A program made the translations under genes and the position numbers. This document shows positions 1 to 64,000 of a stretch of DNA of 64,000 bases, piece by piece (within the stretch, counting starts at the first letter, position 1; the number at the start of each line of letters is the position of its first letter). The notes beneath the pieces are model-generated. The model made no database searches, had not been told where the DNA came from, and worked only from the letters and a program-made list of their open reading frames with translations. The stretch is from Amoebophrya sp. A120 (lineage: Eukaryota > Protista > Dinoflagellata): assembly GCA_905178155.1 (NCBI GenBank), contig CAJINV010000001.1:3735706-3799705 (forward strand), in the 5' to 3' direction.

Positions 1-172
1 TGTTTTCATTCTTTGTTTTCATTCTTTGTTTTCGTTTTTCGTTTCTATTCTTTGTTTTCGTTTTTCGTTTCCATCCTTTGTTTTCGTTTTTCGTTTCCAT
101 TCTTTGTTTCCATTCTTTGTTTTCGTTTTTCGTTTTCATTCTTTTTGTTTTTCGTTTCTATTGTTTGTTTTT
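1..172. repeat. T-rich degenerate tandem repeat (TTTGTTTTCGTTTTTCGTTTC..ATTC units)
   Basis: Repeated ttttcgtttt/cattctttgttt units are visible. The Phe-rich ORF 13..213 is an artefact of the repeat. Confidence 0.8.
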
Positions 173-3100
173 ATTGCGGGATACTATTAAATAATGGGTT
201 TTCTGACTTATAACTAGTCATGGTAGAGATTGTTGTACTTCTGCGGGTTCATTTTGTGTGGTTCCATTTACACTCTTCAATTTTAGTATTCCTATTTCAT
301 ACTTCTCTGACAAGTAGAGCGAAATGAAAATAACTTTCTCTACTGCATTTGAATACCCTCTTTCATTTCTATTTCTATGTATTCAGGATTTCTGTTGTCT
401 TCACACACCACGTGAACACAAAACACACGAAAACAGCACAATAGGCCTTGAGCCGATCAGTTTAACGACGGGCCACAAATCTCTAGTCATAAATTGTCGC
501 GTACTCTGCACATCTTCCCCAACCTGTGCTGCAGTAAGGACGATATTAGACAAATTACGATCTTAGACCGCCGGCGTGCCGCCCGGAGCGTGTTATATTG
601 TTTGAGGATCTCACTCTCGTGGGAACCGAGACCGACGACAACTAGAGCTTGCGGCCCATTTACAAAGCACGCGACGACAACTAGAGCTCTCGCCCCATAT
701 ACAAAGCACAACCCAGATATTGATACTGTTCCTTGCTGGCCGAAAATATGTCTACAGGTGACTTCTTCGATGAATTGCTACTACTTGGGCGAAATAGTAG
801 CGCTTCAGGATTGCTTTAGATAGTACCTGTATTTATTTCTCACCTTGTATGTAAAGAAGTTTAGTATGATTGTTTTCGAGACTAGCCGGCTACTAGAAAT
901 AGTTAGGTCGTGGCATACGCTAGTTATGCATTTCGTTTTTGCGGTGAACCGGTACCCACGGGCGCATAACGATCGACCAAATGCTAACTAGGGGAGCACC
1001 CACGTGGTAGGTTGGGTGTAGCGCTGCTTGGTCGTAGTGCTCCAGCTTCTGCCATGTGGGACCCCGTGGGCAGAAGTATCCACACTCGCGCCGCGCCCTT
1101 TTCTAGCTAGGGACTCAAGTAGTCGCTTCCTTCGTCATTTTCAAAAAACCCTCCACAGGATGTGCTTCGACAATTATGTCCAGTTCGCTATGCTACAGTG
1201 CTTTTTTTCAAACTTCCCTTTGGGATTTTAGTTTCTATATGTATTTATTTCTCACAGGAGCTGCAGCAGGAGGACGAGGACTTCAACTTCTTTTACGGAC
1301 GAAAATGAAAAATTGGACGCAAATTGGAATAGCAAGTTCCTATTCCTATTGCAATTTTACAAGCTGCCTCCTTGTCCGCTTTTATGAATATGCTGGTCAG
1401 CTTATCGCCATGATTTGATTTCTCACCCAGGCCCAGGCGGGCGAGGGGTAACTAGGTACTGGACTGCGAAATAACAGCCGGCTCCTTCTTCTGTAGCAAG
1501 TGGCTATGGAAGGAACAAGAAGAACGGAAACGCTAAAAAAAAATCTTGCTATGAAAGGGAAAGGAACTACTTTACAAAGATGGGGCACTTTTTAGGAATG
1601 TACTGTACCAATATGTAGATCATGATACACATACAGTAGCTGTCTCCCGCCGTTCTTCGTGGGGCCCGAGAACAATAATGCGAACTTTACAATTTGGTAC
1701 TAACAGGGTCTCCGTTTGAAAAATGTTTTGTTTTACCTAAAAGTTTTTTTTTCCTTCAAGAAAATCTATCAATCAGCGACAAAAGACAAGATGACAGCGC
1801 TGGTACCTCCAACGACGACTTTGATAATGCGAAGAAGTAGAAGATACGATGTCAAAGTCGAGGGAGCAATAGAATGAATGTGTAGTTGCAAGAATGACTC
1901 CATTGATCTAGTGTGAAGGGACTGCGGATCAAAAGAACCGGGATGGTGGCGAAATTGGAATAAACATCTCTAATTTTTTCACTGCTTTTTTTATCGAAGA
2001 GAAAAAATTATACAAAAATGAACAGCAACGGTTGTATTGTATTTCCACAAAACGCTGGGGCTGGCTGCGATTGCATACTGGTGCCCTCTTTTGCAAAGGG
2101 GCATCCGCATCCTTTGACTTAGTTGCGTCGCGTCTCTCTTCCCATCGTATCGCGGACCTCCCACCGTTTGAGGATGTGGTTGGAAGCAGCACGGAATTCT
2201 CAAGACGGCACAGCAATTCCGATTGCGATTCACACACATAGTTTTATTTGGTGCGAGAAATTTTCTAAAAGAAAAAGTGCTGGAAACAAAGTAGTAAATA
2301 TCATTTGAGTGTTTCCGGATCTTCGGCGCCATTGATTTGCCGCGGTTATGGCCGCTCCGACGAATTCGCTGTCAATTGTGGCTTGGCATTTCATCCGCCT
2401 TATCGAGATCCCGCTTAATGTGCTTGCTGGCTCTTCAACACCATCGACCACGCTCCTTCTTGGTAACGTTGATGATCATGAGTATTTACAGCGACCTGTG
2501 TTGGATGTTGAAAACTAAAATTGTAAAAGCGCATGTTGAGCATTGAAGCATACAAAAAATAGATTTATCAGAGATTTTTTGCTTGTTCATCATACATTTT
2601 CCTCCGCGCGGTGGACTCCTGATTTCTTTGTTCTTTTGGCACGTTTGGCCGTCCTGCAGATGTAAACAAGGACCAAAGCAAAAGAGTAAGTACGTAAAAC
2701 GAAGTCAACTTTAGTTATTAGCTTCCTCATTTCACTAGGTCCCTTGTGCTCCTTGAGCCTTTATTCCGTTTTGCATTCGAACTCTACGAAACATCAGTCC
2801 ACCGCAGAAAAAATGATGTCCTCCGATGCGCGGGTTGTCGTGCCTGCTACTTCCAACACTGGGCGGGAGCAAGATCTTGTGAGTGACGTCAACAATGCCA
2901 CTATCCTATGTGAAATCGTTCCCACAAGGTCCCGGCCCGCCATGTCGGGGCACTGAAATGAACAATTATGATCCACGAGTTCGGTTTGGCAGTAATAATT
3001 GCAGGAGCGTGCTGTCCCCTGTTGATGCGTCACCACCTGCTGGCGAGGAACGGGGCATGATTTTTCTATGATGTTCATGTTTCTTGAGCTCAGCATCAAA

Positions 3101-3372
3101 TTGTCCTGAGTAGTTCATCATTGTATCGAATTGAATTCCTGATGCATGTCCGGCGCTAAAAATTTTGTACTCTGTAATATGAGAATTATTCCTCGCGGCC
3201 GCCCGAGGTTGTCATTTTCTTTTCCCACGGAATCCGAGCGACAAATTTCTGGATTCGTGTGCCAGGACAGGAGCGGACAGCACCTGGACCTTAGGGTCGT
3301 GCTGGAGCACGACGGAGGACCCTGTGGGAAGGGTTTCCTTTCTCGGGTGCCATACGAACAACCTCCGCAGCA

Positions 3373-4677
3373 ATGACGATAAAAAGCGGCACGTCTGCTT
3401 CCAGCTCCTCCTCCACCCCGGGGGGACCACCGGCGGGAGGTTCGGCGGTGCTGCTCACCACACAGGAGAAGCGGGCACTGGAGGCGAGTGCCAACATGGT
3501 TAGCATCATTCGTGCGGTCGAGCAGCTCGAAAAGGCCTTCGTCTCCGGGCTGGTGCTCAGCAAAGAATACGAGCGTGCCTGCAACGCGTTGTTGTCGCAA
3601 TACAAGGTGCAACAAACGGCATTAAAGGGAGACTACCCGGAATTCGCAAAATTCTGGACGGAGCACAAGCTCGACTGCCCACTAGCCAGGGAAAGGCTGC
3701 AAAGTATTTTTTCTATGTTGCTGACTACAAGAACTGGTCTACTCCTCTTCGCCTTCGGTTGGAATTTATTCATACAGCACTTAGTACACATAGCAGGATT
3801 AGGAGCGTTCCGGTTCCAGCACCCCCGCGTGCTCGTCACTTTACTACTTCAACTTATTGAATTCTTCGATTTTGGTTGTTCTACTTACGCCACGATGACG
3901 GTCAAGTAAAGACTGATGTAGTTGTTGGAATGATAGAAGATGAAATCACACGACGACTGTTCGTTTTGCTTTATTCACAGCATACGGAGTGCCGGCGAGT
4001 ACGCTGTATAACACGGGAGGGGACCCTGGCGAGGATGGCAGTGCCCGCACCGGGGACCGCAGCAATCTTCACGTCTTTGATGCGTGTCAGTACACCACAA
4101 CCCTGATCGACTCCCTCAAAATGAACATGCGCGCCGTCGACGAGATCCTGCCCACACTCAAAGAGACGCTCGGATCCGTAAACAAAATCAACGGACTTCC
4201 AAAAGTACGCGCTGCAAATATTAACACAGAAGGTGGCTGGGCGCTTCGTCGACGCAAGTACGTATCTGCGTGCTTGCGGTGTAACACACTGAATATTAAA
4301 GAGAATGAGTAGATGTTCGAGTATGAAAGAGCAAGAACCATCATGACATCTGGAAAACAAAAAGTGCAGCCGCTAATAGAAAGGTATTCATGATTTTTCG
4401 GATGTCCTCTGACCTATGTGCGAGTCGGCGTTGGAGTCTCGATACTCAGTTTCGCATTTTTCACGTCTCAGCGGCGTCGACGGACGCCATTTTGGCACAA
4501 CTTCTTATCTTTTCATATGTAGAGCTGGAGGGCCGCGAGAAGCTCCAACACTGGCTGGTTCGGCTGCACCAGATGGCGGCCGACGATGCGCTTTCGGAGT
4601 CAGAGGCACGCCAGTTTGCTTTCGACGTCGAACAATTTTACACTGCGATACATTCCTGGCTCAAGGAAAGGCACTGA
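3373..4677 (+). CDS. VPS28: ESCRT-I subunit Vps28 (3 exons, GT-AG introns at about 3704-3980 and 4205-4524)
   Basis: Vps28-family motifs EYERACNALLSQYK, LDCPLARERL..YGVP, LIDSLKMNMRAVDEILP and WL.RL.QM.A.D.LSE.EARQF.FD.EQ.Y are assembled across ORFs 3373, 3989 and 4390. Confidence 0.92.
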
Positions 4678-6137
4678 CGAGGTGGTGGAAATAAATGTCT
4701 GGCTCTAGCAGCAGGAGCTTCTCCAAGGTCGTGGACCGCAACGAAGACGGTGTATAATCTTCGTGCGCTCGAGGTTCTTGCGCAACATCGTGAAGTAGAC
4801 TAGGCCGAGCGGCACGGTTTCGGTTGAAGGAGGTCTAGTACCAAAAAAGAAGAAATCGATACGGTGCAGTCAGCCAGGAAAAAGAACGCATTCAAGCGGC
4901 CAGACCTTCGGCTTCTTCATCCACTTGTTACTCCCGCCCAGTGTCAGTACTTGCAACAAACAGAAACATGATGTAGCGAGAACGGGATGAACTCCAATCC
5001 ACGATCCGTAGTGCAGGTACTGGAGGACATGTATGAAGTGGAGGCTTTCTTTCCCTGTGCTACCAGTGTAGTCGCGAACGCGATCAAAGAAAAACACGCA
5101 AGAAGGAGAAGAACGACCAAGCACCCACCTCCTGAATTGTCGGCTCGCAAAGCCGAGGAATTTTTATACGATCGAGGTGCAGGATCTTCAGGATGTTTCA
5201 GAAAAAAAAATTAAAGGTCACTTCCTCGTTGACCAGCGAGCCTCTGATGAATTTCTTATTCCCTTGTTTCCTATGCCATCGGCGAGGATCTTGTCCTCCC
5301 TGAAGGCAGAGAGGACGAGCTTTGGTTCAGTAGCTAAGCAAAGAACTACATCGCGCTGTTCTTACTTCTTTGGAAAGGCGGTGCATCTGAGTCTGTTTGG
5401 TTAGGTCCAAGAACATGGAAGTACCTTTAGTCCGTGCTTCCTGTTGTCGTCCTCTGTTTCGTTTGCTGCGCTGCCGTACAGTTTCTTGGTGCAACATTTC
5501 TTGACTCTGCCGATGCCGATTCTTAAGAAGTGTGATTGAACTTCTCGCATGATCTTGCTATTTTTTCGCGTGTTGTAGTTTTTTCTGGCAATAAAGTTGT
5601 ACGCATATTAAGGCCAGGCCGGTGGAGCCGTAGGGGCGTAGTGTTGCAAATCTGACTTTTGTCTCTTGGAAATAAATATTTTAAACCTTCACCTTGTTCA
5701 CCGGTAGATTTTCTTCTCTTTGGTCGCACGGTAGTTACCGTGACAGCAAAGAAGGACATCACACACGGCTCTGCCCCCCTTGTTGCGGAAGACTCGGGCC
5801 CCTAAGGCAGCAGCAGCAGCAGAATCGGGGAACCATCGGACCAACCACATGATATTGTTCACCTCATCGGAAGTTGTGTCGCCAAGGATGTTGTTGATGG
5901 GTTACCTTACACCGAGCGCTCTGCTCATGACTTGGTTTATTCTTATGGTATCCGGGTAGAATCTTTAGGTCTTACCATGCGTTTTTGTGCACACTCTCTC
6001 TGATCAGTGCGGTTTCCTGTTCTTCTCCCCCGATTCATCTTCCCACGGCCCGGTTCCTTCGCCAGCGTCGAAAAGGGTTTAGAAGGGTTGTAAGGGTTTT
6101 TGGATTTAGGGTTCTATTTTGATCTTATGGTATCCGG

Positions 6138-6705
6138 GTAGACCAGGGCCCCTGCTCAGACCAGGGCCCCTAGACCAGGGGCCCCTGGACCAGGGCCCCC
6201 ATGGACCAGGGCCCCTACGGACTGGGGCCCCTACGGACTGAACGCCGTCCCGGAATCTGGTGCACGGCGAGCTGCGGCCGGAAGCGGAGCTGTCTACCAG
6301 CGTATCAACTAGAAATAATCTGGGCCAACAAGTATGCGTGTCATGTAAGTCCTAGTATCGGTCCAGGAAGTGGAAGTATGCATGTCACACGTAATAGTAT
6401 GTGATGCAGCCTGCTGACTACTCTCTCAGAGCATCTCTTTCTATATTCCTCGACCCGCGTCACAAGTTCTCACTTGTGCAGACCCAGACCTATTCAGACC
6501 CAACTTCTCCAGATCCATCCAGACTCCAGCACACCAGATTCCGGGACACCAGAGTCCGAGACACCGTGAGGGCCCCAGTCCGTAGGGGCCCCAGTCCGTA
6601 GGGGCCCTGGTCCCAGGGGCCCTGGTCCTGGGGGCCCTGGTCCTGGGGGCCCTGGTCCTGGGGGCCCTGGTCCTGGGGGCCCTGGTCCCAGGGGCCCTGG
6701 TCTAC
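6138..6705. mobile_element. Foldback-like element whose inverted arms are built from 13-14 bp tandem units (GACCAGGGCCCC)
   Basis: Arm 6138-6240 is the reverse complement of about 6576-6705 with a different unit number. There is an inner inverted match gtcccggaatctggtg (about 6247-6262) / caccagattccgggac (about 6532-6547). No clear target-site duplication (TSD). Confidence 0.7.
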
Positions 6706-6854
6706 ACCTTTACCTATTCTTATTGTTGTTTTCGATGCGTGCCATGTAATGTTTGGTGCAGGCGTTAACAAGAACTACAACTACTCCGGTGGTTTTGTTG
6801 CAGTGACAACTGGGACACGACTGCAAGTGCAGAGAACCCGGCTACAGCTGCGCT

Positions 6855-9800
6855 TTGGTTCGGCAAGCAGTAGCGGAAATGGCGGTCGCGGGTTCGCATC
6901 TTCTGGAAGTAGAAACGAAAACCAGTTGCGAGACGAGAGAAGGCATGATCTTGATGCCGCTGCTCTTCTTCCGCACGAAGAACTCCAGGGAACAAGAGAT
7001 GAAAGACTTTTTGCGCAAGCAGAGCAGCAGGAGGTCCATGACTTCATACTGCCGGGAACAGCAGACGAACCAGAGGACCAGGAGGATTCATCTTCTTGGG
7101 GGTCATCATACTGCCGGCAGACTCCTGCTCCTGTTGCGGCATCGGCATCATCTTCTTTTCTTTCCCCTGACGGAAGTAGAAGTACGCACTAAAGACTCTA
7201 GAGAAGTAGTAGAAGATGCTGCTATTGTTACACAGGCTCCCACAACTACTTTGCCCGCCGGGGGAGTCGGTGTAGTTGCAACTAGTAGTGCCAGCGCTAC
7301 AGCACCGAGTACCTATGTTTCTCACCCGATTTCTACCAGTAATCCGTTGTTGTACGACCACCAGTACCCCGCGGCTGCAACGACGCAGGAGCAGTTCCTG
7401 CCTCCCATATCCCAGTTGCAAACAGCAAGGTGGCAGCACGACTACGAGACTTGGCGGGCTTTTAGCTCCGACGATGTGGGGTTGTTTTTCCCGGGAGAAG
7501 ATCGCTGCAGTGTCGGGCGGAGTAGTTCGCTGGATGGAACAATCGGTGCTGGCTCGTCGCAGGACGGCACCAGTACGAGCTCGAAGAACGTTCGCAGGTT
7601 CTGCGACCGCATCTTTTTTGGAAGTGAGGACCCGTCGTCCCGTGAAGACGACAACCCAGAAGCGGCGGACGAGAAAGAAATTGACACGCAGCTGCGACAA
7701 CTCCAAACCGACGCTCGACCCCGTCGCGAGAAATCAGATTTTCTTCGGGAGGTTGCAAATTGTCCCACACATCGTGGTGCTCGTGCAGCTCCGCAGAAGA
7801 AGAAGAACAGCGCTCCACCTGCCGGTGCTGAAGTAGGAGCAGTAGAACCTGAGCAGACACGGTGGCGGTCGCAAGTTTATTATTTGCAAGAACTTGTGAA
7901 CCGCCCGGGCCCGCCCAATTATGCGAATTCAGGCCTCTCTAAATCTAGTGGTAATGCATCAGCAGGAACCATGCCTGAGCCTGGCATGTTGTTGGGAATG
8001 AATTTTGACGCACATCACACTACAGGCTGTGACCGTCCGGGCGAGGAAATAAACGTGGCTGCGGCGGAGAGTGCAGCTGGTGATGTCGCGCAGCGTGGCC
8101 GCCGGGGGCGGAGGAGAAGCGAGCCGGTAGTTCCTGGCAAGACGACTAGTGCTACGCACTTCTGTCCCGTCTGCTCGTCGGCTCTGCAGGTGGTGCACAA
8201 GCGTGACGCAGCAGCGCAAACGGGAGAGCTCTCCGGAGACGAGGAACAGAAGCAGGAGGTGGACCACCTCCTTCGCCACAATTGCAACACCACTTCGCGG
8301 CCCTGCCCCGGTGAACCAGACAGAGCAGAAGCTGCTGATGCCGCGCAAACTACTATTTCATCTCATCTTCAGCAAGCAAAGCCAAAGCAGCAGGCCCGGG
8401 AATCGTTCCGCACAGGCACATCGATCGCGGCGCTTCGTAAGAATCCTGCGCGAGGAGATGGAGCGAAAGCGAATGGCAAAAGCTGTTCTTCGAGCAGTGG
8501 CACGGACTTTAGTGTTGACCCTAGCTCTATCAAACGCAAATATGTAGTCTGGGTCTGGAAGAATTCGAATTTGTGATGCAAATTCTACATCATGACAAAA
8601 TCTGTCAGGCATGGTCAGCAAAAGGCCCCGTTTCTTGGTACAGAAAGGGGGCATTTGTCGTGCGGATTAGGCGTTCCATTGGGGTACCTGCTCGAAACCT
8701 GTGATGCTAGGGCTTGCATGCCAGAGAGACGATCTGGGCTAGGCAAAAACTGCATCATAAAGGTCTGCGCTCTACTTCCAGACCCAGACATATTTGCACT
8801 TGATACGCTCCGGCGGGAGCACCAGTGAGCGCGCGGCGCTGGCTTTTTTACAACAGGTGCGGCAGGGCGAAAACCACGTGCACCACGAAAGGCAGGAACA
8901 AGATCGTGGAGTGGAGTCCTCTTCTTTCCATTCATTGCGCGATATTACGGACACATTTTTCAGTGAACAGCAAGCGACCGGGTTTGCCGATGTACAACGG
9001 CCAGAAGATTCTGACCTGCTGCGGGTGCGGACCGACTCCGGCGCGGTGACCACCCTGGGACGGGTTGTACGAACCCCGCCTTCCAGCAGCAGCAGTGCCA
9101 GCCACCATTCGATGTGCGTGAACGTGCCGCAGAGTGTCAAAGCGATGGGCCGCCTGAGTCAGAAGATTAATTTCGACCATGTAGCTTTAGTTGCTGCTGG
9201 TGCCCCGCGCCGATCTGATTGCGGTGGTACGACGAAAGGCGCCCGCCCTACCGTCGATGAGGAGGCCGGCGGCGGACCGTCGTCCCACTCGCAACCTGCT
9301 GCTGGTACTGCTGAGGGATCACACTCTTCCTCGACCAACAGGAACAACATGGTCCGGCGCATACTGTATTCCCCTGCGAGCAGTAGCATCAAGCAAGCCT
9401 CGACAGCCGGCGCGGGACCGTCGATATTATTACCCAGTTGTAGTACTGCAGGCGGTGCGGGTGCGGGTGCGGGCGCAACCAGCGCCGTCGGCTTTGTTGA
9501 CCCTGGATTAATGCCGCCGGCTCCTGCAAGTGTTTCTGCTTCGTCCGGCCTCCACCAGCGCACTTCCGGCGCTGCCATATCTCTGCCGGCGCTGACGTCC
9601 GCGTTTCCGGGCCACTGTAGTACGTCGGTTGCGGAGTTATGCAGTACCTCGTTGCTGGACACGACCCTGCTGGTAGACGGAGCTCCAGTGCCACGACAAA
9701 CTACCGATGCCTCCGTTGCCTCCTCATCTGTTCCCAGTTTCTGCTCCGTGCAAGCCTACCTTTGCGCGGATGATTTGCTCCCTGCTCAGAGGGATAGCGC

Positions 9801-9870
9801 AGCCCGAGCGATCACCACGGCGTGTGCGAATCGTAGGCTGTTTTGCAGCGAAGAGAGCGTCAGTTCCTGA
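6855..9870 (+). CDS. Large low-complexity hypothetical protein interrupted by an introner (5' structure uncertain)
   Basis: ORFs 6855..8576 and 8794..9870 join in frame when 283 nt (element 8528-8805 plus one repeat copy) are removed. No recognisable domain. Confidence 0.6.
8528..8805. mobile_element. Introner family A (TIR core TGCAAAAATGTCTGGGTCTGG)
   Basis: TATCAAACGCAAATATGTAGTCTGGGTCTGGAAG ... CTTCCAGACCCAGACATATTTGCACTTGATA, flanked by agctc/cgctc. Removal restores the frame. Confidence 0.88.
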
Positions 9871-11877
9871 TCGGACGAACCAGAAACAGAAGACTTTTTT
9901 AAATTGAACTACTGCACCATAGCATGACAGCTTGTTCGTTAATATCTGCAGACGATTGTGCTTGTTTAGCTCTTTTCGTGCGCTGTCGATTAGCCGTTTC
10001 TTGAAGTAAAAAAGATGATGCGTAGGCTGATACATAAACAAAGAACGAGTACGAGAAGTTTCTTGAGAAGGACATGTTGTCCCACCCAGTGAGGTGCATT
10101 CGAGCAGTTTGAAAATTTCGTTCCAGTGCATTTTCTTGCCACTTTCGCCAGTACCTACAGGCTGAGGCTGTATATTTAGATTTTGTACTTGAGAAGTCAA
10201 ACCGAAGCCGGTTTTTCCACAATTTACTGCTTGAATTCGGTTATATTTAGCACTGCAAGAAGAAGAACCAGCACCACGAACAAACAAACTAAACTGACTA
10301 GGACTAGCAGGTCGAAAGAGAAATGTAACAGCAACGTTGGACAGATAAAAATTAAAATATACTGAATCCGTGAGCATGGAGGATGCTCGTGATACCATTC
10401 TAGTAAAAAATAAACAAGAATGAGCTCGCACAGCATACATTTGCATTCATTTGATTGGAGGTTGTATGATCTAAATCTATTGGCTTGTTGTTGTTTCAAG
10501 ATATCATGTATCAATGTCTACATAAGTAGATGCAATTTTTCATTATTTTTTGTATGTTTTAGTTTTACTTTTTAGCGAGTATGGTCTTTGATGACTTGGA
10601 AACAGACGAAAGCATACAAGTCCTGGTTCCGCGCAGCTAGGCATAAGCGACGTCGCCCGTAATTAGGCGGACAAAAAAAAAGTCCGGAACAGAGCTGTGG
10701 TCTTGGTATAGTGAATTTCAATTTCTTTTCAGAGCAGGGATGAAACTACTCTTACTAGCATTGCGAGAAGTTCCGCATCAACTACGAGACTGGCAGAGGA
10801 TCGATTAAAGCAGGAGTTTGTGTAGGCTTTGCCTTTGCTGGCGATCGTAAAAAACTAAAACGGGATGGTGTCCACCTGGCCGCTGCTGTCCGTCGCAATA
10901 AATTTGGAGCACATTGGTTGTTTCTGGCGAGCATAAGGTAAATTTTGCAGGCACAGAGTTGTACTTTTCTGCACGATTGAATTTTCCCAGTACGCAGCAG
11001 GGTTGAAGATCTTTTCGCCTACTTTCTTTACCATGCCTCTGAAGTTGTTACATGTGTTTCTATACTTCCTGTAGGGGACACCACGCGATGTGTCGTCGTG
11101 GAGTCCAATGTGGGGTCTTTCCCTTTTTCACGAGACGTTGAAACTCGTTTATTTGAACAAGGAATTCCGTTTCGATATATTTTTATTGCAGATGAAACAA
11201 GCATGATGTCATGAACTACGAAACGCAACTTCTTTTCTTCACAAGTTTCTTCTTTGCCTTGTGCGACTGCAAAACTGACAATTTTAATTTTTTTTGTTGC
11301 CTGGAAGAGTAAATACTTCTTCAGTCTTCGTATACGATGTGGCGAGTGTTTTTTACGTGTCTCCGAATAAATGGACTACGGTGTGAAACTGGACAGTAGC
11401 AATACGCGATTCGCGCAAGACGGCTTGTTCCTTTCGGATTTTTTATTGTCGTGTCCGACTCGTCGAAGGTCAAAAATTAAAATACGTAGAGTCAGTATGT
11501 CGAGCCGGTGTTATGGCGCGAAGGAACACGACGCCGAAGTACAAAAGTGGAGAGAGATAGTACAGGAGAAGATGCACACGCAACGTTGCACTTGCATCTT
11601 TGATTTTGTAGAGAGAAACGTGCTGAAGCTGAGAGCTGATACCGTTTCTTTGCACATGCTGGAGAAATTCGCCGCTGAATAGTCTAACTCTTTTGTCAAT
11701 CATCACCCTTAACAACAACATCGAAATCGAATTTCTATCTTCCATCCGCATGTTCGCAGTGTGCTGGCTTCTGTGTGTGAAGTGTAAGTGAGTTGACAAC
11801 TGGAATGTTTCTTTTGAACACAAGTGAGCAACGTAGTTTTGAGCCATAGATTTAGATAGCTCGACCGGACAATAATT

Positions 11878-13623
11878 ATGGCGCCTCACTCCTCGGTCTC
11901 GTTGGAGTTGCTTCTTCAGGACTTTCTGCGCACTGCGCCAAGTACGGTTTCGTCTCGCGCAGCTGCCTCGAGTACTTCCACTTCCTTCGTCGAGAACTCA
12001 AGTCCTTCCGGACGATATGCTGCGTCCTCTGAGGATGGCTATCTCCATGATTTTAGTCCGTCGCGGGCCGCGGCGGCATTGTGGTCTTCTTTCTGGACGA
12101 GCGCGGGACCAGCGGGGCCCTCGTCGGCCAGGGCTGGGTTGACCAGGACATCAAGAACAGGAGCGCCGTCCGGTGAAGATTTTTCGCTGTTTCACGAAAC
12201 AACAACAAGAACAAATCGTTCATCGCTGCTGAGAAACATCAAAAGCCATTTTCTCGCGACCACCACGGGCCTTGCTCCGAGGACCACCAGCTTCGCCAGT
12301 ACGACGACGTGCCGCAAAGACTACGCGCTACCCTGTCCCAAAGGGTGGTGTTTAGCGGAGGACAAGGCGTGCGTGGCGCCGTACAACTGGAAAGGCGTCT
12401 GCGCGCTGCGGGACCACGGCCTCCCGAAACTCAGCGCCGAGGGCAAGGAGGTTCGCGGGGACACGTGCGACACGCCCTGGCTATGAACTGCAAAAGTTGT
12501 ATCGTACTAGGATAAATCGCATGACAAATTAGCTCAGCATGACAAATGGAATTTGTCACGCTGTTTTATCTTGGGATGAAGATTTGTAATGCATGACTGC
12601 GATTACTACGAGTGCGATACTTTTGCACAGGTGGATAATGGCCCTGCGAGGACGATTTCGCGGCGCACCAGTTATCCTGAAAAAAAAGTGTTACAGTTAC
12701 ACACTCTGATAGAAGACAAGCAAGACAGACAACCTCTGTCATGCAGGAAATGCTTGCCAGCCTAATTGCATTCGTGTTTTCCTTTATAGTCTGCGCATCA
12801 CAGGTTTTCTTTGCCATGTCGAGCAACTTTGTGATGCAGAAACTCGAACGAGTGTGTAACTGTAACACTTTTTTCCTTGGATACCAGGCGCGGAACATCT
12901 ACTGCCCCACGATCACGGATTTGGCCAAGGCACCGGAAATGCCCGTGGCCCCGGAGATGGCCAAAGGGAAGAAGCGGCACAACGTCATCGTGCAGATCGG
13001 GCCGCAGAGCGACAAACTGTTCGAGCCGCTGCAGGAGGGCGCGCTGGAACCGCCAGTGCCCGAGTCGCCGCCCGAGGAGAAGCTGGTCATCGCCGTATTA
13101 CAGTGAAAAGTGCCCCCCACCCCTAAATTGCAGAAATTTGTGATGCGAAGTTTCCAAATGAAAACTTTTTGCCATGCATGAAAGGAGTATGAATCTTTCT
13201 GATGCAGAATGTAGGCGTGTATCGCATCGCTTGCATGACAAGTGCCGCTCTTGCTGGGGTCTTATGCAATACAAATTTTTGCTATTCACTATTGAAACCC
13301 TGTGATGCTGATAGATGCAAGAGGGCGAATGTTTCATTTGGAAAGGTTTGCAATACAAATGCTCCCAAGTTCGGGGGTGGGGGTATTTTTCATTGTAATA
13401 CGCCGACGACGGCCTGCTTCACCAGCGCAAGAAGGGCGGACCGAAACTCCCGATGAAGGGTTTGTACAGCCTAGAGGACGGGGCGGTGAAGAAGGACGCG
13501 CGGGCCAAGCCGGGGGCACACCCGCCGGTAAACGAGGACACGCAGAAGGACTTCCGGACGGGTATACCCGCGAACGAGGTCCAGCAAGCGGTGGACGCGC
13601 TCGGTGGGATTGTGCAGGACTAG
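11878..13623 (+). CDS. CPW-WPC domain protein split by three introners
   Basis: After removing 12482-12637, 12673-12883 and 13096-13400 (each plus one repeat copy) the frame reads CRKDYALPCPKGW..C.AP..WKG.C..K....TCDTPWPCEDDFAAHQARNIYCP...KLVIADDGLL... to TAG at 13621. The CPW and WPC motifs are both present. Start codon uncertain. Confidence 0.82.
12482..12637. mobile_element. Introner family B (TIR core TGCAAAAGTATCG(C/T)ACTCGTA)
   Basis: TATGAACTGCAAAAGTTGTATCGTACT ... AGTGCGATACTTTTGCACAGGTGGATA, flanked by ctggc/atggc. It interrupts the WPC motif. Confidence 0.88.
12673..12883. mobile_element. Introner, singleton TIR family
   Basis: TATCCTGAAAAAAAAGTGTTACAGTTACACACTC ... GAGTGTGTAACTGTAACACTTTTTTCCTTGGATA, flanked by ccagt/ccagg. 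Removing 216 nt keeps the frame and removes an in-frame TGA. Confidence 0.88.
13096..13400. mobile_element. Introner, singleton TIR family
   Basis: TATTACAGTGAAAAGTGCCCCCCACCCC ... GGGGTGGGGGTATTTTTCATTGTAATA, with a perfect cgccg direct repeat on both sides. Confidence 0.9.
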
Positions 13624-13673
13624 ATGATGTTCATTCATCAGAGTCGAAACAAATCTCGCTTCAGTAATTCCTA

Positions 13674-13937
13674 GAGCGAGGTAACAAATGACCCGTTAAC
13701 TCGCACCCGCGAGTTAGCCGTCCGGCCGGCCGGCCGGGCGGTTAACTCGCGGTTAGAAGTGTAGACAAATCGAATTGTCGTGGTGCAAATCTACCCCGAA
13801 GTGCTCGCCGATCTTCGATTCAAATTTGTGCTACCATTCGCTTTGTCTACATTTCTAACCGCGAGTTAACCGTCCGGCCGGCCGGGCGGACGGCTAACTC
13901 GCTGGTGCGAGTTAACGGGTCATTTGTTACCTCGCTC
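13674..13937. mobile_element. MITE with about 96-bp TIRs and a 3-bp CTA TSD (PIF/Harbinger-like)
   Basis: GAGCGAGGTAACAAATGACCCGTTAACTCGCAC... (13674-13769) is the near-perfect reverse complement of 13842-13937. CTA lies at 13671-13673 and 13938-13940. The superfamily is inferred from the 3-bp TSD only. Confidence 0.85.
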
Positions 13938-14807
13938 CTACAGAGTTGCTGTTGCTCTCGTGCGCGAGTGGTATTTTGAATAACACTCGCCAAAGTTACC
14001 TTTCTATTTTGACTCGCAGTGCCATGATTGCGATTGCTACTTTTGCTTTTCTGTTTCATTTTGGAAAGTAGTGAGTTTCTCCTATATCCCATTCTCGTAG
14101 TGGTGCTCTCGTCATACAACTCCCAGCTGATAAGCGGACTATCTATATCTATTGACTGCTCGCGCTTTAAAAGTACTCTGGAACTGGATATAGACAACAG
14201 GAAAGAGGCTTGATCTAGCTACCTGTAGTACTCAGAAATGGGGGCGCGCGCTCCCCCTCGGCTCTGTAGTGACATGATCGGAGGCATTACGCATACTAGG
14301 GAAATAAACGAAAACCTGACTCGTCGATGGGTAGTGGTATTCGTGTGCGTCTGTATTAGGGCTGACTATGTTCTAACTCAGAACAGTTTTCTTGCTCTAC
14401 TTCTTGACGTCGAAAAGCGAGAAGAGACGAGCAGATCGAAAAAGCTGGAGGAAAAACGGCTCTTCAGGCAAGCAGTGGCATTCGCATTGATCCTCTACCT
14501 AGCGGCAGCGAACCAACTGACTCCAGCTCTGCACGTGATCGGATTTCTTAAAGTAGAACGTGGGAAGCGGAAGATCATACTCGAAAGCGAGCCTATCTTG
14601 TGCACTTGTTAACGCTCTTCCACCTATTCATTAGCTCTCATGAATGTCTGTATTTATAGAAGTAAGGTGTGCTCGTTGGCCTAGACCTTGTAGTCTCACC
14701 TCGGCGGCAAAGCTATTCTGTGGTTTATTCGTCGCCATCTACTTGATCCTTCTGGTGTAGAAGAAAACTCTAACTGTACTATAGAGAGCAATAAATAGCA
14801 CCAAAAA

Positions 14808-17800
14808 ATGGCATCGTCGTCGAGTAGCAGTGCTGCGTCAGGAGCAGGTGCAGGCCCAGATGCAGGTGGGAATGCTGAAAACCAGACGGGAAATCCACCG
14901 AGAAGAATTCCGCCGACAATGGGCGATTTACTCCTGTCATTCCGGGGGTCAGTTTCACAGTGGTCTGATGCGGTAAGGAAGTATGCAATGACCGGCGTTG
15001 AGGAGCGCTGTGCGAGAAGGATGGGAATGGCGCAGGTACAGCCTCAGACCGATGAACTCTAGCGCGTTAGTTCAGTCATGCTGGCATCTATTTTTTATTT
15101 TCAGTGGATGTGGTCTGCGTCTGAATCTGATGCTGATACTGATTTCGCCGCTATCAGTCGAAACTGAAACAAAAAAACATTGATGGACTTGAGCCCGTGA
15201 TGAATAAGTAACGCCAGGTAAACATGTGGTACATCTTGGCCACCCGCGACCTTCACAAGCGACAGACCGGCGGGCGCACCCAGTTGCCAATGGAATTGCG
15301 GCGACGCATCATTGAGTTTATGGGCCCGATTGAGCATCCGGCGCTGGGGATTAGCGGACGTGACGCTTTGCAAATCTCAAAAGCGCAGCGAGCAAGTGAT
15401 CGAGCGAGAGCGGTAGCGTACTACTCTGAGTTGATCAAGGAACGGGCGGAGGCGGGGGAAGGGTCTCTTCTCTTACAACCATAACGGGGGGTCTACTCAT
15501 CGGCTTTAGAACTTTTTGAAAACTTTTTGAAAACTTTTGAAAACAGAGCAAAACGATGACGCGAAACCACCAAGGTCCGACGCCCTTTTTTGGCGCCGTG
15601 CCGTCGTGTTTCGTGGTCATATATTTTGACCGATAAAAGGCGCGCGCGCTGCCGTCGGTCACACGTGAATCGCGGGCGGAATACTCTCCGCAGACTTGTA
15701 ATCTCTTGCGCGTTTCTTGAGCAGCGTGTCGCACAAACCGGGCCGCGTCCTTGATATATGTAGTCACGCACGAAAAGGCTTAGATCCACCCCTCCGCGTT
15801 TCGCCTAGGGGCAAACGCACTCGGGTGGCCGTGCTGTTTATTTGACCGAGGGGCAAACGCACTTGGGTGGCCATCCCCCCATCCGGGGCCAGCCCTCCTC
15901 CTTTTCGCCTAGCAGGGTTTAGGGTTTAGCCCTCCTCCTTTTCACCTGGCGCAGGGCTTGGGTTTAGGGTTTGGGGTTTAGGGCCTAGGGCCTCGGTTCT
16001 CAGGCGCAGCGCGCCGGCCCGAGCGGCGTGTCTGGAGAGATCCAGGGGGTGCGCCCCTGCGCCGCGTTGCGTTTGTAATTCCCACAAGAAAAAGCGGCGC
16101 AGTCGAAGAAGCAGACTCTGAGTTCTGCTATCTTTTTGGCACCTGTTCTGACCCCAGGCACGGCGGCACGCTGCCAGAAAGGAGCGAGGCTGCTGAGTCT
16201 TCAAAAAGTACAAAAGAAGCGTAGCCCAGACATGAAGCAGGCTGGCACTGCCTGCGAAGTAGGCAAAGCTCACGGCTCAGGTTTTGCAGTCTTTGTGGCG
16301 CCGTGCCGTCGTGTTTCGTGGTCATATATGGTGGCCGATAAAAGGCGCGCGCGCTGCCGTCGGTCACACGTGAATCGCGGGCGGAATCCCCTCAGCAGAT
16401 TTTTAATTTCTTACGCATTTGAACGGCGTGCCATCCTGTTTCGTGATAGGTTTCGACCCCGGAGCCGGGGCGAAAAGTTGTATACTTTACACGCGACGAA
16501 TGCCGTGGGTGGTAACGTTATCCACGGCGGCACCGCGTAGGCAAAAAAGCGCGCTTTTTCAACTTTTGCCCGAATTCTGAGGCAAAGCGCGACTCGTGCG
16601 CCCATTTTGAAAAGTTTTTTTTTTGCACTTTTGCACTATATGCGAAAAACCAAAACCGGTGGCATGATGCCGCTTTTCTGGGCCTCAAAAAAACGACTCC
16701 CGAGCTAATTCCCGAAAAAAAAAACTTTTAAAAAACTTTTTAAAAGCTTCCATTTGGGGCACCAAATCGCTGCCGGTTTCAAGCAGACTCCGCCGCGGGG
16801 AGCTTCGAGAAGGGAGGCCAGAAAAAAAGTTTTTTCGGGGTCTTTTCGGGCTCGTTTCGGGCTCATCGAAATAGCACAGCAAAAAAGTCGCACTTTTTGG
16901 CTTCCGCCGTACCACCGCGCCAAAATCGCCATTGCTCCAGCGCCGGTGGTATGCTGGTGGTGTTTTTTTGTTATGTTTCGTCAGTGCCGGCGCTTTTGCG
17001 TCTGCGTCAAGCTTTTGGGTTTTTTGGTACTAGAAGTAGCCTGGGCGATGAAGGAAAAGCTAGAAGCTGAGTCCAGTGCTAGACTCTGGACGAGTTGGAG
17101 TTGGAGTGTGATATTGGATGGGGTATCGCTACGCTTATTTCTCGGCCTGATTTCGTGATAGGTTTGGACCCCGGAGCCGGGGCGGGCTGTTGTATATTTT
17201 ACATGTGAAGAATACCGCTGGCGGTAACATTATCTATGCATGGCGGCACGGCGTAGGGTAAAAGGCGCGAGCTCTCGACTTTTGCTCAAATTCTGAGGCA
17301 GGGCGCGACCTGTGCGCCCATTTCAAAAAGTTTTTTTTGTGCTTTTTCGTTATATCTGGAAAACCAAAACCGACAGCATGGCGCCGCTTTCCTGACCTTC
17401 CAAAAAAAAACTCCCGAGCTGATTCTGGGAAAAAAAACCTTTTGAAAACTTTCCAAAAGCTTTCACTTAGGGCACCAAAACGGTGCCGGATTCAAGCAGA
17501 ATCAGCAGCGGGAAGCTTCGAGAAGGGCGGCCAGATGAAAAGTTTTTTCGGGCTCGTTTCGGGCTCACCGAAGTAGCACAGTAAAAAGCTTGTTGCATTT
17601 TTTGGCCTCCGCCATACCACCGCGCCAAAATCAGCATTGTTCCAGCGTCGCTGTTATGTTGGTGGTGTTTTTTTGTTATGTTTCGCCAATGCCAGCACTT
17701 TTGCGACGAAGGGCATCGCTGAGTCAGGCTTTTGGGTTTTTTTATGTTTGGCTTCCCTCTTTGATACTACGAACAGAGAGCAAGGGAAAGCTTTTCGGTC

Positions 17801-18749
17801 TTTGGCCTTGACCACGAAGCCCGCCGTTGTTGCAGGCTGGGTGGGCCACCAAGCTCGGCGCTGCCTCAACTTTCTCAGGTGCGGGCGTTTTTCACTGTGG
17901 CGGAGTGCGCAAACTGGGCACCCACGAAAAGCGCGGGACCCCATCGGTCACACTGGAACCGCGATGGCATGCTGGGGCTCGATCTCGTGTTGGCCGTGCA
18001 GTCATTGGCCACGAAGTTGCGAGGCAGCTCCTTTGACGAGCAGGCCGGCGGGAAATTCAGAGTTTTCGAAAAGTTTTTGAAAAGTTCTGAAAGTTTAGCA
18101 CAGACCCCCCGTTATGGTTGTAATTCTCGTTGATGCACAAACTTTCGACGCAGCTCCGCGGATGCGAAATGGTGATGCCGTCCATGCAGACACTATAGCA
18201 ACGTACTTCGGCCATTTGGGTCACATCATCGAAGATCGAAGAGGCAACACGATAGATGTATTACACCACGGCAGCGCCACCGTTCCGTTCAGGATCTCGT
18301 TCAATGGTGCGAGACACGACGACGCCACAGGCGAAGCGGCGATGGAACTTCTGGGGAAAAAATTATCCGCACCTCTCGAACGCAAGTACAAGAGTAACCA
18401 TCGCGCAGCCTTTGCTGAGACAATGGAGAAGACACGAAATGCCGTTGTTATGTACTTCAGCGATTACCTCCTCAAAGAATTTGCTTCCGGGAAAGTTGAA
18501 GTTGAAATAACAGAAGCAATTGTCAATGCCGCACCCAAGCTGCCTTGTGGCGCCGCCTATCCCATGACCGAGCGACAGGCGAAGCTGTTCCATTCCGATC
18601 TAGACGAGTCGGACGCGGCCCTGAGTCGTCTCCGATTCGAAGTACATGGACTTCAATTCCATCCTTATTACCGCATCATAAATCATTCGGAGACCCTCCC
18701 GCCTGCGTTTACCATTCGTCTTGGAAAAGAAGATGAGTTTACCGAATGA
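14808..18749 (+). CDS. Hypothetical protein interrupted by a 2.65-kb TIR element (a functional gene only if the element is spliced out, otherwise a pseudogene)
   Basis: Exon 14808-15035, GT-AG intron 15036-15217, exon 15218-15472, then 18129-18749. The joined frame is continuous: ...ERAEAGEGSLL|VDAQTFDAAPRMRNG... Confidence 0.6.
15912..15990 (+). repeat. Short interstitial telomere-like (TTTAGGG) repeats inside the large element
   Basis: agggtttagggtttag and gggtttagggtttggggtttagggcctaggg. Confidence 0.6.
16438..17745 (+). repeat. Diverged tandem duplication (period about 710 bp) inside the large element
   Basis: About 16438-17025 aligns by eye with about 17150-17745 (tttcgtgataggttt.gaccccggagccggggcg ... 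ccaccgcgccaaaatc ... ggtgttttttgttatgtttcg). About 15592-15682 is also repeated at about 16297-16387. Confidence 0.8.
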
Positions 18750-19515
18750 GTGAGCGGGTTGGCCGCGGGAACAGGCTCGCTCAACAATGAGTCGCAGATT
18801 TAAACATAAACCGACGACTATCCTCTTTCTTTCAGATTTTCCTCGAACCAATGGCAATCGTCAAATTGAACCAATTGTGTGAGTAACACTGAGTACCAGC
18901 TGTCGGAACTCTATCACCACATCCAAGAAATTGGCGATCTTAAAAGTACTATTTTGAAATCTTTAAATTTTCTTCCAAAAAGTAAAGAAATGGCGCTGTC
19001 GTGTGTTCGCTGGAACCAATCATTGACATTGTCATTCTTCTATTCTCTATCATGCGGCGACCAATGGCATCGAGGACTCTTCGTATCTTTCGGTGAACGC
19101 CGCTTCGTGATATGTAGTGAGGTCATAAAGTACAAGTACTTATGTTGTTTGGCCAAGTAAGAAAGGGCTACCAAGTTACTACGGACACGGAAATGTGTAT
19201 GAGTCAGTTTCGCAAATCTTCCACTTGCTATCGGAATCGCTTCATATTTGGCACACACGTGAGAAAGTCGAACGGTTAAGCTATCATCAAAATTGTCGGT
19301 GAATCTGAATGTGTATGTGTGATCTATTCCTGGTCATGCGTCGACATCCCCAATACCTAAACTAAAACTTCTACGAAGCCGCAACATGAAATTACTATAA
19401 TTTTTTTCCGCAAATCCATGCTGGATGAACGTTGAGTATGGTGATTGCTATATCTGGTGTCTACTTGCAGCTCGCGATGCATGGCCTTCTTGTGCTGATT
19501 TGATAAAGGATCAAG

Positions 19516-22500
19516 ATGGGCGACCTATTCGGCACGAGCGCATTCGAGCGCCCAGCCGCCTGCGTGGATCTTTACCGCAGTCCACTGGACAGCGGTTCCG
19601 CGCGGTCAAGTCCCGGTTTGCCCACTGTGCCCACGCGTCTGTACGTGGTGGCATCCGAAAAGCACGAAGAGGAGGATCTACTGCCCCAGCCGCGACCACA
19701 TGACCTCGACCCAATAAAGACTGCGCAAAAGCGCTCCGTAAGGCTAGTTCGCGTCCTTGAATGCGCCCAAACGGTAGACGGAAGACTGGCGTTGTCGGGC
19801 GGCAAGACGTGGCTGGATTTTGCGGTTGCGCGCGAACTGATAGCGCAGGGCAGGAGCCAAGAGGACGCGGACTTCTCGGAATTCGAAGCGAATTGCAAAA
19901 TTGCCGCAGACGGGTGGTGGGAGGACAGGATTGCAGCAGAGCGTGATGGCACGAAGAGTGCGCGAGCACTGCAGCAAGCTACGACTGCCCGCACTGCGCG
20001 GAAGCGCGACGTCTTCTTTTCAAATCTGCAAAATATCTTCGGCGGGGGCGGCGATAAAAGTTTGAGTGATGATTTGAATCAGGACGATCCGGAAAGTGTG
20101 CGGCAGGCCGCCTTGCAGAGCCTCTATGTGGACGTTGGAAGCGCGTCCATAACAGCAACTGCTAGCAGCACTGCCGGAAGCTCGTCGGCTTTCGCATCAA
20201 GCTCAACATCGGCCGGGAAAAATCTTTCCACCCCGCCCCGCAGCTCCGGATGTGCACCTTGTGCGGGGATCTTGGGGTTTGTGCGTTTCCTGCGCGGCTG
20301 GTACGTCGTCGTGCTTACGAAGAAGAAAAAGCTCGGTACTCTTGGGCACCACGAGGTCTTTGAAGTCGAACGGGTGGAGTTGGTTCCGATCGCGGACCAG
20401 AATCTCATCCAAGAAGAGCAATTCTTCCAGTTTGAACAAGCCGACCTCGCGGAGGAGCAAAAGTGGGTGGAACGCTGGATGTCCGTGTTGAAAAGCGGGA
20501 ATTTTTTTTTCAGTTACAGCTACGAGCTGTCGCGCAGCGTGCAGCAAAACCAGGCGGACCGACTTGCGGAAAGCGATCCGTTTTACGCGGATCCGGAATT
20601 TTTTCGCTTCGTGTGGAACGCACACATGCTCCGGCCCAACGCAAGTGGTAGAGCTGCAAGTGGCACGACACAACTCCGTCGTAAAAATCTTTCACGGCAG
20701 CTAGTAGTACACCCCTGCAGAAGAAGTTGTAGTTTCTACTCTACTTCGCTCGGCACTCCCGACCGACCCGAGTGGCGGACTTTTTGTCTCACAATTTGCC
20801 ACGGCACGTTCGCGCAGCAGATTCTGAGCTCCTACTCGCAGCAACTCGAGATCACGCTGGTGTCGCGCCGGAGCACGCGGTTTGCGGGCACGCGGTACCG
20901 CAAACGCGGCATGAACGCGCACGGCCATTGTGGAAATGAGGTGGAGTCCGAGCAGATTTTGTGCCACCCCGGGATTCGTTCCATCTTGAGCTTCGTCCAG
21001 CTCCGGGCCTCGGTGCCGCTGTTCTGGGGCCAGGAGAGCACGGCGATGGCGTTCAAGCCGCCGATTGTCTACCCAAAGGAAGACATCGATCTCCAGGCGA
21101 CCAGGCGGCACCTGGGCGACTTGCTGTCTCGGTACGGAAGCCCGCTGGTGGTGCTCAATTTGATGCGCAACTCAGCCGGCACGGACGAGCAGACACTGTC
21201 GGCGAAAATGAAGACCTGCCTGGAGAAGCTCGCTGCGGAAATTGTGGCCAACGACGCGAGCGGGCTGTTGCAAGTCGTCTACCATCATTTGGACCTCAAA
21301 GCCGCGGCCAAATTGGATTTGAATTATGCTGCCGGAACTGGTGCAGGGGCGGCACAGGCGGGAACGCCGACTCTGGCGATCGCGGAAACCATGAGCAGCT
21401 CCGGCGCGGCCAGTGGAACGACGTTGTTGAGTTACGATAGCTACAAGGTCAACAGCGCAGGAGGTATAATGCTGCCACTTCAATCGGTTGCCGAGGGAGT
21501 CGCAATAGGAGCACCACTCAGTGGAGACAATTTTGGAAATCGCCTAGGAGTTGGTGCACCACCAGGAGGTTCTTCTTCTGCGAATAATCCGCTTTATGGT
21601 GCTGGAACTACTGCAGCTGCGGTCGACCGGTCAATACAGAAGCAGCGATTTAACCGATTGGTTTGCGAAACGGCTGAGGCCATGGTGGACAAGGTGGGGT
21701 TTTACCACCAGACGCGATCTTCCGTAAAAAGTGTGCAGAGCGGTGCGGTCAGGGTCAATTGCGTAGACTGTCTTGATCGGACCAACGTGCTTTTGTTTTT
21801 CCTTGGCCTGGAGGCCTTCGAGCGACAGCTGAAATCCCTCGGCGCGGTGCCGACGCTGGTACCTCGGCAGCTGCGGTTAGCAGTCGATGCTCTGCCGCGG
21901 ACCCTGAATTTTGTGGATCGACAAATAGAGGCGGACGATGCTGAGAGCCGTTGGACTTCAAGTGGCAGAGGTCCAGGACGGGGAGGGGAGCAGCTTCAGC
22001 TTGTGTTAGAGGACGCACATCAGGGCAGGTACGTCAGCTTCTCGTCAACCTCGGCAGCGGCCGGGGTTAGAAGTTTCAGTACAAGTGTCGGACCCCCGCA
22101 AGCGTCAACAACACAGACCCCTCCATCGACGAGCCCCCGGAGCGAGCAGGACTTTTCCTCAGCACCCGACGTTGGCCACAAGAGCGCAGAACATCAAGCT
22201 ACCACCTTCCCGCGGCAATACAGCAAAGGCAGCACAGCACCGTCCCCGAATCGGACTGGTGCTTATCGTCGGCAATCCAGTCTCGAGTTAGACGGACACG
22301 TGGCGCAACTCCTCGGCGAACTGTACGACACCAGCGGTGACTGCCTCTCCATGCAGTACGCCGGCTCGGTGGCGCACAAGAAGTATGCCTCCTCGTCAGG
22401 CGGAAAGGAGCTGTTGACCAGCATCCAGCGGCAGTACCAGACGAGTTTCCAGGACGCCGAGAAGCAGCTCGCCATCAATTTGTTTCTGGGGATCTTCCCG

Positions 22501-25500
22501 CTCCGGGCCATCGCGAAGAAAAATATGCTCTTTACCGGGTACGAATTGTCCCAGGTCGCGGTGGAAGCTGACGCCTTTCTGCACCAGAGCCAGCTCCCGG
22601 CGGCGTTTGACGCGGAACGTAGTTCTTGTACAACGGGCCCGCGCAATTACCACTTCTACACGTCGGAACAAGTACAGGACTCATCTGCCAATTTGAAGTT
22701 GTGGTTTGTCAGCCCTGTTGTGAGGTTTGGCCATCGCTTACTGGCGCTGCGACTGGCTCACGCTGGTGTTTGTTTTTCCACAGGAGGTGGCCCGGTCGTG
22801 CCTGCGTGGGTGTACGCGTATTGTCTGCCGGAGTTTCTCGCACGGATGCTTTACGTCGGGAAGAAGCTTGACAGCAGAGATCTGGTTGTGTTGCTGTCAG
22901 AACACGAGAAACTCTTTGCAACCGGCCCGAACAGCGCCGCAGCGTCACCTAATATACTCCTGCCTCCGACACCGAATCGTTTTCAAAGCGCGCATAAGAT
23001 ATGGAAGCTGACGAATTTTGACAAGCTCTTGCGGGCGGAAAACAGTACTATCAACACAAACACCTTTGACGATACAGCTACCCATGCGTTGTACCAGGAT
23101 GGTATTAACCAGCAAGCAGGTGGAGCGCAGAACGGTCAAACTACAGATAGCGGCTACGAAACTCTTCTGCCAGTCTGGGCCGCAGGCTACCAGCCGCCGG
23201 TGACAGCACAAGCGGGTAGACGTCGGTTTGGTCAATCAGCAGTCGCGCAACAGTTTTTGCCTCTGGCAACAAATACTAGCAACGCAAGGTCGGTGAAAAG
23301 CCGTGCACGTCTTGCGCTGTTCGGAAAGCCAGAGCACCTGTTGCAAGAAAGTATTACCATGCTCAACTCGGATTCAATGTCCTCCGTCTCGTTCTTTTCG
23401 TCAGGAGGACGAGATGAAAGTATGAGGAAAGTTGGGTCGTTATCGTTTGCGGCCGTTCTAGAAGCAGCGAAACAAACCTTGCTATCGCAAGACGTCGCTT
23501 CGCTATTGCACGCGCTCGATGTCCGGAAAGAGCAGACTGCTCCTGGCAAGCTGTGGCTCACGACTGCAGCGGATGCTAGATTTTTTAACGACGATCTGAG
23601 CTTGAGCTTCCTGCTGCCGGATTTTCGCCGCAAGGATCTTTTTAGCCTCGATAAGTTTATTGCTTCGACCGGGGTCGGGGCACGATCGATACCGAGGAAG
23701 GTACTGGCTTTCGCAGAGGACGACAGAGGAGGCCCACCTCCGCGGGGGCGACAGGACGATGAGTCTTCTTATGCATTCGGTCCGACAACTACTCTAACTG
23801 GATTGACAAAGCACGACCGCGAAGTGTATCGGCAGTACGCACAGCCCCGAACGGTGCTTCTGAGTCTCCGAAGTTCGGTCTTCCGGGTCCAGAAGCCTCT
23901 TTCGCCGGACGAAATGGAGGTGTTACGCGACATTCGAGGCGAGCACGACATGAATCAGCTCTGTTTGGCAGGAGACGAAGGCGCACTACATTCACGAGAC
24001 ACGTCGAGCAGCAGCAGTGTCGGCTATCACGATCTCGCCGGGCGAGCGGAAAGGGAAGCGCAGCAATTGGATGATCCATTCACAGCTGCCACTGACGGCC
24101 TCACTGATATGTTTCGCGTCGCGCCCCGCAGGTCTTACCGCCGCGGAGACAAGTTACAACCGTCCTCGAGCACCACGACGTCGGTGGCACCAGGAGGAAA
24201 AATGAGCGAACATCATTCAGCGCGGAGTCTCAGCAACGCCGAAAACCTCCTGCTTTTGAAACATTTCATCGGGTTTCAAGCCTCACCACTGCAAACAAGT
24301 GCAGGCCAGCTTTCTGACGAGATGATTGCACAAGTCGATGGTGCCTCAGAGGCAGTTTCCTTTTCGTCCTCTTCCTCTGCTGTTCCTGTTTCCGCTGGAG
24401 ATAATTACAAGAAAGACCAGGGACAAACAAAAAACACAACCCCAGCAGCGCGTTCCGCGAACAAATGGGAGCGCAGGCTTAAGCACGAGCTTCAGCGGTA
24501 TCTAGGTGCGCCGCGAGCGAGCGCACCACGGAGTGCGGCAGTACAGGATGCGAGCAGAAATTTGTTCGGGCGGGCATCAGTGCAACAGGATCTTCGCGCG
24601 AGTACAACGACCGGCTCACAGCGCGACTTCTTCACCTCTTTCATCGATGGGGAGTTCGCCGGGGACAGCGAAATTACAACAAATCAGCAAGACCGGCCAA
24701 AAGGCCCGGACTCTTTGAAGCAAACCGCCTTTTTTCGTCTTAACGCTTACGAGCACTGGTTCGTTTTCTCATACTTGAACACCTTGCGCGATCGCAAGAC
24801 GAAGCGTGCCAGTGAGCAAAACTACTTCGGCGCCGGACCTCCCGGTGGAATTGCGTCGGTTAATGGTACTAGCGGACCGACGAGAGGACCAGTAGGGGCA
24901 ACTGCCGGGAGCGGATTCTCTGTTGAAAAGCGCAGCCTGTCGTTTGATTTCTTGCGCGCCGCAGGAGGGAACGGAAGTGGTGCAGCAAGTTTGGGGTTGG
25001 CTGGAGGGAGATACGGGTCGAGCACTGTTGCATCTTCACGGAGCGCAGTAGTAGAACAGCCGATGTCACAATCCATTTCTCGATTGATGGGAAAATACCC
25101 AGCGCGGCTGAATGCGCAGTTGGGTGCTGCGGAGGGCGAGAGTATCCAGGCCAAAACGAGCTTTTTGAGTCAATCCTCGCACAACGGTGCTCACACGAGC
25201 TACGTCAATCAGAAATTTTACTTCCCGGTTGCAAATGCACGGGTGTTTGCGGATACAGAACGAAAAACCCCACGGCTTTTGCTTTGTGAAGAATGTGGCG
25301 ATCCGTTTCTGGAACGGCTGGATGGCAGTGTGTGCTGCGGAGAGTGCCTGGAATACCTGAAATCCATGGAACTGCTGCAGCAAAACATCAGTACGGAGAA
25401 TGTTATCGGGCGCTCGCACGTGCGCTTAGCAAACCTGAGTCGTGCAGGGATTTATGAACCAGATCAGCAACGTCAGCCTGCTTTTTCCTCCGATGGCGCT

Positions 25501-26751
25501 GGTGATGTTCAAGAGTTTGATTCCAGTTCGTCCACAGATGATGAAAGCGAGAGCGACCCTTTAGCTTTATTTCCAGCTAGGAAAAGGCCGCTCAACGAAG
25601 CTGCCAGCAGGACGACTCCACGGGGCCGGCCGGACACCAGAGGAAGGCGCGCACAAATGGCTGCCACAGTTGGTGGCGCGGTCGACGTTGGCGACTCTTT
25701 TTGGTACAATCGCGGCGTCAGACGACGGGATCGAAGTGACCTGCTCGCCGCTCAAAAACACCAGGGTGGATCGAAAACTAGCTTAGATTCACCAGATATA
25801 ATCAACTTTCCGACCGGAGGAGGAGGGTTTGCCGCGGGCGCAGCAACGACCCTGCGGCAGCGGAGCGAGACAGCAGCGGCATACTTTTTGGACAGTCCAC
25901 CTTTCAACTTGCTAGGGGGCACATCGTCCCGTTCAAACACAAACTTGGACCAAAACGCGGCACACCACCAGAGCCTGTCCCTCGGGAGGCGTGCTCCCGC
26001 GGGCCAAAAGCCGGTGAAAACTTCGCTGGCAGAGCTCGGCTTCGGGTTCGGGTCGCCACAGCAAGAAGTAAGCGCGGGACGGCGCGCCGGACCACTTGGC
26101 GGGCGGGAGCAAGATACAGCAGCTGTCTACCGTGCCGCGACGGACGACCGCGCGCTTCTCGGCTCCTTCCAGGCAAGTCTCCCGCCCGTGGAAGGATCTT
26201 CCCAACTCGGAACATCGATGTTGCCGTCAGTACCGCGAGCGCCCGTCGCGTTGCCCGCTGGAGTGGAAAGGAAGAGCCTGAGCGCACTGTTGCTGTCGGC
26301 GCCTTGTTCTGCGTCAGCTCTTTCAGGGACTGCCCCTGAACACGATCCTGACGGCACGAAAGGCACCGCGGCATTTTCCTCCGCCGCGTTTCTGCAAAAG
26401 AACTTCGCCAGCAAGTTCACAACCGAGGAGGAACCGAGCGACGCTGTTTTGGAAAGGGCTGCAATGCTGTTCTCCTTTCCTGGGCCCCGTTCTCGATCCA
26501 CGTCCGCGGCTTCGCCGCCACAAAAGGGGAACTTGGCAGGAGAGCAGCAAGTTGGCGGTAGGAAGAGCGATCCTCGAGGCAGCAATGTCTCAGTAAAGAA
26601 ACAGACAGCTCATGAAGATGCTGATGCTCTTCAGCATCCGACATTCTTTGATGTGACACAGGAATTGACTGCACGTACGTCGTCCAACACTGAGCTCCTT
26701 GACCGCGCGTTTCGACACTACTTTTCTAAATTGCCTTCAGAGGTAGGATAA
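19516..26751 (+). CDS. FIG4: SAC-domain polyphosphoinositide phosphatase, FIG4/SAC3-like, with a long low-complexity C-terminus
   Basis: Motifs GILGFVRFL.GWY, FFFSYSYELSRSVQ, RRSTRFAGTRYRKRG, SFVQLRASVPLFWGQ, catalytic RVNCVDCLDRTN (CX5R) and the FIG4-type GD.LSMQYAGS...FQDAEKQ.AINLFLG. Confidence 0.88.
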   Translation: MGDLFGTSAFERPAACVDLYRSPLDSGSARSSPGLPTVPTRLYVVASEKHEEEDLLPQPRPHDLDPIKTAQKRSVRLVRVLECAQTVDGRLALSGGKTWLDFAVARELIAQGRSQEDADFSEFEANCKIAADGWWEDRIAAERDGTKSARALQQATTARTARKRDVFFSNLQNIFGGGGDKSLSDDLNQDDPESVRQAALQSLYVDVGSASITATASSTAGSSSAFASSSTSAGKNLSTPPRSSGCAPCAGILGFVRFLRGWYVVVLTKKKKLGTLGHHEVFEVERVELVPIADQNLIQEEQFFQFEQADLAEEQKWVERWMSVLKSGNFFFSYSYELSRSVQQNQADRLAESDPFYADPEFFRFVWNAHMLRPNASGRAASGTTQLRRKNLSRQLVVHPCRRSCSFYSTSLGTPDRPEWRTFCLTICHGTFAQQILSSYSQQLEITLVSRRSTRFAGTRYRKRGMNAHGHCGNEVESEQILCHPGIRSILSFVQLRASVPLFWGQESTAMAFKPPIVYPKEDIDLQATRRHLGDLLSRYGSPLVVLNLMRNSAGTDEQTLSAKMKTCLEKLAAEIVANDASGLLQVVYHHLDLKAAAKLDLNYAAGTGAGAAQAGTPTLAIAETMSSSGAASGTTLLSYDSYKVNSAGGIMLPLQSVAEGVAIGAPLSGDNFGNRLGVGAPPGGSSSANNPLYGAGTTAAAVDRSIQKQRFNRLVCETAEAMVDKVGFYHQTRSSVKSVQSGAVRVNCVDCLDRTNVLLFFLGLEAFERQLKSLGAVPTLVPRQLRLAVDALPRTLNFVDRQIEADDAESRWTSSGRGPGRGGEQLQLVLEDAHQGRYVSFSSTSAAAGVRSFSTSVGPPQASTTQTPPSTSPRSEQDFSSAPDVGHKSAEHQATTFPRQYSKGSTAPSPNRTGAYRRQSSLELDGHVAQLLGELYDTSGDCLSMQYAGSVAHKKYASSSGGKELLTSIQRQYQTSFQDAEKQLAINLFLGIFPLRAIAKKNMLFTGYELSQVAVEADAFLHQSQLPAAFDAERSSCTTGPRNYHFYTSEQVQDSSANLKLWFVSPVVRFGHRLLALRLAHAGVCFSTGGGPVVPAWVYAYCLPEFLARMLYVGKKLDSRDLVVLLSEHEKLFATGPNSAAASPNILLPPTPNRFQSAHKIWKLTNFDKLLRAENSTINTNTFDDTATHALYQDGINQQAGGAQNGQTTDSGYETLLPVWAAGYQPPVTAQAGRRRFGQSAVAQQFLPLATNTSNARSVKSRARLALFGKPEHLLQESITMLNSDSMSSVSFFSSGGRDESMRKVGSLSFAAVLEAAKQTLLSQDVASLLHALDVRKEQTAPGKLWLTTAADARFFNDDLSLSFLLPDFRRKDLFSLDKFIASTGVGARSIPRKVLAFAEDDRGGPPPRGRQDDESSYAFGPTTTLTGLTKHDREVYRQYAQPRTVLLSLRSSVFRVQKPLSPDEMEVLRDIRGEHDMNQLCLAGDEGALHSRDTSSSSSVGYHDLAGRAEREAQQLDDPFTAATDGLTDMFRVAPRRSYRRGDKLQPSSSTTTSVAPGGKMSEHHSARSLSNAENLLLLKHFIGFQASPLQTSAGQLSDEMIAQVDGASEAVSFSSSSSAVPVSAGDNYKKDQGQTKNTTPAARSANKWERRLKHELQRYLGAPRASAPRSAAVQDASRNLFGRASVQQDLRASTTTGSQRDFFTSFIDGEFAGDSEITTNQQDRPKGPDSLKQTAFFRLNAYEHWFVFSYLNTLRDRKTKRASEQNYFGAGPPGGIASVNGTSGPTRGPVGATAGSGFSVEKRSLSFDFLRAAGGNGSGAASLGLAGGRYGSSTVASSRSAVVEQPMSQSISRLMGKYPARLNAQLGAAEGESIQAKTSFLSQSSHNGAHTSYVNQKFYFPVANARVFADTERKTPRLLLCEECGDPFLERLDGSVCCGECLEYLKSMELLQQNISTENVIGRSHVRLANLSRAGIYEPDQQRQPAFSSDGAGDVQEFDSSSSTDDESESDPLALFPARKRPLNEAASRTTPRGRPDTRGRRAQMAATVGGAVDVGDSFWYNRGVRRRDRSDLLAAQKHQGGSKTSLDSPDIINFPTGGGGFAAGAATTLRQRSETAAAYFLDSPPFNLLGGTSSRSNTNLDQNAAHHQSLSLGRRAPAGQKPVKTSLAELGFGFGSPQQEVSAGRRAGPLGGREQDTAAVYRAATDDRALLGSFQASLPPVEGSSQLGTSMLPSVPRAPVALPAGVERKSLSALLLSAPCSASALSGTAPEHDPDGTKGTAAFSSAAFLQKNFASKFTTEEEPSDAVLERAAMLFSFPGPRSRSTSAASPPQKGNLAGEQQVGGRKSDPRGSNVSVKKQTAHEDADALQHPTFFDVTQELTARTSSNTELLDRAFRHYFSKLPSEVG

Positions 26752-27860
26752 GCCTGAATGCGCGTCGCGAAGGCATCGAGCTTTTGCCGAAGTGGATATA
26801 TCGCACTGGTACTGTACTATGGCGTGACTACGAATCGAATCACAGTACGAGCAGAGCCATACTTGTTTGAGCACGTGTAGTTGTCCTTTTCACACCGCCG
26901 CCGGATTACGTTTGCGAACGTGGCACCCACCCTCTCAATCTACTTTTTGTTCCTTGTCGTGTCGTTCGGGCTGAGCACTGAGAAAGAGCAACGATAATTT
27001 CGACGCGATCGTATTGTGACGATGGTGCGCCCGCCCCCGACTTTGGGAGCTTGACTTTCGATATCCAGAAAATGTGTCGATGAGGACGAGGACGATCAGC
27101 ATTTCGTGCCCCGTCGAAAAATAGAAATTTCGTATCATGCGCAGAACAAAATCAAAAGCCAATTCGCTGATTAGTTTGCCCGATCATGTATTGTTCCGGT
27201 TGATGGGGCCTTTCTTGTTTCTTTCCTCATGTCCTGTCAAGCATAAGATCTTCAGGGCCGTTCTCCAAGTTGTCCGTGTGTCATATTTCATCCACTTTTG
27301 TATGATTGAGATTCGATAGAAACTGATTACAAAATAAAGCGTTTGCCCTCATACAACTGCGGCAAATGCCATCGGTTAGAGAGGCAGTTGTTATGGCACG
27401 TCGGTAGTGTCATTGTCTGGTGCAATTGCATGAACAACGAATAAGAAGATGAAGATTTTTCATTAGGTCCTTGTTCGTTCGATTTCTAGTTTGTGTGTGG
27501 TATTTTCCATATCAAGTAAAGGCTTCGTAACGCCAACGAAAACGATAGCAGTATAAGTATTCGCCGGTCAATGTTGTATTTATCCTTTGTCCTCCTCCTC
27601 TGCTTGAACGATATATAACGAACCAACGCCAAAGTAGAAAAAAAAGATGTCTTTATTTTCTTCCAAGAACTGAATTTGACTTTGAGTACAATACTTCATT
27701 CTGCGCATGTTTGAAGCCCGATCCTCTTCTTAAAGAAAAATGATGCCCCCTCTGATATTCCTGAGTTCACCTTTATTTCCTCCAGAAACGACAAGCAAGA
27801 GCCGGATATAGGACGCCCGGACCTGGGGAGATGGTCTGTGACAGACGATAGCACAACAGT

Positions 27861-30800
27861 TTGATCTTTTTCTCCGAAAACATCCCAGAATACGGCATGC
27901 TTTCTTGTCTGCGATTCCGAGAACAAGACTACCAATTCGAGCTGCGGGGGGCCGAAGGGTTAGCAACACGTCCAGCAGTGAAAATAAGATGCGCAACATG
28001 TCGCAAGCAGCGGATCTGCTTCGAGCACTGTGTCGATGTAGAGGGCTCCCTGCGCACGGGTGTTCTAATGTCAGAAGGCGCTACTGCCTTGACGTGCGCA
28101 GATTTTCGTGGTGTCAGTTGTGCCACACCTGAGGACGACGAGGAAGTGGAAAAACTAGGAGGCCGTAGTTTCGTTCCGCTCTGGCAACCGCTGCCGGACC
28201 CGGAGCCTGAAATGGATCTGCAGGAGAGCGCCAACCCGGAGAAGCACAGTCGCATTTTCAACAAATTGCAATGGGAAGGCCTGGACCTAGCGGATCCGCA
28301 TGGCCAAGAGTCGCACTTCAGCACGTTTTTCGAGAATCAGCGGCCGCGCCTCGTTGGGTATGGCGAAGAAGTGTGGAAGAAAATGCAGAGCTACCTCGGC
28401 CGCTTAGACGAGTGGGGCAAGAGGCGCATATCGGTTCGCAAGCAGCTGGCGTCGGAGAGTTTAAAGAAGGGCCACGATTGGACGAGCATCGGATGGACCC
28501 ACCAGTTCGTCAGGGAACAGCTTAACCTCCAGGAATACGATGCGAGCGTGATCCTCTTCTCTTTCGACCGTAAGCGGTTGTGGTTCCACGCGAAAGCGGC
28601 CTTCTTGCCTCTGCAGGACCTCGCGCCCTCCCTGGACGGAGGCACTGAGCTGGCGCAGAAAGCTCAACAGGCGAAGAACTCGGCGGACGCCTACGCGCAG
28701 AGGCCCTTCGGCAAGGCGGAGAACTTCCAGGGATTCTCGCACGTCCGGCAAGGCGACCGGGGTCACAAAACAGCGGAGGGCCCCATGATGATGTTCGGCA
28801 CCCAAACGGCCTGCGGCTTCGCTCTGTCCTCAGGAAAGGACGCCGCCGGCATGCGCAGCAAAGTTGGGGAGATTCGTCGCTACAAAGCCAGTACCGATTG
28901 GACATGTGTCAGATCGTCGGGAGTGTGCTCATTCATTTCCCTGAAGCGTAAATTTCTTCCTTGCGTTTCAACTTCTTGAGGCCGCAGGGTCCTCAGAAGT
29001 TGAAGCTACGCGAAGCTGCACTACGAGCATGTCGTCGCCTTCATCTACAACTAGATGGGCGACGTATGAAAGTTATTCTGGGGCCAGTAGTCAAATCTAA
29101 TATTGATATTTGCAGTTTTTATGCACCATAAATTGATTTTGATTCCTCGTGCAAAGCGCAAGCAAGCCTCTCAGAAACTTGTTTGCGCTTCGTCTTTAGG
29201 TGTCGCGTGCGCGCTTCTCCGGGACCTGACGCATTTCAATTGGATTCGCAACCGACGTCGCGCTATTGCCGAAGAGCAGTTTGCAGAGGCGCACGCTCGC
29301 AGCCTCACCCAGCTGGAAGAAATCTTGGTCCCCAAGGGCGCCGTGACCCGCACGAAGATAATGGAGACGCTCGACCTTACGGGAAAAGCCACTCTGGTTC
29401 CGAACGAGGTAGGCGATGAAAGTAATCGAATCGAAGAGCGGCCCGGCAGTCGTCATAGATCATTCAACGGCACCCACAACATTACCAAAACCCATGGGTA
29501 TGCGGTAATGGTCCACTCTGACAGTAGTGCGGATGGGACGCTGGAGACCATTCTATTCTACCGGCCGAAGCACAGCGGCCCGGGGCTGAAGAAGTTCCGG
29601 GACGACTTTCTGCCCGGGCATTCCTGGATGTTTGTCGCGGGCGCGGTCTTCAATATGCCGCGAGAAAGGGGCGACGGCTGTCTGATCTGGGTCGCCAGCT
29701 GCAACCCGGACCCGCTCTACCACGGGACACTCCCGACCTTCACAAAGGACGCGGCCGAGAAGCGGCACCGGATGCACGACGGAATGGGCAGCGCATTGCT
29801 GTGCCAGCGGGAAGTGTTGATGGCGCTCGCGGCCGAAAGCAGCGAAGCAGCGACCGAAGTCGGCGTCGTAGCCAAGGAGTACCAGCGCGAACTGAAGGCG
29901 AAGACGGGGAACAACATGAAGCCGAAGGGCGTCAGTGCAATTGCCCCGCACTGCTCTTCCTGCTTAACGTTGTGCTGTGGGACCTGTGAGGCAAGTGATG
30001 TGATGCGAGAAAGCATCCTCGCACGGGAGAGGGAAAGAAAGGAAAGAAAGGTTCGCGAAAAGCAAGAGGCCCTCGACAAGGAGGAGCAGCAAAAACGGCA
30101 AGTAGACGGCGTCCGGGCTGTACGCGCTCCACCTGTTCCTCCTGCAAGCAGCAGCGGGAAGGTCGTTGCCGGCGCGGCACGACAGCCACATAATCGGTCG
30201 TCGTTTGATAATATCACAAGTAGTAGTAGTAGTGCGGTCTCCGCAGCTCAACAGCTCGGTGTGCAGTATGAGCGTGCACGCTGGGACGATCACCTGCCAG
30301 CAGCAGCACCATACCAAGCAGCGGACGTTTTTTCGGAGCATCCGCACGGCAGCGCTTCCAGTCGACCTGCCGCTGCAATCCCAGTCGACCAGGGAATGAC
30401 CGAGGACGAGCAGCTGCAGCTTGAGCAGGCTCTCAAACTGTCGCTGGAGGAGACGAATCGAGCCAGCAATCATCCGGAGCAACGTCAGCAGCCAGCTGTG
30501 GATGATTACGATGCCGACCTTCAAAGAGCTCTGGAGGAGAGTCGAAAGATAGCGGAACAGACTGAGGCAGCGCGACGTTGGGAGATGAAGCAGCAGGAGA
30601 GAACAGCTGCAGAATGCGCTGAACAGGAACAGCCCCGAAGGCAAGACGAAAGAGACACCAGACTGCGTGCGAAACCGCGTCAAATTTTGCTCACGTCGGA
30701 CGAGGACGATTACGACGGCGAGAGCGATGATTCTTGGGAGTTTGCGGACATTCACGATCGCGGTGACGAACGTTTTGAAGAAGATGAAAATGACGGGCCG

Positions 30801-31688
30801 CGGCGGTGGGGGCAAGAAGATGCTTTTGAGGATTTTTACCACGGCGTGTCGGGCGATCATAATCAATTTTTGCAACATGGTCCAGAACCAGATCGCGCGG
30901 CTGACTTCGGTTGCGGTCCCGCCCTCGATACGAGTGACCGCGCGAAATCCTCTTCATCGTCCTCGTCATCGAACAGAAACGCCACTGCTTATCCAGTTCC
31001 CAGCTTTTCGAACGGCATACTATCGCACTCTAGCAGCTCCAGCAGTAGCAGTTCGTTTACGGCCGCGCCGAATCCGACCGGAACAACTCGCAATCACCAC
31101 CCACTCAGCGCAGTTGCTGGTCAGCATCATTTCGTCACCGGTCGTGATGTCCCGTCGTGGCAACAGCGACAGAATGCATATGCCCAAACACAAACTGGCA
31201 ACACCAGCACGGGTTTTCAAAATCAGCATTTGAGCATCGCAGCAGGATCATCCGCGAGCGTCGATCGAAACGCGAGGCATGCTGTGTACGATCGCCGTGA
31301 GTTGCATCATGGACACGTCAACGAGAGCACGAGTAGAGCTGCGAGTAGCAGCAGCAGTGTTCTCCGCTCAGGTGTTTCCTCGGCATCTCATGGCCAGCAT
31401 CCGCACCAGGCGCCATCTGCCCAGCAGTCCGCGTCCTACTTCAACAACCCGGTCCACCGGAGTCCGCGGCCTCTGACACCACGACGGCGCGCAAATGAAG
31501 AGAACCGGCTGTATCACGAGAGTGAATTAGAAGACGAAGCACCCAATGCAAAGCGTCAGAAAGGTCTTCCAAGTGCAGAACTTAACGAGCACGACATGCA
31601 CCCTCAAACTGAAGAGGAATATGAGGAGACGCTTCGCCGTGTGCTCGCGGAATCCACGGAGCTACAGTACCGGGGTGGCTTTACATAG
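27861..31688 (+). CDS. Putative TET/JBP-like 2OG-Fe(II) dioxygenase-domain protein with C-terminal ubiquitin-interacting motifs (true start uncertain)
   Basis: ORFs 27861 and 29103 join in frame via GT-AG intron 28906-29199. The protein has HxD (VHSD) and a distal YHGT, plus UIM-like EDEQLQLEQALKLSLEE, DADLQRALEES and EETLRRVLAES. The domain call is from motif resemblance only. Confidence 0.5.
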
Positions 31689-32436
31689 CTGAGCTGAAAC
31701 TACAGAACGAAGCAGATGGCGTGGTAGTTTATTTTATGTGGATGTGGATGCACGTAGACGTACAACTAGAACTACTGTCACTGTGACCGCGAGATCGATA
31801 GGAAGAAAAGGAAAAAAGTATGCCTCGCTCTGTCCATCCTCTATCACCATATCGGTCGGTACGCAATTCCGAAACAGTCACCAGATTGACTTCAAATATT
31901 CCGATGACGACTCTGATGAAGATTTGTTGCGAACCTCAAGAATGTAAAAAAAATATATGCGACAGCACGGCGACTGAACAATTAAGATTCCGAGCGAATA
32001 AGAATAATTGAAATTGAAACAGCAGCCTGGCTCTGGCGTTGTAGCAAAAGCGAGCTGAGGATAGACATGCTGTGAAAGAAGTTTCAAGGTCGTCTTTTTT
32101 GTTCTCGTTTCATTGATGATCTGTCTTCGTATTTCATGTATTGTGCTGGCTTCCGCAGTGACAACAAAGAATCATGGTCACCAGAGGTACCACGAGAGGG
32201 TTAGTTGTAGAAAGCGAAGACAATTTCAGAGTTTTATTTAGCAGTAGACGCGCGAAATGCGAGAGAAAAGGCAAAGGGTCTCTTGCATGGTATCTATTGA
32301 TACTGAGATGAAGAAGCGAGAGAATGTGAATGAGAAGCAGCCGGCAGATGAAACTGGTCGCTGAAAGCATACACTCACAAGCACCTCATTGGGAAGCGCT
32401 GAGAGTCAACATACTAACTTGTCCCGATCCGACAAG

Positions 32437-34780
32437 ATGGTTCTCGAGCTGGAGGGCGTTGCCCAAAACCCGCCGAAGGTTCACACCTTCAAGAATCCGT
32501 TCTTCAAGTACCATGGGAAATGGGAAAAAGGCCTAATCAAGTCCGGGCCCGGGACAATTCTCATGGACAATGGTCACACCTACGTCGCCTGCAGCTTCAC
32601 CGAGGGGGAAATCTCGGGCGAAGGTGTTTAGAATTTTAGTGCCGTTGCATGCGGGAAACGAAAACGAATGGACATGGAGCAGTTGCAGGCACATGAAATT
32701 GGAAATCAAACTGACATTGTGCGCTTCTGCGCAAATCGACACTTTTTTCAATATAATTCAGGTGTCCGCGTCCGATGTCCCGAACTTCCCGCGGACGCGC
32801 CGGCCGAGAAACAGGCCGATGCGTTCCACTTCCACCCGAGTTGCGAAGTCTACCAGGGCCAGTTCCGGAAAGGCGAGGCGCACGGATACGGGACGCAAGA
32901 GAAGAAGCTCCTGATCAACCTGCGCGGGCAGTACTCCGCCTACCAGACGGAGCTCGAGGACGTCGGTCTGGCCAGTCCAACGACGAAAAAAGCAATTTTC
33001 GGTTCCGGGAGCGCTATGGCCGCCGCGGCTGGCGGGGGGGCGGTTAAGTTTAAGCCCTCTGCGCCTTCCGCAGCTGCGTCGCGACCAGAAAGCCGGGGGT
33101 CGTCTTCCGGCGGAGTGAAGGGCATGAGTCTGGATGCCTACATGGGCCAGAAAAAGGACCAAACCGTCGTCAACGCCGCTATCGTGGAGGCGGACGCGGG
33201 TTTTGGTAGTCGCACGGGCACGCCGGGCACGATAAACATGTCCGTTGCGGCGTCTTCCGGCGACGCAGCCGGGTCCAGTTTGAAGACCAAAACTACCTCG
33301 GGCGCCACAGGGACCAGGATGTCGGGGTCGAAGTCCGCTTCCTTCAGCAAAATCGAGCAGCTGGACAGCCCGAAGAAAGGCGGATCCGGGGAGAACGAGA
33401 ATCATGCGCACTTCGATGATTCCATCCCGCTCGCCGCCCAGGATTACATCGAGAAGCAGAAGATCCAATTTGCAAAATACAGCGGCTACTGGAAGGAGAA
33501 CCGGTACCACGGCGAGGGCAAGCTCGTGACGGAGAAATTTTCGTATCGCGGGCAGTTCGTCGACCACAAATTTCACGGAGAAGGGAGACTGAAGCTGAAG
33601 AACGGGGAGAGATACGCAGGTAAAGAAGGGCATTTAAATTTATTTTGCAGTTGGCTGTGGGTGTGGCAGCTCCCTGTCCCTTGTTCTCAGTGCCTAATCG
33701 TCCACTCCTTCTTTTTCTGACACCTGATTCTCAATGCGCCCTCGAACTGAACAAAGAAAACGGAGCGCCTTTGTTCACCCACCTTCTTCAGGTCAATTTG
33801 TCCACAGTACCTACGATGGGGAGGGTGTGCAACGAACCGAAACGGCCGGCTTCGTCAGCGGTTTCGGGCCGTTGAGCTACGTCGGCCAGTTCCAAGCCGG
33901 CAAACGGAACGGCACCGGGAGCGGTAAGTGTGGGCTTTCCAGTCTCACCTACTCTGGAGCGTGGAGCGACGACTTGCCGATCGCCAAAAGTTGCAAAATT
34001 GACATCGTCGACCCAGCCGCGGCGATCCCGGAAGGAGAGGACAAACCGGCATCCTTGCTGATACCAAGTAAAAAGAAAACTTTTCTGCACAAGGGACGAC
34101 GCAACTACAAGAATTTTGTTCTAGCACCTCTTTGTCACTTAGACTTACTTAAGTACATACACACTTCAGCATTGATTTTGTAAAAATAAAATGAAAAACC
34201 ACCATGGCTTTATTCAATCGCTCATCAGAATCGGAAGAAACCCCGAACGAGTACAATCCGCTGGACATGAAGCGGGACGCGCTGCCGATAACGTGGCTGC
34301 TAAACAGCGTGGACGGGGAGAGAACGCAAGTCACGCAAGAAGGCGGACGAAAAATCCGTATAGGAGATCTTGATGTTGACTAAAATTTGTTCAGCAGCTG
34401 CAAATCAATGCAAAAAAAAACGAGCCTCAGTAACCTTATTTCATAGCATTTGAAATTGAATGCAGTTGCAGTTCATACATGGCAGCCCTACCCCTATGGT
34501 CACACTCACAGGTATCTTCCTCTGTCCCGCCGAATTGACAGAAGAGGAAACCGCGAACAACGTGGCCCCCGACGCTGCGCAGCGGCGGTGCCACGAAAGC
34601 ACCGGGTCCATCGAAGGCGGGGAGCTCGTCCTCACATGGGACGCGCTGCCGGTAGACGCGGGCGCGTACAAGCTCTACATAGTCGACGAAACGCCAGCGC
34701 AGCCAACGCGGGCGAGTAAAGCGAATTCTTGTTTTCAACCGTGCGGGACTCTGGTTGTGGATGTGAATGTGTTGGACTGA
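32437..34780 (+). CDS. MORN-repeat protein (multi-exon)
   Basis: MORN units YHGKWEKG, YQGQFRKGEAHGYG, YSGYWKENRYHGEG, YRGQFVDHKFHGEG, YVGQFQAGKRNGTG and YSGAWSDD, separated by GT-AG introns. The 3' exons are less certain. Confidence 0.8.
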
Positions 34781-35916
34781 AGGTGGTCATGTCGGTCACA
34801 GCGCAAGAAAAATGCAGCTAATGTCATCCTGTTATGTATGGTCAACGACCAACATGATTTATGTAGGTCCACGTCGTGTAATAACCCATGTACAATATCC
34901 TATCATAGTTGATGTATGAACCTTGTTACCAATGATCCAAAACTGAATGCCAGAAGCAGAAGAAAAAGAAATTAAGGGTGTCGAGCTGAAAAGGCAAGAG
35001 TACGAATGTCTAACGTGGAATATCTGTGTCAACCTGAAATTCAATACTACGCATGCGTCGTGTGCTTTTACGACAGCAAAGAGAGAAGCAGAAGACGGTC
35101 TAATGAGCGTGTAATATGGAATGACTTTTGCCTGTCACATTGTGATTGTGTATGATTCGATCTGAGAGGAAGAACAAAAATTTCAGAAACGAGAAAGGAA
35201 AAATAAAGACTCAACATGTTGTGGCGCGGTTTAAGTAGTGTTCCCGCGTCCAATTCGTCTGCTGAAACCTTATGTACGACTTGATTTCATCGGTCTTTTT
35301 CTTGTCAGGAAGGGAAAGCAAAACCGAATGTGAAGGGGGGACCGATGCTGGGGCCGTGATCGTGCTCGTGCTTTCAAAGGTCCCATAAAGCTGCCTAAAG
35401 AAAAACACTCAGCCAGGAATGAATCGTCCTTTATCGAAAAATTGCCAAACATCAGGACCCAATTCAATCTTCTCAGTAAGTGTTTCGACGCTCATGATTT
35501 CACCGTCAAAGTTAAGACTTCTGTTGATACGCGTTGCAACCCTTTATTCGGTCAGTTCAGTGCTCTGTCCGTGACTTGCTCTGCGCATTCGGTCCGGAAG
35601 ATTCGACACATCGTGCTCGTCATGGTGCAGCTTATTGTCATTTTCGTCGAAGGAAATTATTGTCATTTTCGTCGAAGGTTGAGCTTGAGCTCACTAGTTA
35701 ACTACACTAGCGCTTCTACACAATTTCAATTTATGAATTCGTTCTATCTGCATGAAAATTTTCGATGCAGCCCTTACACCCGTTGAAAGGGTGTGTTTTT
35801 TGGTGAACGTATACGTCATTGAGGCCAGCACGGGGTACGGGGTAAAAATCAGCATTTACGCTAAATTCGTTCCAATTTGAAAGCAAAAACTAAGTAAAGG
35901 AGCTCACGAGAGAACC

Positions 35917-38900
35917 ATGGGTGAAGTGCGCGTCGTCCTGAAGTCTGCCTTCGGGCTCTTCTCGAGCAAAAATGCAGCCCCCCAGATTCCGGAGTCGGCT
36001 GCGAAGGCCAAGTCAAAGGCGGGCGGGTCAAGAGCGAGTCCCACCGACGCAGAACCCTCCTCGTCCAGCAGCTCAGCCCTGAACACCTACGTGAAGGTGT
36101 CTCTGCTGTCCAAGAGCAAAGTGTTGGATACCTTCACGAGTACGATAATCAAGGGCGTGCAGGACCCGGAGTGGGATGAGGAGTTCGTGTTTGCGAAGGT
36201 GAAGCACGACGCCCTGAGCATAAAATTTGAGGCGTACCACACCCCAGACGGGAAAAGCTCGTCAGGAAAGGAAGTCGAATTCCTAGGCTGCTGCCACGTG
36301 CAGGAGTTGAGGAAAATAAGAAATTTGGAGGTAAAAAAAATAATTTTGCTGTGATGTTTGTAGCATCCGTATCGGTTGGTTGCACGTAATCTAATAACTA
36401 TAAGGAGAAGGCTTGTCCAAATTGCTGCTGAACCTTCAGAAGCTTTTTCTTCTGAAGGTCTTCTGAAGGTCCAAAATCATCACTGGAACCTTCAGAAGAA
36501 ATGGAAAAAAGTCTCTTTTTTTTGAGCGAGCATACCATCGGTTTAACCATGAGCATTTTTTTCTTCTGAAGGTCACGCCTTCAGAAGGTTTTTTTTTACC
36601 TTCAGAAGAAAAAAATGAAAAATGAGCAAAAAAACCTTCAGAAGGTGAAAAATGACCGTTTTGAAATCTTCTGAAGGTTGAAAACCTTCAGAAGGTGACA
36701 CTTTTTTGACCTTCAGAAGACTTTCCGACTTTTTAGAAAAAAAAAGGCAGTGAAGTGTCGCAATTTTGGCCAACCTTCTGAAGGTTGAAAACCTTCAGAA
36801 GGTTTTTCAATTGTGTCTCCAAAGCGACAACTTTTTGCGTTCTTTTTTCCGCATTCTTCAGAAGCTTTGACCTTCTGAAGACCATCTTCTGTAGAATCTT
36901 CTGAAGACCGAAAAGCTTCTGAAGGCTTTGCAGAAAATACGCAAGACGCACGAAAATTTCCAAAAGCTTTTCTGATGCGCGTTGCTTTGTTGGGCGTTTT
37001 AAAAGCATTGCTCGCGCCGCCTATTGCGAAAGTGCCACCGGCGCGCGCACGCATTTCGAAAGTGCCCACAGGCACGACTGAGTACGCGCCTTACTGTCTT
37101 GTGCGATGAAAGAGCGCTGCTTGTGCTAGAAGATATTTTCACAGGCCGCGCTTTGGAGTTATTGTTCAGCTGCTCGCTCTGCTATTGTTCAGCTGCCACG
37201 TGCAGGAGTTGAGGAACATAAGAAATTTGGAGGTAAGATTATGGCCATTCTAACTGCATCTTTTCAAAGTACATAAAAAATTTTCAGGGTCCCCCGGCAT
37301 AGGCATGGAAGTGCTTGACTTTTGTCATGTAAACTTGTCTTACGTACACTACTTCTGGACTTTGCATGCTAAATTAGCTAGTTAAGAAGGCGGCCAGGTC
37401 GCCGCACCGACGGCTACCCCGCTCACGAATTCGGGTCATTTTTGAATCTTTCGCAAAGACAACGCGGCTGCGAAGGTAGTCGCGCCCCCCCAGAGAGGAC
37501 GAGCACCGCTCGGCAGCTTCTCCCCTTCCCAAAGTGCGACGGAATTGTAGGGCACGGCCCCAGCTCTTCGACGGGGCAAAAGAAGTCGTAAAGCTGGCCC
37601 TGGCCCACATCACGATGGCGCTGCGCTTTTCGTCCGACACTCCCCCACGCAGCCTCCTCGGCAGAGGACACATAGCCGGCCCAGTCACCGCACTGCTTCT
37701 GTCGCGCCGCCACCCCCTCGTCGCTGGAAACGTCAGCGCCCCCATAACCCCCCGTGAGGTTTTGCCGTGCTTCAAGCCTGCCAGGTATTGCGCACCTGCG
37801 CAGCGTCCCTCTGCCCTTGCGTGGCAAGTCAGTGCAAAACCATATGGGCCCAGCCCCCATAGCGCAACCGCATGCGGCACAACTCTACCTCGCGAAACCT
37901 GCGGCCGGGGCCCCCATGGATAACGACTACCGCCGCTTTGTTTGGTGGGGGAAGCCTTCATGGCCAGCGCCGTCCTTCTATGTACAGCAAAAACGGCATC
38001 GAGGGGGCGGCCGCGCTGGCAAAGATTGAAACCAGGGACAGGCGCCGGCGGCCTACGCCTTCTCCTGCCTACCGCTAGCTTCCGCAGGCCCTTGGGATTG
38101 TGTCAGCGCTGCGCGAAAGCAGACCGGGAGGCCCGCATGTTGCGGCCAACGACTGCTGCCACGTGCAGGAGTTGAGGAACAAGATAAGAAATTTGGAGGT
38201 AAAAACGATTTCGATAGATTGCGGCGTTAAAATTTACACTTATGGACGGACACAATACCGCTGCGGTACCATCGCGACTTCGATCATGATCGAAAAAATG
38301 TTGCGATCATGAGCGAAAAACATAGCAAAAAAGGGCGACGAATCGCGACGGTGGCGTTCTGTTTGTGGGTTTTTGTATCATCGCGCGGCCACCAGTGGCG
38401 CACTCTCAGTAGCTGACAGGCCGCCGCTTTTTCGTGGTGAGGCAGGCGTTGCGCGTCTTGCCCCCAGACACGCGGATAAAGGTTAGCCCGGCTCGCAGCG
38501 TTGGCGCCCTTCCGCCCCGGAAGGGCGCAGTCCGGCAGCCCAAGTACGGGCGGGCGTTTCTAAAATGCCTGGAACCGTTGGGCGTTGCATCGCTAGCGGG
38601 CCTCAACAAGCCGGAGCGCAGTGGCCATGTTTCTCTTGAAAGAAGGGCGAGGCCTGTGTTGCCAGCGCCGGCTCGGCCGGCCGCGGAAATTTATTTGTGC
38701 GTCCACGCAGGCGCTGCAGAGCCCCGCGCACACACGGCGACCCTCTGTGAAGCGTCGGCGCCGTTGGCCTGTGCGCCGGCCTGTGCGATTTTTATTTTGG
38801 TATGCGTGCCCGGGTAGCAAGGCAGCTGACAAAAAGCCCTCGGCGGGCCGGTTCCTCCGCGGGGCCGGACCTCCGGACGGAGCTCTGCGGCCCGGGTGGC

Positions 38901-41763
38901 TCTTTCTGGCCTGCTCCGGCTAACGAGCTGGGTGCGAGCAAGCTTTGGCGGTGGCAGCGTGCGTTGATCAGACTCGCGCCCCCGCCAACCCCTGCCCGTT
39001 GTCACAGGCGTAGCTGCGTCTTGGGGGTTCGCCTTCTTTTGGGGCCGCCCAGAGCGGTTTTTCCCGGGTCGCTCGACGCCTGTTCCCCAAGCCCCTCCCT
39101 GGCGTGCCCAGAAAGGAAAAACGCTCCGCGCCCGCGCCCCTTCCATGGCAGGCCCGAAAAATTTTTTGTTTTCGCGCGGCCCGTTTCTCGGGCTCGCGAA
39201 GTGCCGACTTTGCGATCAGAGCGGAGAAACAGCTGCTGTGCAGGTGTTTCTTCGGAGAAACACCTGCGCAGCAGCTGTTTCTCCGATCAGATCGCGAAAT
39301 GTGGCGAGGAAAAACCCGCCGGACCCGATTGCCTCGCTTTCTCTGGAGAGGGTCCTCTGGCGGTGGCGCGCCGCAATATTTGCCAGGAGGCCGCGCAGTG
39401 ACCAGCTGCGCAAAATGGCGGGCCTGCACTCACCGCGCAGTCTGCGCCTGGGGCTGGGGATCTTCGTCATGCGTGCCTGGCGGCCGTGCCTAGCGCCGAC
39501 CAACGCTCAGCCAGCGCCGCAGAGCCCGCCCTCCATCGCCGGAAGGGGGCGGGACTACAGCCATTTTGCAGGAGTTGAGGAACAAGATAAGAAATTTGGA
39601 GGTAAAAACGATTTCGATAGATTGCGGCGTTAAAATTTACACTTTACTGTGATGTAGCACGACCGGTTGGTTGCACTGCAAATGAAAACTGAAAAGTATA
39701 GAAAAGCTATTTCAGTTTCAGTTTTTTCATTGCATTCGAATTGCAATCCCGCTGTCCGCCCTCCAGGTCCAACGCAAGCTGATGAACGCGAAATGCAACG
39801 AGATAGTGGACGGCGTCCTCTTTGCCGAGTATTCCAACGTGCCAGACTTGAGCAAGATACAGGGCGACCCGCAGGACCACCTGCCCCCGGAAGCCGACGG
39901 CGTCGACGGCGACGACGCGGGCTGCTTTTGCGGTTTCGTGTACGTCGAGGCGGTCGACGCGATAGATTTGGACGCGGCGCACCTGCTGGTCAAGAAGAGG
40001 CGGGCCGACGACGAGGACAGCGACGACGAGGACGAGAACAATTTACGACAGTGCACAACTCCCGCTCCTCCTCATTTGTCATGCAAAAACCCAAGCTCAG
40101 TTCCAGTTGCTACCTTGTGGCACCGCGTGCATAACATTAACAAATTCCGGAAACAAATCCAAACAATACTACACTCGGCGCATGAACTTGCCATGCACGT
40201 GGTCCACCTGATGTACTGGTGTTTGTAATGCTGTTTTTTTATGCCTTTACAAACGTAGGAGGGGGTGGGGGAGGGGGAGTTGTGCACTGTCATACAATTT
40301 GGCGCCAAAACAGAAAGTGGATTGGAACACGATTATGGAAGTCACCTGCACCAAGCAGTGCAAATCCAGAAAGGTGGGCTTCAGCTGGAGGTCGCTGGAG
40401 GTTGAGGGTATAGAAGTGGGAAAATCAAAATTTACTAGTGTTGGTTTGATGAAGATCAGGATGCTGGTAATGCTCATCCCCGTTGTCCTTTCACTTCATC
40501 ACTTTTGCGCCGCGGATGTTGAGTTTATCCATCCACTATCTCCAGGTACTCCCAACCCCGCTTGGAACGAGGGTTGTTCTTTTCCGATTGATATGAACTG
40601 CAAAAGTATCGTACTCGTATAAATGCATTACAAATTTCCTCCGCATGAGAAATAAAATTTGTAATGCAGATTTGCCTTGGAAACAAGATTTGTAATGCAT
40701 GACTTGCATTTATACGAGTGCGATACTTTTGCAGAGGATAATTGACTTTGAGAGCTCGGACCACTTAAAGCCAGTAAAGATCCGCGTGCTCCAGGACGAG
40801 GGATTAGTGGGGTCGACGTTTTGCGACATTCCGCTGACCCCGGTTTCCAGAATCTACATCAAGCGCATCCACGACGATATCAGCATGCAAGTCAGAGGGT
40901 AAATAAGAAACCATAGAATTTTTTCGATCGGAACTTATCAATCTTGTATTTGTTTCTCGTTCTTCTTCTTTCTCACTTCTTGTGATGATCAGCGATCAGG
41001 ATCAGATAGGCGTTTGAATTTGATCAATGTCGACGTGTCAGCGTTTCTTTCCTACGTTCCCCACCCACCATTTCTTTTTCCCCTCACAAATAACTCAGGT
41101 ACGTCGTGGTAAAGGTCGGGTTTGTCCCCTTCGGCTTTCGGGTTTCCGATCTCCTTACCGAGACCGTGATGGATGAGATGGCAACGGCGGATTTCCTCGG
41201 GATGCGCCGGAAGTACGCCGATGTGATCTCACAGAACCACGAGTACCAGGACGCGGTGGTGAGTCTGCAAGACAAGATCGACGACTTGGAAGGGATTAAG
41301 AAGCCGGATCAGGATGTGGAAAAGGAGCAAGAGGAGAAGTTGGAAAAGAAAGGCCCCTCGGTGAAGGCCAGGTGGCACTTCTTCGCCATGGCAGCCGAAC
41401 CGTGGTCAAAAGCAACGAAAGTATCCGCGTACCGACTGCGATTACTGCTGGAAGAGAGTACAGATATCTTTTGCGAATGATTTGTAGTTCAGACATCGTG
41501 TAGTTGACATACAGTCCACCCTGTTTCTTTTCTCGAAACTGTTTCCGCATCACAAACTGAAACTTCAAGGTCTCCCAGACCGGCGACACCAGGTGGTGCC
41601 GATGATTCGGGCCATGACCAGTTCTGCTTACCTCAACTTTCGCGAAACCAATCAGCTCCTGAACGAGTTCCATCTCACGAAAAGGGAATGGAAGAAGCTC
41701 GTCGGCTCCGTGCTGAAGGGCAACATGCAGATGCCAACCGAGCGGATCGAGGTACTGGCGTAG
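35917..41763 (+). CDS. C2-domain protein (multi-exon; 3.4-kb first intron; two introners; 3' end uncertain)
   Basis: C2 motifs GEVRVVLKSAFGL, TYVKVSL, QDPEWDEEFVF and IKFEAY..EFLG, plus a second NPAWNE..SFPID. Phase-0 intron 36331-39766 joins RNLE|VQRKLMN. Confidence 0.7.
36430..36926. repeat. Dispersed array of the quasi-palindromic motif ACCTTCAGAAG / CTTCTGAAGGT
   Basis: Roughly 20 copies in both orientations separated by A/T tracts, inside the C2-gene intron. Confidence 0.8.
39209..39299. repeat. Inverted repeat (hairpin) with a stem of about 43 bp and a 4-nt loop
   Basis: tttgcgatcagagcggagaaacagctgctgtgcaggtgtttct-tcgg-agaaacacctgcgcagcagctgtttctccgatcagatcgcgaaa. Confidence 0.85.
40044..40294. 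mobile_element. Introner, singleton TIR family
   Basis: TACGACAGTGCACAACTCCC ... GGGAGTTGTGCACTGTCATA with a perfect caatt repeat. Removal gives DEDENNLAPKQKVDW. Confidence 0.9.
40592..40740. mobile_element. Introner family B
   Basis: TATGAACTGCAAAAGTATCGTACTCGTATAAATGCA ... TGCATTTATACGAGTGCGATACTTTTGCAGAGGATA with a perfect attga repeat. Removal gives SFPIDFESSDHLKPVKIRV. Confidence 0.92.
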
Positions 41764-42603
41764 ACGGTGGGGCGGTCTTTTTGGTCGTTCCTGCAACTAG
41801 GTGGCGTGTCGGAAAGATGAGTATGCTAAGTGCCTTTGTATCGGAAATGTTGAACGTAATTGTATGCCGGAGTTTAACAATTTCAATTTTACGATAGAAG
41901 CAACTTTTGTGACTGTTGTCGAAAACAATGAACCTTGTTTGAACAATTTGCCATCACACTGGAAAATCGTAGCTTGTTGTATATGCGCTTGATGAAACAG
42001 AGTCGTTTGCGTTTCCAACAGAAACAATATGCAATGTACAATAGCAAATTTTACGCACCGGCGAGAATGAAAGTTCCATCTGTACTGAATTTGTTGTAGT
42101 TTGCTACAGGATGCGAACGCGATCACACCTTTTGGTAAGCGAAGTGACCACTTTGTACAAACGCTGAAGGAACAAGCAGATTCAGATCGATCATGCTCCA
42201 CTTTTTTGCAACCGCATGGCTAGAATTCTCGTGTTCCGTCCAACGATGAACAGCAAAGGCGTCATGGTGTACACGATCGATCCAACAAGAACTACACAAA
42301 ACATTGATTATCAGTAAGATCACAACCTAACATCAAGCCCAGAAGCATGAACAATTTTTATGGTAAGTACTTTGAAGTGACGCGAATGCAATAGAGAACA
42401 GATCGAGATCCAGTTCTTGTGTGTGGTTCAAAATGAATGGCAACCGCACAAAAAAAACCCTAAAATCGACACAGTCCAGCGATTGATTCTTCAAACCACG
42501 CCACCGCTTTTTTTTTCAGTAGTTCATTGAGCTTTAGCACTAAGAACTCAAGAACTCTTTTGATTTTCTAACCTTCGAAGGACTGAACCAATCGATTGAA
42601 GCC

Positions 42604-44089
42604 ATGTCTGACGGGTGCAAGGTTTTTGTCGGCAATCTGCGCCGCGACGTGCAGAAGAGCGAACTGGAGAAGATTTTCCAGGAGCACGGCGACATCCGGT
42701 CCACCTGGATCGCGAAGAGCCCGCCGGGCTTTGCCTTTATCGTCTTCAACAATCCCGATGACGCTTCGAAAGCGGTGTCTGAGCTCCACGGCTATCAAGC
42801 GGGTAAGAATTTATTTTGTACAAACATAGTACGTGATAGGTTATCAACACCTACAGCAGGCGATCGTGCTGCTGGTACAGGAGCAAGTTTTGGGTCGAGC
42901 ATGCTTGTGATAATTTTGACGGAGTAAGTTGTACCAGAACTTGCAACTGGCGTTTGATGTTAACTTTCACCATAACCAATTCAGACCAACTACTGCTACA
43001 CATCAACTCTTCGACGCGTTTGTGATCATATCTTCGCGGCTCGTCTCCAGCTGCTGCTACGCGCCTTTATAGACAGACTGCCTAAAGCCTCTACAAGAAG
43101 TCACCAAATCCGTTTCTCCCGCCGTGCGACGTCGTCGGCGTCTCGGCGTCTTGTCGTTTGACTCGCTACGTGATCCAACGCGAGTGTTTTTCGCCGCGTC
43201 GTGCTGCGTCATCATGATCTACTGCACAAGTACATCGATCGACGTGTAAAAGTCGACCGCATTTTTTTGCAGCTACGCATTTTTGCACACGTCGAACCTA
43301 GACCTCCTGCAACTACAAACCCTGTGCGTCTCGAGCTCATCCTTGCTGCGGCAGTAAGAAAGCGGCCAGCAGGGTGCTGCTCGTATTTTTACATGAGACG
43401 ATCTACGTCTACTGGAGCATCGTGCGTGCACGTCTAGAAGCACCTGCTACCTACTGGAGCTCCTGTTGTCTTCCCAGTAGATCAGGAGCAGCATGCTACA
43501 GCCGCCTCCCGTCGCGCCGATGCGTCACGGCTGACTGTTCTTCGTCGTTCGTCTAGTACACCACAGCGTCCATCACCGATCTACAAGTTCGGCTTCATCC
43601 ATCATTCCAACATGTTGTAGTAAGAAGTGCTCCTCATTCCGAATCACTACTATCTTTCAGATTTTTGCGAATCCAACGGGCAAGGCCTGCGTGTGGAGGT
43701 CAGTACCGGCGGACCGGGTGGCCGCAAGCGTGAGTCCAGCCGTGATCGGGGTTCCCGTCGCTTCCTGCGATCCCGGTATTATTGATTGTTTCTCGATCGG
43801 TATTTATCTTTTCTAGGCATACTCATAGTGAAAGAAAATTTTGTATTTACCCAGTGAGCACTGGCATCTGCATAAAAAGAAAAACCCGTAAGTCGCGTAT
43901 TGGGAGCAAATACAGAGCCTTCTCTTGTACTTCCTCAAAAGTCGCAACAAATCTAAATCTATCCTTTCAACATTCCACAGCTCCCGTGGTGGTGGTCGCG
44001 ACCGAGGCGGGCGTGGTGGCCGCAAGGAGAGTCGCGGCCGCGACAGGCGCCGTGACTCCCGTGGCCGGGGTGGCCGCAGCCGTCGCTAG
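42604..44089 (+). CDS. SR-family splicing factor (single RRM plus RS/RG tail; SRSF3/SRSF7-like)
   Basis: KVFVGNL (RNP2), WIAKSPPGFAFIVF..PDDA..AV.ELHG (RNP1), exon 2 from 43661 (GLRVEVSTG), and a final exon from 43981 with RDSRG/RSRR repeats. Confidence 0.85.
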
Positions 44090-45209
44090 GTGGTTTTTCA
44101 TCGATCATGCGATCACTGAACCCACGGTAAAGAAGGAGAGACGGAACTAGTTTCTTCGCTTCGCCACATAACTATGCTGACTTTGGATTTCATTTTCTCA
44201 GAGGAAAAAATGTACACAGTTGATGCTCGATCGTCTATTGACTATGTAAAGGAAAAAATATATTGATGTCTCACCCGATGCACTAGTACCTAGACCTACT
44301 CTACTACCCATGATCGTCGCGAACTCACCACTTCTCCGCGGTCGCTTTCACTAATCCGACCTTCACTAATCCGACCGAAGACCCTGACGAACTATTCATG
44401 ATAGTGATACGCAATCGACGGAGTCTGGCTACTCTAATATGTAGTTGATGGACGCACGCGCGAGGCACCTAAGATGTTGCACTAGAAGTGGTTTTCCTAT
44501 TCACGACTTGCGAGACAGAATGACACACAAATGTCGAATGATCTTTCACTTTGAAGGCGTGACCCGTTTGGTTTCTTCGACAGTAACGCAATGTTCAGTA
44601 TGACATGGAAAGTGCATCTCTGCCGCAGGAGGTGCCGCAACAAAAATCAACCGAATCTTCAAGCAAGTTCCGAAAATGAAAAACTGCTGCAAAATCCTCA
44701 GCGGAAGATCCACCACTTCGTTCATTTTGCGAAGCCAACGCAGAAACGGATCTTGTGGAATAAGCTAATAGTAGGTTATGGTTATGATGCATAGTAGTTG
44801 CAGCTTTGCCTTCGCAGGATACATACTCATCCAGTATTCCTATTCACCTTTTTCGTTTCCCTCTTTCACCTGCAGGCTCGGGCACAACTGAATACGTGAT
44901 ATCACCACTTTTTCGAATTAGATGAAAGAAAGTACTTAAGTAAGACAGCACTAAGGTGGGCCACAGCATTTTTACCGGTACACTCACATAAAGGGCTCTG
45001 AAAGTTTCATCTACTCTAGCGACACACCGCAACATCATACGAAAGCATCAAAACAAAAGATTTCAGAGTTGGAGGAATTTAGCCATTGCCACGACTTCTT
45101 ACGAGTATAGAAATTCTGTTTTTCGTCCACCTTTGTACGACTTCTTGTATCACGCCTACCCCTTCATCTACAACCGCGACATTCTCTTTACCAGAAGCAT
45201 TCTACCAAG

Positions 45210-48200
45210 ATGGCGAACCCGCAGGACATCGATCTCTCTGGCTTCAACATGGGCCAGATGATGATGGACGAGTATGGGAACCCGTTTGTGGTGCTGGAGG
45301 AGCAGGGCATGAAGAAGCGGACCCACGGGCTGGAGGCCCACAAGCAGAACATCATCGCAGCGAAAGCCGTGGCGGAGACCGTGCGAACCAGTCTCGGACC
45401 CAAAGGCATGGACAAAATGATCGTGTCACCGGTATGGCGTTCTCAAATGTTACATTCTCAACTGTTACATGATTTGCCATGCAAAAACGCTATCTCTCTT
45501 AAGACGATCAAGCCTTCTCCGCATGACAACTTCTCGACGCGCTAGATAGCATTATAATCTACTCCAAACCTGTAATGCAAAAGGCGCAACGTTTCCCCTT
45601 TCACTTTTGCCATTCTTGCATTACAAATTTCATGTAACAGTTGAGAATGTAACGTTTGAGAACTCCATAACCGGACGGGGACGTCACCGTCACAAACGAT
45701 GGAGCGACCATCCTGGAAAAGATGGACGTCGACAACCAGGTATTAAGCGATTTGCGATGCCTAAACACGTCTCCAAACGCAAATCCTATTCATAACATGG
45801 TGCGAAGATTCGACTAGTTCTTTCATGCGCTGATTGTGCCATGACGTGATGAATACAAAAGTGATTTGCCTATCAACAACTACACACGTCGACCACAACA
45901 GATCGCCAAGCTCCTAGTCGATCTTTCTGTTTCCCAAGACAACGAAATCGGCGACGGTACGACGGGCGTGGTGATTATGGCCGGGGCTTTGCTGGAACAG
46001 GCCCTGAAGCTCTTGGAAAAGGGCATCCACCCGCTGCGAATTGCCACGGGTTACGAAAAATCCTGCGAGGTCGCAGTGAAGAGGTACTAGTTTTACCAAA
46101 AAATTGTTTGCTTTGTATACTGTTTTGCACCATTATGCAGTTGCATTACGATTACTAGGAGTAGGAAGTCGACCTAACAGGATTGCAAATCAAACAGTGT
46201 TCTTGGATCAATCTTTTCCTCAAAACATAATATCAGAATCCAAGAAATCGCCCGGGAAATGGACGTGATGAAGGACGACTGCGCCGCGCTGAAGAAGGCC
46301 GCTGCCACCGCCCTCGGGTCAAAAATCGTCAGTTCCCACCAGGCGCACCTCGCGGAGATCTGCGTGGGCGCGGTTTTATCCGTGGCCGACCTGGAGCGGA
46401 AGGACGTGAATTTTGACTTGATCAAGGTGGAAGGAAAAGTGGGTGGAAAGTTGGAAGAGACCAAAATGATCAAGGGGATCGTGATCGACAAGGACTTCGC
46501 CCACCCGCAGATGCCGAAAGTCGTCGAAAACGCGAAGCTCGCGGTGCTGACCTGCCCGTTTGAGCCCCCAAAGCCCAAGACCAAGTACAAGCTCGACATC
46601 CGCACGGCGGAAGACTACCGCAAGCTGCACGACACCGAGCAGAACTACTTCCTGGACATGATCCAGAAGATCAAGGCCGCGGGGGCCGACATGGTCATCT
46701 GCCAGTGGGGTTTCGACGACGAGGCCACCCACCTCCTCTACCAGCACAAGCTGCCCGCGGTGCGCTGGGTCGGGGGCGTCGAAATGGAACTGTTGGCGAT
46801 CGCGACCGGGGCCAGGATCGTGCCGCGGTTCGAGGAATTGAGTGCGGACAAACTCGGGTACGCCGGAAAAATCACCGAGGTGCAGATGGGCACAAACCGG
46901 GAACCCATGTTGGTCATCGAAGACTGCGGCAACACAAAAACCGTCACCGTGCTGGTACTATTAGCTCAGATGATTCAGATTCTATTGCTTTTGAATTTGA
47001 TGCTTGTAAATGTGTGTACCCCTCTTGCCTGGAGACTGAATGTTGATGTGCAAGAACTAGCAGGGCTCAACCTCAACCACGAAAAAAACTTACCGGAAAG
47101 TACTTAGGCGTTAAACAAACATCTCGTGCATTTTTACAGGTCCGCGGTGGTAACAAAATGGCAGTCGCGGAGGCAAAGAGGTGTTTGCACGACGCTAACT
47201 GCTGCGTCAGGAATCTGATTGTGAACCCGATGATCATCCCTGGAGGAGGTGCGTCCGAAATCGCCGCCTCGTTAGCCATCGTCGAAGCCTCAGACAACGA
47301 ACCCACTGTGGATCAATACAGCATGAAAGGTACAGAGAATTTTTTACTTACGTATTGTTGCATAGTACTCCAGAACATTTGTTTTTGAGATTGCTGAGGC
47401 GACATTGGGTCCTCGTGGTGTGCGCACTCAAAGAGGGTCTTGGTCACTTTTTCTTTTTTGCAGCACGCACCAGCAGCTGAAAGCTGTCTATTCTAAAAAG
47501 AAAGATTAAGATCGCGACCCATTTATTACGACTACACAGCCTTCGCCGACGCGTTGGACACGATCCCGCAGATCCTGGCGGAGAACAGCGGTCTCCCGTG
47601 CATCCAGACGGTAACGGACTTGAAGGCAAAGCAGATCGACACGAAGAATGGGTGGTTTGGCGTGGACGCCATGTGCAAGGGCACCAACGACATGTGGGAC
47701 CAGTCTGTGTACGAAGCCCTCTCCTCGAAGTGCAACCAGTTCCGGTTGGCCATATGAACTGCAAAAATGTCTGGGTCTGGGAGATTGCGAGATTTGTCAT
47801 GCTTGTCTGGCATGACTCTGAACTCTGTGTTGCATGGCCGCGAAGAGCTCCTCCTCCCTGTCATGCAAAAACGCAGTTTCTCATGCGGAGTACGCAACTG
47901 AGAACCATGGAAAAAACTTGTCATGCTTGGCAGCGCATTATAGTGAGTTCACTAATATTCCCTTTCTTGCATCACAAGTTCCCAGACCCAGACATATTTG
48001 CAATGCATAGGCCACCCAGGTGGTAAAAATGATCCTCAAAATCGACGACGTGATCTGCATATCCTGTGCAAAAGTATCGTACTCGTATTGCAATCATGCA
48101 TTACAAATCCTTTTGCTAAGGTAAAACTGCATTACAAATGTTATTTCTCATGCTGAGGAAATTTGTAATGCATTTATACGAATACGATACTTTTGCAGTT

Positions 48201-48226
48201 CATACTGCAACGCCGACAGCTTCTAA
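45210..48226 (+). CDS. CCT5: T-complex protein 1 subunit epsilon (chaperonin CCT5)
   Basis: Motifs [76 protein letters not shown] and [16 protein letters not shown]. Five GT-AG introns plus three introners. Confidence 0.96.
45433..45669. mobile_element. Introner, singleton family with TIRs of about 40 bp
   Basis: TATGGCGTTCTCAAATGTTACATTCTCAACTGTTACATGA ... TCATGTAACAGTTGAGAATGTAACGTTTGAGAACTCCATA with a perfect accgg repeat. Removal restores [15 protein letters not shown]. Confidence 0.93.
47753..48009. mobile_element. Introner family A
   Basis: TATGAACTGCAAAAATGTCTGGGTCTGGGA ... TCCCAGACCCAGACATATTTGCAATGCATA with a perfect ggcca repeat. Removal restores [17 protein letters not shown]. 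Confidence 0.93.
48060..48204. mobile_element. Introner family B (opposite orientation to the 40592 copy)
   Basis: TATCCTGTGCAAAAGTATCGTACTCGTA ... TACGAATACGATACTTTTGCAGTTCATA with a perfect ctgca repeat. Removal gives DDVICNADSF*. Confidence 0.9.
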
Positions 48227-49868
48227 CCACTTCTTCTGCCGAGGAAGATTATGTTGATCTACAACTCGGGGAAGTCGAAGTCGTTTCAGAAGTGACATGA
48301 ACGTCAGCAGTTGTACTTACGAATACGACCGTCGAGGATTTGGTGCAAGAGGAGGAACAAAATGTTGGCTGTTGCTGCAGAAGTACTTTTCAGCACGGAT
48401 TTTTTTCAAAATCTATATGACGTTTGACGAGGCACCGCCACAACACTTTTTGTTCTTTGGGAGCGCGCAGGAGTACAATACGGTTCTTGTTGGGACGATA
48501 TTATCATGGTAATCTACGACTTTTTAAGATCTACAAAGAAAACATCGATAGCGATGTAGAAGTCGGCAGCGGAACATCAAACAAGGGCTTCCACAACGGG
48601 GTGGAACAATCTTCAACTGTGAAGTTGCTAGATGTCGAGTTTGTTCTGCGATCTTTCTGAAAAAAACGAAACAACCATGGACGAAGATGTTTGTTCTGCA
48701 GAGGAAGTCAGGAGATCTGGCCGTTCTTCAGGCACCAGTGTTGAATTAACGATGTTCATCCACCCTTTGACCGAAGACTGTGACCGACCGGTAAGTTCTA
48801 AAATAGCACCTCTCTCACATGAAAAAGCCCAAAACTTTACTAATAGGGTCTTTCTACACGACCTACATCGTGCTCGTGCAATGTCCTTAGGAACTATGAC
48901 GTCATCTCTGCGATACATACTGTTACAACTACAGGGGGGCTGTAAACACGTAAAAAGGGCTATCGATGGCTGCTACGACAGTGGAAGTCTACTTCAGAAG
49001 AGGAAACGAAAATTAAGGGCCGTTTCATGCTTATGAGTGACGGATGTACAAGTTGAAGACCTCCGTAGTTCTCCACATTCGGGCACCACCACCACGTTTC
49101 GATGAGTAATCAGTAGTTTGAATTTAGTGCTAGTTCTTTTCACTTATCTCTGCCCGCTTTTTTGGGTATTTTTTTCAAAAGAAAACAATGTTCGCGCGTG
49201 CCTTTCTGTTGCGACGATAGAGAAGTGTCCGTGTTTCCGTTTCGATTGGGCCAGACAATCCCAGACGCAGCAGTAAACCTAAACGGGTTTGCGCGTCTTT
49301 CGGACACGGACTTCGCGAATTTTTTTAAGGATTTTCAGTTTTTGTCTTCTGGTTTGCAGCTACTGCCAGGGGGATACAACGACCTGGGGTACTCACGCGC
49401 GCTCGACAGTAACTGCGAAGTGCGAAGACCGGACCGAAAAAAGCCCCTCAATTCTACCGCACCTGCATCTCTTGCGAGCTGTGGTACCTGGTGCATGAGC
49501 CTGAGCGGCGACCTGATCCTCAGCACAGCAAATGAAGGCGCGACGTGGTCTAACGGGACCGGTGGAGGTAATAGATTGCGTCAACAGTGGCTGCACGGGG
49601 AAATCAATTTCTAGCTTGCGCCCGGAGTAAAAGTCGACCTCTTGAGCAGCTGCTGTCTCCGACGGGCGTTGAGGTTTTTGCTGATTGGGCAGCGAAATCT
49701 TCATACTTGCCTGATGAAGTAGAAATAAAGGCTGGCGGGCTCTTGTAAAACCGCTTTTCGTTTCGGTCGCCAATAAGGACGTCAACAACCAGTCGCCGCC
49801 GGGGCCACACAACTACGAGCAGTAAAGTAGTGGAAATACTGAACAGTACTAGCTACTCAGCCCGGCCA

Positions 49869-52797
49869 ATGCGCACGAATGCCAGTGTTGTCCCTTCCCA
49901 GACGCGCGCCGTAGTCCTTTCCTCACCCCCGCGACCGCGACAGTCCACCTCGGAGCAGATAAAGCCACCTGGCGGCGCGGATGACGAACAAGCTCCGAGT
50001 TCTTCTTACCAAGAGCAAAAAAGAAGAGGTTCCAACCGCCGAGCGGTCTACTCGCCCGGCTCACGAACGAGGGGAACTGCACTGCCGGAAGGCGAGGCGG
50101 GACCACCTTCCGGCAAGATGGCGAGCAGCTCGACATCGACTCGCGCTCAAAACCAATTCTCCAGCCCGTCGCCCCCCGTGGGCGGAGGTGGAAGTGGACC
50201 CACGACCGCCGGGTCGTCCACTGCGGGCGGCGCGACGTCCTCGTCCTCCTTGTCGAAGCAAAAGTGGGATAAGATGATCTCCCGGGGCCTCACCCGCCAG
50301 TTCCTGCAGGACAACAAAGAGACCTTCCTCCGCCGGGTCCGGCGCGGCATTCCCCCAGAATACCGCTGGACGGTGTGGCGTGCGGTGATAAACGACGGCG
50401 ACACGATCTTTGGCGGTTCACCAGGGAATGGTAATTCACCTAAGAATTCCACCTCTGTAGGAGCTGTTGACCCGGATAGGGATGGTGCTGCGATGAACAA
50501 TACTGGAGGAACCTCAACAAACCACAGAGCAAGCAATGGAACAACATCTTCAAACAAGACCAATTTTTCTACCGGACTGAACAAGAGCGGAACCACTACC
50601 ACCACCACGCCTAGTTCCGCGAGTAGTTCGATATCCAAGAAAAAAACTGTGTTAGTGTAACTATCTTTGGCTGGCAGCATCACAAATTTGCTCTACATGA
50701 CAGAGAAAATCTGTCATGCGTGGCTTGTAGGGAAAACACACATGAAAAGAGGACTTCATGGCTGTCTGGCATGACAGGCGTAACTCTGTTGCATGTTCTG
50801 CATTACAGAGTTACACTTACACAGTTTTTTTCTTGCATACTCGATGCAGTCCGTGCAGTGCCGGTCCAGTACGTACCAAAATCTGGTTGCGAAGGACAAT
50901 ATATCCTGTGCAAAAGTATCGCACTCGTATAAATGCAAGTCTTGCATTACAAATCTTTTTATTAAGGCGAATCCGCATTACAAATTCCATTTCTCATGCT
51001 AAGAAAATTTGTATTGCAATTTATACTAGTACGATACTTTTGCAATGCATACAATAAGTGGATTAGTCTGATCAAGATCGACATCTCGCGAACGTTCCCA
51101 GAAACCACAGCGTTCGACGATAGCCACCAGAATAAGCTGCTGCGAATACTCTCCGCGTACAGCAACTTCAACCTGGATGTGGGGTACTGTCAGGGCATGA
51201 ACTTCATCGCGGGTCTGCTACTTTTAGTGTCCGGGTCCCACGAGGAGGAAACCTTCTGGATGTTCGTTTCGCTCATGGAACTACGGGGCTTGAAGGGCTT
51301 CTACAAGGACAAGTTTCCCATGCTCAGGTATGATTTTATGCCTATACAAGGCAGATAAAATAAAGTTTGAGCTGCACCACCAATCAATTATCTGAATCTA
51401 TGGGATTAGTTCGAACTGCACCTTATCTGTCAGATTCGATTTTCGTCAGAACAATTCGGTGTGTACGTGCTCATGTGTTGACCAGCATGTAGTTGTTATA
51501 TGAATCCTATGCCATATCGATGAAAAACAGGGTCTACCTGAAGGCTTTTGACCGGCTGCTCGAGGAGGAGCTTCCGGAGCTGCGCAAGCACTTTCGCCAA
51601 GAGGGCGTTCAGCCTGCGGTCTACCTGCACCAGTGGTTTCTGACCCTGTACATCAACTGCCTTCCCCTCCAGACCGTGCTGGTGATCTGGGACGTGGTGG
51701 TCTGCGAGGGCCTGCATGTGTTGCTCTCCATAACGCTCAGCCTGTTGAAGGTGCTGCAATCCGTCCTGTTGAAATTGGAGTTCGAGGACATCGTGAAATT
51801 TTTCAAGACCATGAAGACCGGCGACGAGGTATCCTGAGTAAAAACGTACCCACACCAGAGTCAGGATGGGGAATCTGCTAGACAAATCCACAAGTTTTGG
51901 CTGTTTTGCATGACAAATCTGGATTCGTAGTGTAGTGCTGTTTGAGCTAGCTCAGCAGCATCACAGATCTAGCATACCATGCTGATTGGAGCATGACAAA
52001 TTGCAAAAGACGACTAGAAAATGCTTCTCATGGGGCTCCGCATGAGAAACATTCTCAGCATGCAGATTTGCATTACAACTCTGGCGTGGGTACGTTTTTA
52101 CTCAGGATACGAGGACTGCGACGCAACCATGATCGGGCAGCTGCTCATCCGGCAGTCGGCCAGGATTATGAAATGTAAAAATGTCTGGGTCTGGAAGAGT
52201 GCGAGGTTTGTCATGCACGTTTTGCATGAGCCATGATGTCTGTGATGCACACCCTAGCAATAGAGATCTTGTGAAGGCTTCTTGATGCCTATTCCGCATG
52301 ACAAGTGCCTTCTCAGCGTAGCAAAAATTGCATTCCCTTTGGTACTCATGCAATACAGATTTTTTTGGAATCCAAATGCAGCATCACAAGTTGCATTCTT
52401 CCAGACCCAGACATTTTTACACTTGATAAGGATCGAGCTCTCGCAAAAGGTGCTCACGATCATCAATCAGGAAAGCAGCGGGAACGACAACTTCACGGAC
52501 TTCGACGATTTTTTCGGCGGCGGGAACGAAGCGAGTGGTGCGCCGGCAGGGAACGAGACCGGTATAGAAATTATACAAGGATCATGTCGGTCTCGTCGTT
52601 GAGTTTTAGTTTTTAACTCGTCAATCTATCAAAACCCGTTTCTGTCAAAGCGACCTCACTTGGCATGTAAAACAGGCGACGCCGAGCTCTCATGGTTCGA
52701 AAAAATGGGGAAAGATCTAGCCACATTCTTCGAGCAGCCGTCTGAGCAGAAGCCCGCCGCTACTTCTGGTACCGCGACAGCATCGGGGCCGCCATGA
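49869..52797 (+). CDS. TBC-domain Rab GTPase-activating protein with four introners
   Basis: Motifs RRVRRGIPPEYRWTVW, IKIDISRTFP (IxxDxxR), VGYCQGMNFIAG (YxQ), QWFLTLY and VLVIWD. Start codon uncertain. Confidence 0.92.
50632..50839. mobile_element. Introner, singleton TIR family
   Basis: TATCCAAGAAAAAAACTGTGTTAGTGTAACT ... AGTTACACTTACACAGTTTTTTTCTTGCATA, flanked by ttcga/ctcga. Removing 213 nt keeps the frame. Confidence 0.88.
50902..51051. mobile_element. Introner family B (opposite orientation to the 40592 copy)
   Basis: TATCCTGTGCAAAAGTATCGCACTCGTATAAAT ... ATTTATACTAGTACGATACTTTTGCAATGCATA with a perfect caata repeat. Removal restores YQNLVAKDNKWISLIKIDISRTFP. Confidence 0.92.
51830..52109. 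mobile_element. Introner, singleton TIR family
   Basis: TATCCTGAGTAAAAACGTACCCACACCAGAGT ... ACTCTGGCGTGGGTACGTTTTTACTCAGGATA with a perfect cgagg repeat. It can be read as a GT-AG intron, 51829-52113. Confidence 0.92.
52167..52428. mobile_element. Introner family A
   Basis: TATGAAATGTAAAAATGTCTGGGTCTGGAAGA ... TCTTCCAGACCCAGACATTTTTACACTTGATA with a perfect aggat repeat. Removal gives QSARIELSQKVL. Confidence 0.92.
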
Positions 52798-53653
52798 CAG
52801 AAGTTCTGAGCGCGACAATTAAACCTGCTCTCCCGCTTTTTTCGTCATCTTTCAAGAACATCTTGAATGATGAGCTTGTTCTTGGTTCTTGATCTGCCCG
52901 CGGTTCGTTCGTTCATGGCAGGAGCTTTCAAAGAACCAAGAACACTGCGACAAACGGCCCTCTCAAAAAGCGACACAGCATACACCTAGCAAAAAGTACA
53001 ACACGAGGCGAGCAGAGCGGCAATCCTGTCGCGACTCTGCCACTTCCGCTGGTTTTGGAATTTCCCTTCCGGTGGCGATGTTCTTTGTTGGAGATGTAAA
53101 AAGTAATATGAGTAATGATCTCCTGCGACGGGATCGATTCATGCGACGTCGAACTTCATCAATGCGAGTCATTGGCAAAAACGGTTTCTATGGAAGATCA
53201 GGAAGTGAATTCCGGTCGCTACTCAGTAGTGTGTCGTGAAGTAAGAACTAGTGGCTTGTACAACCTCTTGCACTTCTCAAGAAAAGAACGGCTCGGTTTT
53301 GCACAGTCTCGGTACTTGTTCTGCAGCATTCGGTCGTGCTAGTCGGAAGTTGTCCATCTTCTGGTCAACGCCCTCTACCTAGGGTAAGTTCTTAGCTTGA
53401 TAGTGATCACCCCGTCTGAAACAAACTTCTACGACAGCACTCCTGCTTTCTTTGAAAGGATAGACCCTCCCGCAACTTGGATTCTACCCCTGAGTGAACC
53501 TCCTCATCGTCATCATCCCAACGATAATATCTAGACCTTACATGTACCAATTCTCTATTTTGTAGTCTGGTTTTACCTTCTACTTCTTCCTTCTAATCGC
53601 CGAGGAGAAGAAACTTCTGGCCTTTATCTATCATTTATTTTTATCAATTTTCA

Positions 53654-56203
53654 ATGCTAGGTAGTACAACGAAAACCATGACCCAGCCCCTCCCGACCCT
53701 TTTCCACGTGACGCGTGCCCAGAGATGGCAGAGCGAAGCGGACGTGGTCGCAGCCTTTTCTGCGGACGAAGTGCGCCTCGTTTTCGACGACCTCGGCCTG
53801 GAAGTTCGGTTTGTCGGTGGGCGACGCGAGATCCGCCGGCGGTCCTTCACCGATGAAGAATACGACCAGCTTGGGGCGCCGTCTCCAGCAGTTTCTGCCG
53901 CGCCCCGGGGGCGTGACGAGGAGCGGGCGGACGTCAAGCGCGGCGTTGCTGATGTTGACACGCCTGTTCCTATGGACGTCGGACGAGCTACCTTTACACG
54001 AACGGGAGGACGTGCAGCTCCCGCTTTCGCTCCCACAGCTCGGGCTCAACATTCCTCAATCGGCGGTAATGTTGGTGTTGCAGCCAACATGGACGAACAA
54101 ACAAATCACAGGACGTCGAGCGTCAACAGCACTAAAGCCGCCCGCAGTAGGAGCCTCGTGAGTTGGAAAAGCCAAGGTGGGAGAGCAGCGAGCAGCCGCA
54201 CAGATGAAATTGACTACAAGGTCTCGTCCCCGAAAAATGCCCACGCAGATGCGCGAAAACGGCCCGGCAGTGTGGGAAGTTGCAGTAGCTCTTCCTCGAC
54301 GTTAAATATGTTGAACAGGGGTACCTCTAAGAGTAATTCTCGCGGCAATATCCCGATCCCGAATCAAAATCCGCACAATTCTCGTGAAGATGAAGAGGAG
54401 GACGGTGCAGCACACCTTGGTCCCCTGCGAACAATCCCAACAGTGGAGATCCGAAATCTGCTGCTCAACTGCAAAAATAGTGCAGGAACAACTTCTGCGT
54501 CCTTCCGGCATGGCACCTACCATGCGCGGGACCACCGCAGCGCCGCGCCGCCGCAGCCGGTGCTGACGTTTGAGGACCATGCGGCGCAGAAACTGACGAA
54601 GATCGTGCGTGGGAAGCTGGTGCGCAACAGCGTGGAGCGGATGCGGCGCGAGATGCATCTTGCCGCGGCAAAGATCGCCGCCCTCTGGAAGAACAGCGCA
54701 CACATCCGCAGCATTGAGCGGATGCGCCGGCAGATCGAGGAGGAGGCCAGGCTTGCGGCCTCGGATATCGAGTCTGAGTTCCTCGAGCGCGCGTCCAACC
54801 GCAGCTTCAACAACCAGCGGGGTGGAGCGGCATCCGGCGGGACGAAATCCGCCTGCGACGAGCAGTCGAACAAGAGCTTTCTTTCCTCCGACTCGGAGGA
54901 CGAGGAGCAGGACGACCTGGGGGACATTGTGAACGAGCGTGTGACAAAAGCCGTGGAGAAGATCGTGGCGGTGCTGCGCGGGCACATGGACCGCACACAG
55001 ACGGCCCAGATGAAAATGGAAATGACCGACGCGGCGAACACGATCAAGGCCTACTTCCGCGGCGCGCGGGAGCGCGCGGAAGTCCGCCGGGTGCGGAAGG
55101 CGATGCACGAGGCCGCCTTCAAAATTCAGCAAGCTTACAAAGTGCAGAAGTCCGGCCGGGGGGGCATATTGTTGGGGCCGATTTTCGCGGACGGGGTGGA
55201 GGCGGCAAACGACGACGAAATCGATCTGCGAATGGCACCCGCTTTGCCAGAAAACTGCTCGGGCGGCTTGGTGGGGGAGAGGAACTTTTGTTCTTCTACG
55301 GTTCCTGCCGCGACCGATCTTCACCTTCACAGCGGGGGAACAACTTTTACACATTCGCGCAGAACGTCACGGTCCACAACGCAAATTATGAATGGTGCGA
55401 ACAATATCAATACTTTGGTGGAATATGTAAATTTGGTGGACCACGGCAAGGAGCTTGCAAGTGCAAGTGGTGTCGTGGTTGTTCCGACTTCATCTACAAC
55501 TACTTCTATCAGCACAACCACTGCGACCACCTCCGAGGACAACAAAACCGCAGCGCGCATTGACCGGGAGATCAACCGCGCGTGCGATAAGATCAGTCGC
55601 CAGCTCAGCCGGTTACACAACCTGCAGGCAACTTGTTCTAAGGACCCGAGCTCCTCCATCCCTGCCACGTCTGAGGATGACGACCAGACTTCGAAATCCT
55701 CTGCGGCCTCGAAGATGACGAAGCAACAGCGGAAGCAGGAGGCCCTAAACTCGGCGAAGCTGGAGATTATTCACGACGAGACCACGGCCGCCGCGTTGAA
55801 GATCGCGGCCTTCATTCGCGTATGCATTGCAAAAATGTCTGGGTCTGGAAACTTGTGATGCGAAAATGTGAATGATGAAAGCAGTTCTGAATGGACTGCA
55901 GCATAACAACTTTCCAGAACGCTTTCTGATGGGAAATCCGCATGAGAAACTGCGTTTTTGCATGTTGACAAAAGAGGCTGCGACTTTTGCTGGATATGCA
56001 ATACAGATTTCCTAGCAATGAAAAGCTAGCATTACAAGTTCCAACTTTCCAGACCCAGACATATTTGCAGTGGATATCGCGAGAGATCGAGAAAATCGCC
56101 TCAGCAGGTCCAGCGGGAGACGCAGTTGGTCAAAGAGGAGATCGGCGCCGCCGTGCGCCGCATCGACGAAGACTTCCAGCGCAGAAGGACGACTGCTGGG
56201 TAG
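53654..56203 (+). CDS. IQ-like motif / coiled-coil protein with one introner
   Basis: Repeated IQ-like segments (AAQKLTKIVRGKLVR, AVEKIVAVLRGHMDR, AANTIKAYFRGARER, AAFKIQQAYK). Removing 261 nt extends the frame to TAG at 56201. Confidence 0.7.
55821..56076. mobile_element. Introner family A
   Basis: TATGCATTGCAAAAATGTCTGGGTCTGGAAA ... TTTCCAGACCCAGACATATTTGCAGTGGATA with a perfect tcgcg repeat. Confidence 0.92.
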
Positions 56204-57285
56204 CTTTTGTGTAATATGATTGAGCAGCACTTGGAATTATTGCACTTCTTGGGAGTCTTAGTTACGCCTGTTGAGCGACGCGCGTCTATTGTACGACTTA
56301 ATAAAACCACTTCTACTCTTCATATCAAAATTTTTAGGATCGAAGTCTGTATTCGGAGCTAGTTTGTGGTTCTCGATTGCGTTCTCTCACGCATGAAACG
56401 GGAAAGGTAAAAATTTGTGTGGGAGACACGCATGCAAGTATGAACATGAATTATATGTAAAAGTAAGGAACGATTCCTGGTGGACTTGAAGTGCTTAGTA
56501 CTACACACGGAACTTTCTATTTTCCTCAGTTTCTACTTTTTTCTCGTAGTAGTACTACACAGAGGTGTGATCCATTTAGAGCAGAAGCGTCCAAAGCGAC
56601 ACGAGACGCAAATTTGACGCTTCGGCTCAGTATATGAAAGTAGCTATTTGTGCAGAAATAGTCTGCTTGTTCTAATGGACAAAAGAATTACTAAATTCGA
56701 ATTTCTGTCGCACAATTATGGGAATGTAGCAACTCAACTAACAGCATTGTGGCTTCATCTCGTGTCTTATGTCCTGGCTGTGGCGCTCCTGTGTTCTATG
56801 TGCCGTCCGTCTGCAGAAGCGAAGCGTCTTGAGATATGACCTGCGTGGACATCACAGAAAGCAAAGCGATCCTATTTCATGTAAAGCAATTCAGACGTCA
56901 ACATCGCCATTCTTGACGCAACAAGATCCCACTCAAGCGCACGACATATTGAAAACAAAGCGCAATTTCTCTTGCACGTGGAGGTGGCACCTCCAGCATG
57001 CACAAGCTCATCCTACTACGATCAATGAGTGACGAGTCCGTAGATGATCAAAGCTCGAGAATTTCATCTACAATTACGTAACTCGCCAGCGGTTTCTACA
57101 ACTTTTACCTACTAGTTTAGTGGCTCTAACGCGCACTTTTTTTCATTTTAGAACCACGAAGCAAAACTTGACTTTACGGATAGATACGGACGTGCACGAA
57201 GAAGTCGCTCGGGGCTTCTTCCCATTACGTCAACAGTACAGTTGTACATTGCTTTACGCTACCCCGAAGGAAAAAAGCATACAAA

Positions 57286-58394
57286 ATGAGTGACAGTCTG
57301 AAGCTTTCCATGCCTCATGAGAGGCCAAACCGCTCGATGGAGAACGAAAAGCTGCAGGGCCCGGTAAGCACACAAGTTTACGATGTTGCATAGTACTTGC
57401 TTGGGTTTACCATGAGTAGATATCGCTTTCTGGTTGAAAAATTAGCTCGAAATAAGGCCACTTAATTTTGTTTCGAGGAGTTCCTGATGAAGAACTTGTA
57501 ACTTTTTTTGCAGGTCGGGAATATCGGCAAGGCGGACCACCCTGTGCAGAAAATCCAGCTGCAGAGCACACGTGACAAGCTGAAGATGGAGGATAGGCTG
57601 GACACTGTTGTTTTCGGTAAAAAGAAGATATTGACAGGTTTCCTTTTGATGAAGTGGATGTTGTTTCCATTTTTCACCGCTCGCATACGCATGGTGAAAA
57701 TTCTGCCAAAGATGAAAATGAAAAAAAATGCAAATGAGATGTAAGGAACAAAAACTACACGACAGGATCTCACGTGAGCATGCGAAATCGAATGGAGAGG
57801 ACAATTATGGATTGCAAAAATGTCTGGGTCTGGAAGATTGCGAGATTTGTCATGCTTGCCTGGCATGACAAAAAAGTTTGTGATGCGTGTCCAAGAAGAG
57901 ACCCTGGTGCCTGTCATGCAAAAACGCAGTTTCTCATGCGAACAAAGCAACACAAAATAGCGCAGATATTTCTCATGCTTGGCTGTGCATTACAGAGCAC
58001 TCACTATTCCCAACATAGCATTACAAGTTTCCAGATCCAGACATTTTTACATTTCATGACAATGCTGGCCCAATACCAGCGGCTTCCCGGATTGCAGTCG
58101 AGCTTTGTCGGTCTCGAGGCGCATTTAGACCTGGACGAAACACTTGAGTAAGTTTTTGTTATTTATTGCTTTCCTCTTGACCGACTTGTCTCATGACAGG
58201 ATGTGCCTGCCACAGTTTCGCACTTATAACAAAGGGAGAGCAAGTTGAAAACTTTCAATCAAGAGGATCAAAATTTATGCAAAAAAATCAGATTCGAAGA
58301 CTTCCTGAACCGAAAAGACATGGCGCCAGTACCGGAAATGGGATTCCACCACACCATGCACGACGTCCTCGAGAACAAGTTGTACAACAAATAA
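57286..58394 (+). CDS. UMP1: Proteasome maturation factor UMP1/POMP (no single ORF in the track covers it; 3 GT-AG introns plus one introner)
   Basis: The spliced product reads ...DHPVQKIQ...VVFGSHVSMRNRMERTMLAQYQRLPGLQSSFVGLEAHLDLDETLEFEDFLN...HDVLENKLYNK*, matching the Ump1 pattern HP..G....R..MER..RLP.L.SS...DE...FED. Confidence 0.85.
57806..58058. mobile_element. Introner family A
   Basis: TATGGATTGCAAAAATGTCTGGGTCTGGAA ... TTCCAGATCCAGACATTTTTACATTTCATG with an acaat repeat. Removal restores MERTMLAQYQRLP. Confidence 0.9.
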
Positions 58395-59040
58395 ATAACC
58401 ACACAGAACTGCGCTCATCTCCCTTAGACACAAACATTTTTTGAAGAAATCCCCCGACCTGGATCAGACAGAAGTAAACAGACGACAAACATCAAAGAGC
58501 ACAGTAGCAAACTACGCTGTTCCTGTTTCGAAAACGAAATTTTTTATTGCTGCCTGTTTCAGCACGTGATGTTCCTCGGCGAGAAATGCAGTTGCTATGT
58601 ATGCGCAAAAGCGAATGACATGGCTTCATCTCAACAACATCGTCTGTGATCTCCGTTTTCGTTTCCTTAGTGTCATTAGAATGTCGTCGTCGAAATCGAG
58701 GAGAGCGCGCTTCTAGATGAGAGATCGGCATTGTGCTCGCTTTCGTTACTTCCTCGAAGCAGTCGTTTTCGCAATCGCAGTCGTTTCTATCAAAGGGAGG
58801 TGCATCTTCGTCTTCTCGGGCACCTCGAAGCAAGTTGTCGTTGTCGTTTTGTTCGCGAAAAAAAGAAGCAAAGGTGAAATCTACGTGAACTCATTTAGAA
58901 AGCAAGCGCAAAAAGGTAAAGAGTAAGTATCCACTCCGGGGGTGGAGAAGCACGTTGCATGTATGCTGTATTCTTAACCAAGTAGTAGAAAAGAATCTGA
59001 CCTCGAATCCCACACTGAGTCTGATCGTGCGGTGTGCGCA

Positions 59041-62000
59041 ATGTCACGGCAAATGTCGGTGGCTCGGAGAAAGAACAAATCGAGTACTGGTAGCGGACTG
59101 ATGCAGAGAGGACCGACTCGAAGACTTGCTACCGCGTGTGCGGCGACTGCGCTGGCAGCCACCTCTGTGCTGGGAAGTAGAAGTGCGGGAGAAAGCAGTA
59201 CTAGTCCGGAACAGGAACGACCTCGTCACGATCCAGCGGCTGCCACGACCGCAGCAGAGAACGAGAGTTCATGCTCCTCTGTGGAAGTTGACGAAGACAA
59301 TCAGCGCGAACTCGCGGCTGACCGCAGTTCTTCACCCTCATCTCCGCCTGGATATGGGGGCTCAACTTCTTCGTCAACGAACCCCCATCAAGCCCCCAGT
59401 TCTTCAGGCAGGCTGAAAGTGCCGAAGTTTTCCTCGCAGAATTTGCGAGCGTCGTCTTCCACTTCCTCGCTGTTCTTGCAGATGGGTTCTGACGGGGCCG
59501 CCGGAGAGGCGAACACAAAGAACTCAGATGGTAAAAATTCGAAGGAACCGCATTACGATCCGGCGCACATCCACACGGACTTGGAGAAGCGGCTGGGGCA
59601 CTCTTTGGGATACGTGTTGAGGAAAAAGTCCGCGCGGCCAGACGACTACTACTTTTTCGAACAGCACGAGGCGAAGCACATCCACCCACCGCACGATCCG
59701 ACGGACCGGGGGCACCAGCCGGTGAGCGGGAGGATCCGGACGCACGGCTACGTGCCGTTCATGACCCACGTCGACGAAGAAACGCATTCCATGCTGCAGC
59801 TCGCGGAAGTATTCACAGAAAAAAACGCATCCACATCCATTTTTTGCATAGCAAACAGATGACTTGATACGTGTTCTGCATGACAAATTGGATGTGGATG
59901 GGTTTTTTTCTGTGGATAGGAAGACGACACCGAAATCCACGAGCGACCCTACCACTACGCGCCCTCAGCTAGCTCCCTGCGGAAACTGGACGCGCACCAT
60001 GAGGAAGTAAGGATGGTTTTCTCGCATGTGTATTTTTTGGTCCTCGTTTCGCTTTCATTCGCCCGCGCGCGTGCTGCGGCTGTTCTTCCTGACACATCAA
60101 TCAAGTAGAGCTTGTGAGGTAGCACGACGAAGATGAACATGAATCAGAGTCGCTTCCACGCCCGGAATCAAATTTCCATCGTAGGTGCGCGCCATGGTGC
60201 TCACGAAGAAAGACGCTGGGGAAAACACCGCGACCGCAGAGAACGTGCCACAGAGCACGCTACCAGAGCAGCCAAGAACGAGTGACGCAGTAGAAGAGCA
60301 GCGTCCGAAACAGTTCGGCAAGAAGAAGAATCTTCGTCCTCAGCGTACAACAGGAAGTTCCTGGATGCAGCAAACGCTGCAAAGTTCGTTTCCGAGTGCC
60401 CTTTCCGCGCAGGAGCCGCGGGATAGCAAGATTCAGAAGACGGTCACGGAGCAGGAAATCAACGTACAGGTGGACGGTATGTTCGCCGACAGTAGTACTA
60501 CTAACGCATATTACTCGTCTCCATCGTCATCTCCGGAGAGTGACTCCGAGGTGACGCTTTTGGATATCGACGAGGGCATGTTGCGGTCGAAATACCTCGC
60601 CGAGGCCGAGCGCGAGAACTTCTCCTGGACGTACAAGCTGCAGAGCGCCGTTTCGTCCTTTCTGCAAGACATCGCCAGCCACTTTACCGGGCACATTGAC
60701 CTGAAGCACCTGGGCGCGAAAGTGGGGGAACTACTGGCCCCCACGTGGTCCTCGGAAGAGAAGGAAGACAACGAGTCACTCACCGACGAGCTGGCGAAGA
60801 CGTACCACGGGGTGTTCAGCGAGAGCCACAAGACCACACCGCTGACGGACAAGCGCGACGCCACGTCGCAGCATTTGGGCACGATCTTCGTGGGGAGGCA
60901 GCAGCAGCGGCTCAACGTCATTTTCGACTCGGGATCCACAAACTTGTGGCTCGCAGCTGCGTATAGATACGATTGTTCTCAATGATTTTTGGTCTGATGC
61001 GAGGTCGAATCATGTTTAATTTTATTTGCGGACCGGTTCCGCCTTGCATTATTTTTTTCTTCTCACCAGCTGTGGCTGCAAAATGAGAGGGAAAACTTTG
61101 AAAATTAAAAAAACTTAACAGCGAGTGCGACAGCGTTCGGTGCCAGGAAAACAAGGAGACCCTGTACGACATTCACAAGTCGGGCAAGGAGGCGACCGAC
61201 CTGTGCAGTGTCGACCGGCAGGCGTGCAACTCGATCCGCATCGAATTTGGCTCTGGTTCGCTCGGGGGGCCCCTGGGCACGGACACGCTTTACCTGGCGG
61301 GGCACAAGATCGAAAACCAGCGGTTCGCGCTGATCCACGAGGAGAGCGGCTCGGTGTTTGACTCGCTGAAGTACGGCGGCATCATGGGCCTTGCGTTCGA
61401 GGACATGAGCTCGCCCCGGCTGAAGTCGGTGATCACCAACGCGATCGCCAACAACGTGTTCCAGGGGCAGAACATCATGGCCTTCTACTTCACGAAGAAC
61501 CCGAACATTCGGTCCGGCGCCTACTTTGGGGGTGTCAACCCGAGGGTGTACCACGGCGTGCCGGTCTGCTTGGACGTGCAGAAGGAGCATTACTGGCAAA
61601 CCGGGCTGAAGCGGATGGGCTTCCGGTTCGGGCCCCACGGGAAAACCAGCTGGGTCACGCATCCCGTGGGCGGCGATCCACCGAAAAGCATCTTCTGGGA
61701 CACAGGTTTTTGTTTTTTGATTTTGTGCATTTGATGTTGCGATGCAGCAATTCCAATAATTTATTTCGAAAACAAACAATAAAGCCCTTCTCGTATCACG
61801 GCAGAAAAAAACGACAAAAACTTTCAAATTTAAACGACAAGGTACTACCTGGAATGGCGGCCCGACTTACATGACGCGACACAATCTGGATTTCTTGCAC
61901 GCAAACGGTGGTTGGAATTCCGTGGAGTGTTCGAAGCTACACGTCAAGACCGGCACAGAGAAGATCCCTTACCTGGTTCTGGACTTGTGTATGGACACGG

Positions 62001-62572
62001 ATTGCGAAGATATCTACCGCGTCGTGCAGGTATTATCCGCGTGAGTTCAACACTTTATGCTGATACAATGCGAAAGCGAAAGAGTTTAGGTGGAAGCCTG
62101 GAAGGAGTTTTTGCTTACCTAGACCACAACAAATAAATCAAAAGTCAGCATTTCGATTTCGCCAGTGCGAAGGAAGTTGTCGTGCTTTTTATCAAAAGGA
62201 GAACTAAAGAATTTCGTTTGCGACTTTCCTAAAAACATCATTCAGCCTCCGGAGCAGTGGTACGTGGGCGGCGGCGGCGGGCTGTGCAAGCCCGCTTTCA
62301 TGTCCATCGACGTACCTCCGCCGTACGGGCCCGACATTTTTGTGACCGGGGAGATCTTCATGCGGTCGTTCTTCACGATTTTCGACCGGGGTTCGGAAAA
62401 CGGGAAGCAGTCCCGTGTGTGCATCGCGAAGAACAAAACGCCAAAGGAGCTGAGCGAAGCGGACTACGAACAGGCCACGGAACTGTCCAGTCCGCGGGTG
62501 GTGCACCGGGTTTTCGAGACGAGGCACCGCCCGGACGAGCCCTACGGCAAGGATGCGGATCGGGATGGATAA
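59041..62572 (+). CDS. Pepsin-family (A1) aspartic protease with a long prodomain, ASP3 / plasmepsin IX-X-like
   Basis: Catalytic IFDSGSTNLW and FWDTG(TT) motifs, flap IRIEFGSG, GGIMGLAF, and C-terminal CKPAFMSIDVP..YG..GEIFMRSFFTIFDR. A hydrophobic segment lies near the N-terminus. The subfamily is inferred. Confidence 0.88.
59810..59918. mobile_element. Smallest introner (109 bp), singleton TIR family
   Basis: TATTCACAGAAAAAAACGCATCCACATCCA ... TGGATGTGGATGGGTTTTTTTCTGTGGATA with a perfect ggaag repeat. Confidence 0.9.
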
Positions 62573-63372
62573 GAAGATTTACTTGGAACGGATCGCTTGT
62601 GACTCAAGAAAAGGATTGCCACTCTACGTCTACTCTTGTGAATGATATCGCACTCAAATGTACACTGAAAAATATTTACACCTTGAATGAAATAATTTGT
62701 TGTGGTATTTCAAAAGTATAGTCAAGCTAAAGAGTAAAAGTAATACGCGTTGGAAAAGGAAATTGAACCGAAAAAAAACGTATGTACCAAAAAACCATGT
62801 TGCAGACTTGCTACTTCCATGTACGAAAACATCGATCTTCAAAAAGAGTTTTTCAATAAAAGCTTCGCGCGTGCTTACATCTTACTGAAAATCAATTGAT
62901 TGTACTACCGATACTTGATGCATGTTGACAGGAGAACGTAGATACGGATTTGGGAGGAGTCTGTAGTAAAACCGACAAGAAAACGAGGTGACAGAAGTTC
63001 AATCTTGATGTTCTTGATTCTTCATGCGCTGCCTGACGCGTGCGTAAAACGGGCAAGAATGAAAACGAAGACAGAAGTCGCGGTCTGAAGGCCGTCTTCT
63101 AATGGGACTGGGAAAAGAAGCCCAAGCCTTAGCCTTGTTTGCGTACGAATTTGATTTGCCAATCAGAGGACGTCGGACACGACGAGCAAAACGAAAGAGT
63201 TACAACCCATTGTCAAGAATAAGCAAAAGCCGACACCAAAACGCAAATTCAAACGACAACAATAAACGTGTTTTTTTGTCTGGTGGGTAGTGCATCATCA
63301 AGAGTATTTCTCTGTTCCACTTTTTGCACTCAAGTGGTGCCAACTCACTATCTCGAAGAACAAGCCAAGATA

Positions 63373-64000
63373 ATGTCTGCAGCTTCTGTAGCGACGTGGA
63401 AGGCGGCACCTTCCCCGGCTTACGGAGCCTGGGTTGAAGGGCGCGTGCGAACATGCCTGACAAACCTCGAGGCGCGAGCAACGGAAGAGGTCAATGCGCG
63501 ACGCAGGTCTATTGAGCGCGACCCTTCAAAAACTGCTGACATCCTCAAGCAGGGCTCTGCGCTTGCGGAAACGATCAAAGGCCTCAGCGGGGTCTTGGAC
63601 CGGCACACTGCCTGTCTCCGCGCCGCGCGTGCAGGAAAGTTTTGCGAGCACGACGACTTATCACTCCTCGGGGTGACGAGCTGCTGCGTCTGGACTCCAG
63701 GGAAGGCAGTGGATCCAGCGACAACTACAGACACGGAAGACGGGGGCGGTCAGTTGCCCGCTCCTCCGGACGAGGCGGCTGCTGATCGTTTCGCTTTCGG
63801 CACCGCACTCGAAGAGTGCACGCGTACTGCGGTCCGGGCGGGTGGTGGACGAGTCTCAGTGAACATCAAACGCTCTCCCTCTCTGCACAGCAGCGCAGTA
63901 AAGACACTCGGAGACGAGATCTTGCAGGACCAAATGCGGGCATGGATGGTGGCTGTACGCCGGGGCTTTGGCAAGCCAGCACTAATGCCGAACTTCCCCG
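63373..64000 (+). CDS. Hypothetical protein, 5' part (runs off the window)
   Basis: ATG at 63373 opens a stop-free frame to the window end (MSAASVATWKAAPSPAYGAWVEGRV...). No recognisable domain. Confidence 0.5.
   Translation, partial: MSAASVATWKAAPSPAYGAWVEGRVRTCLTNLEARATEEVNARRRSIERDPSKTADILKQGSALAETIKGLSGVLDRHTACLRAARAGKFCEHDDLSLLGVTSCCVWTPGKAVDPATTTDTEDGGGQLPAPPDEAAADRFAFGTALEECTRTAVRAGGGRVSVNIKRSPSLHSSAVKTLGDEILQDQMRAWMVAVRRGFGKPALMPNFP

Follow-up and report, generated by a model that had tools for sequence, protein, structure and literature searches.

Known introners and related mobile elements

Introner elements have been described in the parasitic marine dinoflagellate Amoebophrya sp. 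A120, where, according to the available part of the text of Farhat 2021 (PMC7789003), their inverted repeats start with TAT followed by about seven variable bases and a run of A, and where they form a hairpin, display no splice-dinucleotide signature and fall into many families. The same part gives direct repeats of 3–5 nt (5 bp in the legend of an example figure), notes that the A120 annotation derives from transcript alignments and that the introns have RNA-seq support with junctions found against an element-bearing genome, and reports that no transposase was found in A120, arguing against a general mobilization by transposases. Of the splicing machinery, most spliceosome proteins and the U2, U4, U5 and U6 snRNAs have been found in this organism, but not U1 snRNA.

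The elements analyzed here, in a 64,000-nucleotide stretch of DNA (hereinafter the window), are introners of this kind: the organism is the same by protein identity, the window elements show TAT followed by variable bases and at least three A, and they have a boundary repeat within the 3–5-nt range and occur in families. Thus, the class is already known: for this very organism, published work covers the TAT start, both kinds of repeat (inverted and direct) and junctions of non-canonical sequence, and it has also proposed an alternative route of splicing. What is added here is a uniform 5-bp duplication, insertion in both orientations, canonical ends at only the chance rate and a shared internal motif. 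Whereas Farhat 2021, as far as its available text goes, describes variable repeat lengths, the repeat seen here lies outside the TAT tip and has a uniform length of 5 bp; in that same portion (PMC7789003) we found no description of the internal motif or how it is spaced, of insertion in two orientations or of a register inside the repeat. Hence, this work does not discover the system but sharpens a published question, namely how this parasite removes most of its introns without GT-AG.

A second survey, Gozashti 2025, labels A120 family 38 as 'Ginger; 5-bp TSD, TA/TA Termini', tying this family to integrase-like homology (PMC12130899, dataset sd07). Other A120 families therein resemble our elements by description, with shared lengths (106, 149, 209, 252–261, 278, 305 and 321 bp) and mixed junction dinucleotides; most bear the label 'TIR DNA, Unknown', their automatically called TSDs are mainly 2–6 bp long, and the survey does not join them into one system. 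IS3EU and GingerRoot, which encode an integrase-related DDE transposase, share with our elements the TA..TA termini and the lack of target base preference (PMC10045372, PMC6839031, PMC12730594). Ginger1 and Ginger2 have a TSD of 4–6 bp, within which the 5 bp seen here falls, but end in TG..CA rather than TAT..ATA. The nonconventional introns of euglenids likewise combine non-GT-AG ends, pairing of the ends (here as predicted folds), TSD-like repeats and coexisting GT-AG introns (PMC12501133, PMC11282704). However, the Euglena signature 5′-N3CDG ... CH′GN5-6|R is absent: tip position 6 is G in 0 of 32 ends, and, if C-D-G at intron positions +4 to +6 is sought elsewhere in the register, the elements put T/A where C/G is needed. 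Moreover, unlike the euglenid introns, they constitute recent multi-copy families with fixed tips.

Sixteen elements in eight genes

All 16 elements of 109–305 bp that the earlier note had placed in 8 genes were located again. A gapped scan recovered 15 of them with scores of 15–28, as against 3 hits in total, scoring 11–13, across 12 Markov-simulated windows; the sixteenth (12482..12637), with an indel in its terminal inverted repeat (TIR), was found separately. The flanking 5-bp repeats proved to be those listed in that note, with 12 perfect pairs and four matching at 4 of 5 positions. Its estimate of about nine families comes down to eight in the window upon clustering.

None of the elements is assigned a strand. 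The first, 8528..8805 (family F2, repeat AGCTC/CGCTC), lies in a gene for 902 aa that belongs to no known family. The CPW-WPC gene (11878..13623, plus strand) lacks canonical introns and carries three elements: 12482..12637 (F1, CTGGC/ATGGC), located within the CPW-WPC domain, 12673..12883 (F3, CCAGT/CCAGG) and 13096..13400 (CGCCG), the latter single in the window. A C2-domain gene contains 40044..40294 (CAATT), with a TAC start, and 40592..40740 (F1, ATTGA). The CCT5 gene (45210..48226, plus strand) combines four GT-AG introns with 45433..45669 (ACCGG, codon 75), 47753..48009 (F2, GGCCA, codon 531) and 48060..48204 (F1, CTGCA, codon 546), which is opposite in orientation to 40592. The Rab-GAP TBC gene (50118..52797, plus strand), whose stop-free 480-aa model matches PF00566, has two GT-AG introns alongside 50632..50839 (F3, TTCGA/CTCGA, opposite to 12673), 50902..51051 (F1, CAATA), 51830..52109 (CGAGG) and 52167..52428 (F2, AGGAT). 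The remaining three are 55821..56076 (F2, TCGCG, opposite to 47753) in a 754-aa gene without a Pfam match, 57806..58058 (F2, ACAAT, with an ATG end) in a UMP1-like gene and the 109-bp 59810..59918 (GGAAG) in the 5′ part of an aspartyl protease gene.

Across the 32 ends in the window, T occupies position 1 in 31, A position 2 in all and T position 3 in 31, and A is found at positions 11–14 in 27–29. The TIR accordingly comprises a TAT tip, a variable spacer at positions 4–8 and a conserved inner repeat, with the spacer, which lies beside the cut, often unpaired. For both strands of all 16, the predicted fold pairs one end with the other (z of −3.6 to −14). An Rfam search of the window returned no match.

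Duplication, orientation and internal motif in a larger set

About 300 additional copies were collected from metagenome contigs (loci L002–L136). Among 260 TIR pairs picked regardless of their flanking sequence, a perfect 5-bp repeat flanks 214, as compared to 2 at 4 bp and none at 6 bp, the latter being the usual TSD of IS3EU and GingerRoot. No base preference was seen in 231 perfect repeats, and mismatches, at 13, 11, 6, 9 and 9 for the five positions, are not enriched at the edges. TAT starts 286 of 287 copies and ATA ends 285, in a scan that itself required TAY/RTA; a tip-blind scan, from which the low-repeat pairs due to one false internal end in its library were set aside, gave about 2% left-right mismatch at positions 1–3. 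A control with reversed sequence (14 vs 134) is invalid as a false-positive rate because reversal preserves the repeats. A search of the loci for other tip types, swamped by palindromes, yielded no new type among the matches listed, and viral contigs gave a single chance match within a phage gene.

The 288 copies form 29 clusters. Families insert equally in both orientations relative to the host gene, with counts by family of 68:49, 17:14, 7:8, 5:4 and 4:4, and 21:21 for F1. An apparent codon-phase bias in the window, with 12 of 16 copies in phase 1, was discarded as the three phases are about equally common in the larger set (79/90/61). The internal motif GCATNACAA is present in nearly all copies (279 of 287 in the loci and 16 of 16 in the window); in the form GCAT(G/C/T)A(C/G)AA it occurs in both directions, with about five instances per copy, and in the window 37 occurrences fall in the 3.5 kb of elements as against one in the 60.5 kb outside. 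Its spacing is 31–33 bp in 13 of 16 multi-copy clusters. Internal expansions to 972 bp leave the ends and the repeat intact. A 10-bp periodicity of element length, as in the eliminated sequences of ciliates, was not seen.

Models with exact removal rebuild host proteins

The proposal that deleting an element with one repeat copy rebuilds CCT5 is borne out to the residue: the resulting model equals the public protein P0007, which carries the source name Amoebophrya sp. A120, over 550 of 550 aa, and 93 of 93 CCT5 homologues align without a gap across the three element junctions. Similarly, the 352-aa exact-removal model of the CPW-WPC gene is identical to the public protein P0127, in which removal of the 12482 element completes positions 1–59 of PF09717, and that of the 902-aa gene reproduces P0128. 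After such removal all 16 junctions lie within open plus-strand frames, and 7 of the 8 genes have stop-free models, the C2-domain model being counted only up to its two junctions. The insertion at 57806 was recovered where the note had put it, but searches of Pfam and PDB with fragments did not confirm the gene name UMP1, short fragments giving no match in PDB; this element, if retained, is stop-free and frame-preserving. On a metagenome contig (L043), elements, including the 972-bp copy, interrupt two stretches of RPB1, and their exact removal yields open frames in the Pfam RPB1 regions. Judged from these sequences, exact removal is necessary to rebuild conserved proteins such as CCT5 and RPB1.

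Single mismatches between repeat copies are synonymous in 26 of 48 cases, as compared to 27% at random, and thus the host genes are under selection. In a sliding-junction test, with both repeat copies constrained, the same 26 of 48 compare with 36–43% if one copy is free (p 0.01–0.07), and the unambiguous subset gives 12 of 27.

Splice ends and the register of the junction

The elements differ from U2-type spliceosomal introns in that a GT/GC donor with an AG acceptor at the exact junction occurs only at chance level: GT-AG is possible in 11 of 288 copies (10.5 expected), GC-AG in 6 of 288 and any G[TCA]-AG in 32 of 288 (29.0 expected). In the window, the exact GT-AG of 51830 and GC-AG of 47753 reported earlier hold up, but they are not the only candidates, as 52167 and 59810 each permit an exact GA-AG. 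The broader claim, removal without GT-AG, is supported by these chance rates and by the identity of the public proteins to exact-removal models; at the RNA level, its support comes from published work and from annotated proteins.

Two of these proteins, compared with the genomic models, would place the junction inside the repeat: P0128 fits only if 1–5 upstream repeat bases are kept at the 8528 element, and P0127 only if 0–4 are kept at 12673. Changes at tip positions 1–2 number one on the 5′ arm and eight on the 3′ arm (p 0.039). A donor of the form N-UAY, noticed post hoc, had a mixed hold-out test, with four fitting and four not. The internal motif was also considered as a branch point and rejected, since near the 3′ end it is no more frequent on the sense strand (43 vs 57; 33 vs 52 with one mismatch).

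How the elements might be removed

Since the elements function in both directions and in any target, the signal for their removal must be symmetrical or structural. On balance, we think it rather probable that a single transposon system of the cut-and-paste type gave rise to them and that a spliceosome no longer in need of G-T or A-G takes them out of the pre-mRNA exactly. As the two ends are identical, a transcript of either strand would have the same tips and an end-to-end hairpin, which might place the repeat copies side by side; if both were then cut at the same point within the repeat, 1–4 nt in and probably 3–4, and joined, one copy would be left. More speculatively, the tip might be read as donor positions +2 to +4 (N-U-A-Y), with distance setting the 3′ junction. 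We tentatively posit as one possibility that the A120 spliceosome needs neither G+1 nor AG, the symmetrical tip supplying both the N-U-A-Y donor and an A seven bases before the distance-set 3′ junction, so that a single lineage could be spliced out whatever its orientation or target, and diversified into hundreds of families. In the N-U-A-Y reading, one repeat base plus TAT makes up the donor and the junction falls 4 nt into the repeat. Copies with a one-base difference between repeats mark the junction to the nucleotide in RNA-seq; therefore, both the register and the relaxed-donor idea are testable.

The suggestion that the hairpin guides excision is plausible given the end-to-end folds, but a test for asymmetry of G-U wobbles was null (263 vs 274) and left-right matching of the F2 tips at positions 4–8 does not exceed that of shuffled pairs (0.662 vs 0.662); thus, no selection for RNA pairing is seen. 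The absent wobble asymmetry, together with the often unpaired positions adjoining the cut, also speaks against the view that elements of the same origin are removed by a distinct endonuclease–ligase pair guided by structure, akin to tRNA splicing or to the euglenid process, which would cut at the hairpin base without reading the sequence. Such a hypothetical machinery, which we consider a doubtful though serious candidate, is favored by the folding of all 16 on both strands, the full strand symmetry of repeat, motif and A-run, the retention of ends and repeat in expansions to 972 bp, the undetected U1 snRNA and the fact that a TTA-tipped insert with a 5-bp repeat (15473..18123) likewise restores a frame. 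Pairing alone does not predict the leaning of tip changes to one strand, which is a further point against it. A stable hairpin of 25–35 bp would conceal both ends from snRNAs, a consideration that counts against the spliceosome.

Excision of the elements from DNA is unlikely. The anatomy does resemble DNA recognition, with a two-part TIR, motifs three helical turns apart and no strand bias, and one could envisage a transposase or domesticated relative synapsing the ends, followed by microhomology repair, or polymerase slippage over the 5-bp repeat during transcription; microhomology joining would also drop mismatched bases beside the tips, as at 8528 and 12673. Removal at either of these levels is nevertheless improbable: it would require hundreds of exact events per cell, permanent excision would erase elements in which both assemblies (the window and L002–L136) are dense, the published RNA-seq junctions come against an element-bearing genome, and element length lacks a 10-bp periodicity. 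We give still less credence, to the point of regarding it as highly improbable, to an ordinary spliceosome using nearby cryptic GT/GC/GA-AG sites, to retention, or to reverse-transcriptase template switches coupled with dead genes. An exact G[TCA]-AG register in 4 of 16 elements and the open frame of a retained 57806 are in its favor. A hairpin with a short direct repeat is a known setting for template switching, and the elements have both. However, canonical registers are merely at the chance rate, 3 of 16 elements, including 12482 and 48060, lack a frame-preserving G[TCA]-AG pair within some 30 nt, every such pair at CCT5 45433 would cost 8 or 19 conserved residues, CCT5 and RPB1 require exact removal, and the synonymous excess among repeat mismatches is at odds with dead genes. 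Translational bypassing was dropped because the elements are absent from published transcripts.

A probable single mobilizing system

The earlier note attributed all the families to one transposase system. The uniform 5-bp duplication, the shared tips and the common internal motif and spacing support one mobilizing system, albeit indirectly; no transposase was found in the frames of the window, in the 131 longest of 320 open frames of the loci or in eleven copies longer than 335 bp; the common motif and spacing could reflect common descent rather than shared binding. The elements might be non-autonomous and all depend for their movement on one DDE transposase of the integrase type, in the neighborhood of Ginger, IS3EU and GingerRoot. 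This enzyme would bind the inner repeat as well as the internal motifs with their phased spacing, and would cut the target with a 5-bp stagger. The shared motif offers a handle for tracing the missing transposase.

A larger insert of a different type, absent from the earlier note, lies at 15473..18123 (2651 bp, no strand assigned) with TTA...TAA ends, a 22-bp TIR and the 5-bp repeat TTCTC. It has neither the internal motif nor the TAT tip, which counts against the explanation preferred here. Its removal would join a frame of 291 aa, and this putative host frame has no significant Pfam match.

Element anatomy and families

A scan for the pattern TA[TC]...[AG]TA/ATG, scored for inverted repeats over 30 nt and requiring flanks that match at four or more of five bases, detected 15 elements in the 64-kb window, as compared to a total of three weak matches across 12 Markov-simulated windows. 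A further element at 12482–12637, whose terminal inverted repeat (TIR) contains an indel, brings the set to the 16 reported in the earlier note. Clustering by BLAST and global identity yields eight families rather than the about nine proposed there: F1 (four copies of ~150 bp), F2 (five copies of 253–278 bp), F3 (two copies of ~210 bp) and five single elements. The flanking direct repeats are perfect in 12 elements and carry one mismatch in the remaining four, at 8528, 12482, 12673 and 50632. Differences between the left and right ends of 15 elements are concentrated at positions 4–7 (4–8 elements each), with positions 1–3 and 9–20 hardly differing; DNA transposons likewise have a two-part end.

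A larger sample was drawn from metagenome contigs using 19 bases from the F2 end as the query, which matched at least 135 places; one accession prefix is common to 76 of the 80 contig matches among those listed. None of these contigs overlaps the window, and they may not be from strain A120. Tolerant scans excluded five loci of other records (L001, a chance match; L028; L036; L062; and L075, which has bacterial genes). The duplication is uniformly of 5 bp: among 260 TIR pairs chosen blind to their flanks, the perfect repeat measures 5 bp in 214, 4 bp in two, 6 bp in none, and 7 bp and 8 bp in one each. The elements are also symmetric, with both orientations about equally frequent within families, and the direct repeat shows no base preference in the pooled copies.

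Individual loci depart from the common form. The copy at L039:5095–5374 has a direct repeat of 8 bp rather than 5 bp, and those at L014:5305, L029:571, L030:3862, L042:3308, L043:6015 and L044:4533 are ~200–700 bp larger through unrelated sequence, while keeping both ends and a perfect repeat.

Host genes and exact removal

Once the element and one repeat copy are deleted, all 16 junctions lie in open frames of the + strand. Stop-free models could be built by hand on this strand for the CPW-WPC (352 aa), CCT5 (550 aa), TBC (480 aa) and UMP1-like (135 aa) genes, the gene at 8528, one encoding 754 aa and, for its 5′ part only, an aspartyl protease gene; that of the C2-domain gene is settled only up to its last element. 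The earlier claim that such deletion rebuilds conserved motifs of CCT5 is borne out: the model is identical to the public protein P0007 from Amoebophrya sp. A120. The homologues of 500–570 aa, 93 in number once 94 of 120 matches had been retained and P0007 set aside, all align without gaps over the three junctions. Similarly, P0127 equals the CPW-WPC model and the unnamed protein P0128 that of the 8528 gene. By a rough hand count, ~47% or less of the window is coding; thus, the exonic location of all 16 elements is not due to chance.

In the metagenome loci, the best frame is stop-free within 8 codons and the flanks score as coding for 317 of 341 copies. The RNA polymerase II largest-subunit gene at L043:334–8791 contains seven copies, six of them exonic, and exact removal leaves open frames for six, one of which is 972 bp long. 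The seventh copy lies in a canonical intron, indicating that exons are not the sole target. Where single-mismatch repeats have a callable frame, 26 of 48 mismatches leave the amino acid unchanged, as compared to 27% expected at random, implying that the host genes are under selection.

Exact removal is needed. Retention of the element would shift the frame or add stops in 15 of the 16 cases, the exception being 57806. As for conventional splicing, the earlier note allowed canonical ends for exact removal only at 51830 (GT-AG) and 47753 (GC-AG); both stand, but 52167 and 59810 also permit an exact GA-AG, so that exact G[TCA]-AG ends are possible in four of the 16. Three elements (12482, 12673 and 48060) lack any in-frame G[TCA]-AG pair in the ~30 nt around their ends, and the sole pairs available at 45433 would cost CCT5 a conserved stretch of 8 or 19 residues. 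Across 288 copies (272 orientable metagenome copies and the 16 window elements), an exact GT-AG is possible in 11 as against 10.5 expected by chance, and any exact G[TCA]-AG in 32 as against 29.0.

A shared internal motif

All 16 window elements, from all eight families, share the motif GCATNACAA, which occurs 37 times in their 3.5 kb as compared to once in the remaining 60.5 kb. It is present in 279 of 287 metagenome copies, and in the cases inspected its matches outside called elements belong to decayed copies. The motif occurs in both directions, about five times per copy if a single mismatch is tolerated, and its commonest placement is 40–54 nt from an end, facing outwards. Same-direction pairs with a spacing of 31–33 bp, i.e., three turns of B-DNA, are seen repeatedly in 13 of 16 multi-copy clusters. 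This arrangement fits either binding sites for a single DNA-binding protein or a common ancestor of the elements. A role as the branch point was also considered and rejected because the motif shows no sense-strand excess.

Relationship to known systems and machinery

The elements are real and belong to a published class, in the organism of its original description. Farhat 2021 reported that more than 60% of introns are non-canonical, as supported by RNA-seq, along with 1954 families, direct repeats of 3–5 nt and A120 inverted repeats with a TAT start, seven variable bases and an A-run; U1 was undetected and an alternative mechanism was proposed (PMC7789003). Gozashti 2025 describes A120 family 38 as 'Ginger; 5-bp TSD, TA/TA Termini' (PMC12130899, sd07). 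IS3EU and GingerRoot also have TA..TA ends, but with 6-bp TSDs in contrast to the 5 bp seen here (PMC10045372, PMC12730594, PMC6839031); Euglena introns offer a comparison system (PMC12501133, PMC11282704). Excerpts from PMC9860276 and PMC11453091 add nothing on orientation in Amoebophrya sp. A120. Neither our literature searches nor the examined text of Farhat 2021 yielded a description of the internal motif, of insertion in two orientations or of the junction register, although figures S19–S25 of that paper may show some of these.

All 16 elements are predicted to form hairpins pairing end to end, whichever strand is folded, as a consequence of their TIRs. G-U-compatible mismatches are no commoner on the sense strand than their mirror (263 versus 274). 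At F2 tip positions 4–8, the within-copy match is no better than that between copies; at the inner positions, it slightly exceeds that of shuffled pairs, an excess that the presence of subfamilies could account for. Searches of the window frames, the long copies and 131 of 320 long metagenome-locus frames revealed no transposase. We propose that one integrase-type transposase probably mobilised the families, and that removal probably occurs at the RNA level, guided by the element ends; the results on pairing, on the transposase and on the 2651-bp insert described below do not favour this proposal. The copies with mismatched repeats make the question of the removal machinery directly testable.

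Junction register

P0127 demands loss of the upstream repeat's last base and P0128 retention of its first; therefore, if one register holds for all copies, the junction falls 1–4 nt into the repeat. In a CAP gene (L067), Pfam aligns to profile position 86 the glycine that results when repeat position 3 carries the upstream base, whereas the downstream alternative falls outside the aligned stretch, which weakly narrows the register to 3–4. Judged by eye, a cysteine-rich gene (L065) hints in the opposite direction at position 4.

Under register 4 the intron would start with N-U-A-U, and all 11 canonical introns delimited start with GUA. In post hoc tests, tip changes lean in the direction that this register predicts: positions 1–2 show one change on the 5′ arm as compared to eight on the 3′ arm (p 0.039), and the four TAC tips are all on the 5′ arm, a fifth having proved to be a false pair. 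The three 5′ tips reading TGT or TAG are all preceded by G. Among hold-out ends, eight tips have a clean single change, with four agreeing with the prediction and four failing it: one misregistered, one from a decayed copy in which both ends are altered, one G-preceded (giving GT) and one contrary. Yarrowia, Trichomonas and Giardia provide a precedent for a branch point held at a short, fixed distance from the 3′ end (PMC2483917). We regard the N-U-A-Y donor reading of the tip as a lead and not a result.

Other inserts and repeats in the window

A 2651-bp insert at 15473–18123 has TTA...TAA ends, the tip type of strain A25 per Farhat 2021 (PMC7789003), a 22-bp perfect TIR and the 5-bp repeat TTCTC. 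It contains an internal 570-bp duplication and lacks a long frame and the GCATNACAA motif. Its exact removal yields a 291-aa frame from the ATG at 15224, with a faint F-box match at best; should this insert be spliced, removal would require neither the motif nor TAT.

An intergenic 264-bp hairpin element at 13674–13937 has 105-nt arms that are 94% complementary and a 3-bp flanking repeat, CTA. At 6131–6712, long inverted arms of 15–16-nt GGGCCCC-type tandem units enclose a 33-bp piece resembling the F2 inner repeat (6462–6494) and one motif copy. In the C2-domain gene (36290–39610), a ~45-bp exon-end sequence is repeated near 36292, 37193, 38158 and 39567, with a CTTCTGAAG-rich block (36420–36930) and a palindrome with 43-nt arms (39209–39298) lying among the repeats, a pattern suggestive of nested insertions or duplications within a single large intron. 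A 17/20 inverted pair ~2.1 kb apart (2856–4944) flanks the VPS28 gene with no flanking repeat and may be due to chance. Finally, the ~14 kb at 19507–33720 holds four long frames, including a 2414-codon SacI-domain frame and a MORN-repeat gene, but no element, as against one to four in each neighbouring gene, indicating that the insertions are clustered.
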